Positions 1 through 64,000 of a stretch of 64,000 nt of DNA are shown in pieces. The notes below the pieces were generated by a model. That model saw only the letters and a list, made by a program, of their open reading frames with translations. It ran no database searches and was not told the DNA's origin. The position numbers and the translations under genes were made by a program. Numbering within the stretch: position 1 is the stretch's first letter; the number at the start of each line of letters is the position of its first letter. Where the stretch lies: positions 248,001 to 312,000 of the forward strand of contig JBHGNT010000008.1 of assembly GCA_043228905.1 (NCBI GenBank), read 5' to 3'. Source of the stretch: Azolla caroliniana. Taxonomy: Eukaryota; Plantae; Polypodiophyta.

Positions 1-3000
1 CTAAAATCCGATATCACATGGGCCAGGTATGAATATTTTAATTTACTCTCGGGCTCTTCTCAACTCCCTCCTCAAATTTGGTTATTTCTTCATGTCTCTG
101 AACGTGAGTTTCAAAATCCTTATTTTTTACTTCCATATGATAGCTAACATTTTAAGCTTAGATTCAAATGTTTGAACACTAAAATCCAATATCACATGGG
201 ACAGGTATGAACATTTTAATCTACTCTCGGGCTCTTCTCAACTCCCTCCTCAAATTTGGTAATTTCTTCATGTCTCTCGACCTGAGTTTCGAAAGCTTGA
301 TTTTTTAATTCCATATCATAAGTAGCATTGTTAGCTTCGATTCGCATGTTTGAACACAAAAATCCGATATCACATGGGCAAGGTATGAACATTTTAATTT
401 ACTCTCGGGCTCTTCTCAACTCCCTCCTCTAATTTGGTAATTTCTTCATATCTCTCGACCTGAGTTTCAAAAGCTTGATTTTCTAATTCCATATCATAGC
501 TAGCATTGTTAGCTTCGATTCGCATGTTTGAACACTCAAATCCGATATCACATGGGCCAGGTATGAACATTTTAATTTACTCTCGGGCTCTTCTCAACTC
601 CCTCCTCAAATTTGGTTATTTCTTCATGTCTCTGAACGTGAGTTTCAAAATCCTTATTTTTTACTTCCATATGATAGGTAACATTTTAAGCTTAGATTCA
701 AATGTTTGAACACTAAAATCCAATATCACATGGGACAGGTATGAACATTTTAATCTACTCTCGGGCTCTTCTCAACTCCCTCCTCAAATTTGGTAATTTC
801 TTCATGTCTCTCGACCTGAGTTTCGAAAGCTTGATTTTTTAATTCCATATCATAAGTAGCATTGTTAGCTTCGATTCGCATGTTTGAACACAAAAATCCG
901 ATATCACATGGGCAAGGTATGAACATTTTAATTTACTCTCGGGCTCTTCTCAACTCCCTCCTCTAATTTGGTAATTTCTTCATATCTCTCGACCTGAGTT
1001 TCAAAAGCTTGATTTTCTAATTCCATATCATAGCTAGCATTGTTAGCTTCGATTCGCATGTTTGAACACTCAAATCCGATATCACATGGGCCAGGTATGA
1101 ACATTTTAATTTACTCTCGGGCTCTTCTCAACTCCCTCCTCAAATTTGGTTATTTCTTCATGTCTCTGAACGTGAGTTTCAAAATCCTTATTTTTTACTT
1201 CCATATGATAGGTAACATTTTAAGCTTAGATTCAAATGTTTCAACACTAAAATCCAATATCACATGGGACAGGTATGAACATTTTAATCTACTCACGGGC
1301 TCTTCTCAACTCCCTCCTCAAATTTGGTAATTTCTTCATGTCTCTCGACCTGAGTTTCGAAAGCTTGATTTTTTAATTCCATATCATAAGTAGCATTGTT
1401 AGCTTCGATTCGCATGTTTGAACACAAAAATCCGATATCACATGGGCAAGGTATGAACATTTTAATTTACTCTCGGGCTCTTCTCAATCCCTCCTCTAAT
1501 TTGGTAATTTGTTCATGTCTCTTGACCTGAGTTTCAAAAGCTTCATTTTTTAATTCCATATCATAGCTAGCATTGTTAGCTTCGATTCGCCTGTTTGAAC
1601 ACTAAAATCCGATATTCAATGGGCCAGTTATGAACATTTCAATTTACTCTCGGCCTCTTCTCAATTCCTCCTCTAATTTGGTAATTTCTTCATGTCTCTC
1701 GACCTGAGTTTCAAAATCTTGATTTTTTAATTCCATATCATTGCTAGCATTGTTAGCTTCGATTCGCCTGTTTGAACACTAAAATCCGATCTCACATGGG
1801 CCAGTTATGAACATTTTAATTTACTCTTGGCCTCTTCTCTACTCCTTCCTCTAATTTGGTAATTTCTTCATGTCTTTCGACATGAGTTTCAAAAGATTAA
1901 TTTTTTAATTCCATATCATAGGTAGCATTGTTAGCTTCGATTCGCATGTTTGAACACTAAAATCCTATATCACATGGGCCAGGTATGAACATTTTAATTT
2001 ACTCATGCGCTCTTCTCAATCCCTCCTTTAATTTGGTAATTTCTTCATGTCTCTCGACATGAGTTTCAAAATCTTGATTTTTTAATTCCATATCATAGCT
2101 ATCGTTGTTAGCTTCCATTCGCATGTTTGAACACTAATATCCGATATCACATGGGCCAGGTATGAACATTTTAATTTACTCTCGGGCTCTTCTCAACTCC
2201 CTCCTCAAATTTGGTTATTTCTTCATGTCTCTGAACGTGAGTTTCAAAATCCTTATTTTTTACTTCCATATGATAGGTAACATTTTAAGCTTAGATTCAA
2301 ATGTTTGAACACTAAAATCCAATATCACATGGGACAGGTATGAACATTTTAATCTACTCTCGGGCTCTTCTCAACTCCCTCCTCAAATTTGGTAATTTCT
2401 TCATGTCTCTCGACCTGAGTTTCGAAAGCTTTATTTTTTAATTCCATATCATAAGTAGCATTGTTAGCTTCGATTCGCATGTTTGAACACAAAAATCCGA
2501 TATCACATGGGCAAGGTATGAACATTTTAATTTACTCTCGGGCTCTTCTCAACTCCCTCCTCTAATTTGGTAATTTCTTCATATCTCTCGACCTGAGTTT
2601 CAAAAGCTTGATTTTCTAATTCCATATCATAGCTAGCATTGTTAGCTTCGATTCGCATGTTTGAACACTAAAATCCGATATCACATGGGCCAGGTATGAA
2701 CATTTTAATTTACTCTCGGGCTCTTCTCAACTCCCTCCTCAAATTTGGTTATTTCTTCATGTCTCTGAACGTGAGTTTCAAAATCCTTATTTTTTACTTC
2801 CATATGATAGGTAACATTTTAAGCTTAGATTCAAATGTTTCAACACTAAAATCCAATATCACATGGGACAGGTATGAACATTTTAATCTACTCACGGGCT
2901 CTTCTCAACTCCCTCCTCAAATTTGGTAATTTCTTCATGTCTCTCGACCTGAGTTTCGAAAGCTTGATTTTTTAATTCCATATCATAAGTAGCATTGTTA

Positions 3001-6000
3001 GCTTCGATTCGCATGTTTGAACACAAAAATCCGATATCACATGGGCAAGGTATGAACATTTTAATTTACTCTCGGGCTCTTCTCAATCCCTCCTCTAATT
3101 TGGTAATTTGTTCATGTCTCTTGACCTGAGTTTCAAAAGCTTCATTTTTTAATTCCATATCATAGCTAGCATTGTTAGCTTCGATTCGCCTGTTTAAACA
3201 CTAAAATCCGATATTCAATGGGCCAGTTATGAACATTTCAATTTACTCTCGGCCTCTTCTCAATTCCTCCTCTAATTTGGTAATTTCTTCATGTCTCTCG
3301 ACCTGAGTTTCAAAATCTTGATTTTTTAATTCCATATCATTGCTAGCATTGTTAGCTTCGATTCGCCTGTTTGAACACTAAAATCCGATCTCACATGGGC
3401 CAGTTATGAACATTTTAATTTACTCTTGGCCTCTTCTCTACTCCTTCCTCTAATTTGGTAATTTCTTCATGTCTTTCGACATGAGTTTCAAAAGATTAAT
3501 TTTTTAATTCCATATCATAGGTAGCATTGTTAGCTTCGATTCGCATGTTTGAACACTAAAATCCTATATCACATGGGCCAGGTATGAACATTTTAATTTA
3601 CTCATGCGCTCTTCTCAATCCCTCCTTTAATTTGGTAATTTCTTCATGTCTCTCGACATGAGTTTCAAAATCTTGATTTTTTAACTCCATATCATAGCTA
3701 TCGTTGTTAGCTTCCATTCGCATGTTTGAACACTAATATCCGATATCACATGGGCCAGGTATGAACATTTTAATTTACTCTCGGGCTCTTCTCAACTCCC
3801 TCCTCAAATTTGGTTATTTCTTCATGTCTCTGAACGTGAGTTTCAAAATCCTTATTTTTTACTTCCATATGATAGGTAACATTTTAAGCTTAGATTCAAA
3901 TGTTTGAACACTAAAATCCAATATCACATGGGACAGGTATGAACATTTTAATCTACTCTCGGGCTCTTCTCAACTCCCTCCTCAAATTTGGTAATTTCTT
4001 CATGTCTCTCGACCTGAGTTTCGAAAGCTTTATTTTTTAATTCCATATCATAAGTAGCATTGTTAGCTTCGATTCGCATGTTTGAACACAAAAATCCGAT
4101 ATCACATGGGCAAGGTATGAACATTTTCATTTACTCTCGGGCTCTTCTCAACTCCCTCCTCTAATTTGGTAATTTCTTTATATCTCTCGACCTGAGTTTC
4201 CAAAGCTTGATTTTCTAATGCCATATCATAGCTAGCATTGTTAGCTTCGATTCGCATGTTTGAACACTCAAATCCAATATCACATGGGCCAGGTATGAAC
4301 ATTTTAATTTACTCTCGGGCTCTTCTCAACTCCCTCCTCTAATTTGGTAATTTCTTCATATCTCTCGACCTGAGTTTCCAGAGCTTGATTTTCTAATGCC
4401 ATATCATAGCTAGCATTGTTAGCTTCGATTTGCATGTTTGAACACTAAAATCCTATATCACATGGGCCAGGTATGAACATTTTAATTTACTCATGCGCTC
4501 TTCTCAATCCCTCCTTTAATTTGGTAATTTCTTCATGTCTCTCGACATGAGTTTCAAAATCTTGATTTTTTAATTCCATATCATAGCTATCGTTGTTAGC
4601 TTCCATTCGCATGTTTCAACACTAAAATCCGATATCACATGGGCCAGGTATGAATATTTTAATTTACTCTCGGGCTCTTCTCAACTCCCTCCTCAAATTT
4701 GGTTATTTCTTCATGTCTCTGAACGTGAGTTTCAAAATCCTTATTTTTTACTTCCATATGATAGCTAACATTTTAAGCTTAGATTCAAATGTTTGAACAC
4801 TAAAATCCAATATCACATGGGACAGGTATGAACATTTTAATCTACTCTCGGGCTCTTCTCAACTCCCTCCTCAAATTTGGTAATTTCTTCATGTCTCTCG
4901 ACCTGAGTTTCGAAAGCTTGATTTTTTAATTCCATATCATAAGTAGCATTGTTAGCTTCGATTGGCATGTTTGAACACAAAAATCCGACATCACATGGGC
5001 AAGGTATGAACATTTTAATTTACTCTCGGGCTCTTCTCAACTCCCTCCTCTAATTTGGTAATTTCTTCATATCTCTCGACCTGAGTTTCAAAAGCTTGAT
5101 TTTCTAATTCCATATCATAGCTAGCATTGTTAGCTTCGATTCGCATGTTTGAACACTCAAATCCGATATCACATGGGCCAGGTATGAACATTTTAATTTA
5201 CTCTCGGGCTCTTCTCAACTCCCTCCTCAAATTTGGTTATTTCTTCATGTCTCTGAACGTGAGTTTCAAAATCCTTATTTTTTACTTCCATATGATAGGT
5301 AACATTTTAAGCTTAGATTCAAATGTTTCAACACTAAAATCCAATATCACATGGGACAGGTATGAACATTTTAATCTACTCACGGGCTCTTCTCAACTCC
5401 CTCCTCAAATTTGGTAATTTCTTCATGTCTCTCGACCTGAGTTTCGAAAGCTTGATTTTTTAATTCCATATCATAAGTAGCATTGTTAGCTTCGATTCGC
5501 ATGTTTGAACACAAAAATCCGATATCACATGGGCAAGGTATGAACATTTTAATTTACTCTCGGGCTCTTCTCAACTCCCTCCTCTAATTTGCTAATTTCT
5601 TCATATCTCTCGACCTGAGTTTCCAAAGCTTGATTTTCTAATGCTATATCATAGCTAGCATTGTTAGCTTCGATTCGCATGTTTGAACACTCAAATCCAA
5701 TATCACATGGGCCAGGTATGAACATTTTAATTTACTCTCGGGCTCTTCTCAACTCCCTCCTCTAATTTGGTAATTTCTTCATATCTCTCGACCTGAGTTT
5801 CCAGAGCTTGATTTTCTAATGCCATATCATAGCTAGCATTGTTAGCTTCGATTCGCATGTTTGAACACTAAAATCCTATATCACATGGGCCAGGTATGAA
5901 CATTTTAATTTACTCATGCGCTCTTCTCAATCCCTCCTTTAATTTGGTAATTTCTTCATGTCTCTCGACATGAGTTTCAAAATCTTGATTTTTAATTCCA

Positions 6001-9000
6001 TATCATAGCTATCGTTGTTAGCTTCCATTCGCATGTTTGAACACTAAAATCCGATATCACATGGGCCAGGTATGAACATTTTAATTTACTCTCGGGCTCT
6101 TCTCAACTCCCTCCTCAAATTTGGTTATTTCTTCATGTCTCTGAACGTGAGTTTCAAAATCCTTATTTTTTACTTCCATATGATAGCTAACATTTTAAAC
6201 TTAGATTCAAATGTTTGAACACCAAAATCCAATATCACATGGGACAGGTATGAACATTTTAATCTACTCTCGGGCTCTTCTCAACTCCCTCCTCAAATTT
6301 GGTAATTTCTTCATGTCTCTCGACCTGAGTTTCGAAAGCTTGATTTTTTAATTCCATATCATAAGTAGCATTGTTAGCTTCGATTGGCATGTTTGAACAC
6401 AAAAATCCGATATCACATGGGCAAGGTATGAACATTTTAATTTACTCTCGGACTCTTCTCAACTCCCTCCTCTAATTTGGTAATTTCTTCATATCTCTCG
6501 ACCTGAGTTTCAAAAGCTTGATTTTCTAATTCCATATCATAGCTAGCATTGTTAGCTTCGATTCGCATGTTTGAACACTCAAATCCGATATCACATGGGC
6601 CAGGTATGAACATTTTAATTTTCTCTCGGGCTCTTCTCAACTCCCTCCTCAAATTTGGTTATTTCTTCATGTCTCTTGACGTGAGTTTCAAAAGCTTGAT
6701 TTTTGAATTCCATATCATAGGTAGCTTTGCTAGCTTCGATTCGCATGTTTGAACACAAAAATCCGATATCACATGCGCCAGGTATAAACATTTTAATTTA
6801 CTCTCGGGCTCTTCTCTACTCCCTCCTCTAATTTTGGAATTTCTTCATGTCTCTCGACCTGAGTTTCAAAATCTTGATTTTTGATCTGCATAACATAGCT
6901 CGCATTGTTAACTTCGGTTCGCATATTTGAACACTAAAATCCGATATCACATGGGCCAGGTATGAACATTTTAATTTACTCTCGGCCTCTTCTCTACTCC
7001 CCCCTCTAATTTGGTAATTTCTTCATGTCTCTCGACCTGAGTTTCAAAACCTTGATTTTTTAATTCCATATCATAGCTAACATTCTTAGCTTCGATTCTC
7101 ATGTTTGAACACTAAAATCCGATATCACATGGGCCAGGTATGAACATTTTAATTTACTCTCGGGCTCTTCTCAATCCCTCCTCTAATTTGGTAATTTGTT
7201 CATGTCTCTTGACCTGAGTTTCAAAAGCTTCATTTTTTAATTCCATATCATAGCTAGCATTGTTAGCTTCGATTCGCCTGTTTGAACACTAAAATCCGAT
7301 ATTCAATGGGCCAGTTATGAACATTTCAATTTACTCTCGGCCTCTTCTCAATTCCTCCTCTAATTTGGTAATTTCTTCATGTCTCTCGACCTGAGTTTCA
7401 AAATCTTGATTTTTTAATTCCATATCATTGCTAGCATTGTTAGCTTCGATTCGCCTGTTTGAACACTAAAATCCGATCTCACATGGGCCAGTTATGAACA
7501 TTTTAATTTACTCTTGGCCTCTTCTCTACTCCTTCCTCTAATTTGGTAATTTCTTCATGTCTTTCGACATGAGTTTCAAAAGATTAATTTTTTAATTCCA
7601 TATCATAGGTAGCATTGTTAGCTTCGATTCGCATGTTTGAACACTAAAATCCTATATCACATGGGCCAGGTATGAACATTTTAATTTACTCATGCGCTCT
7701 TCTCAATCCCTCCTTTAATTTGGTAATTTCTTCATGTCTCTCGACATGAGTTTCAAAATCTTGATTTTTTAATTCCATATCATAGCTATCGTTGTTAGCT
7801 TCCATTCGCATGTTTGAACACTAATATCCGATATCACATGGGCCAGGTATGAACATTTTAATTTACTCTCGGGCTCTTCTCAACTCCCTCCTCAAATTTG
7901 GTTATTTCTTCATGTCTCTGAACGTGAGTTTCAAAATCCTTATTTTTTACTTCCATATGATAGCTAACATTTTAAGCTTAGATTCAAATGTTTGAACACT
8001 AAAATCCAATATCACATGGGACAGGTATGAACATTTTAATCTACTCTCGGGCTCTTCTCAACTCCCTCCTCAAATTTGGTAATTTCTTCATGTCTCTCGA
8101 CCTGAGTTTCGAAAGCTTTATTTTTTAATTCCATATCATAAGTAGCATTGTTAGCTTCGATTCGTATGTTTGAACACAAAAATCCGATATCACATGGGCA
8201 AGGTATGAACATTTTCATTTACTCTCGGGCTCTTCTCAACTCCCTCCTCTAATTTGGTAATTTCTTCATATCTCTCGACCTGAGTTTCCAAAGCTTGATT
8301 TTCTAATGCCATATCATAGCTAGCATTGTTAGCTTCGATTCGCATGTTTGAACACTCAAATCCAATATCACATGGACCAGGTATGAACATTTTAATTTAC
8401 TCTCGGGCTCTTCTCAACTCCCTCCTCTAATTTGGTAATTTCTTCATATCTCTCGACCTGAGTTTCCAGAGCTTGATTTTCTAATGCCATATCATAGCTA
8501 GCATTGTTAGCTTCGATTCGCATGTTTGAACACTAAAATCCTATATCACATGGGCCAGGTATGAACATTTTAATTTACTCATGCGCTCTTCTCAATCCCT
8601 CCTTTAATTTGGTAATTTCTTCATGTCTCTCGACATGAGTTTCAAAATCTTGATTTTTTAATTCCATATCATAGCTATCGTTGTTAGCTTCCATTCGCAT
8701 GTTTCAACACTAAAATCCGATATCACATGGGCCAGGTATGAACATTTTAATTTACTCTCGGGCTCTTCTCAACTCCCTCCTCAAATTTGGTTATTTCTTC
8801 ATGTCTCTGAACGTGAGTTTCAAAATCCTTATTTTTTACTTTCATATGATAGCTAACATTTTAAGCTTAGATTCAAATGTTTGAACACTAAAATCCAATA
8901 TCACATGGGACAGGTATGAACATTTTAATCTACTCTCGGGCTCTTCTCAACTCCCTCCTCAAATTTGGTAATTTCTTCATGTCTCTCGACCTGAGTTTCG

Positions 9001-9416
9001 AAAGCTTGATTTTCTAATGCCATATCATAGCTAGCATTGTTAGCTTCGATTCGCATGTTTGAACACTCAAATCCAATATCACATGGGCCAGGTATGAACA
9101 TTTTAATTTACTCTCGGGCTCTTCTCAACTCCCTCCTCTAATTTGGTAATTTCTTCATATCTCTCGACCTGAGTTTCCAGAGCTTGATTTTCTAATGCCA
9201 TATCATAGCTAGCATTGTTAGCTTCGATTCGCATGTTTGAACACTAAAATTCTATATCACATGGGCCAGGTATGAAAATTTTAATTTACTCATGCGCTCT
9301 TCTCAATCCCTCCTTTAATTTGGTAATTTCTTCATGTCTCTCGACATGAGTTTCAAAATCTTGATTTTTTAATTCCATATCATAGCTATCGTTGTTAGCT
9401 TCCATTCGCATGTTTG
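1..9416 (+). repeat. 178-bp tandem satellite array, segment 1 (centromere-like)
   Basis: CTAAAATCC at 1 recurs at 179. The monomer core GTTTGAACACTAAAATCCGATATCACATGGGCCAGGTATGAACATTTTAATTTACTCTCGGGCTCTTCTC repeats head-to-tail. The same spurious ORF start recurs at 506 and 1040 (3x178). Centromeric function is inferred only from monomer size and organisation. Confidence 0.97.
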
Positions 9417-9487
9417 TGTCATAACTAGACTCGAACCCATAACCTTTTGTTACACGGGTCGAGACTTTACCATTAGGTTATGAGTTG
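9417..9487 (-). other. tRNA-like Pol III A-box/B-box cassette at the U3 terminus, antisense to the element (also 14678-14748 -, 50782-50852 +, 56080-56150 +)
   Basis: Minus strand reads A-box-like TAACCTAATGG (9480-9470) and B-box GGTTCGAGTC (9437-9428) at canonical tRNA positions 8-19 and 52-61. The stems are degenerate, so this is not a functional tRNA gene. Confidence 0.6.
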
Positions 9488-9539
9488 TAATTTGAAGGAT
9501 ATTATTTTCATTTAGGTTTTATTAGGAAATTGATGTATA

Positions 9540-9587
9540 TTCCAGATTTCTCTGGAACATTCTAGAAACTTCAGGAGTATTCCTGAA
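9540..9587. promoter_or_regulatory. Heat-shock element array of 10 in-phase alternating nTTCn/nGAAn units (also 14801-14848, 50682-50729, 55980-56027)
   Basis: TTC-ca-GAt-tt-cTC-tg-GAA-ca-TTC-ta-GAA-ac-TTC-ag-GAg-ta-TTC-ct-GAA. Seven of ten units are perfect, including four consecutive ones. Ends 5 bp before the TATA box. Confidence 0.8.
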
Positions 9588-9592
9588 GACAC

Positions 9593-9599
9593 TATAAAA
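9593..9599 (+). promoter_or_regulatory. TATA box of the LTR promoter
   Basis: TATAAAA, starting 33 nt upstream of the PBS-complementary sequence that is the predicted transcript 5' end. Confidence 0.75.
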
Positions 9600-9706
9600 G
9601 GAGGCGCAAGGCATTAGTTCGAACCAAATCAGTTCAACGCCAGTCTTAAGCCTTCTAACTACTGTTGTATATCTTCCGTCATATAATACATATATCTTTC
9701 GCATCA

Positions 9707-9710
<4 letters not shown>

Positions 9711-9746
<36 letters not shown>
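9711..9746 (+). repeat. (TC)n microsatellite within the LTR
   Basis: (TC)18 here, (TC)20 in the 3' LTR, and (GA)17 and (GA)16 in the two LTRs of copy 2. Confidence 0.95.
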
Positions 9747-9750
<4 letters not shown>

Positions 9751-9844
9751 ACTCATTCCTTCTCTCAAAGTTCGACACCTCTCATAGTACTAATCCTTCT
9801 TTTAGTACTAATTCCTTCTCTGCCTTAATAGAGTTCCTGACAGT

Positions 9845-9856
9845 TTGAACCGATTT
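9845..9856 (+). other. Primer-binding site, self-priming (Tf1-type)
   Basis: TTGAACCGATTT lies 2 nt after the LTR end and lacks the TGG complementary to tRNA CCA. It is the exact reverse complement of LTR sequence AAATCGGTTCAA (14887-14898; one mismatch in the 9626-9637 copy). Confidence 0.8.
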
Positions 9857-9931
9857 CTCCCTACTAGTCTCCCTCTTCCTTCTGTCTCTCTCCTTTCCTA
9901 CTAGTCTCTTATTTCCCTTTTCCTTCATCCC

Positions 9932-11101
9932 ATGGCCACCGTTAGCGCTGAAGAGTATCAATCCGTTTTCTCGGAATTTCAATGCTTGAAAGAGAAGTTT
10001 CATGCTTTGGAACAAGAAAATCAACGCTTGTTGGGGGATCTTCAGCAAATTTCCTTAGAAAAGCAGCAAACGCAACAACAGCATGGGGAACTTGCGTTAC
10101 GCGTGCAACAACTCGAAGCAACCATCGTAGCAATGCAACAACAAGGGCACGGAGCACAAGGGATTCATAAAGAACCCAAGATTGGCCTTCCCACGAAGTT
10201 CGATGGAACGCGATCGCAGTTTAGAGGGTTTCTTAACCAGGTACGGTTAGTTATTCAAATGCATCCGTCCCGATATCCCACCGATGCATCACGAGTCGGT
10301 TTAGTAGGCACGTTGTTAAATGGCTCAGCATTAGCATGGTTCGCTCCGCTACTAGAAAAGGAATCTCCAGTACTAAATAATTTTGAAGAATTCATAAGTG
10401 AGTTTAAAGCATGTTTTGGAGATACTGACAGCATAAGGACTGCAATCAACAAAATCCGGCGATTACGCCAAGGTGACCGTCCAGCCTCCGCATATGCTGC
10501 AGATTTCCGCCTACTCGCCGCCGATATCCCCTGGGATGATCAAGCATTGATGGAGCAGTTCCGCTATGGTCTACGCAACGATGTCAAGGATTTACTCTTG
10601 ACTTTCCCTGAAGAGCCAAAATCATTAACAGAAGCAATCAGTCGAGCGGTCAGATGTGACAACCGCCTCTTCGAGCGACGTTCGGAACGACAATTTCAGA
10701 TGCCGAGGGCAAGATCCGAGCCTACCTATGCCTCAATGGTAGCGAAACCTTTTCAAAGGGAGTCACATAATGCGCCTCCAGTAAGTACTCCAACTCCAAT
10801 GGAAATTGACACTACACGTCGTCGTGGGCCGCTATCGGAGGAGGAAAAGCAACGACGCCGAACAAACCGATTATGCCTTTATTGCGGTGGACCAGGGCAT
10901 ATCGCGATAAACTGTCCCCATAGACCAAGAAGGCAGGTAAACCAAGTCATTGTTAGTTCTGACTATACTAAACCCGAGTCTATGTCAGTAGGAATCTCTG
11001 ATAATCCTCATAGTCATAATAGTCCTAATAGTACTAATAGTCCGAATCTCGCAAACAAATTTGATGTCCTTAGCCAATTAGAAGAAGAGTTAAACGACTA
11101 A
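9932..11101 (+). CDS. gag: Gag polyprotein (N-terminal coiled coil, Ty3-type capsid, CCHC zinc knuckle), 389 aa
   Basis: ATG in CCCATGG context. Q/E/L-rich heptad N-terminus, KFDG capsid motif, LRQG major-homology-like region, and CLYCGGPGHIAINC (CX2CX4HX4C). Confidence 0.95.
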   Translation: MATVSAEEYQSVFSEFQCLKEKFHALEQENQRLLGDLQQISLEKQQTQQQHGELALRVQQLEATIVAMQQQGHGAQGIHKEPKIGLPTKFDGTRSQFRGFLNQVRLVIQMHPSRYPTDASRVGLVGTLLNGSALAWFAPLLEKESPVLNNFEEFISEFKACFGDTDSIRTAINKIRRLRQGDRPASAYAADFRLLAADIPWDDQALMEQFRYGLRNDVKDLLLTFPEEPKSLTEAISRAVRCDNRLFERRSERQFQMPRARSEPTYASMVAKPFQRESHNAPPVSTPTPMEIDTTRRRGPLSEEEKQRRRTNRLCLYCGGPGHIAINCPHRPRRQVNQVIVSSDYTKPESMSVGISDNPHSHNSPNSTNSPNLANKFDVLSQLEEELND

Positions 11102-11133
11102 GTCCAGCCAAAATAGGAGCCGTTTGGTTGGAC
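11089..11133 (+). promoter_or_regulatory. Programmed -1 ribosomal frameshift signal (slippery G_TTA_AAC plus stem-loop)
   Basis: The pol frame is -1 relative to gag and open from 11074. Heptamer at 11089-11095, 6-nt spacer, then an 11-bp stem GTCCAGCCAAA/TTTGGTTGGAC with one G-U pair. Confidence 0.8.
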
Positions 11134-14100
11134 AGCCCTAGATCTGTGCAGCCCATTAGTGGTTCCATTCCCTCTAAGCAAGTTAGTGATGTGTTCGTAG
11201 TCCAAGTAGCAGTTAGTACTAAAAGTACCCCTCCAGTACATACCTTAGCCCTTCTAGATTCCGGAGCTAATTCTTGCTTCATGGATAGGAATTTTGCCCG
11301 AGCTCATCAGATATCTCTCAGAAAGCTCCCATGTCCAGCCTCAGTAGTAGTCATTGATGGTCGTCCCATTGCTTCTGGTAATATCATAGAAGAGTCGGAA
11401 CCCGTTAATATTGTCCTAGATAACTTAACATGTGTAGTATCATTTAATATTATTAGTATTCCAGAACATCCCATAGTTTTAGGATTACCATGGTTCGAGT
11501 TACATGACCCAGACATAGATTGGAGGACAAGGGAAATCCGGTTGCGACAAACCCAAGGATCTACCCAGAAGGTTGCAACCATTTCGCTACGTCAGTTGCG
11601 TGAGGAAGGGCGCAAGGAGGAAATGTTTCTCTTTGCAATATCAGTACAACCCTCCAGCACCACCAAAGAGGAGTCCACCGTTCAACTCCCCGAGAAGTAT
11701 CGTCAGTATGCTGATGTGTTCGATAAAGTACAAGCCAACACACTTCCTCATCATCGGCCGTACGACTGCGCCATCGACTTACAACCGGGAAAAGAGCCGC
11801 CATGGGGGCCGATCTACAATTTGTCACCAACCGAGCTAGAAGTCCTTCGAGCCTATATAGAGGAGAATTTGGAGAACGGTTTCATTCAGCATTCGAAATC
11901 TCCAGCCGGCGCACCCATTTTCTTCGTCAAGAAAAAAGATGGCTCGCTTCGACTCGTTGTAGATTACCGTGGCTTGAATAAGGTCACAGTAAGAAATAGG
12001 TATGCTCTTCCCCTTATCTCAAGTCTTTTAGAACGGATCAACGGTGCCAGGTTCTTCACGAAGATCGACTTACGAGGAGCCTATAACCTCGTACGGATCC
12101 AACCAGGAGATGAATGGAAGACCGCGTTTCGCACCAGATATGGGCATTTCGAGTATACGGTCATGCCGTTCGGACTCACTAATGCGCCGGCAGTCTTCCA
12201 GCACATGGCGAATGATATATTTCGAGACCTCTTGGATGATTTTTTGATCATCTATTTGGATGATCTACTGGTTTATTCAAAGACCCAAGAAGAACATGAT
12301 TCTCATGTACTATTAGTACTAAAACGACTTCGAGAACATGGTCTGTATGCAAAGTTAGAGAAATGTAGTTTCGGGTGCAACCAAGTGGAGTTTCTCGGCT
12401 ATGTCATCTCCTCAGAAGGCATATCTATGGACCCAGCCAAGGTCAAAACGGTGATAGAATGGCACACTCCGCGTTCGGTGCGGGATGTGCAATGCTTCCT
12501 AGGCTTTGCAAATTTCTACCGGAAGTTCATACAAAATTACTCAAAAATTGTGCTACCTCTCACACAGCTCACCAGGAAGGGACAATCATTCATTTGGTCT
12601 AAAGAGACGGACATGGCTTTCGAGAGTCTTAAGAAGGCGTTTACATCAGCTCCAATTTTAGGTCATGTGGATCCGGAAAAACCATTCATTATCGAAGCTG
12701 ATGCATCGGATTTCGCATTGGGGAGCATTCTGTCACAACAGGGTAACGACGAGAAGCTACATCCTGTGGCTTTCCACTCCCGTAAGTTTGACGCCGCCGA
12801 AATCAACTACGAAATTCATGATAAAGAGCTATTAGCAATAGTTGATTCTTTTATGCAATGGAGGCATTTCCTGGAGGGATCTCCTCATCAGGTCACTGTA
12901 TTCAGTGACCACAAGAACCTTGCCTACTTTCAAGATGCTCGTGTACTGAATCGACGTCAAGCTCGGTGGGCCCATTTCCTCACACGCTTCGACTTCAAAA
13001 TTACATATCGTCCGGGGAAGCACCAAGGGAAGGCAGATGCATTATCACGGCGTTCGTATCTAACACCACGTCCCGGTGAGCCAGCTTTCGATAACCAGAA
13101 GCAAGTAATCTTGGGTCCAGCACGACTGCAAGCAGCACAGATCTTTGACATGCCCGTGGATTCCGACATTACCAATACTATACGTGAGGACTTGAAGACT
13201 GACGCTTTCGCCCAAGCTATACTAGCACAAATTGACCCCTCTCGAGCGTCATGTTCACAATCACAATCACCAGGTACGGATTATCGGCAATTCAAATACT
13301 GTGATGGATTACTCTTCTTTAAAGAACTTTTGTATGTTCCTAATGGTTCTTGCCGCCTTCGAGTAGTACAAAACTGCCATGACACATATACAGCAGGACA
13401 TTTTGGTAGTACTAAAACATTAGATTTAGTACAACGATCATTCTGGTGGCCCCGTATGCGACAATTTGTCGAAGATTTTGTTCGGACTTGCGATACATGC
13501 TGCAGAGCGAAAATGCCAAGACATCATCCATATGGTTTATTAGAACCATTACCAATTCCAAGCAAGCCATGGCAATCCATTGCTCTTGACTTCATTACAG
13601 ATCTTCCAGTCTCTAAGGGATTCAGTGCGATTCTCACAGTGGTGGATCGATATACGAAGATGGCTCATTTCTTACCATGTACTAAAGAAATATCTAGTGA
13701 AGACACCGCCGAAATTGTCATGCGGGAAGTATGTCGGCATCATGGACTCCCTGATAATATCATCAGCGATCGTGGACCCCAGTTTGTGTCAAAATTCTGG
13801 AAGCACCTTTTTAAAATGCTCAAGGTCACTTGTAACCTCTCCTCCGGCTACCACCCACAAACCGACGGTCAAGCCGAACGAACAAATCAAACACTGGAGC
13901 AGTATCTGCGGTGCTTTCTCAACTATCATCAGAATGACTGGGCAGATATTCTTCCGTTCGCCGAATTTGCCTATAATAACGCTATCCACGCATCGACTAA
14001 AGTCACGCCATTCTACGCTTATACGGGATATCATCCCCGGTGGTGTGTCCTTGAAACCCCAGAAGTGTCCACAAATCCTTGCGCGGAGGATCGTTTGGAG

Positions 14101-14685
14101 CGGTTACGCAAGATACAAGCGGATTTATCTACTCAACTCCAACAAGCTCAACAATCACACAAGGACTACGCAGATCGTCATCGACTTCCATCCAGTTTTA
14201 ACATTGGAGATCGGGTGTGGCTGCTACGACGACACATCAAGACTACTCGCCCATGTGAGAAGTTGGATTATCGACGATTAGGTCCTTTCCGTATTATCGG
14301 GAAGATTAATGATGTCGCTTTTCGTCTCGAGCTACCTCCGCAACTTCGGATACACCCGGTGTTTCATAGTTCTCTCCTCGAACCCTATCACGAGAGCACT
14401 ATCCCAGGACGTACTATACAACCTCCACCTCCTATCGAGCTCGAAGATGGACCTGAGTATGAGGTCGCTGCCATCCTCGATTCCAAGATTGTTCGCAACA
14501 AGCTCTACTATCTAGTCGATTGGCTAGGATATAGTCCCAGCGAGCGTACTTGGGAACCGATCGAGAATGTGACCAATGCTCGTGCTCTTCTAGAAGACTT
14601 CCATCGACGATATCCCGAGAAACCGGGTCCTCAATCCAAAACGACTCGTGAAACTCGTCGTTTTAAAGGGGGGATAGTGTCATAA
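11128..14685 (+). CDS. pol: Pol polyprotein: aspartic protease, reverse transcriptase, RNase H, integrase, chromodomain (frame open from 11074; probably made as a Gag-Pol fusion)
   Basis: LLDSGA (PR). VMPFGL and YLDD (RT). EADASD (RH). HX6H...CDTC, LDF, SDRG and GQAERTN (IN). LGPF (GPY/F motif). EYEVAAIL...YLVDWLGY...TWEP (chromodomain). Confidence 0.97.
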   Translation: MDSPRSVQPISGSIPSKQVSDVFVVQVAVSTKSTPPVHTLALLDSGANSCFMDRNFARAHQISLRKLPCPASVVVIDGRPIASGNIIEESEPVNIVLDNLTCVVSFNIISIPEHPIVLGLPWFELHDPDIDWRTREIRLRQTQGSTQKVATISLRQLREEGRKEEMFLFAISVQPSSTTKEESTVQLPEKYRQYADVFDKVQANTLPHHRPYDCAIDLQPGKEPPWGPIYNLSPTELEVLRAYIEENLENGFIQHSKSPAGAPIFFVKKKDGSLRLVVDYRGLNKVTVRNRYALPLISSLLERINGARFFTKIDLRGAYNLVRIQPGDEWKTAFRTRYGHFEYTVMPFGLTNAPAVFQHMANDIFRDLLDDFLIIYLDDLLVYSKTQEEHDSHVLLVLKRLREHGLYAKLEKCSFGCNQVEFLGYVISSEGISMDPAKVKTVIEWHTPRSVRDVQCFLGFANFYRKFIQNYSKIVLPLTQLTRKGQSFIWSKETDMAFESLKKAFTSAPILGHVDPEKPFIIEADASDFALGSILSQQGNDEKLHPVAFHSRKFDAAEINYEIHDKELLAIVDSFMQWRHFLEGSPHQVTVFSDHKNLAYFQDARVLNRRQARWAHFLTRFDFKITYRPGKHQGKADALSRRSYLTPRPGEPAFDNQKQVILGPARLQAAQIFDMPVDSDITNTIREDLKTDAFAQAILAQIDPSRASCSQSQSPGTDYRQFKYCDGLLFFKELLYVPNGSCRLRVVQNCHDTYTAGHFGSTKTLDLVQRSFWWPRMRQFVEDFVRTCDTCCRAKMPRHHPYGLLEPLPIPSKPWQSIALDFITDLPVSKGFSAILTVVDRYTKMAHFLPCTKEISSEDTAEIVMREVCRHHGLPDNIISDRGPQFVSKFWKHLFKMLKVTCNLSSGYHPQTDGQAERTNQTLEQYLRCFLNYHQNDWADILPFAEFAYNNAIHASTKVTPFYAYTGYHPRWCVLETPEVSTNPCAEDRLERLRKIQADLSTQLQQAQQSHKDYADRHRLPSSFNIGDRVWLLRRHIKTTRPCEKLDYRRLGPFRIIGKINDVAFRLELPPQLRIHPVFHSSLLEPYHESTIPGRTIQPPPPIELEDGPEYEVAAILDSKIVRNKLYYLVDWLGYSPSERTWEPIENVTNARALLEDFHRRYPEKPGPQSKTTRETRRFKGGIVS
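14665..14677 (+). other. Polypurine tract
   Basis: AAAGGGGGGATAG immediately precedes TGTCA of the 3' LTR. Confidence 0.9.
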
Positions 14686-14967
14686 CTAGACTCGAACCCA
14701 TAACCTTTTGTTACACGGGTCGAGACTTTACCATTAGGTTATGAGTTGTAATTTGAAGGATATTATTTTCATTTAGGTTTTATTAGGAAATTGATGTATA
14801 TTCCAGATTTCTCTGGAACATTCTAGAAACTTCAGGAGTATTCCTGAAGACACTATAAAAGGAGGCGCAAGGCATTAGTTCGAACCAAATCGGTTCAACG
14901 CCAGTCTTAAGCCTTCTAACTACTGTTGTATATCTTCCGTCATATAATACATATATCTTTCGCATCA

Positions 14968-15015
<48 letters not shown>

Positions 15016-15148
15016 ACTCATTCCTTCTCTCAAAGTTCGACACCTCTCATAGTACTAATCCTTCTCTGTCTTAGTACTATTCCCCAACAATAGTACTAAT
15101 CCTTCTTTTAGTACTAATTCCTTCTCTGCCTTAATAGAGTTCCTGACA
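14678..15148 (+). repeat. 3' LTR of copy 1 (471 bp)
   Basis: TGTCA...TGACA, followed by TSD GTTTG. Confidence 0.96.
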
Positions 15149-18100
15149 GTTTGAACACTAAAATCCGATATCACATGGGCCAGGTATGAACATTTTAATT
15201 TACTCTCGGGCTCTTCTCAACTCCCTCCTCAAATTTGGTTATTTCTTCATGTCTCTGAACGTGAGTTTCAAAATCCTTATTTTTTACTTCCATATGATAG
15301 CTAACATTTTAAGCTTAGATTCAAATGTTTGAACACTAAAATCCAATATCACATGGGACAGGTATGAACATTTTAATCTACTCTCGGGCTCTTCTCAACT
15401 CCCTCCTCAAATTTGGTAATTTCTTCATGTCTCTCGACCTGAGTTTCGAAAGCTTGATTTTCTAATTCCATATCATAGCTATCGTTGTTAGCTTCCATTC
15501 GCATGTTTGAACACTAAAATCCGATATCACATGGGCCAGGTATGAACATTTTAATTTACTCTCGGGCTCTTCTCAACTCCCTCCTCAAATTTGGTTATTT
15601 CTTCATGTCTCTGAACGTGAGTTTCAAAATCCTTGATTTTCTAATTCCATATCATAGCTAGCATTGTTAGCTTCGATTCGCATGTTTGAACACTCAAATC
15701 CGATATCACATGGGCCAGGTATGAACATTTTAATTTTCTCTCGGGCTCTTCTCAACTCCCTCCTCAAATTTGGTTATTTTTTCATGTCTCTTGACGTGAG
15801 TTTCAAAAGCTTGATTTTTGAATTCCATATCATAGGTAGCTTTGCTAGCTTCGATTCGCATGTTTGAACACAAAAATCCGATATCACATGCGCCAGGTAT
15901 AAACATTTTAATTTACTCTCGGGCTCTTCTCTACTCCCTCCTCTAATTTTGGAATTTCTTCATGTCTCTCGACCTGAGTTTCAAAATCTTGATTTTTGAT
16001 CTGCATAACATAGCTCGCATTGTTAGCTTCGGTTCGCATATTTGAACACTAAAATCCGATATCACATGGGCCAGGTATGAACATTTTAATTTACTCTAGG
16101 CCTCTTCTCTACTCCCTCCTCTAATTTGGTAATTTTTTCATGTCTCTCGACCTGAGTTTCAAAACCTTGATTTTTTAATTCGATATCATAGCTAGACTTG
16201 TTAGCTTCGATTTGTATGTTTGAACACTAAAATCCGATATCACATGGGCCAGGTATGAACATTTTAATTTACTCTCGGGCTCTTCTCTACTCCCTCCTCT
16301 AATTTTGGAATTTCTTCATGTCTCTCGACCTGAGTTTGAAAATCTTGATTTTTTAATTCCATATTATAGCTAGCATTGTTAGCTTCGATTCGCATGTTTG
16401 AACACTAAAATCCTATATCACATGGGCCAGGTATGAACATTTTAATTTACTCACGCGCTCTTCTCAACTCCCTCCTCTAATTTGGTAATTTCTTCATGTC
16501 TCTCGACCTGAGTTTCAAAACCTTGATTTTTTAGTTCTATATCATAGCTAGACTTTGTTAACTTCGATTTGTATGTTTGAACACTAAAATCCGATATCAT
16601 ATGGGCCAGGTATGAACATTTTAATTTACTCTCGGGCTCTTCTCTACTCCCTCCTCTAATTTTGGAATTTCTTCATGTCTCTCGACCTGAGTTTGAAAAT
16701 CTTGATTTTTTAATTCCATATTATAGCTAGCATTGTTAGCTTCGATTCGCATGTTTGAACACTAAAATCCTATATCACATGGGCCAGGTATGAACATTTT
16801 AATTTACTCACGCGCTCTTCTCAACTCCCTCCTCAAATTTGGTAATTTCTTCATGTCTCTCGACTTGAGTTTGAAAATCTTGATTTTTTAATTCTATATC
16901 ATAGCTAGCCTTGTTAGCTTCGATTCTTATGTTTGAACACTAAAATCTGATATCACATGGGCCAGGTATGAACATTTTAATTTACTCTCGGGCTCTTCTC
17001 AACTCCCTTCTCAAATTTGGTTATTTCTTCATGTCTCTCGACGTGAGTTTCGAAAGCTTGATTTTTTAATTCCATATCATAGGTAGCTTTGCTAGCTTCG
17101 ATTCGCATGTTTAAACACTAAAATCCGATATCACATGGGCCAGGTATGAACATTTGAATTTACTCTCGGGCTCTTCTCAACTCCCTCCTCAAATTTGGTT
17201 ATTTCTTCATGTCTCTCAACGTGAGTTTCAAAATCCTTATTTTTTACTTCCATATGATAGCTAACATTGTAAGCTTCGATTCAAATGTTTGAACACTAAA
17301 ATCCAATATCACATGGGACAGGTATGAACATTTTAATTTACTCTCGGGCTCTTCTCAACTCCCTCCTCAAATTTGGTAATTTCTTCATGTCTCTCGACCT
17401 GAGTTTCAAAAGCTTCATTTTTTAATTCCATATCATAGGTAGCATTGTTAGCTTCGATTCGCATGTTTGAACACAAAAATCCGATATCACATGGGCCAGG
17501 TATGAACATTTTAATTTACTCTCGGCCTCTTCTCTACTCCCTCTTCTAATTTGGTAATTTCTTCATGTCTCTCGACCTGAGTTTCAAAACCTTGATTTTT
17601 TAATTGGATATCATAGCTAGACTTGTTAGCTTCGATTCGTATGTTTGAACACTAAAATCCGATATCACATGGGCCAGGTATGAACATTTTAATTTACTCT
17701 CGGGCTCTTCTCTACTCCCTCCTCTAATTTTGGAATTTCTTCATGTCTCTCGACCTGAGTTTGAAAATCTTGATTTTTTAATTCCATATTATAGCTAGCA
17801 TTGTTAGCTTCGATTCGCATGTTTGAACACTAAAATCCTATATCACATGGGCCAGGTATGAACATTTTAATTTACTCACGCGCTCCTCTAAACTCCCTCC
17901 TCAAATTTGGTAATTTCTTCATGTCTCTCGACCTGAGTTTGAAAATCTTGATTTTTTATTCCATATCATAGGTAGGTTTGTTAGCTTCCATTCGCATGTT
18001 TAAACACTCAAATCCGATATCACATTGGCCAAGTCTAAACATTTTAATTTACTCTCGGGCTCTTCTCTACTCCCTCCTCTAATTTGGGAATTTCTTCATG

Positions 18101-21100
18101 TCTCTCGACCTGAGTTTGAAAATCTTGATTTTTTAATTCTATATCATAGCTAGCCTTGTTAGCTTCGATTCTTATGTTTGAACACTAAAATCTGATATCA
18201 CATGGGCCAGGTATGAACATTTTAATTTACTCTCGGGCTCTTCTCAACTCCCTTCTCAAATTTGGTTATTTCCTCATGTCTCTCGACGTGAGTTTCGAAA
18301 GCTTGATTTTTTAATTCCATATCATAGGCAGCTTTGCTAGCTTCGATTCGCATGTTTAAACACTAAAATCCGATATCACATGGGCTAGGTATGAACATTT
18401 GAATTTACTCTCGGGCTCTTCTCAACTCCCTCCTCAAATTTGGTTATTTCTTCATGTCTCTCAACGTGAGTTTCAAAATCCTTATTTTTTACTTCCATAT
18501 GATAGCTAACATTGTAAGCTTCGATTCGCATGTTTGAACACAAAAATCCGATATCACATGGGCCAGGTATGAACATTTTAATTTACTCTCGGCCTCTTCT
18601 CTACTCCCTCCTCTAATTTGGTAATTTCTTCATGTCTCTCGACCTGAGTTTCGAAACCTTGATTTTTTAATTGGATATCATAGCTAGACTTGTTAGCTTC
18701 GATTCGTATGTTTGAACACTAAAATCCGATATCACATGGGCCAGGTATGAACATTTTAATTTACTCTCGGGCTCTTCTCTACTCCCTCCTCTAATTTTGG
18801 AATTTCTTCATGTCTCTCGACCTGAGTTTGAAAATCTTGATTTTTTAATTCCATATTATAGCTAGCATTGTTAGCTTCGATTCGCATGTTTGAACACTAA
18901 AATCCTATATCACATGGGCCAGGTATGAACATTTTAATTTACTCACGCGCTCCTCTAAACTCCCTCCTCAAATTTGGTAATTTCTTCATGTCTCTCGACC
19001 TGAGTTTGAAAATCTTGATTTTTTATTCCATATCATAGGTAGGTTTGTTAGCTTCCATTCGCATGTTTAAACACTCAAATCCGATATCACATTGGCCAAG
19101 TCTAAACATTTTAATTTACTCTCGGGCTCTTCTCTACTCCCTCCTCTAATTTGGGAATTTCTTCATGTCTCTCGACCTGAGTTTGAAAATCTTGATTTTT
19201 TAATTCTATATCATAGCTAGCCTTGTTAGCTTCGATTCTTATGTTTGAACACAAAAATCTGATATCACATGGGCCAGGTATGAACATTTTAATTTACTCT
19301 CGGGCTCTTGTCAACTCCCTTCTCAAATTTCGTTATTTCCTCATGTCTCTCGACGTGAGTTTCGAAAGCTTGATTTTTTAATTCCATATCATAGGTAGCT
19401 TTGCTAGCTTCGATTCGCATGTTTAAACACTAAAATCCGATATCACATGGGCCAGGTATGAACATTTGAATTTACTCTCGGGCTCTTCTCAACTCCCTCC
19501 TCAAATTTGGTTATTTCTTCATGTCTCTCAACGTGAGTTTCAAAATCCTTATTTTTTACTTCCATATGATAGCTAACATTGTAAGCTTCGATTCAAATGT
19601 TTGAACACTAAAATCCAATATCACATGGGACAGGTATGAACATTTTAATTTACTCTCGGGCTCTTCTCAACTCCCTCCTCAAATTTGGTAATTTCTTCAT
19701 GTCTCTCGACCTGAGTTTCAAAAGCTTCATTTTTTAATTCCATATCATAGGTAGCATTGTTAGCTTCGATTCGCATGTTTGAACACAAAAATCCGATATC
19801 ACATGGGCCAGGTATGAACATTTTAATTTACTCTCGGCCTCTTCTCTACTCCCTCCTCTAATTTGGTAATTTCTTCATGTCTCTCGACCTGAGTTTCAAA
19901 ACCTTGATTTTTTAATAGGATATCATAGCTAGACTTGTTAGCTTCGATTCGTATGTTTGAACACTAAAATCCGATATCACATGGGCCAGGTATGAACATT
20001 TTAATTTACTCTCGGGCTCTTCTCTACTCCCTCCTCTAATTTTGGAATTTCTTCATGTCTCTCGACCTGAGTTTGAAAATCTTGATTTTTTAATTCCATA
20101 TTATAGCTAGCATTGTTAGCTTCGATTCGCATGTTTGAACACTAAAATCCTATATCACATGGGCCAGGTATGAACATTTTAATTTACTCACGCGCTCCTC
20201 TAAACTCCCTCCTCAAATTTGGTAATTTCTTCATGTCTCTCGACCTGAGTTTGAAAATCTTGATTTTTTATTCCATATCATAGGTAGGTTTGTTAGCTTC
20301 CATTCGCATGTTTAAACACTCAAATCCGATATCACATTGGCCAAGTCTAAACATTTTAATTTACTCTCGGGCTCTTCTCTACTCCCTCCTCTAATTTGGG
20401 AATTTCTTCATGTCTCTCGACCTGAGTTTCAAAACCTAGATTTTTTAATTCTATATCATAGCTAGCCTTGTTAGCTTCAATTCTTATGTTTGAACACTAA
20501 AATCTGATATCACATGGGCCAGGTATGAACATTTTAATTTACTCTCGGGCTCTTCTCAACTCCCTCCTCAAATTTGGTTATTTCTTCATGTCTCTCGACG
20601 TGAGTTTCAAAATCTTGATTTTTTAATTCCATATCATAGCTATCGTTGTTAGCTTCCATTCGCATGTTTGAACACTAAAATCCGATATCACATGGGCCAG
20701 GTATGAACATTTTAATTTACTCTCGGGCTCTTCTCAACTCCCTCCTCAAATTTGGTTATTTCTTCATGTCTCTCGACCTGAGTTTCAGAACCTTGATTTT
20801 TTAATTCCATATCATAGGTACCTTTGTTAGCTTCGATTCGCATATTTGAACACTAAAATCCGATATCACATGGGCCAGGTATGAACATTTTAATTTACTC
20901 TCGGGCTCCTCTCTACTCCCTCCTCTAATTTGGGAATGTCTTCATGTCTCTCGACCTGAGATTCAAAATCTTGATTTTTTAATTCCATATCATGGGTACC
21001 TTTGTTAGCTTCGATTCTCATATTTGAACACTAAAATCCGATATAACATGGGCCAGGTATGAACATTTTAATTTACTCTCGGGCTCTTCTCAACTACCTC

Positions 21101-24100
21101 CTCAAATTTGGTTATTTCTTCATGTCTCTCAACGTGAGTTTCAAAATCCTTATTTTTTACTTCCATATGATAGCTAACATTGTAAGCTTCGATTCAAATG
21201 TTTGAACACTAAAATCCAATATCACATGGGACAGGTATGAACATTTTAATTTACTCTCGGGCTCTTCTCAACTCCCTCCTCTAATTTGGGAATTTCTTCA
21301 TGTCTCTCGACGTGAGTTTCAAAAGCTTCATTTTTGAATTCCATATCATAGGTAGCTTTGCTAGCTTCGATTCGCATGTTTAAACACTAAAATCCGATAT
21401 CACATGGGCCAGGTATGAACATTTTAATTTACTCTCGGGCTCTTCTCAACGCCCTCCTCTAATTTGGTAATTTCTTCATGTCTCTCGACCTGAGTTTCAA
21501 AATCTTGATTTTTGATTCCCATAACATAGCTCGCATTGTTAGCTTCGATTCGCATATTTGAACACTAAAATCTGATATCACATGGGCCAGGTATGAACAT
21601 TTTAATTTACTCTCGGGCTCTTCTCTACCCCCTCCTCTAATTTGGTAATTTCTTCATGTCTGTCGACCTGAGTTTCAAAATCTTGATTTTATAAATCCAT
21701 ATCATAGCTAGCATTGTTAGCATCGATTCGCATGTTTCAACACTAAAATCCTATATCACATGGGCCAGGTATGAACATTTTAATTTACTCATGCGCTCTA
21801 CTCAATCCCTCCTTTAATTTGGTAATTTCTTCATGTCTCTCGACATGAGTTTCAAAATCTTGATTTTTTAATTCGATATCATAGCTACCGTTTTTAGCTT
21901 CGATTCGCATGTTTGAACACTCAAATCCGATATCACATGGGCCAGGTATGAACATTTTAATTTACTCTCGGGCTCTTCTCAACTCCCTCCTCAAATTTGG
22001 TTATTTCTTCATGTCTGTCAACGTGAGTTTCAAAATCCTTATTTTTTACTTCCATATGATAGCTAACATTGTAAGCTTCGATTCAAATGTTTGAACACTA
22101 AAATCGGATATCACATAGGACAGGTATGAACATTTTAATTTACTCTCGGGCTCTTCTCAACTCCCTCCTCAAATTTGGTAATTTCTTCATGTCTCTCGAC
22201 CTGAGTTTCAAAAGCTTGATTTTTTAATTCCATATCTCAGGTAGCATTGTTAGCTTCGATTCGCATGTTTGAACACAAAAATCCGATATCACATGGGCCA
22301 GGTATGAACTTTTTAATTTACTCTCGGGCTCTTCTCAACTCCCTCCTCTAATTTGGTAATTTCTTCATGTCTCTCGACCTGAGTTTCAAAAGCTTGATTT
22401 TCTAATGCCATATCATAGCTAGCATTGTTAGCTTCGATTCGCATGTTTGAACACTCAAATCCGATATCACATGGGCCAGGTATGAACATTTTCATTTACT
22501 CTCGGGCTCTTCTCAACTCCCTCCTCAAATTTGGTTATTTCTTCATGTCTGTCAACGTGAGTTTCCAAATCCTTATTTTTTACTTCCATATGATAGCTAA
22601 CATTCTAAGCTTCGATTCAAATGTTTGAACACTAAAATCGGATATCACATAGGACAGGTATGAACATTTTAATTTACTCTCGGGCTCTTCTCAACTCCCT
22701 CCTCAAATTTGGTAATTTCTTCATGTCTCTCGACCTGAGTTTGAAAAGCTTGATTTTTTAATTCCATATCTCAGGTAGCATTGTTAGCTTCAATTCGCAT
22801 GTTTGAACACAAAAATCCGATATCACATGGGCCAGGTATGAACTTTTTAATTTACTCTCGGCCTCTTCTCTACTCCCTCCTCTAATTTGGTAATTTCTTC
22901 ATGTCTCTCGACCTGAGTTTCAAAACCTTGATTTTTTAATTGGATATCATAGCTAGACTTGTTAGCTTCGATTCGTATGTTTGAACACTAAAATCCGATA
23001 TCACATGGGCCAGGTATGAACATTTTAATTTACTCTCGGGCTCTTCTCTACTCCCTCCTCTAATTTTGGAATTTCTTCATGTCTCTCGACCTGAGTTTGA
23101 AAATCTTGATTTTTTAATTCCATATTATAGCTAGCATTGTTAGCTTCGATTCGCATGTTTGAACACTAAAATCCTATATCACATGGGCCAGGTATGAACA
23201 TTTTAATTTACTCACGCGCTCCTCTAAACTCCCTCCTCAAATTTGGTAATTTCTTCATGTCTCTCGACCTGAGTTTGAAAATCTTGATTTTTTATTCCAT
23301 ATCATAGGTAGCTTTGTTAGCTTCCATTCGCATGTTTAAACACTCAAATCCGATATCATATTGGCCAAGTCTAAACATTTTAATTTACTCTCGGGCTCTT
23401 CTCTACTCCCTCCTCTAATTTGGAATTTCTTCATGTCTCTCGACCTGAGTTTCAAAACTTAGATTTTTTAATTCTATATCATAGCTAGCCTTGGTAGCTT
23501 CGATTCGTATGTTTGAACACTAAAATCTGATATCACATGGGCCAGGTATGAATATTTTAATTTACTCTCGGGCTCTTCTCAACTCCCTTCTCAAATTTGG
23601 TTATTTTTTCATGTCTCTCGACGTGAGTTTCAAAAGCTTGATTTTTTAATTCCATATCATAGGTAGCTTTGCTAGCTTCGATTCGCATGTTTGAACACTA
23701 AAATCCGATATCACATGGGCCATGTATGAACAGTTTAATTTACTCTCGGGCTCTTCTCTACTCCCTCCTCTAATTTTGGAATTTGTTCATTTCTCTCGAC
23801 CTGAGTTTCAAACTCTTGATTTTTTAATTTCATATCATAGCTAGCTTTGCTAGCTTCGATTCGCATGTTTAAACACTAAAATCCGATATCACATGGGCTA
23901 GGTCTAAACATTTTAATTTACTCTCGGGCTCTTCTCTACTCCCTCCTCTAATTTGGGAATTTCTTCATGTCTCTGGACCTGAGTTTCAAAACCTTCATTT
24001 TTTAATTCGATATCATAGCTAGCCTTGTTAGCTTCGATTCGAATGTTTGAACACTAAAATCCGATATCACATGGGCTAGGTATGAACATTTTAATTAACT

Positions 24101-27100
24101 CTCGGGCTCTTCTCAACTCCCTCCTGAAATTGGGTAATTTCTTCATGTCTCTCGACCTGAGTTTCAAAATCTTGATTTTTTATTCCATATCATAGGTAGC
24201 TTTCTTAGCTTCCATTCGCATGTTTAAACACTAAAATCCGATATCACATTGGCCAAGTCTAAACATTTTAATTTACTCTCGGGCTCTTCTCTACTCCCTG
24301 CTCTAATTCGGGAATTTTGTCATATCTCTCGACCTGAGTTTCAAAATCTTGATTTTTTAATTCCATATCATAGGTAGCTTCGTTAGCTTTAATTCGCATG
24401 GCTGAACAATAAAATCCGATATCACATGGGCCACGTATGAACATTTAATTTACTCTCAGGCTCCTCTCTACTCCCTCCTCTAATTTGGGAATGTCTTCAT
24501 GTCTCTCAACCTGAGTTTCAAAATCTTGTATTTTGAAATCCATAACATAGGTACCTTTGTTAGCTTCCATTCGCATATTTGAACACTAACATCCGATATC
24601 ACATGGGCCAGGTATGAACATTTTAATTTACTCTCGGGCTCTTCTCAACTCCCTCCTCTCATTTGGTAATTTCTTCATGTCTCTCGACGTGAGTTTCAAG
24701 AGCTTGATTTTTTAATTCGATATCATAGCTAGCCTTGTTATCTTCGATTCGTATGTTTGAACACTAAAATCCGATATCACATGGGCCAGGTATGACCATT
24801 TTCATTTACTCTCGGGCTCTTCTATACTCCCTCCTCAAATTTGGGAATGTCTTCATGTCTCTAGACCTGAGTTTCAAAATTTCTATTTTTTAATTCGATA
24901 TCATAGCTAGCCTTGTTAGCTTCAATTCGTATGTTTGAACACTAAAATCCGATATCACATGGACCAGGTATGAATATTTTAATTTACTCTCGGGCTCTTC
25001 TCAACTCCCTCCTCAAATTGGGTAATTTCTTCATGTCTCTCGATCTGAGTTTCAAAACCTTCATTTTTTAATTCCATATCATAGGTACCTTTGTTATCCC
25101 TGATTCTCATATTTGAACACTAAAATCCGATATCACATGGACCAGGTATGAAGATTTTAATATACTCTCGGGCTCTTCTCAACTCCCTCCTCAAATTGGG
25201 TAATTTCTTCATGTCTCTCGACTTGAGTTTCAAAATCTTGATTTTTTAATTGGATATCATAGCTAGACTTGTTAGCTTCGATTCGTATGTTTGAACACTA
25301 AAATCCGATATCACATGGGCCAGGTATGACCATTTTCATTTACTCTCGGGCTCTTCTATACTCCCTCCTCAAATTTGGGAATGTCTTCATGTCTCTAGAC
25401 CTGAGTTTCAAAATTTCTATTTTTTAATTCCATATCATAGGTACCTTTGTTACCTTCGATTCGCATATTTGAACACTAAAATCCGATATCACATGGGCCA
25501 GGTATGAACATTTTAATTTACTCACGCGCTCTTCTCAACTCCCTCCTCTAATGTGCTAATTTCTTCATGTCTCTCGACCTGATTTTAGAAGCTTGATTTT
25601 TTAATTCCATATCATAGGTACCTTTGTTAGCTTCGATTCGCATATTTGAACACTAAAATCCGATATCACATGGGCCAGGTATGAACATTTTAATTTACTC
25701 TCGGGCTCCTCTCTACTCCCTCGTCTAATTTGGTAATTTCTTAATATCTCTCGACCTGAGTTTGAAAATCTTGATTTTTTAATTCCATATCATAGCTAGC
25801 TTTGCTAGCTTCGATTTGCATGTTTAAACAGTAAAATCCGATATCACATGGGCTAGGTCTAAACATTTTAATTTACTCTCGGGCTCTTCTCTACTCCCTC
25901 CTCTAATTTGGGAATTCCATATCATAGCTTGCGTTGTTAGCTTCGATTCTCATGTTTGAACACTAAAATTCTATATCACATGGGCCAGGTCTGAACATTT
26001 TAATTTACTCACGCGCTCTTCTCAACTCCCACCTCAAATTTGGTAATTTTGTCATATCTCTCGACCTGAGTTCCAAATTCTTGATTTTTTAATTGCATAT
26101 CATAGGTACCTTTGTTAGCTTCGATTCGCATGTTTAAACACTAAAATCCGATATCACATGGGCCAGGTCTAAACATTTTAATTTACTCTCGGGCTCTTAT
26201 CTACTCCCTCCTCTAATTTGCAAATTCCAAAATCTTGATTTTTTCATTCCATGTCATAGCTAGCGTTGTTAGCCTCGATTCGCATGTTTGAACACTAAAA
26301 TCCGATATCACATGGGCAGGTATGAACATTTTAATTTACTCTCGGGCTCTTCTCAACTCCCTCCTCAAATTTAGTAATTTCTTCATGTCTCTCGACGTGA
26401 GTTTTAAGAGCTTGACTTTTTAATTCGATATCATAGCTAGCCTTGTTAGCTTCGATTCGTATGTTTGAACACTAAAATCCGATATCACATGGGCCAGGTC
26501 TAAACATTTTAATTTACTCTCGGGCTCTTCTCAACTCCCTCCTCAAATTTGGTAATTTTTTCATGTCTCTCGACGTGAGTTTCGAAATCTTGATTTTTTA
26601 ATTCCATATAATAGCTTGCGTTGTTAGCTTCGATTCCAATGTTTAAACACTAAAATCCGATATCACATTGGCCAAGTCTAAACATTTTAATTTACTCTCG
26701 GGCTCTTCTCTACTCCCTCCTCTAATTCGGGAATTTCTTCATGTCTCTCGACCTGAAATTCAAAATCTTGATTTTTTAATTCGATATCATAGCTCGCATT
26801 GTTAGCTTCGATTCGCATATTTGAACACGAAAATCCGATATCACATGGGCCAGGTCTAAACATTTTAATTTACTCTCGGGCTCTTCTCTACTCCCTCCTC
26901 TAATTTGGGAATTTCTTTATGTCTCTCAACCTGAGTTTCAAAACGTTGATTTTTTAATTCCATATCATAGCTAGCCTTGTTAGCTTCGAATCGTATGTTT
27001 GAACACTAAAATCGGATATCACATGGGCCAGCTATGAACATTTTAATTTACGATCGGGCTCTTCTCAACTCCCTCCTCAAATTGGGTAATTTCTTCATGT

Positions 27101-27599
27101 CTCTCGACCTGAGTTTAAAAATCTTGATTTTTTATTCCATATCATAGGTAGCTTTGTTAGCTTCCATTCCCATGTTTAAACACTCAAATCCGATATCACA
27201 TTGGCCAAGTCTAAACATTTTAATTTACTCTCGGGCTCTTCTCTACTCCCTCCTCTAATTTGGCAATTTCTTCATGTCTCTCGACCTGAGTTTCAAAACC
27301 TAGATTTTTTAATTCCATATCATAGCTAGCCTTGTTAGCTTCAATTCAAATGTTTGAACACTAAAATCGGATATCACATGGGCCAGGTATGACCATTTGA
27401 ATTTACTCTCGGCCTCTTCTCTACTCCCTCCTCTAATTTGGTAATTTCTTCATGTCTCTCGACCTGAGTTTCAAAACCTTGATTTTTTAATTACATATCA
27501 TAGCTAGCCTTGTTAGCTTCGATTCGTATGTTTGAACACTAAAATCCGATATCACGTGGGCCAGGTATGAACATTTTAATTTACTCTCGGGCTCTTCTC

Positions 27600-29900
27600 A
27601 ACTCCCTCCTCAAATATGGTAATTTCTTCATGTCTCTCGACCTGAGATTCAAAATCTTGATTTTTTAATTCCATATCATGGGTACCTTTATTAGCTTCGA
27701 TTATCATATTTGAACACTAAAATCCGATATCACATGGGCCAGGTATGAACATTTTAATTTACTCTCCGCCTCTTCTCTACTCCCTCCTCTAATTTGGTAA
27801 TTTCTTCATGTCTCTCGACCTGAGTTTCAAAACCTTGATTTTTTAATTCGATATCATAGCTAGCCTTGTTAGCTTCAATTCGTATGTTTGAACACTAAAA
27901 TCCGATATCACATGGACCAGGTATGAACATTTTAATTTACTCTCGGGCTCTTCTCAACTCCCTCCTCAAATTGGGTAATTTCTTCATGTCTCTCGACCTG
28001 AGTTTCAAAACCTTGATTTTTTAATTCCATATCATGGGTACCTTTGTTATCTTGGATTCTCATATTTGAACACTAAAATACGATATCACATGGACCAGGT
28101 ATGAAGATTTTAATTTACTCTCGGGCTCTTCTCAACTCCCTCCTCAAATTGGGTAATTTCTTCATGTCTCTCGACCTGAGTTTCAAAATCTTGATTTTTT
28201 AATTCCATATCATAGGTACCTTTGTTATCTTCGATTCTCATATTTGAACACTAAAATCCGATATCACATGGGCCAGGTATGACCATTTTAATTTACTCTC
28301 GGCCTCTTCTCTACTCCCTCCTCTAATTTTAATTTACTCTCGGGCTCTTCTCAACTCCCTCCTCAAATTGGGTAATTTCTTCATGTCTCTCGACCTGAGA
28401 TTCAAAATCTTGATTTTTTAATTCCATATCATGGGTACCTTTATTAGCTTCGATTATCATATTTGAACACTAAAATCCGATATCACATGGGCCAGGTATG
28501 AACATTTTAATTTACTCTCGGCCTCTTCTCTACTCCCTCCTCTAATTTGGTAATTTCTTCATGTCTCTCGACCTGAGTTTCAAAACCTTGATTTTTTAAT
28601 TCGATATCATAGCTAGCCTTGTTAGCTTCAATTCGTATGTTTGAACACTAAAATCTGATATCACATGGACCAGGTATGAACATTTTAATTTACTCTCGGG
28701 CTCTTCTCAACTCCCTCCTCAAATTGGGTAATTTCTTCATGTCTCTCGACCTGAGTTTCAAAACCTTGATTTTTTAATTCCATATCATAGGTACCTTTGT
28801 TATCTTGGATTCTCATATTTGAACACTAAAATACGATATCACATGGACCAGGTATGAAGATTTTAATTTACTCTCGGGCTCTTCTCAACTCCCTCCTCAA
28901 ATTGGGTAATTTCTTCATGTCTCTCGACCTGAGTTTCAAAATCTTGATTTTTTAATTCCATATCATAGGTACCTTTGTTATCTTCGATTCTCATATTTGA
29001 ACACTAAAATCCGATATCACATGGGCCAGGTATGACCATTTTAATTTACTCTCGGCCTCTTCTCTACTCCCTCCTCTAATTTTAATTTACTCTCGGGCTC
29101 TTCTCAACTCCCTCCTCAAATTGGGTAATTTCTTCATGTCTCTCGACCTGAGATTCAAAATCTTGATTTTTTAATTCCATATCATGGGTACCTTTATTAG
29201 CTTCGATTATCATATTTGAACACTAAAATCCGATATCACATGGGCCAGGTATGAACATTTTAATTTACTCTCGGCCTCTTCTCTACTCCCTCCTCTAATT
29301 TGGTAATTTCTTCATGTCTCTCGACCTGAGTTTCAAAACCTTGATTTTTTAATTCGATATCATAGCTAGCCTTGTTAGCTTCAATTCGTATGTTTGAACA
29401 CTAAAATCTGATATCACATGGACCAGGTATGAACATTTTAATTTACTCTCGGGCTCTTCTCAACTCCCTCCTCAAATTGGGTAATTTCTTCATGTCTCTC
29501 GACCTGAGTTTCAAAACCTTGATTTTTTAATTCCATATCATAGGTACCTTTGTTATCTTGGATTCTCATATTTGAACACTAAAATACGATATCACATGGA
29601 CCAGGTATGAAGATTTTAATTTACTCTCGGGCTCTTCTCAACTCCCTCCTCAAATTGGGTAATTTCTTCATGTCTCTCGACCTGAGTTTCAAAATCTTGA
29701 TTTTTTAATTCCATATCATAGGTACCTTTGTTATCTTCGATTCTCATATTTGAACACTAAAATCCGATATCACATGGGCCAGGTATGACCATTTTAATTT
29801 ACTCTCGGCCTCTTCTCTACTCCCTCCTCTAATTTTAATTTACTCTCGGGATCTTCTCAACTCCCTCCTCAAATTGGGTAATTTCTTCATGTCTCTCGAC
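27600..29900 (+). repeat. 753-bp higher-order repeat, about 3 tandem copies (4 monomers plus a 41-bp remnant)
   Basis: Junction CTCTAATTTTAATTTACTC occurs at 28321, 29074 and 29827, a spacing of 753 = 4x178+41. Outer limits are approximate. Confidence 0.85.
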
Positions 29901-30199
29901 CTGAGTTTCAAAATCTTGATTTTCTAATTCCATATCATAGGTACCTGTGTTAGCTTCGATTCTCATATTTGAACACTAAAATCCGATATCACATGGGCCT
30001 GGTATGACCATTTTAATTTACTCTCGGCCTCTTCTCTACTCCCTCCTCTAATTTGGTAACTTCTTCATGTCTCTCGACCTGAGTTTCAAAACCTTGATTT
30101 TTTAATTACATATCATAGCTAGCCTTGTTAGCTTCGATTCGTATGTTTGAACACTAAAATCCGATATCACGTGGGCCAGGTATGAACATTTTAATTTAC

Positions 30200-33100
30200 T
30201 CTCGGGCTCTTCTCAACTCCCTCCTGAAATTGGGTAATTTCTTCATGTCTCTCGACCTGAGTTTCAAAATCTTGATTTTTTAATTCCATATCATGGGTAC
30301 CTTTATTAGCTTCGATTATCATATTTGAACACTAAAATCCGATATCACATGGGCCAGGTATGAACATTTTAATTTACTCTGGGGCTCTTCTCTACTCCCT
30401 CCTCTAATTTGGTAATTTCTTCATGTCTCTCGACCTGAGTTTCAAAACCTTGATTTTTTAATTCGATATCATAGCTAGCCTTGTTAGCTTCAATTCGTAG
30501 GTTTGAACACTAAAATCCGATATCACATGGACCAGGTATGAACATTTTAATTTACTCTCGGGCTCTTCTCAACTCCCTCCTCAAATTGGGTAATTTCTTC
30601 ATGTCTCTCGACCTGAGTTTCAAAACCTTCAGTTTTTTAATTCCATATCATAGGTACCTTTGTTATCCCTGATTCTCATATTTGAACACTAAAATCCGAT
30701 ATCACATGGACCAGGTATGAAGATTTTAATATACTCTCGGGCTCTTCTCAACTCCCTCCTCAAATTGGGTAATTTCTTCATGTCTCTCGACCTGAGTTTC
30801 AAAATCTTGATTTTTTAATTCCATATCATAGGTACCTTTGTTATCTTCGATTCTCATATTTGAACACTAAAATCCGATATCACATGGGCCAGGTATGACC
30901 ATTTTAATTTACTCTCGGCCTCTTCTCTACTCCCTCCTCTAGTTTGGTAATTTTCAGAAGCTTGATTTTTTAATTCCATATCATAGGTACCTTTGTTAGC
31001 TTCGATTCGCATATTTGAACACTAAAATCCGATATCACATGGGCCAGGTATGACCATTTTAATTTACTCTCGGCCTCTTCTCTACTCCCTCCTCTAATTT
31101 GGTAATTTCTTCATGTCTCTCGACCTGAGTTTCAAAAGCTTGATTTTTTAATTCCATATCATAGCTAGCCTTGTTAGCTTCGAATTGTTTGTTTGAACAC
31201 TAAAATCCGATATCACGTGGGCCAGGTATGAATATTTTAATGTACTCTCGGGCTGTTCTCAACTCCCTCCTCAAATTGGGTAATTTCGTCATGTCTCTCG
31301 ACCTGAGATTCAAAATCTTGATTTTTTAATTCCATATCATGGGTACCTTTGTTAGCTTCGATTCTCATATTTAAACACTAAAATCCGATATCACATGGGC
31401 GAGGTATGAACATTTTAATTTACTCTCGGCCTCTTCTCTACTCTCTCCTCTAATTCGGGAATTTCTTCATGTCTCTCGACCTGAGTTTCAAAATCTTGAT
31501 TTTTTAATTCCATACCATAGGTACCTTTGTTATCTTCGATTCTCATATTTGAACACTAAAATCCGATATCACATGGGCCAGGTATGACCATTTTAATTTA
31601 CTCTCGGGCTCTTCTCTACTCCCTCCTCTAATTTGGTAATTTCTTCATGTCTCTCGACCTGAGTTTCAAAACCTTGATTTTTTAATTACATATCATAGCT
31701 AGCCTTGTTAGCTTCGATTCGTATGTTTGAACAATAAAATCCGATATCACGTGGGCCAGGTATGAACATTTTAATTTACTCTCGGGCTCTTCTCAACTCC
31801 CTCCTCAAATTGGGTAATCTCGTCATGTCTCTCGACCTGAGATTCAAAATCTTGATTTTTTAATTCCATATCATGGGTACCTTTGTTAGCTTCGATTCTC
31901 ATATTTAAACACTAAAATCCGATATCACATGGGCCAGGTATGAACATTTTAATTTACTCTCGGCCTCTTCTCTACTCCCTCCTCTAATTTGGGAATTGCT
32001 TCATGTCTCTCGACCTGAGTTTCAAAATCTTGATTTTTTAATTCCATAACATAGCTCGTATTGTTAGCTTCCATTCGCATATTTAAACACTAAAATCCGA
32101 TATCACATGGGCCAGGTATGAACATTTTAATTTACTGTCGGGCTCCTCTCTACTCCCTCCTGTCAGAGGTACCTTTGTTAGCTTCGATTCGCATATTTGA
32201 ACACTAAAATCCGATATCAGATGGGCCAGGTATGAACATTTTAATTTACTCACGCGCTCTTTCAACACCCTCCTCTAATTTGGTAATTTCTTCTTGTCTC
32301 TCGACCTGATTTTCAGAAGCTTGATTTTTTAATTCCATATCATAGGTACCTTTGTTAGCTTCGATTCGCATATTTGAACACTAAAGTCCGATATCACATG
32401 GGCCACGTATAAGCATTTTAATTTACTCACGCGCTCTTCTCAACTCCCTCCTCTAATTTGGTAGTTTCTTCATGTCTCTCGACCTGATTTTAGAAGCTTG
32501 ATTTTTTAATTCCATATCATAGGTACCTTTGTGAGCTTCGATTCGCATATTTGAACACTAAAATCCGATATCACATGGGCCAGGTATGAACATTTTAATT
32601 TACTCTCGGGCTCCTCTTTACTCCCTCCTCTAATTTGGTAATTTCTTAATATCTCTCGACCTGAGTTTGAAAATCTTGATTTTTTAATTCCATATCATAG
32701 CTAGCTTTGCTAGCTTCGATTTGCATGTTTAAACAGTAAAATCCGATATCACATGGGCTAGGTCTAAACATTTTAATTTACTCTCGGGCTCTTCTCTACT
32801 CCCTCCTCTAATTTGGGAATTCCATATCATAGCTTGCGTTGTTAGCTTCGATTCTCATGTTTGAACACTAAAATTCTATATCACATGGGCCAGGTCGGAA
32901 CACTTTAATTTACTCACGCGCTCTTCTCAACTCCCTCCTCAAATTTGGTAATTTTGTCATATCTCTCGACCTGAGTTCCAAAATCTTAATTTTTAATTGC
33001 ATTTCATAGGTACCTTTGTTAGCTTCGATTCGCATGTTTAAACACTAAAATCCGATATCACATGGGCCAGGTCTAAACATTTTAATTTACTCTCGGGCTC

Positions 33101-36100
33101 TTATCTACTCCCTCCTCTAATTTGCAAATTCCAAAATCTTGATTTTTTCATTCCATGTCATAGCTAGCGTTGTTAGCCTCGATTCGCATGTTTGAACACT
33201 AAAATCCGATATCACATGGGCAGGTATGAACATTTTAATTTACTCTCGGGCTCTTCTCAACTCCCTCCTCAAATTTAGTAATTGCTTCATGTCTCTCGAC
33301 GTGAGTTTTAAGAGCTTGATTTTTTAATTCGATATCATAGCTAGCCTTGTTAGCTTCGATTCGTATGTTTGACCACTAAAATCCGATATCACATGGGCCA
33401 GGTCTAAAGATTTTAATTTACTCTCGGGCTCTTCTCAACTCCCTCCTCAAATTGGGTAATTTCTTCATGTCTCTCGACGTGAGTTTCAAAATCTTGATTT
33501 TTTAATTCCATATCATAGCTTGCGTTGTTAGCTTCGATTCCAATGTTTAAACACTAAAATCCGATATCACATTGGCCAAGTCTAAACATTTTAATTTACT
33601 CTTGAGCTCTTCTCTACTCCCTCCTCTAATTCGGGAATTTCTTCATGTCTCTCGACCTGAAATTTAAAATATTGATTTTTTAATTCGATATCATAGCTCG
33701 CATTGTTAGCTTCGATTCGCATATTTGAACACGAAAATCCGATATCACATGGGCCAGGTCTAAACATTTTAATTTACTCTCGGGCTCTTCTCTACTCCCT
33801 CCTCTAATTTGGGAATTTCTTCATGTCTCTCAACCTGAGTTTCAAAACCTTAATTTTTTAATTCCATATCATAGCTAGCCTTGTTAGCTTCGAATCGTAT
33901 GTTTGAACACTAAAATCCGATATCACATGGGCAGGTATGAACATTTTAATTTACTCTCGTGCTCTTCTCAACTCCCTCCTCAAATTTAGTAATTTCTTCA
34001 TGTGTCTCGACGTGAGTTTTAAGAGCTTGATTTTTTAATTCGATATCATAGCTAGCCTTGTTAGCTTCGATTCGTATGTTTGAACACTAAAATCCGATAT
34101 CACATGGGCCAGGTCAAAACATTTTAATTTACTCTCGGGCTCTTCTCAACTCCCTCCTCAAATTGGGTAATTTTTTCATGTCTCTCGACGTGAGTTTCAA
34201 AATCTTGATTTCTTAATTCCATATCATAGCTTGCGTTGTTAGCTTCGATTCCAATGTTTAAACACTAAAATCCGATATCACATTGGCCAAGTCTAAACAT
34301 TTTAATTTACTCTCGGGCTCTTCTCTACTCCCTCCTCTAATTCGGGAATTTCTTCAATCTCTCGACCTGAAATTCAAAATCTTGATTTTTTAATTCGATA
34401 TCATAGCTCGCATTGTTAGCTTCGATTCGCATATTTGAACACGAAAATCCGATATCACATGGGCCAGGTCTAAACATTTTAATTTACTCTCGGGCTCTTC
34501 TCTACTCCCTCCTCTAATTTGGGAATTTCTTTATGTCTCTCAACCTGAGTTTCAAAATCTTGATTTTTTAATTCCATATTATAGCTAGCCTTGTTAGCTT
34601 CGAATCGTATGTTTGAACACTAAAATCGGATATCACATGGGCCAGCTATGAACATTTTAATTTACGATCGGGCTCTTCTCAACTCCCTCCTCAAATTGGG
34701 TAATTTCTTCATGTCTCTCGACGTGAGTTTCAAAATCCTGATTTTTTAATTCCATATCATAGCTTGCGTTGTTATTTTCGATTCCAATGTTTAAACACTA
34801 AAATCCGATATCACATGGGCCAAGTCTAAACATTTTAATTTACTCTCGGGCTCTTCTCTACTCCCTCCTCTAATTCGGGAATTTCTTCATGTCTCTCGAC
34901 GTGAAATTCAAAATCTTGATTTTCGAATTCCATAACATGGCTCGCATTGTTAGCTTCGATTCGCATATTTGAACACGAAAATCCGATATCACATGGGCCA
35001 GGTCTAAACATTTTAATTTACTCTCGGGCTCTTCTCTACTCCCTCCTCTAATTTGGGAATTTCTTTATGTCTCTCAACCTGAGTTTCAAAATCTTGATTT
35101 TTTAATTCCATATTATAGCTAGCCTTGTTAGCTTCGAATCGTATGTTTGAACACTAAAATCGGATATCACATGGGCCAGCTATGAACATTTTAATTTACG
35201 ATCGGGCTCTTCTCAACTCCCTCCTCAAATTGGGTAATTTCTTCATGTCTCTCGACGTGAGTTTCAAAATCCTGATTTTTTAATTCCATATCATAGCTTG
35301 CGTTGTTATTTTCGATTCCAATGTTTAAACACTAAAATCCGATATCACATGGGCCAAGTCTAAACATTTTAATTTACTCTCGGGCTCTTCTCTACTCCCT
35401 CCTCTAATTCGGGAATTTCTTCATGTCTCTCGACCTGAAATTCAAAATCTTGATTTTCGAATTCCATAACATGGCTCGCATTGTTAGCTTCGATTCGCAT
35501 ATTTGAACACGAGAATCCCATATCACATGGGCCAGGTCCAAACATTTTAATTTACTCTCGGGCTCTTCTCTACTCCCTCCTCTAATTTGGGAATTTCTTT
35601 ATGTCCCTGAACCTGAGTTTCAAAATCTTGATTTCTTAATTCCATATCATAGCTAGGCTTGTTAGCTTCGATTCGTATGTTTGAACACTAAAATCCGATA
35701 TCACATGGGCCAGGTATGAACATTTTAATTTAATCTCGGCCTCTTCTCTCGACCCTCCTCTAATTTTTTAATTTCTTCATGTCTCTCGACCTGAGTTTCA
35801 AAACCTTGATTTTTTAATTCCATATCATAGCTAGCCTTGTTAGCTTCGAATCGTATGTTTGAACACTAAAATCGGATATCACATGGGCCAGGTATGAACA
35901 TTTTAATTTACGATCGGGCTCTTCTCAACTCCCTCCTCAAATATGGTAATTTCTTCATGTTACTCGACCTGAGTTTCAAAATCTTGATTTTTTAATTCCA
36001 TATCATGGGTACCTTTATTAGCTTCGATTCTCATATTTGAACACTAAAATCCGATATCACATGGGCCAGGTATGAACATTTTAATTTACTCTCGGGCTCT

Positions 36101-39100
36101 TCTCTACTCCCTCCTCTAATTTGGTAATTTCTTCATGTCTCTCGACCTGAGTTTCAAAACCTTGATTTTTTAATTCGATATCATAGCTAGCCTTGTTAGC
36201 TTCAATTCGTATGTTTGAACACTAAAATCCGATATCACATGGACCAGGTATGAACATTTTAATTTACTCTCGGGCTCTTCTCAACTCCCTCCTCAAATTG
36301 GGTAATTTCTTCATGTCTCTCGACCTGAGTTTCAAAACCTTGATTTTTTAATTCCATATCATAGGTACCTTTGTTATCTTGGATTCCCATATTTGAACAC
36401 TAAAATCCGATATCACATGGACCAGGTATGAAGATTTTAATTTACTCTCGGGCTCTTCTCAACTCCCTCCTCAAATTGGGTAATTTCTTCATGGTTCTCG
36501 ACCTGAGTTTCAAAATCTTGATTTTTTAATTCCATATCATAGGTACCTTTGTTATCTTCGATTCTCATATTTGAACACTAAAATCCGATATCACATGGGC
36601 CAGGTATGACCATTTTAATTTACTCTCGGCCTCTTCTCTACTCTCTCCTCTAATTTGGTAATTTTCAGAAGCTTGATTTTTTAATTCCATATCATAGGTA
36701 CCTTTGTTAGCTTCGATTCGCATATTTGAACACTAAAATCCGATATCACATGGGCCAGGTATGACCATTTTAATTTACTCTCGGCCTCTTCTCTACTCCC
36801 TCCTCTAATTTGGTAATTTCTTCATGTCTCTCGACCTGAGTTTCAAAAGCTTGATTTTTTAATTCCATATCATAGCTAGCCTTGTTAGCTTCGAATTGTT
36901 TGTTTGAACACTAAAATCCGATATCACGTGGGCCAGGTATGAATATTTTAATGTACTCTCGGGCTGTTCTCAACTCCCTCCTCAAATTGGGTAATTTCGT
37001 CATGTCTCTCGACCTGAGATTCAAAATCTTGATTTTTTCATTCCATGTCATGGGTACCTTTGTTAGCTTCGATTCTCATATTTAAACACTAAAATTCGAT
37101 ATCACATGGGCGAGGTATGAACATTTTAATTTACTCTCGGCCTCTTCTCCACTCTCTCCTCTAATTCGGGAATTTCTTCATGTCTCTCGACCTGAGTTTC
37201 AAAATCTTGATTTTTTAATTCCATACCATAGGTACCTTTGTTATCTTCGATTCTTATATTTGAACACTAAAATCCGATATCACATGGGCCAGGTATGACC
37301 ATTTTAATTTACTCTCGGGCTCTTCTCTACTCCCTCCTCTAATTTGGTAATTTCTTCATGTCTCTCGACCTGAGTTTCAAAACCTTGATTTTTTAATTAC
37401 ATATCATAGCTAGCCTTGTTAGCTTCGATTCGTATGTTTGAACAATAAAATCCGATATCACGTGGGCCAGGTATGAACATTTTAATTTACTCTCGGGCTC
37501 TTCTCAACTCCCTCCTCAAATTGGGTAATTTCGTGATGTCTTTCGACCTGAGATTCAAAATCTTGATTTTTTAATTCCATATCATGGGTACCTTTGTTAG
37601 CTTCGATTCTCATATTTAAACACTAAAATCCGATATCACATGGGCCAGGTATGAACATTTTAATTTACTCTCGGTCTCTTCTCTACTCCCTCCTCTAATT
37701 TGGGAATTGCTTCATGTCTCTCGACCTGAGTTTCAAAATCTTGATTTTTTAATTCCATAACATAGCTCGTATTGTTAGCTTCCATTCGCATATTTAAACA
37801 CTAAAATCCGATATCACATGGGCCAGGTATGAACATTTTAATTTACTGTCGGGCTCCTCTCTACTCCCTCCTGTCAGAGGTACCTTTGTTAGCTTCGATT
37901 CGCATATTTGAACACTAAAATCCGATATCAGATGGGCCAGGTATGAACATTTTAATTTACTCACGCGCTCTTTCAACACCCTCCTCTAATTTGGTAATTT
38001 CTTCATGTCTCTCGACCTGATTTTCAGAAGCTTGATTTTTTAATTCCATATCATAGGTACCTTTGTTAGCTTCGATTCGCATATTTGAACACTAAAGTCC
38101 GATATCACATGGGCCACGTATAAGCATTTTAATTTACTCACGCGCTCTTCTCAACTCCCTCCTCTAATTTGGTAGTTTCTTCATGTCTCTCGACCTGATT
38201 TTAGAAGCTTGGTTTTTTAATTCCATATCATAGGTACCTTTGTGAGCTTCGATTCGCATATTTGAACACTAAAATCCGATATCACATGGGCCAGGTATGA
38301 ACATTTTAATTTACTCTCGGGCTCCTCTCTACTCCCTCCTCTAATTTGGTAATTTCTTAATATCTCTCGACCTGAGTTTGAAAATCTTGATTTTTTAATT
38401 CCATATCATAGCTAGCTTTGCTAGCTTCGATTTGCATGTTTAAACAGTAAAATCCGATATCACATGGGCTAGGTCTAAACATTTTAATTTACTCTCGGGC
38501 TCTTCTCTACTCCCTCCTCTAATTTGGGAATTCCATATCATAGCTTGCGTTGTTAGCTTCGATTCTCATGTTTGAACACTAAAATTCTATATCACATGGG
38601 CCAGGTCGGAACACTTTAATTTACTCACGCGCTCTTCTCAACTCCCTCCTCAAATTTGGTAATTTTGTCATATCTCTCGACCTGAGTTCCAAAATCTTGA
38701 TTTTTTAATTGCATTTCATAGGTACCTTTGTTAGCTTCGATTCGCATGTTTAAACACTAAAATCCGATATCACATGGGCCAGGTCTAAACATTTTAATTT
38801 ACTCTCGGGCTCTTATCTACTCCCTCCTCTAATTTGCAAATTCCAAAATCTTGATTTTTTCATTCCATGTCATAGCTAGCGTTGTTAGCCTCGATTCGCA
38901 TGTTTGAACACTAAAATCCGATATCACATGGGCAGGTATGAACATTTTAATTTACTCTCGGGCTCTTCTCAACTCCCTCCTCAAATTTAGTAATTGCTTC
39001 ATGTCTCTCGACGTGAGTTTTAAGAGCTTGATTTTTTAATTCGATATCATAGCTAGCCTTGTTAGCTTCGATTCGTATGTTTGACCACTAAAATCCGATA

Positions 39101-42100
39101 TCACATGGGCCAGGTCTAAACATTTTAATTTACTCTCGGGCTCTTCTCAACTCCCTCCTCAAATTGGGTAATTTCTTCATGTCTCTCGACGTGAGTTTCA
39201 AAATCTTGATTTTTTAATTCCATATCATAGCTTGCGTTGTTAGCTTCGATTCCAATGTTTAAACACTAAAATCCGATATCACATTGGCCAAGTCTAAACA
39301 TTTTAATTTACTCTTGAGCTCTTCTCTACTCCCTCCTCTAATTCGGGAATTTCTTCATGTCTCTCGACCTGAAATTTAAAATATTGATTTTTTAATTCGA
39401 TATCATAGCTCGCATTGTTAGCTTCGATTCGCATATTTGAACACGAAAATCCGATATCACATGGGCCAGGTCTAAACATTTTAATTTACTCTCGGGCTCT
39501 TCTCTACTCCCTCCTCTAATTTGGGAATTTCTTCATGTCTCTCAACCTGAGTTTCAAAACCTTAATTTTTTAATTCCATATCATAGCTAGCCTTGTTAGC
39601 TTCGAATCGTATGTTTGAACACTAAAATCCGATATCACATGGGCAGGTATGAACATTTTAATTTACTCTCGGGCTCTTCTCAACTCCCTCCTCAAATTTA
39701 GTAATTTCTTCATGTGTCTCGACGTGAGTTTTAAGAGCTTGATTTTTTAATTCGATATCATAGCTAGCCTTGTTAGCTTCGATTCGTATGTTTGAACACT
39801 AAAATCCGATATCACATGGGCCAGGTATGACCATTTTAATTTACTCTCGGGCTCTTCTCAACTCCCTCCTCAAATTGGGTAATTTTTTCATGTCTCTCGA
39901 CGAGAGTTTCAAAATCTTGATTTCTTAATTCCATATCATAGCTTGCGTTGTTAGCTTCGATTCCAATGTTTAAACACTAAAATTCGATATCACATTGGCC
40001 AAGTCTAAACATTTTAATTTACTCTCGGGCTCTTCTCTACTCCCTCCTCTAATTCGGGAATTTCTTCAATCTCTCGACCTGAAATTCAAAATCTTGATTT
40101 TTTAATTCGATATCATAGCTCGCATTGTTAGCTTCGATTCGCATATTTGAACACGAAAATCCGATATCACATGGGCCAGGTCTAAACATTTTAATTTACT
40201 CTCGGGCTCTTCTCTACTCCCTCCTCTAATTTGGGAATTTCTTTATGTCTCTCAACCTGAGTTTCAAAATCTTGATTTTTTAATTCCATATTATAGCTAG
40301 CCTTGTTAGCTTCGAATCGTATGTTTGAACACTAAAATCGGATATCACATGGGCCAGCTATGAACATTTTAATTTACGATCGGGCTCTTCTCAACTCCCT
40401 CCTCAAATTGGGTAATTTCTTCATGTCTCTCGACGTGAGTTTCAAAATCCTGATTTTTTAATTCCATATCATAGCTTGCGTTGTTATTTTCGATTCCAAT
40501 GTTTAAACACTAAAATCCGATATCACATGGGCCAAGTCTAAACATTTTAATTTACTCTCGGGCTCTTCTCTACTCCCTCCTCTAATTCGGGAATTTCTTC
40601 ATGTCTCTCGACCTAAAATTCAAAATCTTGATTTTCGAATTCCATAACATGGCTCGCATTGTTAGCTTCGATTCGCATATTTGAACACGAAAATCCGATA
40701 TCACATGGGCCAGGTCTAAACATTTTAATTTACTCTCGGGCTCTTCTCTACTCCCTCCTCTAATTTGGGAATTTCTTTATGTCTCTCAACCTGAGTTTCA
40801 AAATCTTGATTTTTTAATTCCATATTATAGCTAGCCTTGTTAGCTTCGAATCGTATGTTTGAACACTAAAATCGGATATCACATGGGCCAGCTATGAACA
40901 TTTTAATTTACGATCGGGCTCTTCTCAACTCCCTCCTCAAATTGGGTAATTTCTTCATGTCTCTCGACGTGAGTTTCAAAATCCTGATTTTTTAATTCCA
41001 TATCATAGCTTGCGTTGTTATTTTCGATTCCAATGTTTAAACACTAAAATCCGATATCACATGGGCCAAGTCTAAACATTTTAATTTACTCTCGGGCTCT
41101 TCTCTACTCCCTCCTCTAATTCGGGAATTTCTTCATGTCTCTCGACCTGAAATTCAAAATCTTGATTTTCGAATTCCATAACATGGCTCGCATTGTTAGC
41201 TTCGATTCGCATATTTGAACACGAGAATCCCATATCACATGGGCCAGGTCCAAACATTTTAATTTACTCTCGGGCTCTTCTCTACTCCCTCCTCTAATTT
41301 GGGAATTTCTTTATGTCCCTGAACCTGAGTTTCAAAATCTTGATTTCTTAATTCCATATCATAGCTAGCCTTGTTAGCTTCGATTCGTATGTTTGAACAC
41401 TAAAATCCGATATCACATGGGCCAGGTATGAACATTTTAATTTAATCTCGGCCTCTTCTCTCGACCCTCCTCTAATTTTTTAATTTCTTCATGTCTCTCG
41501 ACCTGAGTTTCAAAACCTTGATTTTTTAATTCCATATCATAGCTAGCCTTGTTAGCTTCGAATCGTATGTTTGAACACTAAAATCGGATATGACATGGGC
41601 CAGGTATGAACATTTTAATTTACGATCGGGCTCTTCTCAACTCCCTCCTCAAATATGGTAATTTCTTCATGTTACTCGACCTGAGTTTCAAAATCTTGAT
41701 TTTTTAATTCCATATCATGGGTACCTTTATTAGCTTCGATTCTCATATTTGAACACTAAAATCCGATATCACATGGGCCAGGTATGAACATTTTAATTTA
41801 CTCTCGGGCTCTTCTCTACTCCCTCCTCTAATTTGGTAATTTCTTCATGTCTCTCGACCTGAGTTTCAAAACCTTGATTTTTTAATTCGATATCATAGCT
41901 AGCCTTGTTAGCTTCAATTCGTATGTTTGAACACTAAAATCCGATATCACATGGACCAGGTATGAACATTTTAATTTACTCTCGGGCTCTTCTCAACTCC
42001 CTCCTCAAATTGGGTAATTTCTTCATGTCTCTCGACCTGATTTTCAGAAGCTTGATTTTTTAATTCCATATCATAGGTACCTTTGTTATCTTGGATTCTC

Positions 42101-44200
42101 ATATTTGAACACTAAAATCCGATATCATATGGACCAGGTATGAAGATTTTAATTTACTCTCGGGCTCTTCTCAACTCCCTCCTCAAATTGGGTAATTTCT
42201 TCATGTCTCTCGACCTGAGTTTCAAAATCTTGATTTTTTAATTCCATATCATAGGTACCTTTGTTATCTTCGATTCTCATATTTGAACACTAAAATCCGA
42301 TATCACATGGGCCAGGTATGACCATTTTAATTTACTCTCGGGCTCTTCTCTACTCTCTCCTCTAATTTGGTAATTTTCAGAAGCTTGATTTTTTAATTCC
42401 ATATCATAGGTACCTTTGTTAGCTTCGATTCGCATATTTGAACACTAAAATCCGATATCACATGGGCCAGGTATGACCATTTTAATTTACTCTCGGCCTC
42501 TTCTCTACTCCCTCCTCTAATTTGGTAATTTCTTCATGTCTCTCGACCTGAGTTTCAAAAGCTTGATTTTTTAATTCCATATCATAGCTAGCCTTGTTAG
42601 CTTCGAATTGTTTGTTTGAACACTAAAATCCGATATCACGTGGGCCAGGTATGAATATTTTAATGTACTCTCGGGCTGTTCTCAACTCCCTCCTCAAATT
42701 GGGTAATTTCGTCATGTCTCTCGACCTGAGATTCAAAATCTTGATTTTTTCATTCCATGTCATGGGTACCTTTGTTAGCTTCGATTCTCATATTTAAACA
42801 CTAAAATCCGATATCACATGGGCGAGGTATGAACATTTTAATTTACTCTCGGCCTCTTCTCTACTCTCTCCTCTAATTCGGGAATTTCTTCATGTCTCTC
42901 GACCTGAGTTTCAAAATCTTGATTTTTTAATTCCATACCATAGGTACCTTTGTTATCTTCGATTCTCATATTTGAACACTAAAATCCGATATCACATGGG
43001 CCAGGTATGACCATTTTAATTTACTCTCGGGCTCTTCTCTACTCCCTCCTCTAATTTGGTAATTTCTTCATGTCTCTCGACCTGAGTTTCAAAACCTTGA
43101 TTTTTTAATTACATATCATAGCTAGCCTTGTTAGCTTCGATTCGTATGTTTGAACAATAAAATCCGATATCACGTGGGCCAGGTATGAACATTTTAATTT
43201 ACTCTCGGGCTCTTCTCAACTCCCTCCTCAAATTGGGTAATTTCGTGATGTCTTTCGACCTGAGATTCAAAATCTTGATTTTTTAATTCCATATCATGGG
43301 TACCTTTGTTAGCTTCGATTCTCATATTTAAACACTAAAATCCGATATCACATGGGCCAGGTATGAACATTTTAATTTACTCTCGGTCTCTTCTCTACTC
43401 CCTCCTCTAATTTGGGAATTGCTTCATGTCTCTCGACCTGAGTTTCAAAATCTTGATTTTTTAATTCCATAACATAGCTCGTATTGTTAGCTTCCATTCG
43501 CATATTTAAACACTAAAATCCGATATCACATGGGCCAGGTATGAACATTTTAATTTACTGTCGGGCTCCTCTCTACTCCCTCCTGTCAGAGGTACCTTTG
43601 TTAGCTTCGATTCGCATATTTGAACACTAAAATCCGATATCAGATGAGCCAGGTATGAACATTTTAATTTACTCACGCGCTCTTTCAACACCCTCCTCTA
43701 ATTTGGTAATTTCTTCATGTCTCTCGACCTGATTTTCAGAAGCTTGATTTTTTAATTCCATATCATAGGTACCTTTGTTAGCTTCGATTCGCATATTTGA
43801 ACACTAAAGTCCGATATCACATGGGCCACGTATAAGCATTTTAATTTACTCACGCGCTCTTCTCAACTCCCTCCTCTAATTTGGTAGTTTCTTCATGTCT
43901 CTCGACCTGATTTTAGAAGCTTGATTTTTTAATTCCATATCATAGGTACCTTTGTGAGCTTCGATTCGCATATTTGAACACTAAAATCCGATATCACATG
44001 GGCCAGGTATGAACATTTTAATTTACTCTCGGGCTCCTCTCTACTCCCTCCTCTAATTTGGTAATTTCTTAATATCTCTCGACCTGAGTTTGAAAATCTT
44101 GATTTTTTAATTCCATATCATAGCTAGCTTTGCTAGCTTCGATTTGCATGTTTAAACAGTAAAATCCGATATCACATGGGCTAGGTCTAAACATTTTAAT
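30200..44200 (+). repeat. About 5711-bp higher-order repeat (about 33 monomers), about 2.4 tandem copies
   Basis: The identical marker ORF occurs at 32083, 37794 and 43506. The deletion marker TTTTCAGAAG occurs at 30951, 36662 and 42374. Spacing is 5711-5712 and limits are approximate. Confidence 0.88.
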
Positions 44201-47200
44201 TTACTCTCGGGCTCTTCTCTACTCCCTCCTCTAATTTGGGAATTTCTTCATGTCTCTCGACCTGAGTTTCAAAATCTTGATTTTTTAATTCCATATCATA
44301 GGTACCTTTGTTAGCTTCGATTCGTATGTTTGAATACTAAAATTCGATATCACATGTGCCAGGTATAAACATTTTAATTTACTCTCGGGCTCTTCTCTAC
44401 TCCCTCCTCTAATTTGGTAATTTCTTCATGTCTGTCGACCTGAGTTTCAAAAGCTTGATTTTTTAATTCCATATCATAGCTAGCCTTGTTAGCTTCGAAT
44501 TGTTTGTTTGAACACTAAAATCCGATATCACGTGGGCCAGGTATGAATATTTTAATGTAGTCTCGGGTTGTTCTCAACTCCCTCCTCAAATTGGGTAATT
44601 TCGTCATGTCTCTCGACCTGAGATTCAAAATCTTGATTTTTTAATTCCATGTCATGGGTACCTTTGTTAGCTTCGATTCTCATATTTAAACACTAAAATC
44701 CGATATCACATGGGCGAGGTATGAACATTTTAATTTACTCTCGGCCTCTTCTCTACTCTCTCCTCTAATTCGTGAATTTCTTCATGTCTCTTGACCTGAG
44801 TTTCAAAATCTTGATTTTTTAATTCCATACCATAGGTACCTTTGTTATCTTTGATTCTCATATTTGAACACTAAAATCCGATATCACATGGGCCAGGTAT
44901 GACCATTTTAATTTACTCTCGGGCTCTTCTCTACTCCCTCCTCTAATTTGGTAATTTCTTCATGTCTCTCGACCTGAGTTTCAAAACCTTGATTTTTTAA
45001 TTACATATCATAGCTAGCCTTGTTAGCTTCGATTCGTATGTTTGAACAATAAAATCCGATATCACGTGGGCCAGGTATGAACATTTTAATTTACTCTCGG
45101 GCTCTTCTCAACTCCCTCCTCAAATTGGGTAATTTCGTGATGTCTCTCGACCTGAGATTCAAAATCTTGATTTTTTAATTCCATATCATGGGTACCTTTG
45201 TTAGCTTCGATTCTCATATTTAAACACTAAAATCCGATATCACATGGGCCAGGTATGAACATTTTAATTTACTCTCGGTCTCTTCTCTACTCCCTCCTCT
45301 AATTTGGGAATTGCTTCATGTCTCTCGACCTGAGTTTCAAAATCTTGATTTTTTAATTCCATAACATAGCTCGTATTGTTAGCTTCCATTCGCATATTTA
45401 AACACTAAAATCCGATATCACATGGGCCAGGTATGAACATTTTAATTTACTGTCGGGCTCCTCTCTACTCCCTCCTGTCAGAGGTACCTTTGTTAGCTTC
45501 GATTCGCATATTTGAACACTAAAATCCGATATCAGATGGGCCAGGTATGAACATTTTAATTTACTCACGCGCTCTTTCAACACCCTCCTCTAATTTGGTA
45601 ATTTCTTCATGTCTCTCGACCTGATTTTCAGAAGCTTGATTTTTTAATTCCATATCATAGGTACCTTTGTTAGCTTCGATTCGCATATTTGAACACTAAA
45701 GTCCGATATCACATGGGCCACGTATAAGCATTTTAATTTCCTCACGCGCTCTTCTCAACTCCCTCCTCTAATTTGGTAGTTTCTTCATGTCTCTCGACCT
45801 GATTTTAGAAGCTTGATTTTTTAATTCCATATCATAGGTACCTTTGTGAGCTTCGATTCGCATATTTGAACACTAAAATCCGATATCACATGGGCCAGGT
45901 ATGAACATTTTAATTTACTCTCGGGCTCCTCTCTACTCCCTCCTCTAATTTGGTAATTTCTTAATAACTCTCGACCTGAGTTTGAAAATCTTGATTTTTT
46001 AATTCCATATCATAGCTAGCTTTGCTAGCTTCGATTTGCATGTTTAAACAGTAAAATCCGATATCACATGGGCTAGGTCTAAACATTTTAATTTACTCTC
46101 GGGCTCTTCTCTACTCCCTCCTCTAATTTGGGAATTCCATATCATAGCTTGCGTTGTTAGCTTCGATTCTCATGTTTGAACACTAAAATTCTATATCACA
46201 TGGGCCAGGTCGGAACACTTTAATTTACTCACGCGCTCTTCTCAACTCCCTCCTCAAATTTGGTAATTTTGTCATATCTCTCGACCTGAGTTCCAAAATC
46301 TTGATTTTTTAATTGCATTTCATAGGTACCTTTGTTAGCTTCGATTCGCATGTTTAAACACTAAAATCCGATATCACATGGGCCAGGTCTAAACATTTTA
46401 ATTTACTCTCGGGCTCTTATCTACTCCCTCCTCTAATTTGCAAATTCCAAAATCTTGATTTTTTCATTCCATGTCATAGCTAGCGTTGTTAGCCTCGATT
46501 CGCATGTTTGAACACTAAAATCCGATATCACATGGGCAGGTATGAACATTTTAATTTACTCTCGGGCTCTTCTCAACTCCCTCCTCAAATTTAGTAATTG
46601 CTTCATGTCTCTCGACGTGAGTTTTAAGAGCTTGGTTTTTTAATTCGATATCATAGCTAGCCTTGTTAGCTTCGATTCGTATGTTTGACCACTAAAATCC
46701 GATATCACATGGGCCAGGTCTAAACATTTTAATTTACTCTCGGGCTCTTCTCAACTCCCTCCTCAAATTGGGTAATTTCTTCATGTCTCTCGACGTGAGT
46801 TTCAAAATCTTGATTTTTTAATTCCATATCATAGCTTGCGTTGTTAGCTTCGATTCCAATGTTTAAACACTAAAATCCGATATCACATTGGCCAAGTCTA
46901 AACATTTTAATTTACTCTTGAGCTCTTCTCTACTCCCTCCTCTAATTCGGGAATTTCTTCATGTCTCTCGACCTGAAATTTAAAATATTGATTTTTTAAT
47001 TCGATATCATAGCTCGCATTGTTAGCTTCGATTCGCATATTTGAACACGAAAATCCGATATCACATGGGCCAGGTCTAAACATTTTAATTTACTCTCGGG
47101 CTCTTCTCTACTCCCTCCTCTAATTTGGGAATTTCTTCATGTCTCTCAACCTGAGTTTCAAAACCTTAATTTTTTAATTCCATATCATAGCTAGCCTTGT

Positions 47201-50200
47201 TAGCTTCGAATCGTATGATTGAACACTAAAATCCGATATCACATGGGCAGGTATGAACATTTTAATTTACTCTCGGGCTCTTCTCAACTCCCTCCTCAAA
47301 TTTAGTAATTTCTTCATGTGTCTCGACGTGAGTTTTAAGAGCTTGATTTTTTAATTCGATATCATAGCTAGCCTTGTTAGCTTCGATTCGTATGTTTGAA
47401 CACTAAAATCCGATATCACATGGGCCAGGTCTAAACATTTTAATTTACTCTCGGGCTCTTCTCAACTCCCTCCTCAAATTGGGTAATTTTTTCATGTCTC
47501 TCGACGTGAGTTTCAAAATCTTGATTTCTTAATTCCATATCATAGCTTGCGTTGTTAGCTTCGATTCCAATGTTTAAACACTAAAATCCGATATCACATT
47601 GGCCAAGTCTAAACATTTTAATTTACTCTCGGGCTCTTCTCTACTCCCTCCTCTAATTCGGGAATTTCTTCAATCTCTCGACCTGAAATTCAAAATCTTG
47701 ATTTTTTAATTCGATATCATAGCTCGCATTGTTAGCTTCGATTCGCATATCTGAACACGAAAATCCGATATCACATGGGCCAGGTCTAAACATTTTAATT
47801 TACTCTCGGGCTCTTCTCTACTCCCTCCTCTAATTTGGGAATTTCTTTATGTCTCTCAACCTGAGTTTCAAAATCTTGATTTTTTAATTACATATCATAG
47901 CTAGCCTTGTTAGCTTCGATTCGTATGTTTGAACACTAAAATCGGATATCACATGGGCCAGCTATGAACATTTTAATTTACGATCGGGCTCTTCTCAACT
48001 CCCTCCTCAAATTTGGTTATTTCTTCATGTCTCTCAACGTGAGTTTCAAAATCCTGATTTTTTAATTCCATATCATAGCTTGCGTTGTTATTTTCAATTC
48101 CAATGTTTAAACACTAAAATCCGATATCACATGGGCCAAGTCTAAACATTTTAATTTACTCTCGGGCTCTTCTCTACTCCCTCCTCTAATTCGGGAATTT
48201 CTTCATGTCTCTCGACCTGAAATTCAAAATCTTGATTTTCGAATTCCATAACATGGCTCGCATTGTTAGCTTCGATTCGCATATTTGAACACGAAAATCC
48301 GATATCACATGGGCCAGGTCCAAACATTTTAATTTACTCTCGGGCTCTTCTCTACTCCCTCCTCTAATTTGGGAATTTCTTTATGTCTCTGAACCTGAGT
48401 TTCAAAATCTTGATTTTTTAATTCCATATCATAGCTAGCCTTGTTAGCTTCGATTCGTATGTTTGAACACTAAAATCCGATATCACATGGGCCAGGTATG
48501 AACATTTTAATTTAATCTCGGCCTCTTCTCTCGACCCTCCTCTAATTTTTTAATTTCTTCATGTCTCTCGACCTGAGTTTCAAAACCTTGATTTTTTAAT
48601 TCCATATCATAGCTAGCCTTGTTAGCTTCGAATCGTATGTTTGAACACTAAAATCGGATATCACATGGGCCAGCTATGAACATTTTAATTTACGATCGGG
48701 CTCTTCTCAACTCCCTCCTCAAATTGGGTAATTTCTTCATGTCTCTCGACGTGAGTTTCAAAATCTTGATTTTTTAATTCCATATCATAGCTTACGTTGT
48801 TATTTTCGATTCCAATGTTTAAACACTAAAATCCGATATCACATGGGCCAAGTCTAAACATTTTAATTTAGTCTCGGGCTCTTCTCTACTCCCTCCTCTA
48901 ATTCGGGAATTTCTTCATGTCTCTCGACCTGAAATTCAAAATCTTGATTTTCGAATTCCATTATATAGCTCGCATTGTTAGCTTCGATTCGCATATTTGA
49001 ACACTAAAATCCGATATCACATGGGCCAGGTCTAAACATTTTAATTTACTCTCGGGCTCTTCTCTACTCCCTCCTCTAATTTGGGAATTTCTTCATGTCT
49101 CTCAACCTGAGTTACAAAATCTTGATTTTTTATTTCCATATCATAGCTAGCCTTGTTAGCCTCGATTCGCATGTTTGAACACTAAAATCCGATATCACAT
49201 GGGCAGGTATGAACATTTTAATTTACTCTCGGGCTCTTCTCAACTCCCTCCTCAAATTTAGTAATTTCTTCATGTCTCTCGACGTGAGTTTTAAGAGCTT
49301 GATTTTTTAATTCGATATCATAGCTAGCCTTGTTAGCTTCGATTCGTATGTTTGAACACTAAAATCCGATATCACATGGGCCAGGTCTAAACATTTTAAT
49401 TTACTCTCGGGCTCTTCTCAACTCCCTCCTCAAATTGGGTAATTTCTTCATGTCTCTCGACGTGAGTTTCAAAATCTTGATTTTTTAATTCCATATCATA
49501 GCTTGCGTTGTTAGCTTCGATTCCAATGTTTAAACACTAAAATCCGATATCACATTGGCCAAGTCTAAACATTTTAATTTACTCTCGGGCTCTTCTCTAC
49601 TCCCTCCTCTAATTCGGGAATTTCTTCATGTCTCTCGACCTGAAATTCAAAATCTTGATTTTTTAATTCGATATCATAGCTCGCATTGTTAGCTTCGATT
49701 CGTATATTTGAACACGAAAATCCGATATCACATGGGCCAGGTCTAAACATTTTAATTTACTCTCGGGCTCTTCTCTACTCCCTCCTCTAATTTGGGAATT
49801 TCTTTATGTCTCTCAACCTGAGTTTCAAAATCTTGATTTTTTAATTCCATATTATAGCTAGCCTTGTTAGCTTCGAATCGTATGTTTGAACACTAAAATC
49901 GGATATCACATGGGCCAGCTATGAACATTTTAATTTACGATCGGGCTCTTCTTAACTCCCTCCTCAAATTGGGTAATTTCTTCATGTCTCTCGACGTGAG
50001 TTTCAAAATCCTGATTTTTTAATTTCATATCATAGCTTGCGTTGTTATTTTCGATTCCAATGTTTAAACACTAAAATCCGATATCACATGGGCCAAGTCT
50101 AAACATTTTAATTTACTCTCGGGCTCTTCTCTACTCCCTCCTCTAATTCGGGAATTTCTTCATGTCTCTCGACCTGAAATTCAAAATCTTGATTTTCGAA

Positions 50201-50387
50201 TTCCATTACATAGCTCGCATTGTTAGCTTCGATTCGCATATTTGAACACTAAAATCCGATATCACATGGGCCAGGTCTAAACATTTTAATTTACTCTCGG
50301 GCTCTTCTCTACTCCCTCCTCTAATTTGGGAATTTCTTCATGTCTCTCAACCTGAGTTACAAAATCTTGATTTTTTAATTCCATATC

Positions 50388-50520
50388 TGTCAGGAACTCT
50401 ATTAAGGCAGAGAAGGAATTAGTACTAAAAGAAGGATTAGTACTATTGTTGGGGAATAGTACTAAGACAGAGAAGGATTAGTACTATGAGAGGTGTCGAA
50501 CTTTGAGAGAAGGAATGAGT

Positions 50521-50562
<42 letters not shown>

Positions 50563-50852
50563 TGATGCGAAAGATATATGTATTATATGACGGAAGATAT
50601 ACAACAGTAGTTAGAAGGCTTAAGACTGGCGTTGAACCGATTTGGTTCGAACTAATGCCTTGCGCCTCCTTTTATAGTGTCTTCAGGAATACTCCTGAAG
50701 TTTCTAGAATGTTCCAGAGAAATCTGGAATATACATCAATTTCCTAATAAAACCTAAATGAAAATAATATCCTTCAAATTACAACTCATAACCTAATGGT
50801 AAAGTCTCGACCCGTGTAACAAAAGGTTATGGGTTCGAGTCTAGTTATGACA
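50388..50852 (-). repeat. 3' LTR of copy 2 (465 bp)
   Basis: TGTCAGG...TTATGACA on +, adjacent to the PPT complement CTATCCCCCCTTT (50853-50865). Confidence 0.96.
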
Positions 50853-53800
50853 CTATCCCCCCTTTAAAACGACGAGTTTCACGAGTCGTTTTGGATTGAG
50901 GACCCGGTTTCTCGGGATATCGTCGATGGAAGTCTTCTAGAAGAGCACGAGCATTGGTCACATTCTCGATCGGTTCCCAAGTACGCTCGCTGGGACTATA
51001 TCCTAGCCAATCGACTAGATAGTAGAGCTTGTTGCGAACAATCTTGGAATCGAGGATGGCAGCGACCTCATACTCAGGTCCATCTTCGAGCTCGATAGGA
51101 GGTGGAGGTTGTATAGTACGTCCTGGGATAGTGCTCTCGTGATAGGGTTCGAGGAGAGAACTATGAAACACCGGGTGTATCCGAAGTTGCGGAGGTAGCT
51201 CGAGACGAAAAGCGACATCATTAATCTTCCCGATAATACGGAAAGGACCTAATCGTCGATAATCCAACTTCTCACATGGGCGAGTAGTCTTGATGTGTCG
51301 TCGTAGCAGCCACACCCGATCTCCAATGTTAAAACTGGATGGAAGTCGATGACGATCTGCGTAGTCCTTGTGTGATTGTTGAGCTTGTTGGAGTTGAGTA
51401 GATAAATCCGCTTGTATCTTGCGTAACCGCTCCAAACGATCCTCCGCGCAAGGATTTGTGGACACTTCTGGGGTTTCAAGGACACACCACCGGGGATGAT
51501 ATCCCGTATAAGCGTAGAATGGCGTGACTTTAGTCGATGCGTGGATAGCGTTATTATAGGCAAATTCGGCGAACGGAAGAATATCTGCCCAGTCATTCTG
51601 ATGATAGTTGAGAAAGCACCGCAGATACTGCTCCAGTGTTTGATTTGTTCGTTCGGCTTGACCGTCGGTTTGTGGGTGGTAGCCGGAGGAGAGGTTACAA
51701 GTGACCTTGAGCATTTTAAAAAGGTGCTTCCAGAATTTTGACACAAACTGGGGTCCACGATCGCTGATGATATTATCAGGGAGTCCATGATGCCGACATA
51801 CTTCCCGCATGACAATTTCGGCGGTGTCTTCACTAGATATTTCTTTAGTACATGGTAAGAAATGAGCCATCTTCGTATATCGATCCACCACTGTGAGAAT
51901 CGCACTGAATCCCTTAGAGACTGGAAGATCTGTAATGAAGTCAAGAGCAATGGATTGCCATGGCTTGCTTGGAATTGGTAATGGTTCTAATAAACCATAT
52001 GGATGATGTCTTGGCATTTTCGCTCTGCAGCATGTATCGCAAGTCCGAACAAAATCTTCGACAAATTGTCGCATACGGGGCCACCAGAATGATCGTTGTA
52101 CTAAATCTAATGTTTTAGTACTACCAAAATGTCCTGCTGTATATGTGTCATGGCAGTTTTGTACTACTCGAAGGCGGCAAGAACCATTAGGAACATACAA
52201 AAGTTCTTTAAAGAAGAGTAATCCATCACAGTATTTGAATTGCCGATAATCCGTACCTGGTGATTGTGATTGTGAACATGACGCTCGAGAGGGGTCAATT
52301 TGTGCTAGTATAGCTTGGGCGAAAGCGTCAGTCTTCAAGTCCTCACGTATAGTATTGGTAATGTCGGAATCCACGGGCATGTCAAAGATCTGTGCTGCTT
52401 GCAGTCGTGCTGGACCCAAGATTACTTGCTTCTGGTTATCGAAAGCTGGCTCACCGGGACGTGGTGTTAGATACGAACGCCGTGATAATGCATCTGCCTT
52501 CCCTTGGTGCTTCCCCGGACGATATGTAATTTTGAAGTCGAAGCGTGTGAGGAAATGGGCCCACCGAGCTTGACGTCGATTCAGTACACGAGCATCTTGA
52601 AAGTAGGCAAGGTTCTTGTGGTCACTGAATACAGTGACCTGATGAGGAGATCCCTCCAGGAAATGCCTCCATTGCATAAAAGAATCAACTATTGCTAATA
52701 GCTCTTTATCATGAATTTCGTAGTTGATTTCGGCGGCGTCAAACTTACGGGAGTGGAAAGCCACAGGATGTAGCTTCTCGTCGTTACCCTGTTGTGACAG
52801 AATGCTCCCCAATGCGAAATCCGATGCATCAGCTTCGATAATGAATGGTTTTTCCGGATCCACATGACCTAAAATTGGAGCTGATGTAAACGCCTTCTTA
52901 AGACTCTCGAAAGCCATGTCCGTCTCTTTAGACCAAATGAATGATTGTCCCTTCCTGGTGAGCTGTGTGAGAGGTAGCACAATTTTTGAGTAATTTTGTA
53001 TGAACTTCCGGTAGAAATTTGCAAAGCCTAGGAAGCATTGCACATCCCGCACCGAACGCGGAGTGTGCCATTCTATCACCGTTTTGACCTTGGCTGGGTC
53101 CATAGATATGCCTTCTGAGGAGATGACATAGCCGAGAAACTCCACTTGGTTGCACCCGAAACTACATTTCTCTAACTTTGCATACAGACCATGTTCTCGA
53201 AGTCGTTTTAGTACTAATAGTACATGAGAATCATGTTCTTCTTGGGTCTTTGAATAAACCAGTAGATCATCCAAATAGATGATCAAAAAATCATCCAAGA
53301 GGTCTCGAAATATATCATTCGCCATGTGCTGGAAGACTGCCGGCGCATTAGTGAGTCCGAACGGCATGACCGTATACTCGAAATGCCCATATCTGGTGCG
53401 AAACGCGGTCTTCCATTCATCTCCTGGTTGGATCCGTATGAGGTTATAGGCTCCTCGTAAGTCGATCTTCGTGAAGAACCTGGCACCGTTGATCCGTTCT
53501 AAAAGACTTGAGATAAGGGGAAGAGCATACCTATTTCTTACTGTGACCTTATTCAAGCCACGGTAATCTACAACGAGTCGAAGCGAGCCATCTTTTTTCT
53601 TGACGAAGAAAATGGGTGCGCCGGCTGGAGATTTCGAATGCTGAATGAAACCGTTCTCCAAATTCTCCTCTATATAGGCTCGAAGGACTTCTAGCTCGGT
53701 TGGTGACAAATTGTAGATCGGCCCCCATGGCGGCTCTTTTCCCGGTTGTAAGTCGATGGCGCAGTCGTACGGCCGATGATGAGGAAGTGTGTTGGCTTGT

Positions 53801-54402
53801 ACTTTATCGAACACATCAGCATACTGACGATACTTCTCGGGGAGTTGAACGGTGGACTCCTCTTTGGTGGTGCTGGAGGGTTGTACTGATATTGCAAAGA
53901 GAAACATTTCCTCCTTGCGCCCTTCCTCACGCAACTGACGTAGCGAAATGGTTGCAACCTTCTGGGTAGATCCTTGGGTTTGTCGCAACCGGATTTCCCT
54001 TGTCCTCCAATCTATGTCTGGGTCATGTAACTCGAACCATGGTAATCCTAAAACTATGGGATGTTCTGGAATACTAATAATATTAAATGATACTACACAT
54101 GTTAAGTTATCTAGGACAATATTAACGGGTTCCGACTCTTCTATGATATTACCAGAAGCAATGGGACGACCATCAATGACTACTACTGAGGCTGGACATG
54201 GGAGCTTTCTGAGAGATATCTGATGAGCTCGGGCAAAATTCCTATCCATGAAGCAAGAATTAGCTCCGGAATCTAGAAGGGCTAAGGTATGTACTGGAGG
54301 GGTACTTTTAGTACTAACTGCTACTTGGACTACGAACACATCACTAACTTGCTTAGAGGGAATGGAACCACTAATGGGCTGCACAGATCTAGGGCTGTCC
54401 AA
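50845..54402 (-). CDS. pol: Pol polyprotein (PR-RT-RH-IN-chromodomain), copy 2
   Basis: 1185-aa ORF matching copy 1 except NLVRI>NLIRI. The frameshift signal is mirrored at 54397-54441. Confidence 0.97.
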   Translation of the reverse strand: MDSPRSVQPISGSIPSKQVSDVFVVQVAVSTKSTPPVHTLALLDSGANSCFMDRNFARAHQISLRKLPCPASVVVIDGRPIASGNIIEESEPVNIVLDNLTCVVSFNIISIPEHPIVLGLPWFELHDPDIDWRTREIRLRQTQGSTQKVATISLRQLREEGRKEEMFLFAISVQPSSTTKEESTVQLPEKYRQYADVFDKVQANTLPHHRPYDCAIDLQPGKEPPWGPIYNLSPTELEVLRAYIEENLENGFIQHSKSPAGAPIFFVKKKDGSLRLVVDYRGLNKVTVRNRYALPLISSLLERINGARFFTKIDLRGAYNLIRIQPGDEWKTAFRTRYGHFEYTVMPFGLTNAPAVFQHMANDIFRDLLDDFLIIYLDDLLVYSKTQEEHDSHVLLVLKRLREHGLYAKLEKCSFGCNQVEFLGYVISSEGISMDPAKVKTVIEWHTPRSVRDVQCFLGFANFYRKFIQNYSKIVLPLTQLTRKGQSFIWSKETDMAFESLKKAFTSAPILGHVDPEKPFIIEADASDFALGSILSQQGNDEKLHPVAFHSRKFDAAEINYEIHDKELLAIVDSFMQWRHFLEGSPHQVTVFSDHKNLAYFQDARVLNRRQARWAHFLTRFDFKITYRPGKHQGKADALSRRSYLTPRPGEPAFDNQKQVILGPARLQAAQIFDMPVDSDITNTIREDLKTDAFAQAILAQIDPSRASCSQSQSPGTDYRQFKYCDGLLFFKELLYVPNGSCRLRVVQNCHDTYTAGHFGSTKTLDLVQRSFWWPRMRQFVEDFVRTCDTCCRAKMPRHHPYGLLEPLPIPSKPWQSIALDFITDLPVSKGFSAILTVVDRYTKMAHFLPCTKEISSEDTAEIVMREVCRHHGLPDNIISDRGPQFVSKFWKHLFKMLKVTCNLSSGYHPQTDGQAERTNQTLEQYLRCFLNYHQNDWADILPFAEFAYNNAIHASTKVTPFYAYTGYHPRWCVLETPEVSTNPCAEDRLERLRKIQADLSTQLQQAQQSHKDYADRHRLPSSFNIGDRVWLLRRHIKTTRPCEKLDYRRLGPFRIIGKINDVAFRLELPPQLRIHPVFHSSLLEPYHESTIPGRTIQPPPPIELEDGPEYEVAAILDSKIVRNKLYYLVDWLGYSPSERTWEPIENVTNARALLEDFHRRYPEKPGPQSKTTRETRRFKGGIVS

Positions 54403-54428
54403 CCAAACGGCTCCTATTTTGGCTGGAC

Positions 54429-55598
54429 TTAGTCGTTTAACTCTTCTTCTAATTGGCTAAGGACATCAAATTTGTTTGCGAGATTCGGACTATTAGTACT
54501 ATTAGGACTATTATGACTATGAGGATTATCAGAGATTCCTACTGACATAGACTCGGGTTTAGTATAGTCAGAACTAACAATGACTTGGTTTACCTGCCTT
54601 CTTGGTCTATGGGGACAGTTTATCGCGATATGCCCTGGTCCACCGCAATAAAGGCATAATCGGTTTGTTCGGCGTCGTTGCTTTTCCTCCTCCGATAGCG
54701 GCCCACGACGACGTGTAGTGTCAATTTCCATTGGAGTTGGAGTACTTACTGGAGGCGCATTATGTGACTCCCTTTGAAAAGGTTTCGCTACCATTGAGGC
54801 ATAGGTAGGCTCGGATCTTGCCCTCGGCATCTGAAATTGTCGTTCCGAACGTCGCTCGAAGAGGCGGTTGTCACATCTGACCGCTCGACTGATTGCTTCT
54901 GTTAATGATTTTGGCTCTTCAGGGAAAGTCAAGAGTAAATCCTTGACATCGTTGCGTAGACCATAGCGGAACTGCTCCATCAATGCTTGATCATCCCAGG
55001 GGATATCGGCGGCGAGTAGGCGGAAATCTGCAGCATATGCGGAGGCTGGACGGTCACCTTGGCGTAATCGCCGGATTTTGTTGATTGCAGTCCTTATGCT
55101 GTCAGTATCTCCAAAACATGCTTTAAACTCACTTATGAATTCTTCAAAATTATTTAGTACTGGAGATTCCTTTTCTAGTAGCGGAGCGAACCATGCTAAT
55201 GCTGAGCCATTTAACAACGTGCCTACTAAACCGACTCGTGATGCATCGGTGGGATATCGGGACGGATGCATTTGAATAACTAACCGTACCTGGTTAAGAA
55301 ACCCTCTAAACTGCGATCGCGTTCCATCGAACTTCGTGGGAAGGCCAATCTTGGGTTCTTTATGAATCCCTTGTGCTCCGTGCCCTTGTTGTTGCATTGC
55401 TACGATGGTTGCTTCGAGTTGTTGCACGCGTAACGCAAGTTCCCCATGCTGTTGTTGCGTTTGCTGCTTTTCTAAGGAAATTTGCTGAAGATCCCCCAAC
55501 AAGCGTTGATTTTCTTGTTCCAAAGCATGAAACTTCTCTTTCAAGCATTGACATTCCGAGAAAACGGATTGATACTCTTCAGCGCTAACGGTGGCCAT
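54429..55598 (-). CDS. gag: Gag polyprotein, copy 2
   Basis: 389-aa ORF matching copy 1 except residue 16 (F versus C). Confidence 0.95.
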   Translation of the reverse strand: MATVSAEEYQSVFSECQCLKEKFHALEQENQRLLGDLQQISLEKQQTQQQHGELALRVQQLEATIVAMQQQGHGAQGIHKEPKIGLPTKFDGTRSQFRGFLNQVRLVIQMHPSRYPTDASRVGLVGTLLNGSALAWFAPLLEKESPVLNNFEEFISEFKACFGDTDSIRTAINKIRRLRQGDRPASAYAADFRLLAADIPWDDQALMEQFRYGLRNDVKDLLLTFPEEPKSLTEAISRAVRCDNRLFERRSERQFQMPRARSEPTYASMVAKPFQRESHNAPPVSTPTPMEIDTTRRRGPLSEEEKQRRRTNRLCLYCGGPGHIAINCPHRPRRQVNQVIVSSDYTKPESMSVGISDNPHSHNSPNSTNSPNLANKFDVLSQLEEELND

Positions 55599-55673
55599 GG
55601 GATGAAGGAAAAGGGAAATAAGAGACTAGTAGGAAAGGAGAGAGACAGAAGGAAGAGGGAGACTAGTAGGGAG

Positions 55674-55685
55674 AAATCGGTTCAA
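55674..55685 (-). other. Self-priming PBS of copy 2
   Basis: AAATCGGTTCAA on + is the perfect 12/12 inverted partner of TTGAACCGATTT at 55930-55941 in the 5' LTR. Confidence 0.8.
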
Positions 55686-55687
55686 AC

Positions 55688-55820
55688 TGTCAGGAACTCT
55701 ATTAAGGCAGAGAAGGAATTAGTACTAAAAGAAGGATTAGTACTATTGTTGGGGAATAGTACTAAGACAGAGAAGGATTAGTACTATGAGAGGTGTCGAA
55801 CTTTGAGAGAAGGAATGAGT

Positions 55821-55860
<40 letters not shown>

Positions 55861-56150
55861 TGATGCGAAAGATATATGTATTATATGACGGAAGATATAC
55901 AACAGTAGTTAGAAGGCTTAAGACTGGCGTTGAACCGATTTGGTTCGAACTAATGCCTTGCGCCTCCTTTTATAGTGTCTTCAGGAATACTCCTGAAGTT
56001 TCTAGAATGTTCCAGAGAAATCTGGAATATACATCAATTTCCTAATAAAACCTAAATGAAAATAATATCCTTCAAATTACAACTCATAACCTAATGGTAA
56101 AGTCTCGACCCGTGTAACAAAAGGTTATGGGTTCGAGTCTAGTTATGACA
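55688..56150 (-). repeat. 5' LTR of copy 2 (463 bp)
   Basis: Appears identical by eye to 50388-50852 except for one GA unit in the microsatellite. Confidence 0.96.
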
Positions 56151-59100
56151 ATATCATAGCTAGCCTTGTTAGCTTCGATTCGTATGTTTGAACACTAAAA
56201 TGGGATATCACATGGGCCAGGTATGAACATTTTAATTTACTCACGCCCTCTTCTCAACTCCCTCCTCAAATTTGGTAATTTCTTCATGTCTCTCGACCTG
56301 ATTTTCAAAATCTTGATTTTTTAATTCCATATGATAGCTAGCTTTGTTAGCTTCGATTCTCATATTTGAACACTAAAATCCGATATCACATGGGCCAGGT
56401 ATGAACATTTTAATTTACTCTCGGCCTCTTCCCTACTCCCTCCTCTAATTTAGTAATTTCTTCATGTCTCTCGACCTGAGTTTCAAAACGTTGATTTTTT
56501 AATTCCATATCATAGCTAGCCTTGTTAGCTTCGATTCGTATGTTTGAACACTAAAGTCCCATATCACATGGGCCAGGTATGAACATTTTAATTTACTCAC
56601 GCGCTCTTCTCAACTTCCTCCTCAAATTTTGTAATTTCTTCATATCTCTCGACCTGAGTTTCAAAACCTTGATTTATTAATTCCATATCATAACTAGCGT
56701 TGTTAGCTTCGATTCGTATGTTTGAACACTAAAATCCGATATCACATGGGCCAGGTATGAACATTTTAATTTACTCTCGGGCTCCTCTCTACTCCCTCCT
56801 CTAATTTGGGAATGTCTTCATGTCTCTCGACCTGAGTTTCAAAACCTTGATTTTTTAAGTTCATATCATAGCTAGCTTTGTTAGCTTCGATTCGCATATT
56901 TGAACAATAAAATCCGATATCACATGGGCTAGGTATGAACATTTTAATTTACTCTCGGGCTACTCTCTACTCCCTCCTCTAATTTGGGAATGTCTTCATG
57001 TCTCTCGACCTGAGTTTCAAAATCTTGATTTTTTAATTCCATATCATAGGTACCTTTGTTAGTTTCGATTCTCATCTTTGAACACTAAAATCCGATATCA
57101 CATGGGCCAGGTATGAACATTTCAATTTACTCTCGGCCTCTTCCCTACTCCCTCCTCTAATTTAGTAATTTCTTCATGTCTCTCGACCTGAGTTTCAAAA
57201 CCTTGATTTTTTAATTCCATATCATAGCTAACCTTGATAGCTTCGATTCGTATGTTTGAACACTAAAATCCGATATCACATGGGCCAGGTATGAACATTT
57301 TAATTTACTCTCGGGCTCTTCTCAACTCCCTCCTCTAAATTGGTAATTTCTTCATGTCTCTCGACCTAAGTTTCAAAATCTTGATTTTTTAATTCCATAT
57401 CATAGCTTGCGTTGTTAGCTTCGATTCGCATGTTTGAACACTAAAATTCTATATCACTTGGGCCAGGTCTGAACATTTTAATTTACTTACACGCTCTTCT
57501 AAACTCCCTCCTCAAATTTGGTAATTTGGTCCTATCTCTCGACCTGAGTTTGAAAATCTTGATTTTATAATTGCATATCATAGGTACCTTTGTTAGCCTC
57601 GATTCGCATGTTTAAACACTAAAATCCGATATCACATGGGCCAGGTCTAAACATTTTAATTTACTCTAGGGCTCTTCTCTACTCCCTGCTCTAATTAAGG
57701 AATTTCTTCATGTCTCTCGACCTGCGTTTCAAAATCTTGATTGTTTAATTCCATAACATAGCTCGCATTGTTAGCTTCGATTCGCATATTTAAACACTAA
57801 AATCTGATATCACATGGGCCAGGTATGAAGATTTTAATTTACTCTCAGGCTCCTCTCTACTCCCTCCTCTAATTTGGGAATGTCTTCCTGTCTCTCGACC
57901 TGAGTTTGAAAATCTTGATTTTTTAATTCCATATCATAGGTACCTTTGTTAGCTTCGATTCGCATATTTGAACACTAAAATCCTATATCACATGGGCCAG
58001 GTATGAACATTTTAATTTACTCATGCGCTCTTCTCAACTCCCTCCTCAAATTTGATAATTTCTTAATATCTCTCGACCTGAGTTTCAAAATCTTGATTTT
58101 TTAATTCCATATCATAGATAGCTTTGCTAGCTTCGATTCGCATGTTTAAATACTAAAATCCGATATCACATGGGCTAGGTCTAAACATTTTAATTTACTC
58201 TCGGGCTCTTCTCTACTCCCTCCTCTAATTTGGGAATTTCTTCATGTCTCTCGACCTGAGTTTCAAAATCTTGATTTTTTAATTCCATATCATAGGTACC
58301 TTTGTTAGCTTCGATTCGTATGTTTGAATACTAAAATCCGATATCACATGTGCCAGGTATAAACATTTTAATTTACTCTCGGGCTCTTCTCTACTCCCTC
58401 CTCTAATTTGGTAATTTCTTCATGTCTCTCGACCTGAGTTTCAAAACCTTAATTTTTTAGTTCCATATCATAGCTAGCCTTGTTAGCTTCGATTCGTATG
58501 GTTGAACATTAAAATCCGATATCACATGTGCCAGGTATGAACATTTTAATTTGCTCTCGGGCTCTTCTCAACTGCCTCTTCAAATTTGGTAATTTCTTCA
58601 TGTCTCTCGACGTGAGTTTTAAAATCTTGATTTTTTAATTCCATATCATAGGTAGCTTGGTTAGCTTTAATTCGCATGGCTGAACAATAAAATCCGATAT
58701 CACATGGGCCAGGTATAAACATTTTAATTTACTCTCGGCCTCTTCTCTACTCCCTCCTCTAATTTGGTAATTTCTTTATGTCTCTCGACCTAAGTTTCAA
58801 AACCTTGATTTTTTAATTCCATATCATAGCTAGCCTTGTTAGCTTCGATTCGTATGTTTGAACACTAAAATCCGATATCACATGGGCAGGTATGAACATT
58901 TTAATTTACTCTCGGGCTCTTCTCAACTCCCTCCTCAAATTTAGTAATTGCTTCATGTCTCTCGACGTGAGTTTTAAGAGCTTGATTTTTTAATTCGATA
59001 TCATAGCTAGCCTTATTAGCTTCGATTCGTATGTTTGACCACTAAAATCCGATATCACATGGGCCAAGTCTCAACATTTTAATTTACTCTCGGGCTCTTC

Positions 59101-62100
59101 TCAACTCCCTCCTCAAATTGGGTAATTTCTTCATGTCTCTCGACGTGAGTTTCAAAATCTTGATTTTTTAATTCCATATCATAGCTTGCGTTGTTAGCTT
59201 CGATTCCAATGTTTAAACACTAAAATCCGATATCACATTGGCCAAGTCTAAACATTTTAATTTACTCTTGAGCTCTTCTCTACTCCCTCCTCTAATTCGG
59301 GAATTTCTTCATGTCTCTCGACCTGAAATTTAAAATCTTGATTTTTTAATTCGATATCATAGCTCGCATTGTTAGCTTCGATTCGCATATTTGAACAAGA
59401 AAATCCGATATCACATGGGCCAGGTCTAAACATTTTAATTTACTCTCGGGCTCTTCTCTACTCCCTCCTCTAATTTGGGAATTTCTTCATGTCTCTCAAC
59501 CTGAGTTTCAAAACCTTAATTTTTTAATTCCATATCATAGCTAGCCTTGTTAGCTTCGAATCGTATGTTTGAACACTAAAATCCGATATCACATGGGCAG
59601 GTATGAACATTTTAATTTACTCTCGGGCTCTTCTCAACTCCCTCCTCAAATTTAGTAATTTCTTCATGTGTCTCGACGTGAGTTTTAAGAGCTTGATTTT
59701 TTAATTCGATATCATAGCTAGCCTTGTTAGCTTCGATTCGTATGTTTGAACACTAAAATCCGATATCACATGGGCCAGGTCTAAACATTTTAATTTACTC
59801 TCGGGCTCTTCTCAACTCCCTCCTCAAATTGGGTAATTTTTTCATGTCTCTCGACGTGAGTTTCAAAATCTTGATTTCTTAATTCCATATCATAGCTTGC
59901 GTTGTTAGCTTCGATTCCAATGTTTAAACACTAAAATCCGATATCACATTGGCCAGGTCTAAACATTTTAATTTACTCTCGGGCTCTTCTCTACTCCCTC
60001 CTCTAATTCGGGAATTTCTTCAATCTCTCGACCTGAAATTCAAAATCTTGATTTTTTAATGCGATATCATAGCTCGCATTGTTAGCTTCGATTCGCATAT
60101 TTGAACACGAAAATCCGATATCACATGGGCCAGGTCTAAACATTTTAATTTACTCTCGGGCTCTTCTCTACTCCCTCCTCTAATTTGGGAATTTCTTTAT
60201 GTCTCTCAACCTGAGTTTCAAAATCTTGATTTTTTAATTCCATATTATAGCTAGCCTTGTTAGCTTCGAATCGTATGTTTGAACACTAAAATCGGATATC
60301 ACATGGGCCAGCTATGAACATTTTAATTTACGATCGGGCTCTTCTCAACTCCCTCCTCAAATTGGGTAATTTCTTCATGTCTCTGGACGTGAGTTTCAAA
60401 ATCCTGATTTTTTAATTCCATATCATAGCTTGCGTTGTTATTTTCGATTCCAATGTTTAAACACTAAAATCCGATATCACATGGGCCAAGTCTAAACATT
60501 TTAATTTACTCTCGGGCTCTTCTCTACTCCCTCCTCTAATTCGGGAATTTCTTCATGTCTCTCGACCTGAAATTCAAAATCTTGATTTTCGAATTCCATA
60601 ACATGGCTCGCATTGTTAGCTTCGATTCGCATATTTGAACACGAAGATCCGATATCACATGGGCCAGGTCCAAACATTTTAATTTACTCTCGGGCTCTTC
60701 TCTACTCCCTCCTCTAATTTGGGAATTTCTTTATGTCTCTGAACCTGAGTTTCAAAATCTTGATTTTTTAATTCCATATCATAGCTAGCCTTGTTAGCTT
60801 CGATTCGTATGTTTGAACACTAAAATCCGATATCACATGGGCCAGGTATGAACATTTTAATTTAATCTCGGCCTCTTCTCTCGACCCTCCTCTAATTTTT
60901 TAATTTCTTCATGTCTCTCGACCTGAGTTTCAAAACCTTGATTTTTTTATTCCATATCATAGCTAGCCTTGTTAGCTTCGAATCGTATGTTTGAACACTA
61001 AAATCGGATATCACATGGGCCAGGTATGAACATTTTAATTTACGATCGGGCTCTTCTCAACTCCCTCCTCAAATTGGGTAATTTCTTCATGTCTCTCGAC
61101 GTGAGTTTAAAAATCTTGATTTTTTAATTCCATATCATAGCTTACGTTGTTATTTTCGATTTCAATGTTTAAACACTAAAATCCGATATCACATGGGCCA
61201 AGTCTAAACATTTTAATTTAGTCTCGGGCTCTTCTCTACTCCCTCCTCTAATTTGGGAATTTCTTCATGTCTCTCAACCTGAGTTACAAAATCTTGATTT
61301 TTTATTTCCATATCATAGCTAGCCTTGTTAGCTTCGATTCGTATGTTTGAACACTAAAATCCGATATCACATGGGCAGGTATGAACATTTTAATTTACTC
61401 TCGGGCTCTTCTCAACTCCCTCCTCAAATTTAGTAATTTCTTCATGTCTCTCGACGTGAGTTTTAAGAGCTTGATTTTTTAATTCGATATCATAGCTAGC
61501 CTTGTTAGCTTCGATTCGTAAGTTTGAACACTAAAATCCGATATCACATGGGCCAGGTCTAAACATTTTAATTTACTCTCGGGCTCTTCTCAACTCCCTC
61601 CTCAAATTGGGTAATTTCTTCATGTCTCTCGACGTGAGTTTCAAAATCTTGATTTTTTAATTCCATATCATAGCTTGCGTTGTTAGCTTCGATTCCAATG
61701 TTTAAACACTAAAATCCGATATCACATTGGCCAAGTCTAAACATTTTAATTTACTCTCGGGCTCTTCTCTACTCCCTCCTCTAATTCGGGAATTTCTTCA
61801 TGTCTCTCGACCTGAAATTCAAAATCTTGATTTTTTAATTCGATATCATAGCTCGCATTGTTAGCTTCGATTCGCATATTTGAACACGAAAATCCGATAT
61901 CACATGGGCCAGGTCTAAACATTTTAATTTACTCTCGGGCTCTTCTCTACTCCCTCCTCTAATTTGGGAATTTCTTTATGTCTCTCAACCTGAGTTTCAA
62001 AATCTTGATTTTTTAATTCCATATTATAGCTAGCCTTGTTAGCTTCGAATCGTATGTTTGAACACTAAAATCGGATATCACATGGGCCAGCTATGAACAT

Positions 62101-64000
62101 TTTAATTTACGATCGGGCTCTTCTTAACTCCCTCCTCAAATTGGGTAATTTCTTCATGTCTCTCGACGTGAGTTTCAAAATCCTGATTTTTTAATTTCAT
62201 ATCGTAGCTTGCGTTGTTATTTTCGATTCCAATGTTTAAACACTAAAATCCGATATCACATGGGCCAAGTCTAAACATTTTAATTTACTCTCGGGCTCTT
62301 CTCTACTCCCTCCTCTAATTCGGGAATTTTTTCATGTCTCTCGACTTGAAATTCAAAATCTTGATTTTCGAATTCCATTACATAGCTCGCATTGTTAGCT
62401 TCGATTCGCATATTTGAACACTAAAATCCGATATCACATGGCCCAGGTCTAAACATTTTAATTTACTCTCGGGCTCTTCTCTACTCCCTCCTCTAATTTG
62501 GGAATTTCTTCATGTCTCTCAACCTGAGTTACAAAATCTTGATTTTTTAATTCCATATCATAGCTAGCCTTGTTAGCTTCGATTCGTATGTTTGAACACT
62601 AAAATGGGATATCACATGGGCCAGGTATGAACATTTTAATTTACTCACGCGCTCTGCTCAACTCCCTCCTCAAATTTGGTAATTTCTTCATGTCTCTCGA
62701 CCTGATTTTCAAAATCTTGATTTTTTAATTCCATATGATAGCTAGCTTTGTTAGCTTCGATTCTCATATTTGAACACTAAAATCCAATATCACATGGGCC
62801 AGGTATGAACATTTTAATTTACTCTCGGCCTCTTCCCTACTCCCTCCTCTAATTTAGTAATTTCTTCATGTCTCTCGACCTGAGTTTCAAAACCTTGATT
62901 TTTTAATTCCATATCATAGCTAGCCTTGTTAGCTTCGATTCGTATGTTTGAACACTAAAGTCCCATATCACATGGGCCAGGTATGAACATTTTAATTTAC
63001 TCACGCGCTCTTCTCAACTTCCTCCTCAAATTTTGTAATTTCTTCATATCTCTCGACCTGAGTTTCAAAACCTTGATTTATTAATTCCATATCATAACTA
63101 GCGTTGTTAGCTTCGATTCGTATGTTTGAACACTAAAATCCGATATCACATGGGCCAGGTATGAACATTTCAATTTACTCTCGGCCTCCTCTCTACTCCC
63201 TCCTCTAATTTGGGAATGTCTTCATGTCTCTCAACCTGAGTTTCAAAACCTTGATTTTTTAATTCCATATCATAGCTAACCTTGTTAGCTTCGATTCGTA
63301 TGTTTGAACAGTAAAATCCGATATCACATGGGCCAGGTCTAAACATTTTAATTTACTCTCGGGCTCTTCTCAACTCCCTCCTCAAATTCGGTAATTTCTT
63401 CATTTCTCTCGACCTGAGTTTCAAAATCTTGATTTTTTAATTCCATATCATAGCTAGCCTTGTTAGCTTCGATTCGTATGTTTGAACACTAAAATCCGAT
63501 ATCACATGGGCCAGGTATGAACATTTTAATTTACTCTCGGACGCTTCTCAACTCCCTCCTCTAAATTGGTAATTTCTTCATGTCTCTCGACCTAAGTTTC
63601 AAAATCTTGATTTTTTAATTCCATATCATAGCTTGCGTTGTTAGCTTCGATTCGCATGTTTGAACACTAAAATTCTATATCACTTGGGCCAGGTCTGAAC
63701 ATTTTAATTTACTCACACGCTCTTCTAAACTCTCTCCTCAAATTTGGTAATTTGGTCCTATCTCTCGACCTGAGTTTGAAAATCTTGATTTTATAATTGC
63801 ATATCATAGGTACCTTTGTTAGCCTCGATTCGCATGTTTAAACACTAAAATCCGATATCACATGGGCCAGGTCTAAACATTTTAATTTACTCTAGGGCTC
63901 TTCTCTACTCCCTGCTCTAATTTGGGAATTTCTTCATGTCTCTCGACCTGCGTTTCAAAATCTTGATTTTTTAATTCCATAACATAGCTCGCATTGTTAG
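56151..64000 (+). repeat. 178-bp tandem satellite array, segment 3
   Basis: Same monomer and orientation, resuming in register after TSD ATATC and running off the window end. Confidence 0.97.

Follow-up and report, generated by a model that had tools for sequence, protein, structure and literature searches.

The LTRs of an autonomous chromovirus in Azolla caroliniana begin with a 71-base antisense cassette that carries the A and B boxes of a tRNA-type Pol III promoter. That the cassette is real and conserved across a clade of related elements was confirmed; its function is proposed from sequence. In the preferred reading, which is drawn by analogy with yeast tRNA-gene barriers and is given a probability of about 0.45, the boxes would bind TFIIIC and the Pol III complex and thus serve as a portable boundary that separates the enhancer and TATA box of the element's own Pol II promoter from host chromatin.

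The window, i.e. the whole stretch of 64,000 nucleotides that was analysed, contains two copies of the element, E1 and E2, within a satellite array that looks centromere-like (Table 1). The two LTRs differ by one substitution in E1 and by none in E2, the internal sequences of E1 and E2 differ by two substitutions in 4835 bases, and both are very young copies of one element. This element is 5.7 kb long and has open gag and pol frames, which overlap by 28 bases in the -1 frame (11074-11101), with pol lacking a start codon at its beginning. The satellite around the elements (1-9416, 15149-50387, 56151-64000) is arranged in higher-order blocks: variant units recur about 5.7 kb apart at 30-44 kb, and 753-bp blocks are found at 28-30 kb. 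Within the 178-bp unit, the insertion sites of E1 and E2 are 34-35 bases apart.

Table 1 Features of the window (cassettes and promoter signals, elements, satellite)
Feature	Position	Strand	Remark
Antisense tRNA-like cassette, E1 5' LTR, start of U3	9417..9487	-	tRNA positions 72 to 1
Second cassette, E1 3' LTR	14678..14748	-	box model, covariance model
Third cassette, E2 3' LTR	50782..50852	+	box model, covariance model
Fourth cassette, E2 5' LTR	56080..56150	+	box model, covariance model
A box (T8 to G19)	9470..9480	-	11.6 bits
B box (G53 to C61)	9428..9436	-	15.2 bits, 0/1000 shuffles; 34 bases after G19
CAA at -7 to -5 of the tRNA-like unit	9492..9494	-	as upstream of plant tRNA genes
AT-rich TATA-like stretch, -37 to -30	9517..9524	-	possible TFIIIB site
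178-bp satellite array	1..64000	.	fills the window around E1 and E2
Element E1, Ty3/gypsy	9417-15148	+	target site duplication GTTTG at 9412-9416 and 15149-15153
Element E2, copy of E1	50388..56150	-	target site duplication ATATC
E1 5' LTR (TG...CA)	9417..9842	+	426 bp; 41-base deletion in the 3' part relative to the other three LTRs
E1 3' LTR	14678..15148	+	LTR comparison, flanking target site duplication
gag ORF (stop to stop)	9905..11101	+	capsid and zinc knuckle
pol ORF	11074..14685	+	protease, RT, RNase H, integrase, SH3, chromodomain
Polypurine tract (PPT)	14665..14674	+	upstream of E1 3' LTR
TATA box of the Pol II promoter	9593..9599	+	U3 of E1 5' LTR
GAA/TTC array, four alternating units	9555..9572	+	enhancer part of U3
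Self-primer stretch, complementary to the PBS	9626..9637	+	co-varies with the PBS in L004, L007, L008, L010
PBS complementary to own LTR, not to a tRNA 3' end	9845..9856	+	12-base complement

The tRNA-like cassette of the LTR

The cassette is identical in all four LTRs. From the outer end inwards, the LTR consists of the TG end, the B box and the A box (both pointing outward), the AT-rich stretch, a variable enhancer, the TATA box and the self-primer. The initial annotation had fitted the terminal 71 bases to tRNA numbering on the plus strand at 56080-56150, and all letters named there are present: T8 A9, A14, G18 G19 and A21, a D-stem ACCT/AAGT with three of four pairs, GTG at 34-36, AGGTT at 44-48, and G53 T54 T55 C56 G57 A58 T60 C61. 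The placement of position 72 on the terminal LTR base is also found in the window but is incidental, the LTRs of relatives ending at +76 to +96. The description of decayed acceptor and anticodon stems beside persisting boxes was borne out, with 2/7 and 1/5 pairs in these stems (D-stem 3/4; T-stem 4/5, two of them G-T) and 22.4 bits for the boxes.

This score was obtained with an A+B box model trained on 40 of 44 ARAGORN tRNAs from two unrelated viral records, four having lacked a GG or T-loop call. The training set consists of tRNA genes of archaeal-virus and cyanophage origin, and a plant set would be preferable; the D- and T-loop invariants are common to eukaryotic tRNAs as well. With an in-sample training median of 23.0 bits, the four cassettes are the top four sites in 64 kb, and the next site reaches 16.4 bits. 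The comparison with dinucleotide-shuffled LTRs that the initial annotation had proposed came out in its favour, since none of 1000 shuffles reached 22.4 bits (mean -0.6, maximum 13.4). The A-B spacing is 34 bases, compared with 33-36 in short-arm training tRNAs. The layout is that of a type 2 Pol III promoter, an A box followed by a B box at tRNA spacing. Plant tRNA genes have a CAA and an AT-rich stretch upstream (PMC3082873), signals that are weaker outside flowering plants (PMC13578239; here and below, PMC numbers refer to the available portions of the papers). Both occur in the window and in one related locus (L005), within a U3 that is AT-rich anyway; the CAA lies at -7 only in these two and is elsewhere or absent in other families.

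Interpretation as a tRNA gene was rejected, given the decayed cloverleaf and the outcome of tRNA searches. ARAGORN reported no tRNA in the window; among the matches listed, the cassette first appears at ps60, which is a noise setting. A tRNA match at E<=10 was likewise missing from the Rfam results. A covariance model built from 30 training tRNAs found exactly the four cassettes in the window, weakly (12.6-13.4 bits, E 0.3-0.4), against 32-56 bits for its own training tRNAs. In tRNAs, the anticodon is preceded by U33 and followed by a purine at 37. Here, C33 and T37 stand on either side of GTG, which therefore does not reveal an isotype. A blastn search of the cassette against phages gave short chance matches in seven records, none annotated as tRNA. 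A box pattern derived from the window matched two viral tRNAs (Arg, Gln), and one derived from L005 matched 109 stretches, of which 77 of the 80 checked were tRNAs, mostly Trp (36), His (24) and Arg (13); the pattern is therefore typical of tRNAs but names no donor. The cassette of the window folds with a z-score of about -2 to -2.6 on both strands, and a conserved alternative hairpin was rejected, the fold not being common to the deeply separated families. A sigma-70 scan was empty, which is irrelevant to the cassette, and a marY1 search found nothing.

Related elements and conservation of the boxes

Relatives were collected by aligning the integrase-chromodomain end, which gave 79 metagenome and 9 viral loci. 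The LTR start (PPT followed by TG) was called automatically in 41 of these 88 loci, with some calls in distant loci possibly wrong, and the 47 loci without a call were left out; that of L013 was placed by eye. Scans of genome contigs and viral contigs yielded no close relatives, the best segment over the full query having at most 54% and 42%, respectively. The 29 genome-contig loci entered the whole-locus scan only, apart from six in the tree, and are not part of the LTR-start count. Ty3/gypsy integrase-like contigs were also seen in prokaryotic assemblies (L093-L121), many of them probably eukaryotic contamination.

All seven loci with 62-79% protein identity to the element carry the cassette in antisense within the first 140 LTR bases, each with 0/200 shuffles reaching its score (L003 15.5, L004 15.5, L005 11.8, L006 21.6, L007 20.7, L011 18.5 and L017 15.2 bits); all seven come from one series of contig ids, and L003 and L004 represent one family. 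The covariance model finds L006, L011 and L007 at the same place with 16.5-20.5 bits. None of the other 34 loci with a called LTR start exceeds 7.8 bits; this value belongs to L009 (B box alone, 3/1000 shuffles) and is followed by 3.8 bits. The sense strand of the LTR starts never exceeds 3.2 bits. Outside the U3 cassettes and the linker of L004 (see below), 18 sites of at least 12 bits occur in 614,748 bases on both strands, one of them above 14.2 bits. A 20-bit A+B site near 5633 on the plus strand of L025, a distant and probably fungal element, is not at the called LTR start. Contigs found with the LTR start, under six organism labels, include sister families with different first ~10 bases and the same boxes among the matches listed.

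In a tree of 50 rows, the window and the cassette rows form one side of a branch with 97/94 support, L004 standing for L003. L009 is placed just outside this branch and L008, L010 and L013 further off. The latter three are high-coverage sister families without a strong cassette (-0.8, -7.8 and 2.0 bits, respectively).

The alignment of related LTRs, likewise proposed in the initial annotation, showed the boxes to be conserved. Among four deep families (window, L004, L006, L007), pairwise identity is 0.82 at the 15 box positions (74/90) and 0.46 elsewhere (138/300), a contrast matched by 3 of 20000 random position sets and inflated by the anchoring of the rows on the boxes. Independent of this anchoring is the spacing from G19 to G53. 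It is 34 in the window and, across the seven loci, 34, 34, 34, 35, 34, 37 and 34. Identity drops to 0.31-0.36 in the acceptor and anticodon arms. Positions 44-48, which are not classed as promoter, are as conserved as the boxes (0.87, 26/30), and T stems retain 4/5 pairs in six of the seven rows. The distance from the B box to the LTR end varies between loci from 11 to 36 bases; indels lie beside the cassette and rarely within it. In L007, a strong A box is kept with a D-stem of only 1/4 pairs, and a T4 run follows directly after position 72. The CpG of the B box is kept in three of the four deep families, the fourth having a tRNA-compatible A57, and no cassette fold is shared across them. The high-coverage contigs L004, L006 and L007 have an intact B box, and the low-coverage, frameshifted copies L005, L011 and L017 a damaged one, a pattern that selection on transposing elements would produce.

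The remainder of the LTR has diverged more. In blastn comparisons among the window, L004 and L007, only the self-primer block aligns, together with the GAA/TTC array in the case of L004. The middle of U3 is family-specific, with the GAA/TTC array in the window and L004 and other repeats in L007 and L008. The array, which is heat-shock-element-like, is longer in L004 and absent in L007, L008, L009 and L010; it suggests heat induction and the swapping of enhancers between families.

A second antisense tRNA-like stretch was observed in the L004-type subfamily (proteins P0006, P0007 and P0008), whose protease-RT linker is 20-27 residues longer than that of the window. It lies in frame within this linker (L004, 1000-1070 and 6323-6393, minus strand). 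With 17-18 bits in the covariance model and 15.1 and 9.7 bits in the box model, these scores are near background, so that a second capture in the same clade is tentative only.

Self-priming and probable placement in the Tcn1 clade

The PBS is complementary to a stretch of the element's own LTR about 33 bases behind the TATA box. This 12-base complement and its co-variation in four relatives indicate that the element self-primes, and the antisense cassette is therefore not the site of a minus-strand primer. A primer function of the cassette was rejected on this ground, as was a role as a second PBS, positions 73-76 being missing and a PPT being present. The sole substitution between the E1 LTRs (9631) falls into the self-primer of the 5' LTR and creates one mismatch with the PBS.

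The domain order is that of Ty3/gypsy elements with a C-terminal chromodomain, as in Tcn1 chromoviruses, and the chromodomain has Y, W and Y, as judged by eye, at the positions of the aromatic cage. The Tcn1 clade is described as having an aromatic-cage (group I) chromodomain, as predicted to self-prime, and as confined to mosses and club-mosses (PMC6317226). Named RT-RH matches of the element are fungal and vertebrate at 48-63%, compared with 43-49% for Asteraceae; the tree contained no reference Tcn1 elements. Self-priming, the aromatic-cage chromodomain and motifs in common with the Selaginella element SM-Tcn1 fit membership in the Tcn1 clade, as far as sequence features allow this assignment.

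SM-Tcn1 and the moss elements resemble the present element in their overlapping gag-pol ORFs, group I chromodomain and self-priming (PMC2864245, PMC6317226). Comparison by eye with supplement S3 of PMC2864245 places shared motifs at the pol start, the self-primer and the LTR-PBS junction. In the same comparison, no antisense A/B boxes were seen in the SM-Tcn1 LTR, and a 13-base LTR/PBS complement was seen at the same place as here; PMC2864245 itself reports no evidence of self-priming for SM-Tcn1. A Pol III promoter is not mentioned in the available text of the two Tcn1 papers ('polymerase III' occurs 0 times in that of PMC2864245). As L008, L010, L013 and SM-Tcn1 are without a strong cassette, Tcn1 elements evidently spread without it.

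Explanations for the retained boxes and relation to known systems

An origin of the cassette from a tRNA or SINE head, combined with selective retention of its boxes, is highly probable. The capture of such a head had been put forward in the initial annotation and is supported by a score above all shuffles and by the conservation in relatives. The additional tie to satellite heterochromatin proved not to be specific: the cassette is clade-wide, and its carriers among the relatives show no connection with satellites. A tRNA gene or SINE head would have been captured in U3, perhaps in a single event in which the ancestor of the clade acquired the cassette or strengthened it, and selection on the boxes would act through retrotransposition. 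Judged from the boxes, binding of TFIIIC is likely. TFIIIC would cover the outer ~70 bp of the LTR, and TFIIIB could be placed on the AT-rich stretch between cassette and enhancer, with the TATA box of the Pol II promoter following some 70-100 bp downstream. The benefit, which is the least secure step, would be a barrier to spreading heterochromatin or to read-in transcription. Such a barrier would suit an element that is presumably guided to heterochromatin by its chromodomain.

The boundary reading is based on the location of the cassette between host DNA and enhancer and on the indifference of fission-yeast tDNA barriers to orientation. The fission yeast barrier needs both TFIIIC and Pol III and is orientation-independent (PMC2040200). 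In budding yeast, Pol III complexes block intergenic Pol II transcription (PMC4228148), and the moss element RLG1 has a chromodomain and occupies heterochromatic islands (PMC7466625); further context is provided by PMC11899658 and PMC4370569. The barrier evidence found is from yeasts, and the search returned no plant test of a tDNA barrier. A complex bound in the 3' LTR would stand head-on to the genomic Pol II transcript, which would be a cost.

If the cassette were instead a working Pol III gene with the RNA as its point, the transcript from the 3' LTR would be ~110 nt long and would read antisense through U3, the PPT and the last part of pol, and that from the 5' LTR would be 130-150 nt long and extend into host DNA. 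The seven strong rows have no T4 run between +1 and the B box, the first T4 follows 107 bases after +1 in both 3' LTRs (129 or 150 in the 5' LTRs), the plant-type upstream CAA and AT-rich stretch are present in the window, and foamy viruses do make Pol III RNAs from their LTRs (PMC3993851). T4-free stretches are, however, common (244 of 306 windows in the window's LTR), the terminator position is not conserved (+61 to +115, with +72 in L007 and none within reach in L004), a conserved fold is lacking, and the 5' product would change with each insertion site, which makes this explanation unlikely. A neutral relic, i.e. a tRNA or SINE head that landed in an ancestral U3 and is merely decaying, would agree with the loss of most stem pairs, with the weak or absent boxes of sister families (B box only in L009; L013, L008) and with the 'not a few' Repbase LTRs that hold tRNA-like pieces according to Kojima (PMC10886601). 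It is quite unlikely in view of the persistence of boxes and spacing between families with unalignable LTR middles, the position of indels beside the cassette, and the retained CpG or A57 of the B box.

The boxes of older LTRs might also recruit TFIIIB and serve as a landing pad, new own or foreign copies integrating at the Pol III start and building up islands. The self-priming element Tj1, which is related to Tf1, inserts immediately upstream of tRNA genes (PMC4600332), and a single contig (run X1; 14811) joins LTR position ~134 to the LTR start of a sister family. The nested insertion at 14811 lies ~63 bases upstream of the cassette +1. Against such targeting, which is improbable, neither of the two insertion sites in the window is near an A+B site (both are in satellite, none above 7.9 bits), no LTR terminus occurs around +1 among the loose ends listed, and all four cassettes are free of upstream insertions. 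In HIV-1, a tRNA-complementary stretch of U3/R aids strand transfer, and Ty1 and Ty3 have extended tRNA pairing. By this precedent, the genomic RNA might pair with the D and T loops of a host tRNA behind the PPT and thereby aid packaging, strand transfer or the plus-strand start. Such a role at the RNA level would also explain the conserved positions 44-48 and the kept T stems, and 44-48 join with 53-61 in a conserved block that is almost unbroken; it is nevertheless very improbable, because the element self-primes and has a normal PPT, and because positions 49-52 and 62-72, which a continuous duplex needs, differ between families (identity 0.40 and 0.31). Mere chance is barely credible. The LTR does contain two more GTTCGA words, the satellite has a near-B-box of 9.1 bits by itself, and the covariance score alone is weak, but the absence of comparable shuffles, the sparse background and the same place and strand in all seven clade loci refute a chance resemblance unless these loci are not independent.

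Among known systems, Helenus/TRIMp3 is similar in having tRNA-derived sequence in both LTRs, with conserved A/B boxes and a mostly non-functional cloverleaf, in its 5-bp target site duplications (plant and fungal families) and in its proposed origin from a SINE insertion into the LTR (PMC10886601). It differs in being non-autonomous, 311-1263 bp long and tRNA-primed (PMC10886601), whereas the present element is autonomous, 5.7 kb long and self-priming. In the Selaginella and wasp examples of the supplement, the tRNA of Helenus is in sense and is the element's own promoter (PMC10886601); here, U3 opens with the boxes in antisense and a Pol II TATA promoter is kept. Kojima considered it unlikely that such LTR sequence would be shared with autonomous elements for long (PMC10886601). 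Cassandra and Ajax TRIMs also carry the promoter of a small-RNA gene in the LTR but are 5S-derived and non-autonomous, and the Cassandra promoter makes the element's own transcript (PMC10886601). Cassandra, to which the initial annotation had pointed, is thus a valid parallel as regards a small-RNA promoter in the LTR, with the tRNA-derived Helenus being nearer. The Pol III miRNA cassettes of foamy viruses share A/B units in the LTR of an autonomous element with an additional Pol II promoter and differ in yielding defined hairpin RNAs with terminators (PMC3993851), in contrast to the outward-pointing, tRNA-spaced relic found here, which has no conserved fold or terminator. The tDNA and B-box barriers of fission yeast centromeres resemble the proposed mode in their use of TFIIIC and Pol III in any orientation but are tRNA genes at fixed places in a yeast genome, with no mobile element involved (PMC2040200). 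The literature searched, which did not extend to subscription papers such as the first descriptions of moss chromoviruses, gave no report of autonomous plant chromoviruses whose LTR carries A/B boxes in antisense. With the present cassette, LTR promoters of tRNA origin are known not only from non-autonomous TRIMs but also, in reversed orientation, from autonomous elements.

Taken further, and rather tentatively, a heterochromatin-seeking clade of chromoviruses may have turned a captured tRNA gene into an LTR module that sets a TFIIIC/Pol III boundary at both ends and leaves the element expressible in satellite. If this is true, new copies would seed plant centromere-type arrays with Pol III sites. 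tDNA-type insulation is known from yeasts and animals; if the boxes are bound, a mobile element would add an example from plants, and a family with many copies would distribute TFIIIC sites over heterochromatin and satellite arrays. For the question of how chromoviruses stay active in silent chromatin, point-mutable boxes at the edge of the LTR make one answer directly testable.

What the first reader, a model, noticed from the sequence alone, without database searches (positions are those of the whole stretch)
9417..56150. Candidate integrated system: a heterochromatin-targeting, self-insulating, heat-triggered satellite retrotransposon
Seen together in one 5.7-kb element: a chromodomain integrase, two recent independent insertions into a 178-bp satellite, a tRNA-like TFIIIC cassette at the outer LTR edge, a large HSE array, and self-priming. 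Inference: the element inserts into silent satellite chromatin, keeps its promoter accessible through Pol III factor binding, and fires on heat stress. The known plant centromere colonisers I am aware of (CRM, ATHILA, ALE/Tal1) belong to other lineages.
Basis: inference. Interest (0 to 1): 0.75.

Follow-up and report, generated by a model that had tools for sequence, protein, structure and literature searches.

The report
Jumping gene with hidden tRNA promoter
These are two copies of a young, genome-wide plant jumping gene that sits in satellite DNA no more often than chance, but its end repeats carry a conserved, backward-facing tRNA-type promoter beside a heat-shock switch, which likely helps it stay activatable in the repeat-rich DNA where its copies lie.

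Summary
The parts are real; the "satellite retrotransposon" reading is not supported. Both 5.7-kb copies (9417-15148 +, 50388-56150 -) are intact Tcn1/Tf1-type chromoviruses. The family has 264 exact LTR-PBS junctions. Of 259 placed, 8 lie in satellite (one more at an edge) against 7.6-8.4 expected. The satellite is chromosome-terminal. Copies do favour repeats in general: 37 of 43 flanks against 51 of 120 random pieces. That fits the intact chromodomain cage. Self-priming is backed by compensatory changes across four families. The heat-shock array (7 of 10 units; shuffles reach at most 4) recurs in relatives. All of this has precedent.

The less expected part is an antisense, tRNA-like A-box/B-box cassette at the LTR edge. 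It occurs in all five lineages with RT ≥80% identical, in none of 35 distant LTR heads, and in several unrelated Gypsy LTRs of this genome. Spacing is 34 nt in 12 of 13. I found tRNA-derived LTRs described only for non-autonomous TRIMs (Helenus). Insulation and heat firing remain untested. The scan's earlier notes hold no look-alike.

The parts
9417..15148 (+). Copy E1, full-length Tcn1/Tf1-type chromovirus, TSD GTTTG (9412-9416, 15149-15153)
9417..9842 (+). E1 5' LTR (426 bp; lacks a 41-bp U5 duplication present in the other three LTRs)
9428..9480 (-). Antisense tRNA-like cassette: A box 9470-9480, B box 9428-9437, 34-nt spacing (repeated at 14689-14741; in E2 on + at 56087-56139 and 50789-50841)
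9540..9587 (.). HSE array, 10 alternating GAA/TTC units, 7 perfect (repeated at 14801-14848 and in both E2 LTRs)
9593..9599 (+). TATA box, 33 nt before the self-primer
9626..9637 (+). Self-primer (predicted 5' end of the RNA); one mismatch at 9631 in this LTR
9845..9856 (+). PBS complementary to the self-primer, followed by a 2-9 nt stretch that is hypervariable between copies
9932..11101 (+). gag ORF (capsid, CCHC knuckle)
11074..14685 (+). pol frame PR-RT-RH-IN-chromodomain, overlapping gag in another frame
14458..14610 (+). Chromodomain with the three aromatic cage positions (Y, W, Y)
14665..14677 (+). Polypurine tract
14678..15148 (+). E1 3' LTR (471 bp)
50388..56150 (-). Copy E2, full length, TSD ATATC; 5' LTR 55688-56150, 3' LTR 50388-50852; gag frame 54429-55625, pol frame 50845-54456
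1..64000 (+). 178-bp satellite host array (all of the window outside the two copies), part of a 404-kb array that starts 3.4 kb from the telomere repeat of G000:C8

Best explanation
This is a recently amplified, dispersed Tcn1/Tf1-type chromovirus family that primes reverse transcription with its own RNA 5' end, likely uses its caged chromodomain to insert into repeat-rich chromatin of any kind, and is likely switched on by heat-shock factor. The two satellite copies are ordinary members of that dispersed family. Its U3 is a conserved module: antisense tRNA-type B and A boxes, an AT-rich stretch, the HSE array, TATA, then the self-primer. The cassette faces away from the element, so it cannot make the genomic RNA. 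It most likely binds TFIIIC, which would place TFIIIB on the AT-rich stretch next to the HSEs and keep that enhancer open in silent surroundings. Shown: anatomy, copy distribution, repeat bias, covariation of primer and PBS, conservation of boxes and spacing. Inferred: methyl-H3K9 binding, heat induction, TFIIIC binding and any opening or barrier effect.
For: Dispersal: 264 junctions, 259 placed, over all 22 large contigs. No satellite excess: 8 (+1 edge) of 259 against 7.6-8.4, P(>=8) 0.50-0.61. Repeat bias: 37 of 43 interior flanks against 51 of 120 random 1-kb pieces, P 7e-7; against one piece per locus 17 of 40, P 6e-5; many different host repeats. Cage residues align with CDY/CDYL chromodomains. 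Primer/PBS pairs change together in E2, L241, L242 (12 nt each) and L351 (11 nt), with the primer 32-33 nt after TATA in the three measured. Tcn1-type features match the REXdb table, and the RT groups with fungal and vertebrate elements apart from seed-plant ones, SH-aLRT 99. Cassette in five lineages found by protein similarity, RT 80-88% identical, absent in 35 of 35 more distant LTR heads. AATGG, AGGT and GTTC are invariant in 5 of 5 aligned rows while the spacers diverge. HSE arrays of 6-8 of 10 units occur in four of those five lineages.
Against: No chromatin, binding or expression data. The repeat bias could come from loss of genic insertions rather than targeting. L241 has the cassette without HSEs, and the non-chromovirus LTRs that carry it lack HSEs, so the cassette is not tied to heat control. 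Moss RLG1, a chromodomain Gypsy, is repressed by heat (PMC7466625). The satellite share is an estimate from one 16-mer: at its floor (1.5% of the genome) 8 copies would be a 2-fold excess, P 0.04; if all 5 unlisted copies were in satellite, P 0.03-0.05. About 160 interior copies were assumed non-satellite from position, not read.
Confidence: 0.6

Rival explanations
1. Same dispersed element, but the cassette is a working Pol III promoter whose product matters: a short antisense RNA that reads outward from the 5' LTR and across the PPT from the 3' LTR, regulating silencing or plus-strand priming.
For: Exact tRNA-like A-to-B spacing and an AT-rich upstream stretch in all rows. E1 has CAA 5-7 nt before the tRNA +1 position (sequence; the plant Pol III upstream motifs are recalled). 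Pol III transcription is reported for Cassandra LTRs (PMC10886601).
Against: No shared terminator: a run of four T inside the LTR in L241, none before the LTR end in E1, the older subfamily or L242. Stems are decayed and no tRNA model matches.
Confidence: 0.17
2. The cassette is a neutral relic of a tRNA or SINE head captured once and passed among LTR families by U3 exchange; the element is an ordinary heat-responsive Tcn1 family.
For: U3 motifs are shared between unrelated Gypsy lineages here, so modules do move. Kojima notes in passing that 'not a few' Repbase LTRs resemble part of a tRNA (PMC10886601).
Against: Boxes and 34-nt spacing persist while the sequence between and around them is largely replaced; 14 hits in 400 kb of random DNA (one looks like a true tRNA gene) against 0-4 in ten shuffles.
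Confidence: 0.15
3. One reading: a satellite or centromere-colonising element.
For: Two copies in one array, against 0.39 expected at C8 density, P 0.06 before allowing for how the window was chosen; pairs also in the C16 and C20 arrays. A terminal centromere is not excluded without CENH3 data.
Against: About 97% of placed copies lie outside satellite; observed equals expected. About 170 kb of other satellite held no young copy. E1 and E2 are sister copies, so they are not two independent draws.
Confidence: 0.05

Closest known systems
Tcn1 clade of chromoviruses, Tf1/Sushi group (Neumann et al. 2019, PMC6317226: passages, Additional file 5 read; Novikova et al. 2010, PMC2864245: passages)
   Same: 5-bp TSD, length within 5466-9444 bp, self-priming, gag overlapping pol in another frame, chromodomain with aromatic cage
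   Different: No tRNA-like U3 cassette or HSE array in the passages read; the REXdb sequence files were too large to read, so no named reference entered the tree
RLG1 and RLG2 of Physcomitrium patens (Vendrell-Mir et al. 2020, PMC7466625: passages)
   Same: Chromodomain Gypsy proposed to target heterochromatic TE islands along the arms (RLG1); heat-induced Gypsy family (RLG2)
   Different: RLG1 is heat-repressed; sequence relationship to this family not tested
Helenus and Cassandra TRIMs (Kojima 2024, PMC10886601: parts 1-4 of 6 read)
   Same: LTR with tRNA-derived A and B boxes conserved and the RNA structure lost; a plant example in Selaginella
   Different: Those are short non-autonomous elements whose Pol III promoter is proposed to transcribe the element. 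Here the element is autonomous, has a TATA-driven Pol II layout, and the cassette is antisense at the outer edge
Tf1, Tf2 and Tj1 of fission yeasts (PMC4600332, PMC5341516: passages)
   Same: Self-primed reverse transcription; Tf2 LTR nucleosome loss and start-site shift on heat
   Different: Tj1 targets Pol III genes rather than carrying a Pol III cassette; Tf1 inserts at Pol II promoters
HSE-bearing LTR elements: ONSEN and Macrostomum Ty3 families (PMC12801592: abstract)
   Same: HSE array in the LTR promoter, acquired convergently
   Different: There heat induction was measured; here only inferred

Membership tests
Tcn1 chromovirus | Ty3/gypsy order PR-RT-RH-IN with a C-terminal chromodomain | tested here: met
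Tcn1 chromovirus | Aromatic cage in the chromodomain (95% of Tcn1) | tested here: met
   Y, W, Y aligned with CDY/CDYL; figure
Tcn1 chromovirus | Self-priming PBS instead of a tRNA PBS | tested here: met
   12-nt complementarity with covariation across families
Tcn1 chromovirus | 5-bp TSD, 5.5-9.4 kb, gag overlapping pol | tested here: met
   against the table
Tcn1 chromovirus | RT phylogeny with named Tcn1 references | tested here: inconclusive
   Quick tree puts it with fungal and vertebrate elements, apart from seed-plant and algal ones; no named Tcn1 sequence was available
Satellite/centromere-targeting retrotransposon (CRM, Athila, Tal1 type) | Copies enriched in the satellite arrays | tested here: not met
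   8 (+1) of 259 against 7.6-8.4 expected
Satellite/centromere-targeting retrotransposon (CRM, Athila, Tal1 type) | Host satellite is CENH3-bound | not testable with these tools
   Arrays found are chromosome-terminal; no ChIP data
Helenus/TRIMp3 | tRNA-derived A and B boxes in the LTR | tested here: met
Helenus/TRIMp3 | Short, non-coding, tRNA-primed element | tested here: not met
   5.7 kb, intact gag and pol, self-primed
Heat-responsive LTR element (ONSEN-like) | HSE array upstream of TATA | tested here: met
Heat-responsive LTR element (ONSEN-like) | Transcription or mobilisation on heat | not testable with these tools
   No raw RNA reads were available

The most novel reading that the evidence does not exclude
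Autonomous Gypsy elements of at least two unrelated lineages in this plant group have adopted an outward-facing tRNA-derived Pol III promoter in U3 as a portable boundary. It recruits TFIIIC/TFIIIB and keeps the LTR enhancer open inside heterochromatin, so that an element steered into silent chromatin by its chromodomain can still answer heat. This would be a built-in anti-silencing device of LTR elements.
Probability: 0.3. Interest if true: 0.75.

Novelty: new variant of a known kind. Interest (0 to 1): 0.5.

Why it matters
Elements that target heterochromatin face a standing puzzle: how do they stay transcribable there? A conserved Pol III cassette beside the enhancer of young autonomous families (28 of 34 full copies have an open pol frame) gives a precise, mutable candidate of two boxes. 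It extends tRNA-derived LTRs from non-autonomous TRIMs to coding elements. The hypervariable scar after the PBS may be a readable footprint of self-priming. The satellite-coloniser claim should be dropped.

Tried and rejected
1. Satellite confined to C8: my first motif gave 1,904 hits and suggested about 10-fold enrichment. It was array-specific; a shared 16-mer gave 44,122 hits, which removed the enrichment.
2. E2 as a segmental duplication of E1: rejected, because TSDs, orientation and monomer positions differ.
3. Functional tRNA in the LTR: ARAGORN and Rfam negative.
4. Preference for Gypsy coding DNA or for very young repeats: not seen (9 of 80 against 13 of 120; 4 of 43 against 7 of 120).
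5. Expression: no RNA holder listed; four contig sets laid gave nothing on start sites or level.
6. REXdb sequence files could not be read, so clade placement rests on features and an unanchored quick tree; the careful tree did not finish.
7. Literature: searches returned Helenus/Ajax as the only close case. These three searches are the basis for 'not found for autonomous elements'; subscription journals and Repbase entries were not seen.
8. The strict cassette pattern missed L241 and L242; they were recognised by eye and the test was repeated with a relaxed pattern. LTR heads there were located by a heuristic.
9. The tRNA isotype (Arg-UCU) is tentative: only 8 host tRNA calls were compared, and the Arg genes were found with a pattern built from the cassette.
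Full report
1. Observation. The window is 178-bp satellite except for two 5.7-kb inserts. E1 (9417-15148, +) has TSD GTTTG and E2 (50388-56150, -) has TSD ATATC. They differ by three substitutions and by length variants. Gag (9932-11101) overlaps a 1203-aa Pol frame carrying RT, RNase H, integrase and a chromodomain. The chromodomain aligns with CDY/CDYL domains with the three cage aromatics in place. The window is G000:C8:248001-312000 in a 523-Mb assembly with a plant-type telomere repeat. An earlier unchecked note calls the host a likely fern; I did not test that.

2. What the element is. Length, 5-bp TSD, overlapping gag and pol, caged chromodomain and self-priming match the Tcn1 row of the REXdb table. 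A quick RT tree of 35 rows places E1 with fungal and vertebrate elements, apart from seed-plant and algal ones, SH-aLRT 99. No named Tcn1 sequence was available, so membership is by features. The family is young: 18 of 34 full copies have no substitution between their LTRs and 28 of 34 have an open pol frame.

3. Satellite targeting, the decisive test. There are 264 exact LTR-PBS junctions (a few are nested artefacts). Of these, 259 were placed: 248 on the 22 large contigs and 11 on small ones; 5 were not listed. I read the flanks of about 100 copies, including those within about 1 Mb of contig ends and all listed on small contigs. Eight lie in satellite: E1, E2, two on C16, two on C20, two on small contigs; one more is at an array edge. 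A 16-mer shared by all arrays has 44,122 hits. At 0.46-0.51 hits per monomer this gives 15-17 Mb, about 3% of the assembly, and 7.6-8.4 expected copies, P(>=8) 0.50-0.61. Under the least favourable assumptions the excess is at most about 2-fold. Unread interior copies were assumed non-satellite because the 100 listed satellite places all lay within about 0.52 Mb of contig ends, and only 1 of 40 random 10-kb loci, an end-proximal one, held satellite. Satellite was present at 11 of 18 sampled contig starts and at the far ends of C8, C17 and C20. It is chromosome-terminal; a terminal centromere is not excluded. E1 and E2 are also sister copies, which weakens them as two independent observations.

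4. Heterochromatin bias. The 1-kb flanks match a 400-kb random library far more often than random pieces do: 37 of 43 for the interior set and 60 of 74 for all non-satellite flanks, against 51 of 120. The hosts are many different repeats. This is a sequence proxy, and selection against genic insertions is not excluded. It fits chromodomain targeting as shown for MAGGY (cited in PMC4600332, passages) and proposed for RLG1 (PMC7466625, passages).

5. Self-priming. The 12 nt that begin 33 nt after TATA are complementary to the PBS. In L241 and L242 both sides have changed together (12 nt each), and in L351 over 11 nt. The bases just after the PBS are hypervariable, which I read as a scar of copying to the primer's end (inference).

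6. Heat-shock array. Seven of ten units are perfect, against a best of 4 in 3000 shuffles. Arrays of 6-8 units occur in the older subfamily, L242/L321, L008 and L351, but not in L241. Induction is inferred; HSE capture by LTR elements is known to be convergent (PMC12801592, abstract).

7. The cassette. On the minus strand, LTR positions 12-64 read as an A box, 34 nt, then TTC of a B box. Four of 3000 shuffles match. The best match among 8 host tRNA calls is tRNA-Arg(UCU), score 59 against a shuffle maximum of 54. It is not a tRNA. It is present in all five lineages found by protein similarity with RT 80-88% identical: this family, an older subfamily, L242/L008, L351 and L241 (L008 was found by its chromodomain and grouped with L242 by its LTR). 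It was absent from 35 of 35 more distant LTR heads in metagenome contigs. Spacing is 34 nt in 12 of 13 transposon cassettes, though the patterns allowed a range (33-36 or wider); six of the 13 (L321, L323, L328, L335, L346, L350) and two more loci were first found by a box pattern, so for them only the spacing counts. An unrelated non-chromovirus Gypsy carries it inside its LTR in the same orientation, as do several further LTR-like repeats. No terminator is shared.

8. Mechanism. The cassette points outward, so it cannot make the genomic RNA. Conserved boxes with decayed stems and no shared terminator point to a DNA-binding role. TFIIIC bound at the boxes would set TFIIIB on the AT-rich stretch just before the HSEs (established Pol III geometry, recalled). 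That would give an open patch at the enhancer. I put this at roughly even odds against an antisense transcript or a relic. None of it was measured.

9. Comparison and verdict. tRNA-derived LTRs are described for the non-autonomous Helenus TRIMs; the same paper notes in passing that other Repbase LTRs resemble tRNA parts (PMC10886601, parts 1-4 of 6 read). Searches found no account of an antisense cassette in autonomous elements; supplements and Repbase entries that I could not see may hold one. The element is a new member of a known clade, and its U3 cassette is a new variant worth testing. The satellite-coloniser claim fails. Interest 0.5.

Noticed in passing
window 9857-9861 and the same place in 81 copies: A 2-9 nt stretch right after the PBS is hypervariable (36 distinct 5-mers in 81 copies against a median of 3, maximum 7, in gag) and almost free of A (4 of 312 bases). 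It is likely a scar of copying off the end of the self-primer.
   Followed up: partly
window E1 and E2, 41 kb apart: Nearest relatives of each other: 2 substitutions in the coding part, next nearest 12-14; only 3 of 1378 pairs are this close, the other two on different contigs. Local re-insertion or gene conversion; unexplained.
   Followed up: partly
G000 C1-C22: Copy density differs by contig, 0.05-1.04 per Mb, chi-square P 4e-11; ten contigs at 0.7 or more, twelve at 0.47 or less. Could reflect subgenomes or a haplotype mosaic.
   Followed up: partly
L181 (G000:C10:13634400-13643400), L323, L328, L335, L346, L350: An unrelated non-chromovirus Gypsy (L181, Pol 22-27% identical) carries the same antisense A-34-B cassette inside its LTR; five more repeats that look like LTRs of similar families carry it too. 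Some share U3 motifs with the chromovirus relative L241.
   Followed up: partly
G000:C8:1-432000: The array begins 3.4 kb from the CCCTAAA telomere repeat, switches strand at 4.8 kb and 153 kb, and holds a 2.7-kb insert at 217.7-220.3 kb with an RT-like frame (resemblance recalled; Pfam gave no match).
   Followed up: partly
window 25900-50400: Higher-order structure in the satellite: a 5.7-kb tandem duplication (29832-38532 against 35544-44244, 99%) and 753-bp units with 41-bp internal duplications.
   Followed up: no
G000:C22:1977000-1994000 and G000:C2:12246000-12278000: Clusters of family copies: three junctions 5.8 kb apart plus one inverted on C22, and a nested cluster on C2.
   Followed up: no
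L351 (G000:C12:2456214-2466213): A second young chromovirus family (RT 81% identical, LTRs 99.6% alike) with the same U3 order of cassette, HSEs, TATA and self-primer.
   Followed up: partly

What the first reader, a model, noticed from the sequence alone, without database searches (positions are those of the whole stretch)
9540..9599. Ten-unit heat-shock element array abutting the TATA box
Seen: 48 bp of phased alternating TTC/GAA pentamers (7 of 10 perfect, core GAAcaTTCtaGAAacTTC), ending 5 bp before TATAAAA and intact in all four LTRs. Established: three alternating nGAAn units bind one HSF trimer, and the Arabidopsis copia element ONSEN is heat-activated through LTR HSEs. Inference: room for about three HSF trimers makes this a strongly heat-inducible gypsy chromovirus that could escape silencing inside satellite chromatin under stress.
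Basis: partly seen in the sequence, partly recalled or inferred. Interest (0 to 1): 0.8.

Follow-up and report, generated by a model that had tools for sequence, protein, structure and literature searches.

The report
Heat-shock promoter in abundant plant chromoviruses
A young, very abundant family of plant jumping genes carries textbook heat-shock-factor binding sites just upstream of its promoter, so heat likely switches it on, while sister families in the same genome carry a different repeated motif in that place; no expression data were available to test this.

Summary
The array is real: 48 bp, 7 of 10 perfect units, 5 bp above TATAAAA, identical in all four LTRs, and unmatched by 20,000 shuffles. 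It lies in the U3 of a young, self-priming Tcn1-type chromovirus. Self-priming geometry predicts a start 33 nt below this TATA. Only the four perfect units (9555-9572) are conserved above background among relatives; the TATA-abutting tenth unit is not, so "three trimers" is overstated. The genome holds 5,872 perfect four-unit sites (control 54), and about 4,400 match this core plus TATA. Families A-C keep the same register to the TATA, a fourth family also has HSE runs, other LTR clades lack them (0 of 37), and sister families carry an RY/G-box-like module instead. "Escape from silencing in satellite" is unsupported: 27 of 30 closest LTR loci lack the satellite, and unlike ONSEN the LTR has CG/CHG sites with a methylation-type mutation bias. 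Heat induction is inferred, not shown; the moss chromovirus RLG1 is heat-repressed. The mechanism is known (ONSEN; flatworm Ty3 elements), and the scan noted an HSE-rich LTR before in another genome. The lineage, scale and module swap look new.

The parts
9540..9587 (+). Ten phased nGAAn/nTTCn units in U3 of the E1 5' LTR (7 perfect; an eleventh, G-keeping unit at 9535)
9555..9572 (+). Perfect four-unit HSE core, the only part conserved above background among relatives
9593..9599 (+). TATA box, 33 nt above the predicted transcript start
   Evidence: (majority-base frequency 0.99)
9626..9637 (+). Predicted 5' end of the RNA and self-primer, complementary to the PBS; this one LTR has a substitution at 9631
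9417..9842 (+). E1 5' LTR (TG...CA), with a 45-bp U5 deletion relative to the other three LTRs
9843..9856 (+). Primer-binding site complementary to the element's own predicted 5' end (self-priming type)
9932..11101 (+). gag ORF (Retrotrans_gag, Ty3_capsid, zinc knuckle)
11074..14685 (+). pol ORF in the -1 frame (protease, RT, RNase H, integrase, SH3, chromodomain)
14665..14677 (+). Polypurine tract
14678..15148 (+). E1 3' LTR, array at 14801-14848; element flanked by a 5-bp target duplication (9412-9416, 15149-15153)
50388..56150 (-). Element E2: LTRs 50388-50852 and 55688-56150, arrays at 50682-50729 and 55980-56027, its own 5-bp target duplication; 3 substitutions from E1
1..9416 (.). 178-bp satellite into which both elements inserted (continues 15149-50387 and 56151-64000)

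Best explanation
The 48-bp array is the promoter-proximal module in the LTR of a young, high-copy, Tcn1-type chromovirus with a self-priming-type primer site, and its conserved four-unit core likely binds the host's heat-shock factor and would switch on transcription from the adjacent TATA box under heat or other protein-damaging stress. Shown: the array, its place in U3, its conservation pattern, its restriction to this lineage, and host HSF genes and HSP promoters with the same grammar. Inferred: one or two cooperating class-A HSF trimers sit on 9555-9582 (about -71 to -44 from the predicted start at 9626), the outer units add weak sites, and the transcript's first 12 nt fold back on the PBS to prime reverse transcription. 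Inferred too: most copies are methylated, so induction would come from a few young or poorly methylated copies, with no special role for the satellite.
For: Array far beyond chance. Core conserved above the rest of the LTR in 30 non-identical relatives: 0.975 against 0.887, p 0.002; 0.978 against 0.911, p 0.014 in the 27 family-A rows. Families B and C, whose LTRs blastn does not align to this one, keep TTC at -33 and -23 or -13 and GAA at -28 from the TATA, as here; family E also has HSE runs. A run of 4 or more perfect units in both LTRs of 11 of 11 Tcn1-type LTR pairs and no run of 3 in 37 other pairs. 41 of 58 protein-anchored LTR regions have such a run. Primer 5' end 31-33 nt below the TATA in 16 of 28 gag-anchored LTRs. 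14 of 25 host small-HSP loci have arrays with 3 or more perfect units, none longer or with more perfect units than this one. Ten HSF DNA-binding-domain matches in the genome. Four-unit perfect elements go with up to thousand-fold induction in Brassicaceae copia elements (PMC5059998, passages); HSEs are required for heat activation of a Ty3 LTR in Macrostomum (PMC12801592, section 5); canonical HSEs mark MpHSFA1 targets in a liverwort (PMC9516188, passages).
Against: No binding or expression was measured. Two Macrostomum copia families with one HSE were not induced. The LTR carries CG and CHG sites, four CHG sites fall on key G:C pairs of the array, and LTR pairs show transitions at CG 27 of 291, CHG 43 of 333, CHH 90 of 2509. 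The host also has HSF genes with a class-B repressor-type motif (label recalled). Six of the seven sampled blocks were chosen where pattern or family hits were listed; in the one blind block only 4 of 9 anchors had a four-unit run, 7 of 9 a run of three or more. Relatives share ancestry, so the conservation p-values are optimistic.
Confidence: 0.68

Rival explanations
1. The array binds HSFs, but the useful output is developmental or non-heat expression (meristem, spore-forming tissue, oxidative or drought stress), or class-B HSFs repress it during heat.
For: RLG1 of Physcomitrium is expressed in unstressed protonema and repressed by heat. The host has genes with class-B-type motifs (2 of 8 HSF loci read; motif recalled). 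MpHSFB1-dependent HSE genes relate to morphogenesis. Sister families use an RY/G-box-like module in the same place, which suggests selection for a stage of expression.
Against: The core is the canonical perfect type used by the host's own small-HSP promoters and by MpHSFA1 targets; in published cases four perfect units give strong heat induction.
Confidence: 0.17
2. The HSE once drove the family but is now silenced by CG/CHG methylation in nearly all copies, including these two, so heat produces little or no transcript.
For: CG and CHG transitions between LTR pairs are 2.6 and 3.6 times the CHH rate; CHG sites on four key pairs; unlike ONSEN, whose LTR has no CG or CHG (PMC3907296, passages).
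Against: 544 exact copies of a 37-nt promoter stretch, no change in the 66-nt array region in 30 of 30 closest loci and 0-1 substitutions between LTRs show a very recent burst. Three of the four core G:C pairs are in CHH context.
Confidence: 0.1
3. The 10-bp periodic palindromes arose by local tandem duplication of a TTCTAGAA-type unit and serve another factor or a structural role; the likeness to an HSE is incidental.
For: Families C and E show long tandem expansions of CTAGA-containing units, many imperfect; outer units are no better conserved than flanks.
Against: In the core, the GAA/TTC letters (351 of 360) are better kept than the spacers (163 of 180); the register to the TATA is kept across families A-C; host HSP promoters use the same pattern.
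Confidence: 0.05

Closest known systems
ONSEN/ATCOPIA78, TERESTRA, COPIA37, ROMANIAT5 of Brassicaceae (PMC3907296 and PMC5059998, passages; PMC13602373, abstract)
   Same: Plant LTR retrotransposon with a perfect four-unit heat-shock element in the LTR.
   Different: Those are Ty1/copia, low copy (8 ONSEN in Col-0); ONSEN's LTR has no CG/CHG. This is a Ty3/gypsy chromovirus lineage with thousands of LTRs, 10 CG and 10 CHG sites, and no expression test.
HSE-bearing Ty3 families of Macrostomum lignano: Mag, CsRN1, Gmr1/Osvaldo (PMC12801592, abstract and section 5)
   Same: Ty3/gypsy LTR promoters with canonical HSEs upstream of the start; over 250-fold heat induction there, HSE-dependent.
   Different: Animal, non-chromovirus clades, 4-20 copies per family, independent gains; here one plant radiation shares the module at a fixed register.
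Tcn1 clade of plant chromoviruses: SM-Tcn1, PpatensLTRs (PMC2864245, PMC6317226, passages)
   Same: Separate gag and pol ORFs, LTR of about 440-470 bp, 5-bp target duplication, chromodomain, predicted self-priming, T-rich leader.
   Different: No HSE is mentioned in the passages read; membership was not tested by a tree with reference sequences.
RLG1 and RLG2 of Physcomitrium patens (PMC7466625, passages and supplementary legends)
   Same: RLG1 is a dominant chromodomain gypsy family of a non-seed plant; RLG2 is induced by heat and ABA.
   Different: RLG1 is repressed by heat; the LTR motifs of neither were available to compare.
Tcn12 of Cryptococcus (PMC9942834, passages); PHRE1/PHRE2 of moso bamboo (PMC8656106, passages)
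   Same: Heat-responsive LTR elements.
   Different: Tcn12 has only a putative imperfect step-type HSE and is described as copia-like; the PHRE paper's main text has no hit for 'HSE' and reports TCP, DOF and GATA partners.

Membership tests
Canonical heat-shock element (4P type) | Four or more contiguous alternating nGAAn units | tested here: met
   9555-9572
Canonical heat-shock element (4P type) | Lies upstream of a functional TATA and start site | tested here: inconclusive
   TATA conserved and 31-33 nt above the self-primer; the start is predicted, not mapped
Canonical heat-shock element (4P type) | Bound by HSF | not testable with these tools
   Host HSF genes are present; no binding data
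ONSEN-like heat-activated retrotransposon | Heat-induced transcript or extrachromosomal DNA | not testable with these tools
   No heat-treated RNA could be examined
ONSEN-like heat-activated retrotransposon | [quoted passage not shown] | tested here: not met
   10 CG, 10 CHG; 4 CHG in the array; ONSEN has none
ONSEN family proper | Ty1/copia domain order | tested here: not met
   PR-RT-RH-INT-chromo, Ty3/gypsy order
Chromovirus | Ty3/gypsy pol with a C-terminal chromodomain | tested here: met
   PF00385, E 2e-14
Tcn1 clade | Self-priming PBS in place of a tRNA PBS | tested here: met
   12-nt complement of the predicted 5' end; perfect pairing in 17 of 28 gag-anchored LTRs, in two alternative versions (6 and 11); folds back in silico
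Tcn1 clade | Chromodomain with aromatic cage | tested here: met
   Y, W and Y present in the printed domain; cage positions recalled from HP1-type domains
Tcn1 clade | Groups with reference Tcn1 elements in an RT-RH-INT tree | not tested
   No reference sequences were in hand; trees hold only unnamed relatives. The only species-named gag relative among the 120 listed is fungal, 52% identical
Satellite- or centromere-targeting chromovirus (CRM-like) | Insertions concentrated in the satellite | tested here: not met
   27 of 30 closest LTR loci without satellite; no further copy in 200 kb of flanking satellite

The most novel reading that the evidence does not exclude
One self-priming chromovirus radiation runs a fixed TATA-primer-PBS chassis with exchangeable stress modules (HSF sites against RY/G-box-like sites). 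The HSF version out-amplified its sisters about fifty-fold and now supplies roughly three quarters of the genome's perfect GAA-first four-unit HSEs, enough to drive heat-triggered transposition bursts, act as an HSF sink, and put neighbouring genes under heat control.
Probability: 0.25. Interest if true: 0.72.

Novelty: new variant of a known kind. Interest (0 to 1): 0.46.

Why it matters
HSE capture by LTR elements has been validated in Brassicaceae copia elements and flatworm Ty3 elements, all low-copy families. Here a heat-shock module sits in several families of a dominant, recently expanding chromovirus lineage of a land plant. If it is functional, warming would act directly on a large part of this genome's mobile DNA, and the host's HSF would face thousands of decoy or cryptic sites. 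The sister families with a different module in the same place give a natural control for asking whether the choice of stress promoter sets amplification success.

Tried and rejected
Expression: no RNA holder listed; four contig sets were laid and cannot show start, level or treatment, so they are not used. Satellite targeting: rejected; two copies in 264 kb exceed the family average (expected 0.14, p 0.009), but the window was selected for them and all HSE-type elements together would give about 1.1. Ten functional units or three trimers: not supported by conservation. HSE as a trait of all related chromoviruses: rejected; among 79 metagenome loci, 59 had 400 nt or more after the integrase, and 4 of these had a run of three or more units, none of the 49 under 60% identity. 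Order of promoter swaps: undecided. A first clade test (p 0.0016) was flawed because a row of unknown module stood in the wrong group; without the three unknown rows neither one HSE clade (p 0.13) nor one RY clade (p 0.31) is rejected. The ABRE-like pattern was defined after seeing the data; strict ABREs occur only in L245 and L340, and RY counts exceed shuffles only in L245 of the four tested. Host identity: a homologue search with an HSF exon gave only unnamed hits, so the host stays an unnamed land plant. The RLG1 LTR was not in the one supplement read (three spreadsheets not opened). Extra loci for families D and E were not obtained; copies already held were used.

Full report
OBSERVATION. 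The window is a 178-bp satellite with two insertions: E1 at 9417-15148 (+) and E2 at 50388-56150 (-), each with TG...CA ends and its own 5-bp target duplication. They differ by 3 substitutions and small indels, and their LTRs differ by 0-1 substitution, so they are independent, very young insertions. At 9540-9587 ten phased units alternate TTC/GAA, 7 perfect and all 10 keeping the key G:C pair; GACAC and TATAAAA (9593) follow, and the 60 bp are identical in all four LTRs. None of 20,000 dinucleotide shuffles of the LTR exceeded 22 of 30 matching bases or 5 perfect units, against 27 and 7 observed.

THE ELEMENT. Gag (9932-11101) and a -1-frame pol (11074-14685) carry Ty3 capsid, protease, RT, RNase H, integrase, SH3 and chromodomain matches. 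The bases after the 5' LTR are complementary to LTR bases 9626-9637, and the predicted RNA folds these together. The same pairing is perfect in 17 of 28 gag-anchored LTRs, in two alternative sequence versions (6 and 11), and the primer's 5' end lies 31-33 nt below the TATA in 16 of them (the script looked for perfect pairs, so the 11 misses are unclassified). Self-priming is described as the mark of the Tcn1 clade among plant chromoviruses, known from mosses and club-mosses (PMC6317226, passages; PMC2864245, passages). By the Tf1 model (recalled) the primer is the 5' end of the RNA, which puts the start near 9626 and makes this TATA the likely core promoter. Clade membership was not tested with reference sequences.

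SCALE. The genome (523 Mb) has 5,872 perfect GAAnnTTCnnGAAnnTTC sites against 54 for the reversed control and 2,485 against 91 for the TTC-first form. 4,402 matches have this family's core with a TATA 10-35 nt below, control 0 (a few may be double counts), which is about three quarters of the first count. A 37-nt stretch of this subfamily's promoter occurs 544 times exactly. In 1.2 Mb of sampled DNA all 48 clusters of perfect four-unit sites were of this LTR type: 40 by pattern, 8 by reading the printed sequence.

SPECIFICITY. Among 48 hand-picked LTR pairs in 800 kb, 11 of 11 Tcn1-type pairs have a run of four or more perfect units in both LTRs and 0 of 37 others have a run of three. The others are mostly copia by motif (26 of 37, some through nested inserts); Pfam on 19 of their ORFs gave 8 copia, 7 gypsy, 4 no family. 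Anchoring on gag or chromodomain, 41 of 58 regions have a run of four or more, 5 of three, 8 of two or fewer, 4 none. Six of seven blocks were chosen at listed hits; the blind block gave 4 of 9 with four and 7 of 9 with three or more.

WHAT IS CONSERVED. Of 44 alignable LTR regions, 30 remained after dropping near-copies. Majority-base frequency: core trinucleotides 0.975, outer units 0.874, background 0.887 (p 0.002 and 0.70; family A alone 0.978, 0.890, 0.911, p 0.014 and 0.78). The TATA scores 0.99. The unit at 9585 is GAA in 6 of 30; the G at 9575 is kept in 30 of 30 and TTC at 9540 in 26 of 30. So selection is visible on four units, perhaps with help from neighbours, not on ten. Families B and C (gag about 60-69% identical, LTRs not alignable by blastn) keep TTC at -33 and -23 or -13 and GAA at -28 from the TATA, the window's register; family E and an unassigned family D also have HSE-like runs.

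HOST CONTEXT. Ten HSF DNA-binding-domain matches; of 8 loci read, 7 printed the recognition-helix motif, 3 end in class-A-type and 2 in class-B-type motifs (motif labels recalled). 14 of 25 small-HSP loci have arrays with three or more perfect units, the longest 8 units with 5 perfect, and 8 have a TATA 25-57 nt below. The LTR array is at least as strong as these. Canonical HSEs mark HSFA1 targets in Marchantia (PMC9516188, passages). The host is a land plant; it was not named, and a non-seed plant is inferred from the Tcn1 distribution.

A DIFFERENT MODULE IN SISTER FAMILIES. Metagenome relatives at 82% and 73% integrase identity have the arrays (L236-L238), and L247 at 60% has HSE-like runs at its LTR start; L239, L240, L242, L244 and L245 (66-68%) have a TATA and self-primer (PBS seen in L239 and L244) but no HSE, carrying repeated GCCA-n-n-TGGC palindromes and CATGCA words instead. 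The same type is in this genome: 117 pattern matches, about 80 distinct; 0 of 23 distinct loci read have a three-unit run and all have CATGCA words. Reading these as ABRE/G-box and RY sites is recalled, and only L245 beats shuffles for RY and strict ABRE. HSE and RY types form one well-supported group (100/99) in which family B groups with the RY types (96/94); the order of events is unresolved. The fifty-fold difference in counts compares two patterns of unlike stringency and few lineages.

SILENCING AND SATELLITE. 27 of the 30 closest LTR loci have no satellite within 1.5 kb; the other 3 are this window's. 200 kb of flanking satellite holds no further copy. The satellite is small: 1,895 exact 18-mer matches, the first 100 on two contigs near their starts. 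ONSEN's LTR has no CG or CHG (PMC3907296, passages); this LTR has 10 of each, with four CHG in the array, and 20 LTR pairs show transitions at 9.3% of CG, 12.9% of CHG and 3.6% of CHH sites, a methylation-type bias. Three of four core G:C pairs are CHH.

MECHANISM AND ODDS. Most likely (0.68) class-A HSF binds the core and activates the adjacent TATA under heat, from a subset of copies. Four perfect units go with up to thousand-fold induction in Brassicaceae (PMC5059998, passages), and HSE mutation abolishes heat activation of a flatworm Ty3 LTR (PMC12801592, section 5). Against: RLG1 of Physcomitrium is heat-repressed (PMC7466625, passages), two HSE-bearing flatworm copia families were not induced, and the LTRs look methylated. 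Rivals: non-heat or repressive HSF use (0.17), relic silenced module (0.10), incidental repeat (0.05).

NOVELTY. The mechanism is known. Ten searches of the open library (listings, plus passages of PMC11656987, PMC9942834, PMC8725346, PMC8656106 and the abstract of PMC13602373) showed no report of HSEs in Tcn1-type or other plant chromovirus LTRs, or of an HSE/RY module swap; subscription papers and unread supplements may hold one. The scan has noted HSE-rich LTRs on other DNA and none in this genome. Verdict: new variant of a known kind, interest 0.46.

Noticed in passing
window 9631 and E1 5' LTR U5: E1's 5' LTR has a substitution inside the predicted self-primer (duplex energy -8.4 against -14.6 kcal/mol) and a 45-bp U5 deletion that the other three LTRs lack.
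   Followed up: partly
window 15149-15156: E1 landed where the satellite reads the same 8 letters as the start of the element's own PBS, so its 3' LTR is followed by a PBS-like stretch; E2 did not. Possibly chance.
   Followed up: no
L315-L316 (G000:C1, about 7294600-7300600): A family-C copy is rearranged: a 507-bp pol-end/U3/primer segment stands in inverted repeat (97%), with one junction exactly at the primer/PBS complement, like a template switch at the self-priming pair.
   Followed up: partly
L239, L240, L242, L244, L245; L325-L354: Sister families with a TATA and self-primer of the same type but RY/G-box-like repeats in place of the HSE.
   Followed up: yes
L090; G000:C7 block position 191363; matches: An abundant LTR-like family D with HSE-like runs, TATA and a related primer word, but no gag or pol match nearby in the copies held; possibly non-autonomous.
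   Followed up: partly
G000:C9:17.88-18.26 Mb (L057-L076): A cluster of about 15 small heat-shock protein genes, most with HSE arrays.
   Followed up: partly
window 11074-11101: gag and pol overlap by 28 nt in the -1 frame with a GTTAAAC word just before the gag stop; a ribosomal frameshift site is likely.
   Followed up: no
G000:C2:12246775-12277627: Ten closely spaced copies of the promoter 37-mer on both strands, four of them 3,190 bp apart: a tandem or rearranged cluster of the element.
   Followed up: no
G000:C8:217674-220343: A 2.67-kb non-satellite insert in the flanking satellite, unrelated to this family.
   Followed up: no
window 26000-46800: The satellite shows higher-order structure: a 753-bp repeat with a 41-bp duplication and a unit of about 5.7 kb.
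   Followed up: no
L007 and L028: A family-A copy inserted into the R region of a family-C LTR, and a family-B LTR fragment lies near another family-A copy: nesting within the lineage.
   Followed up: no
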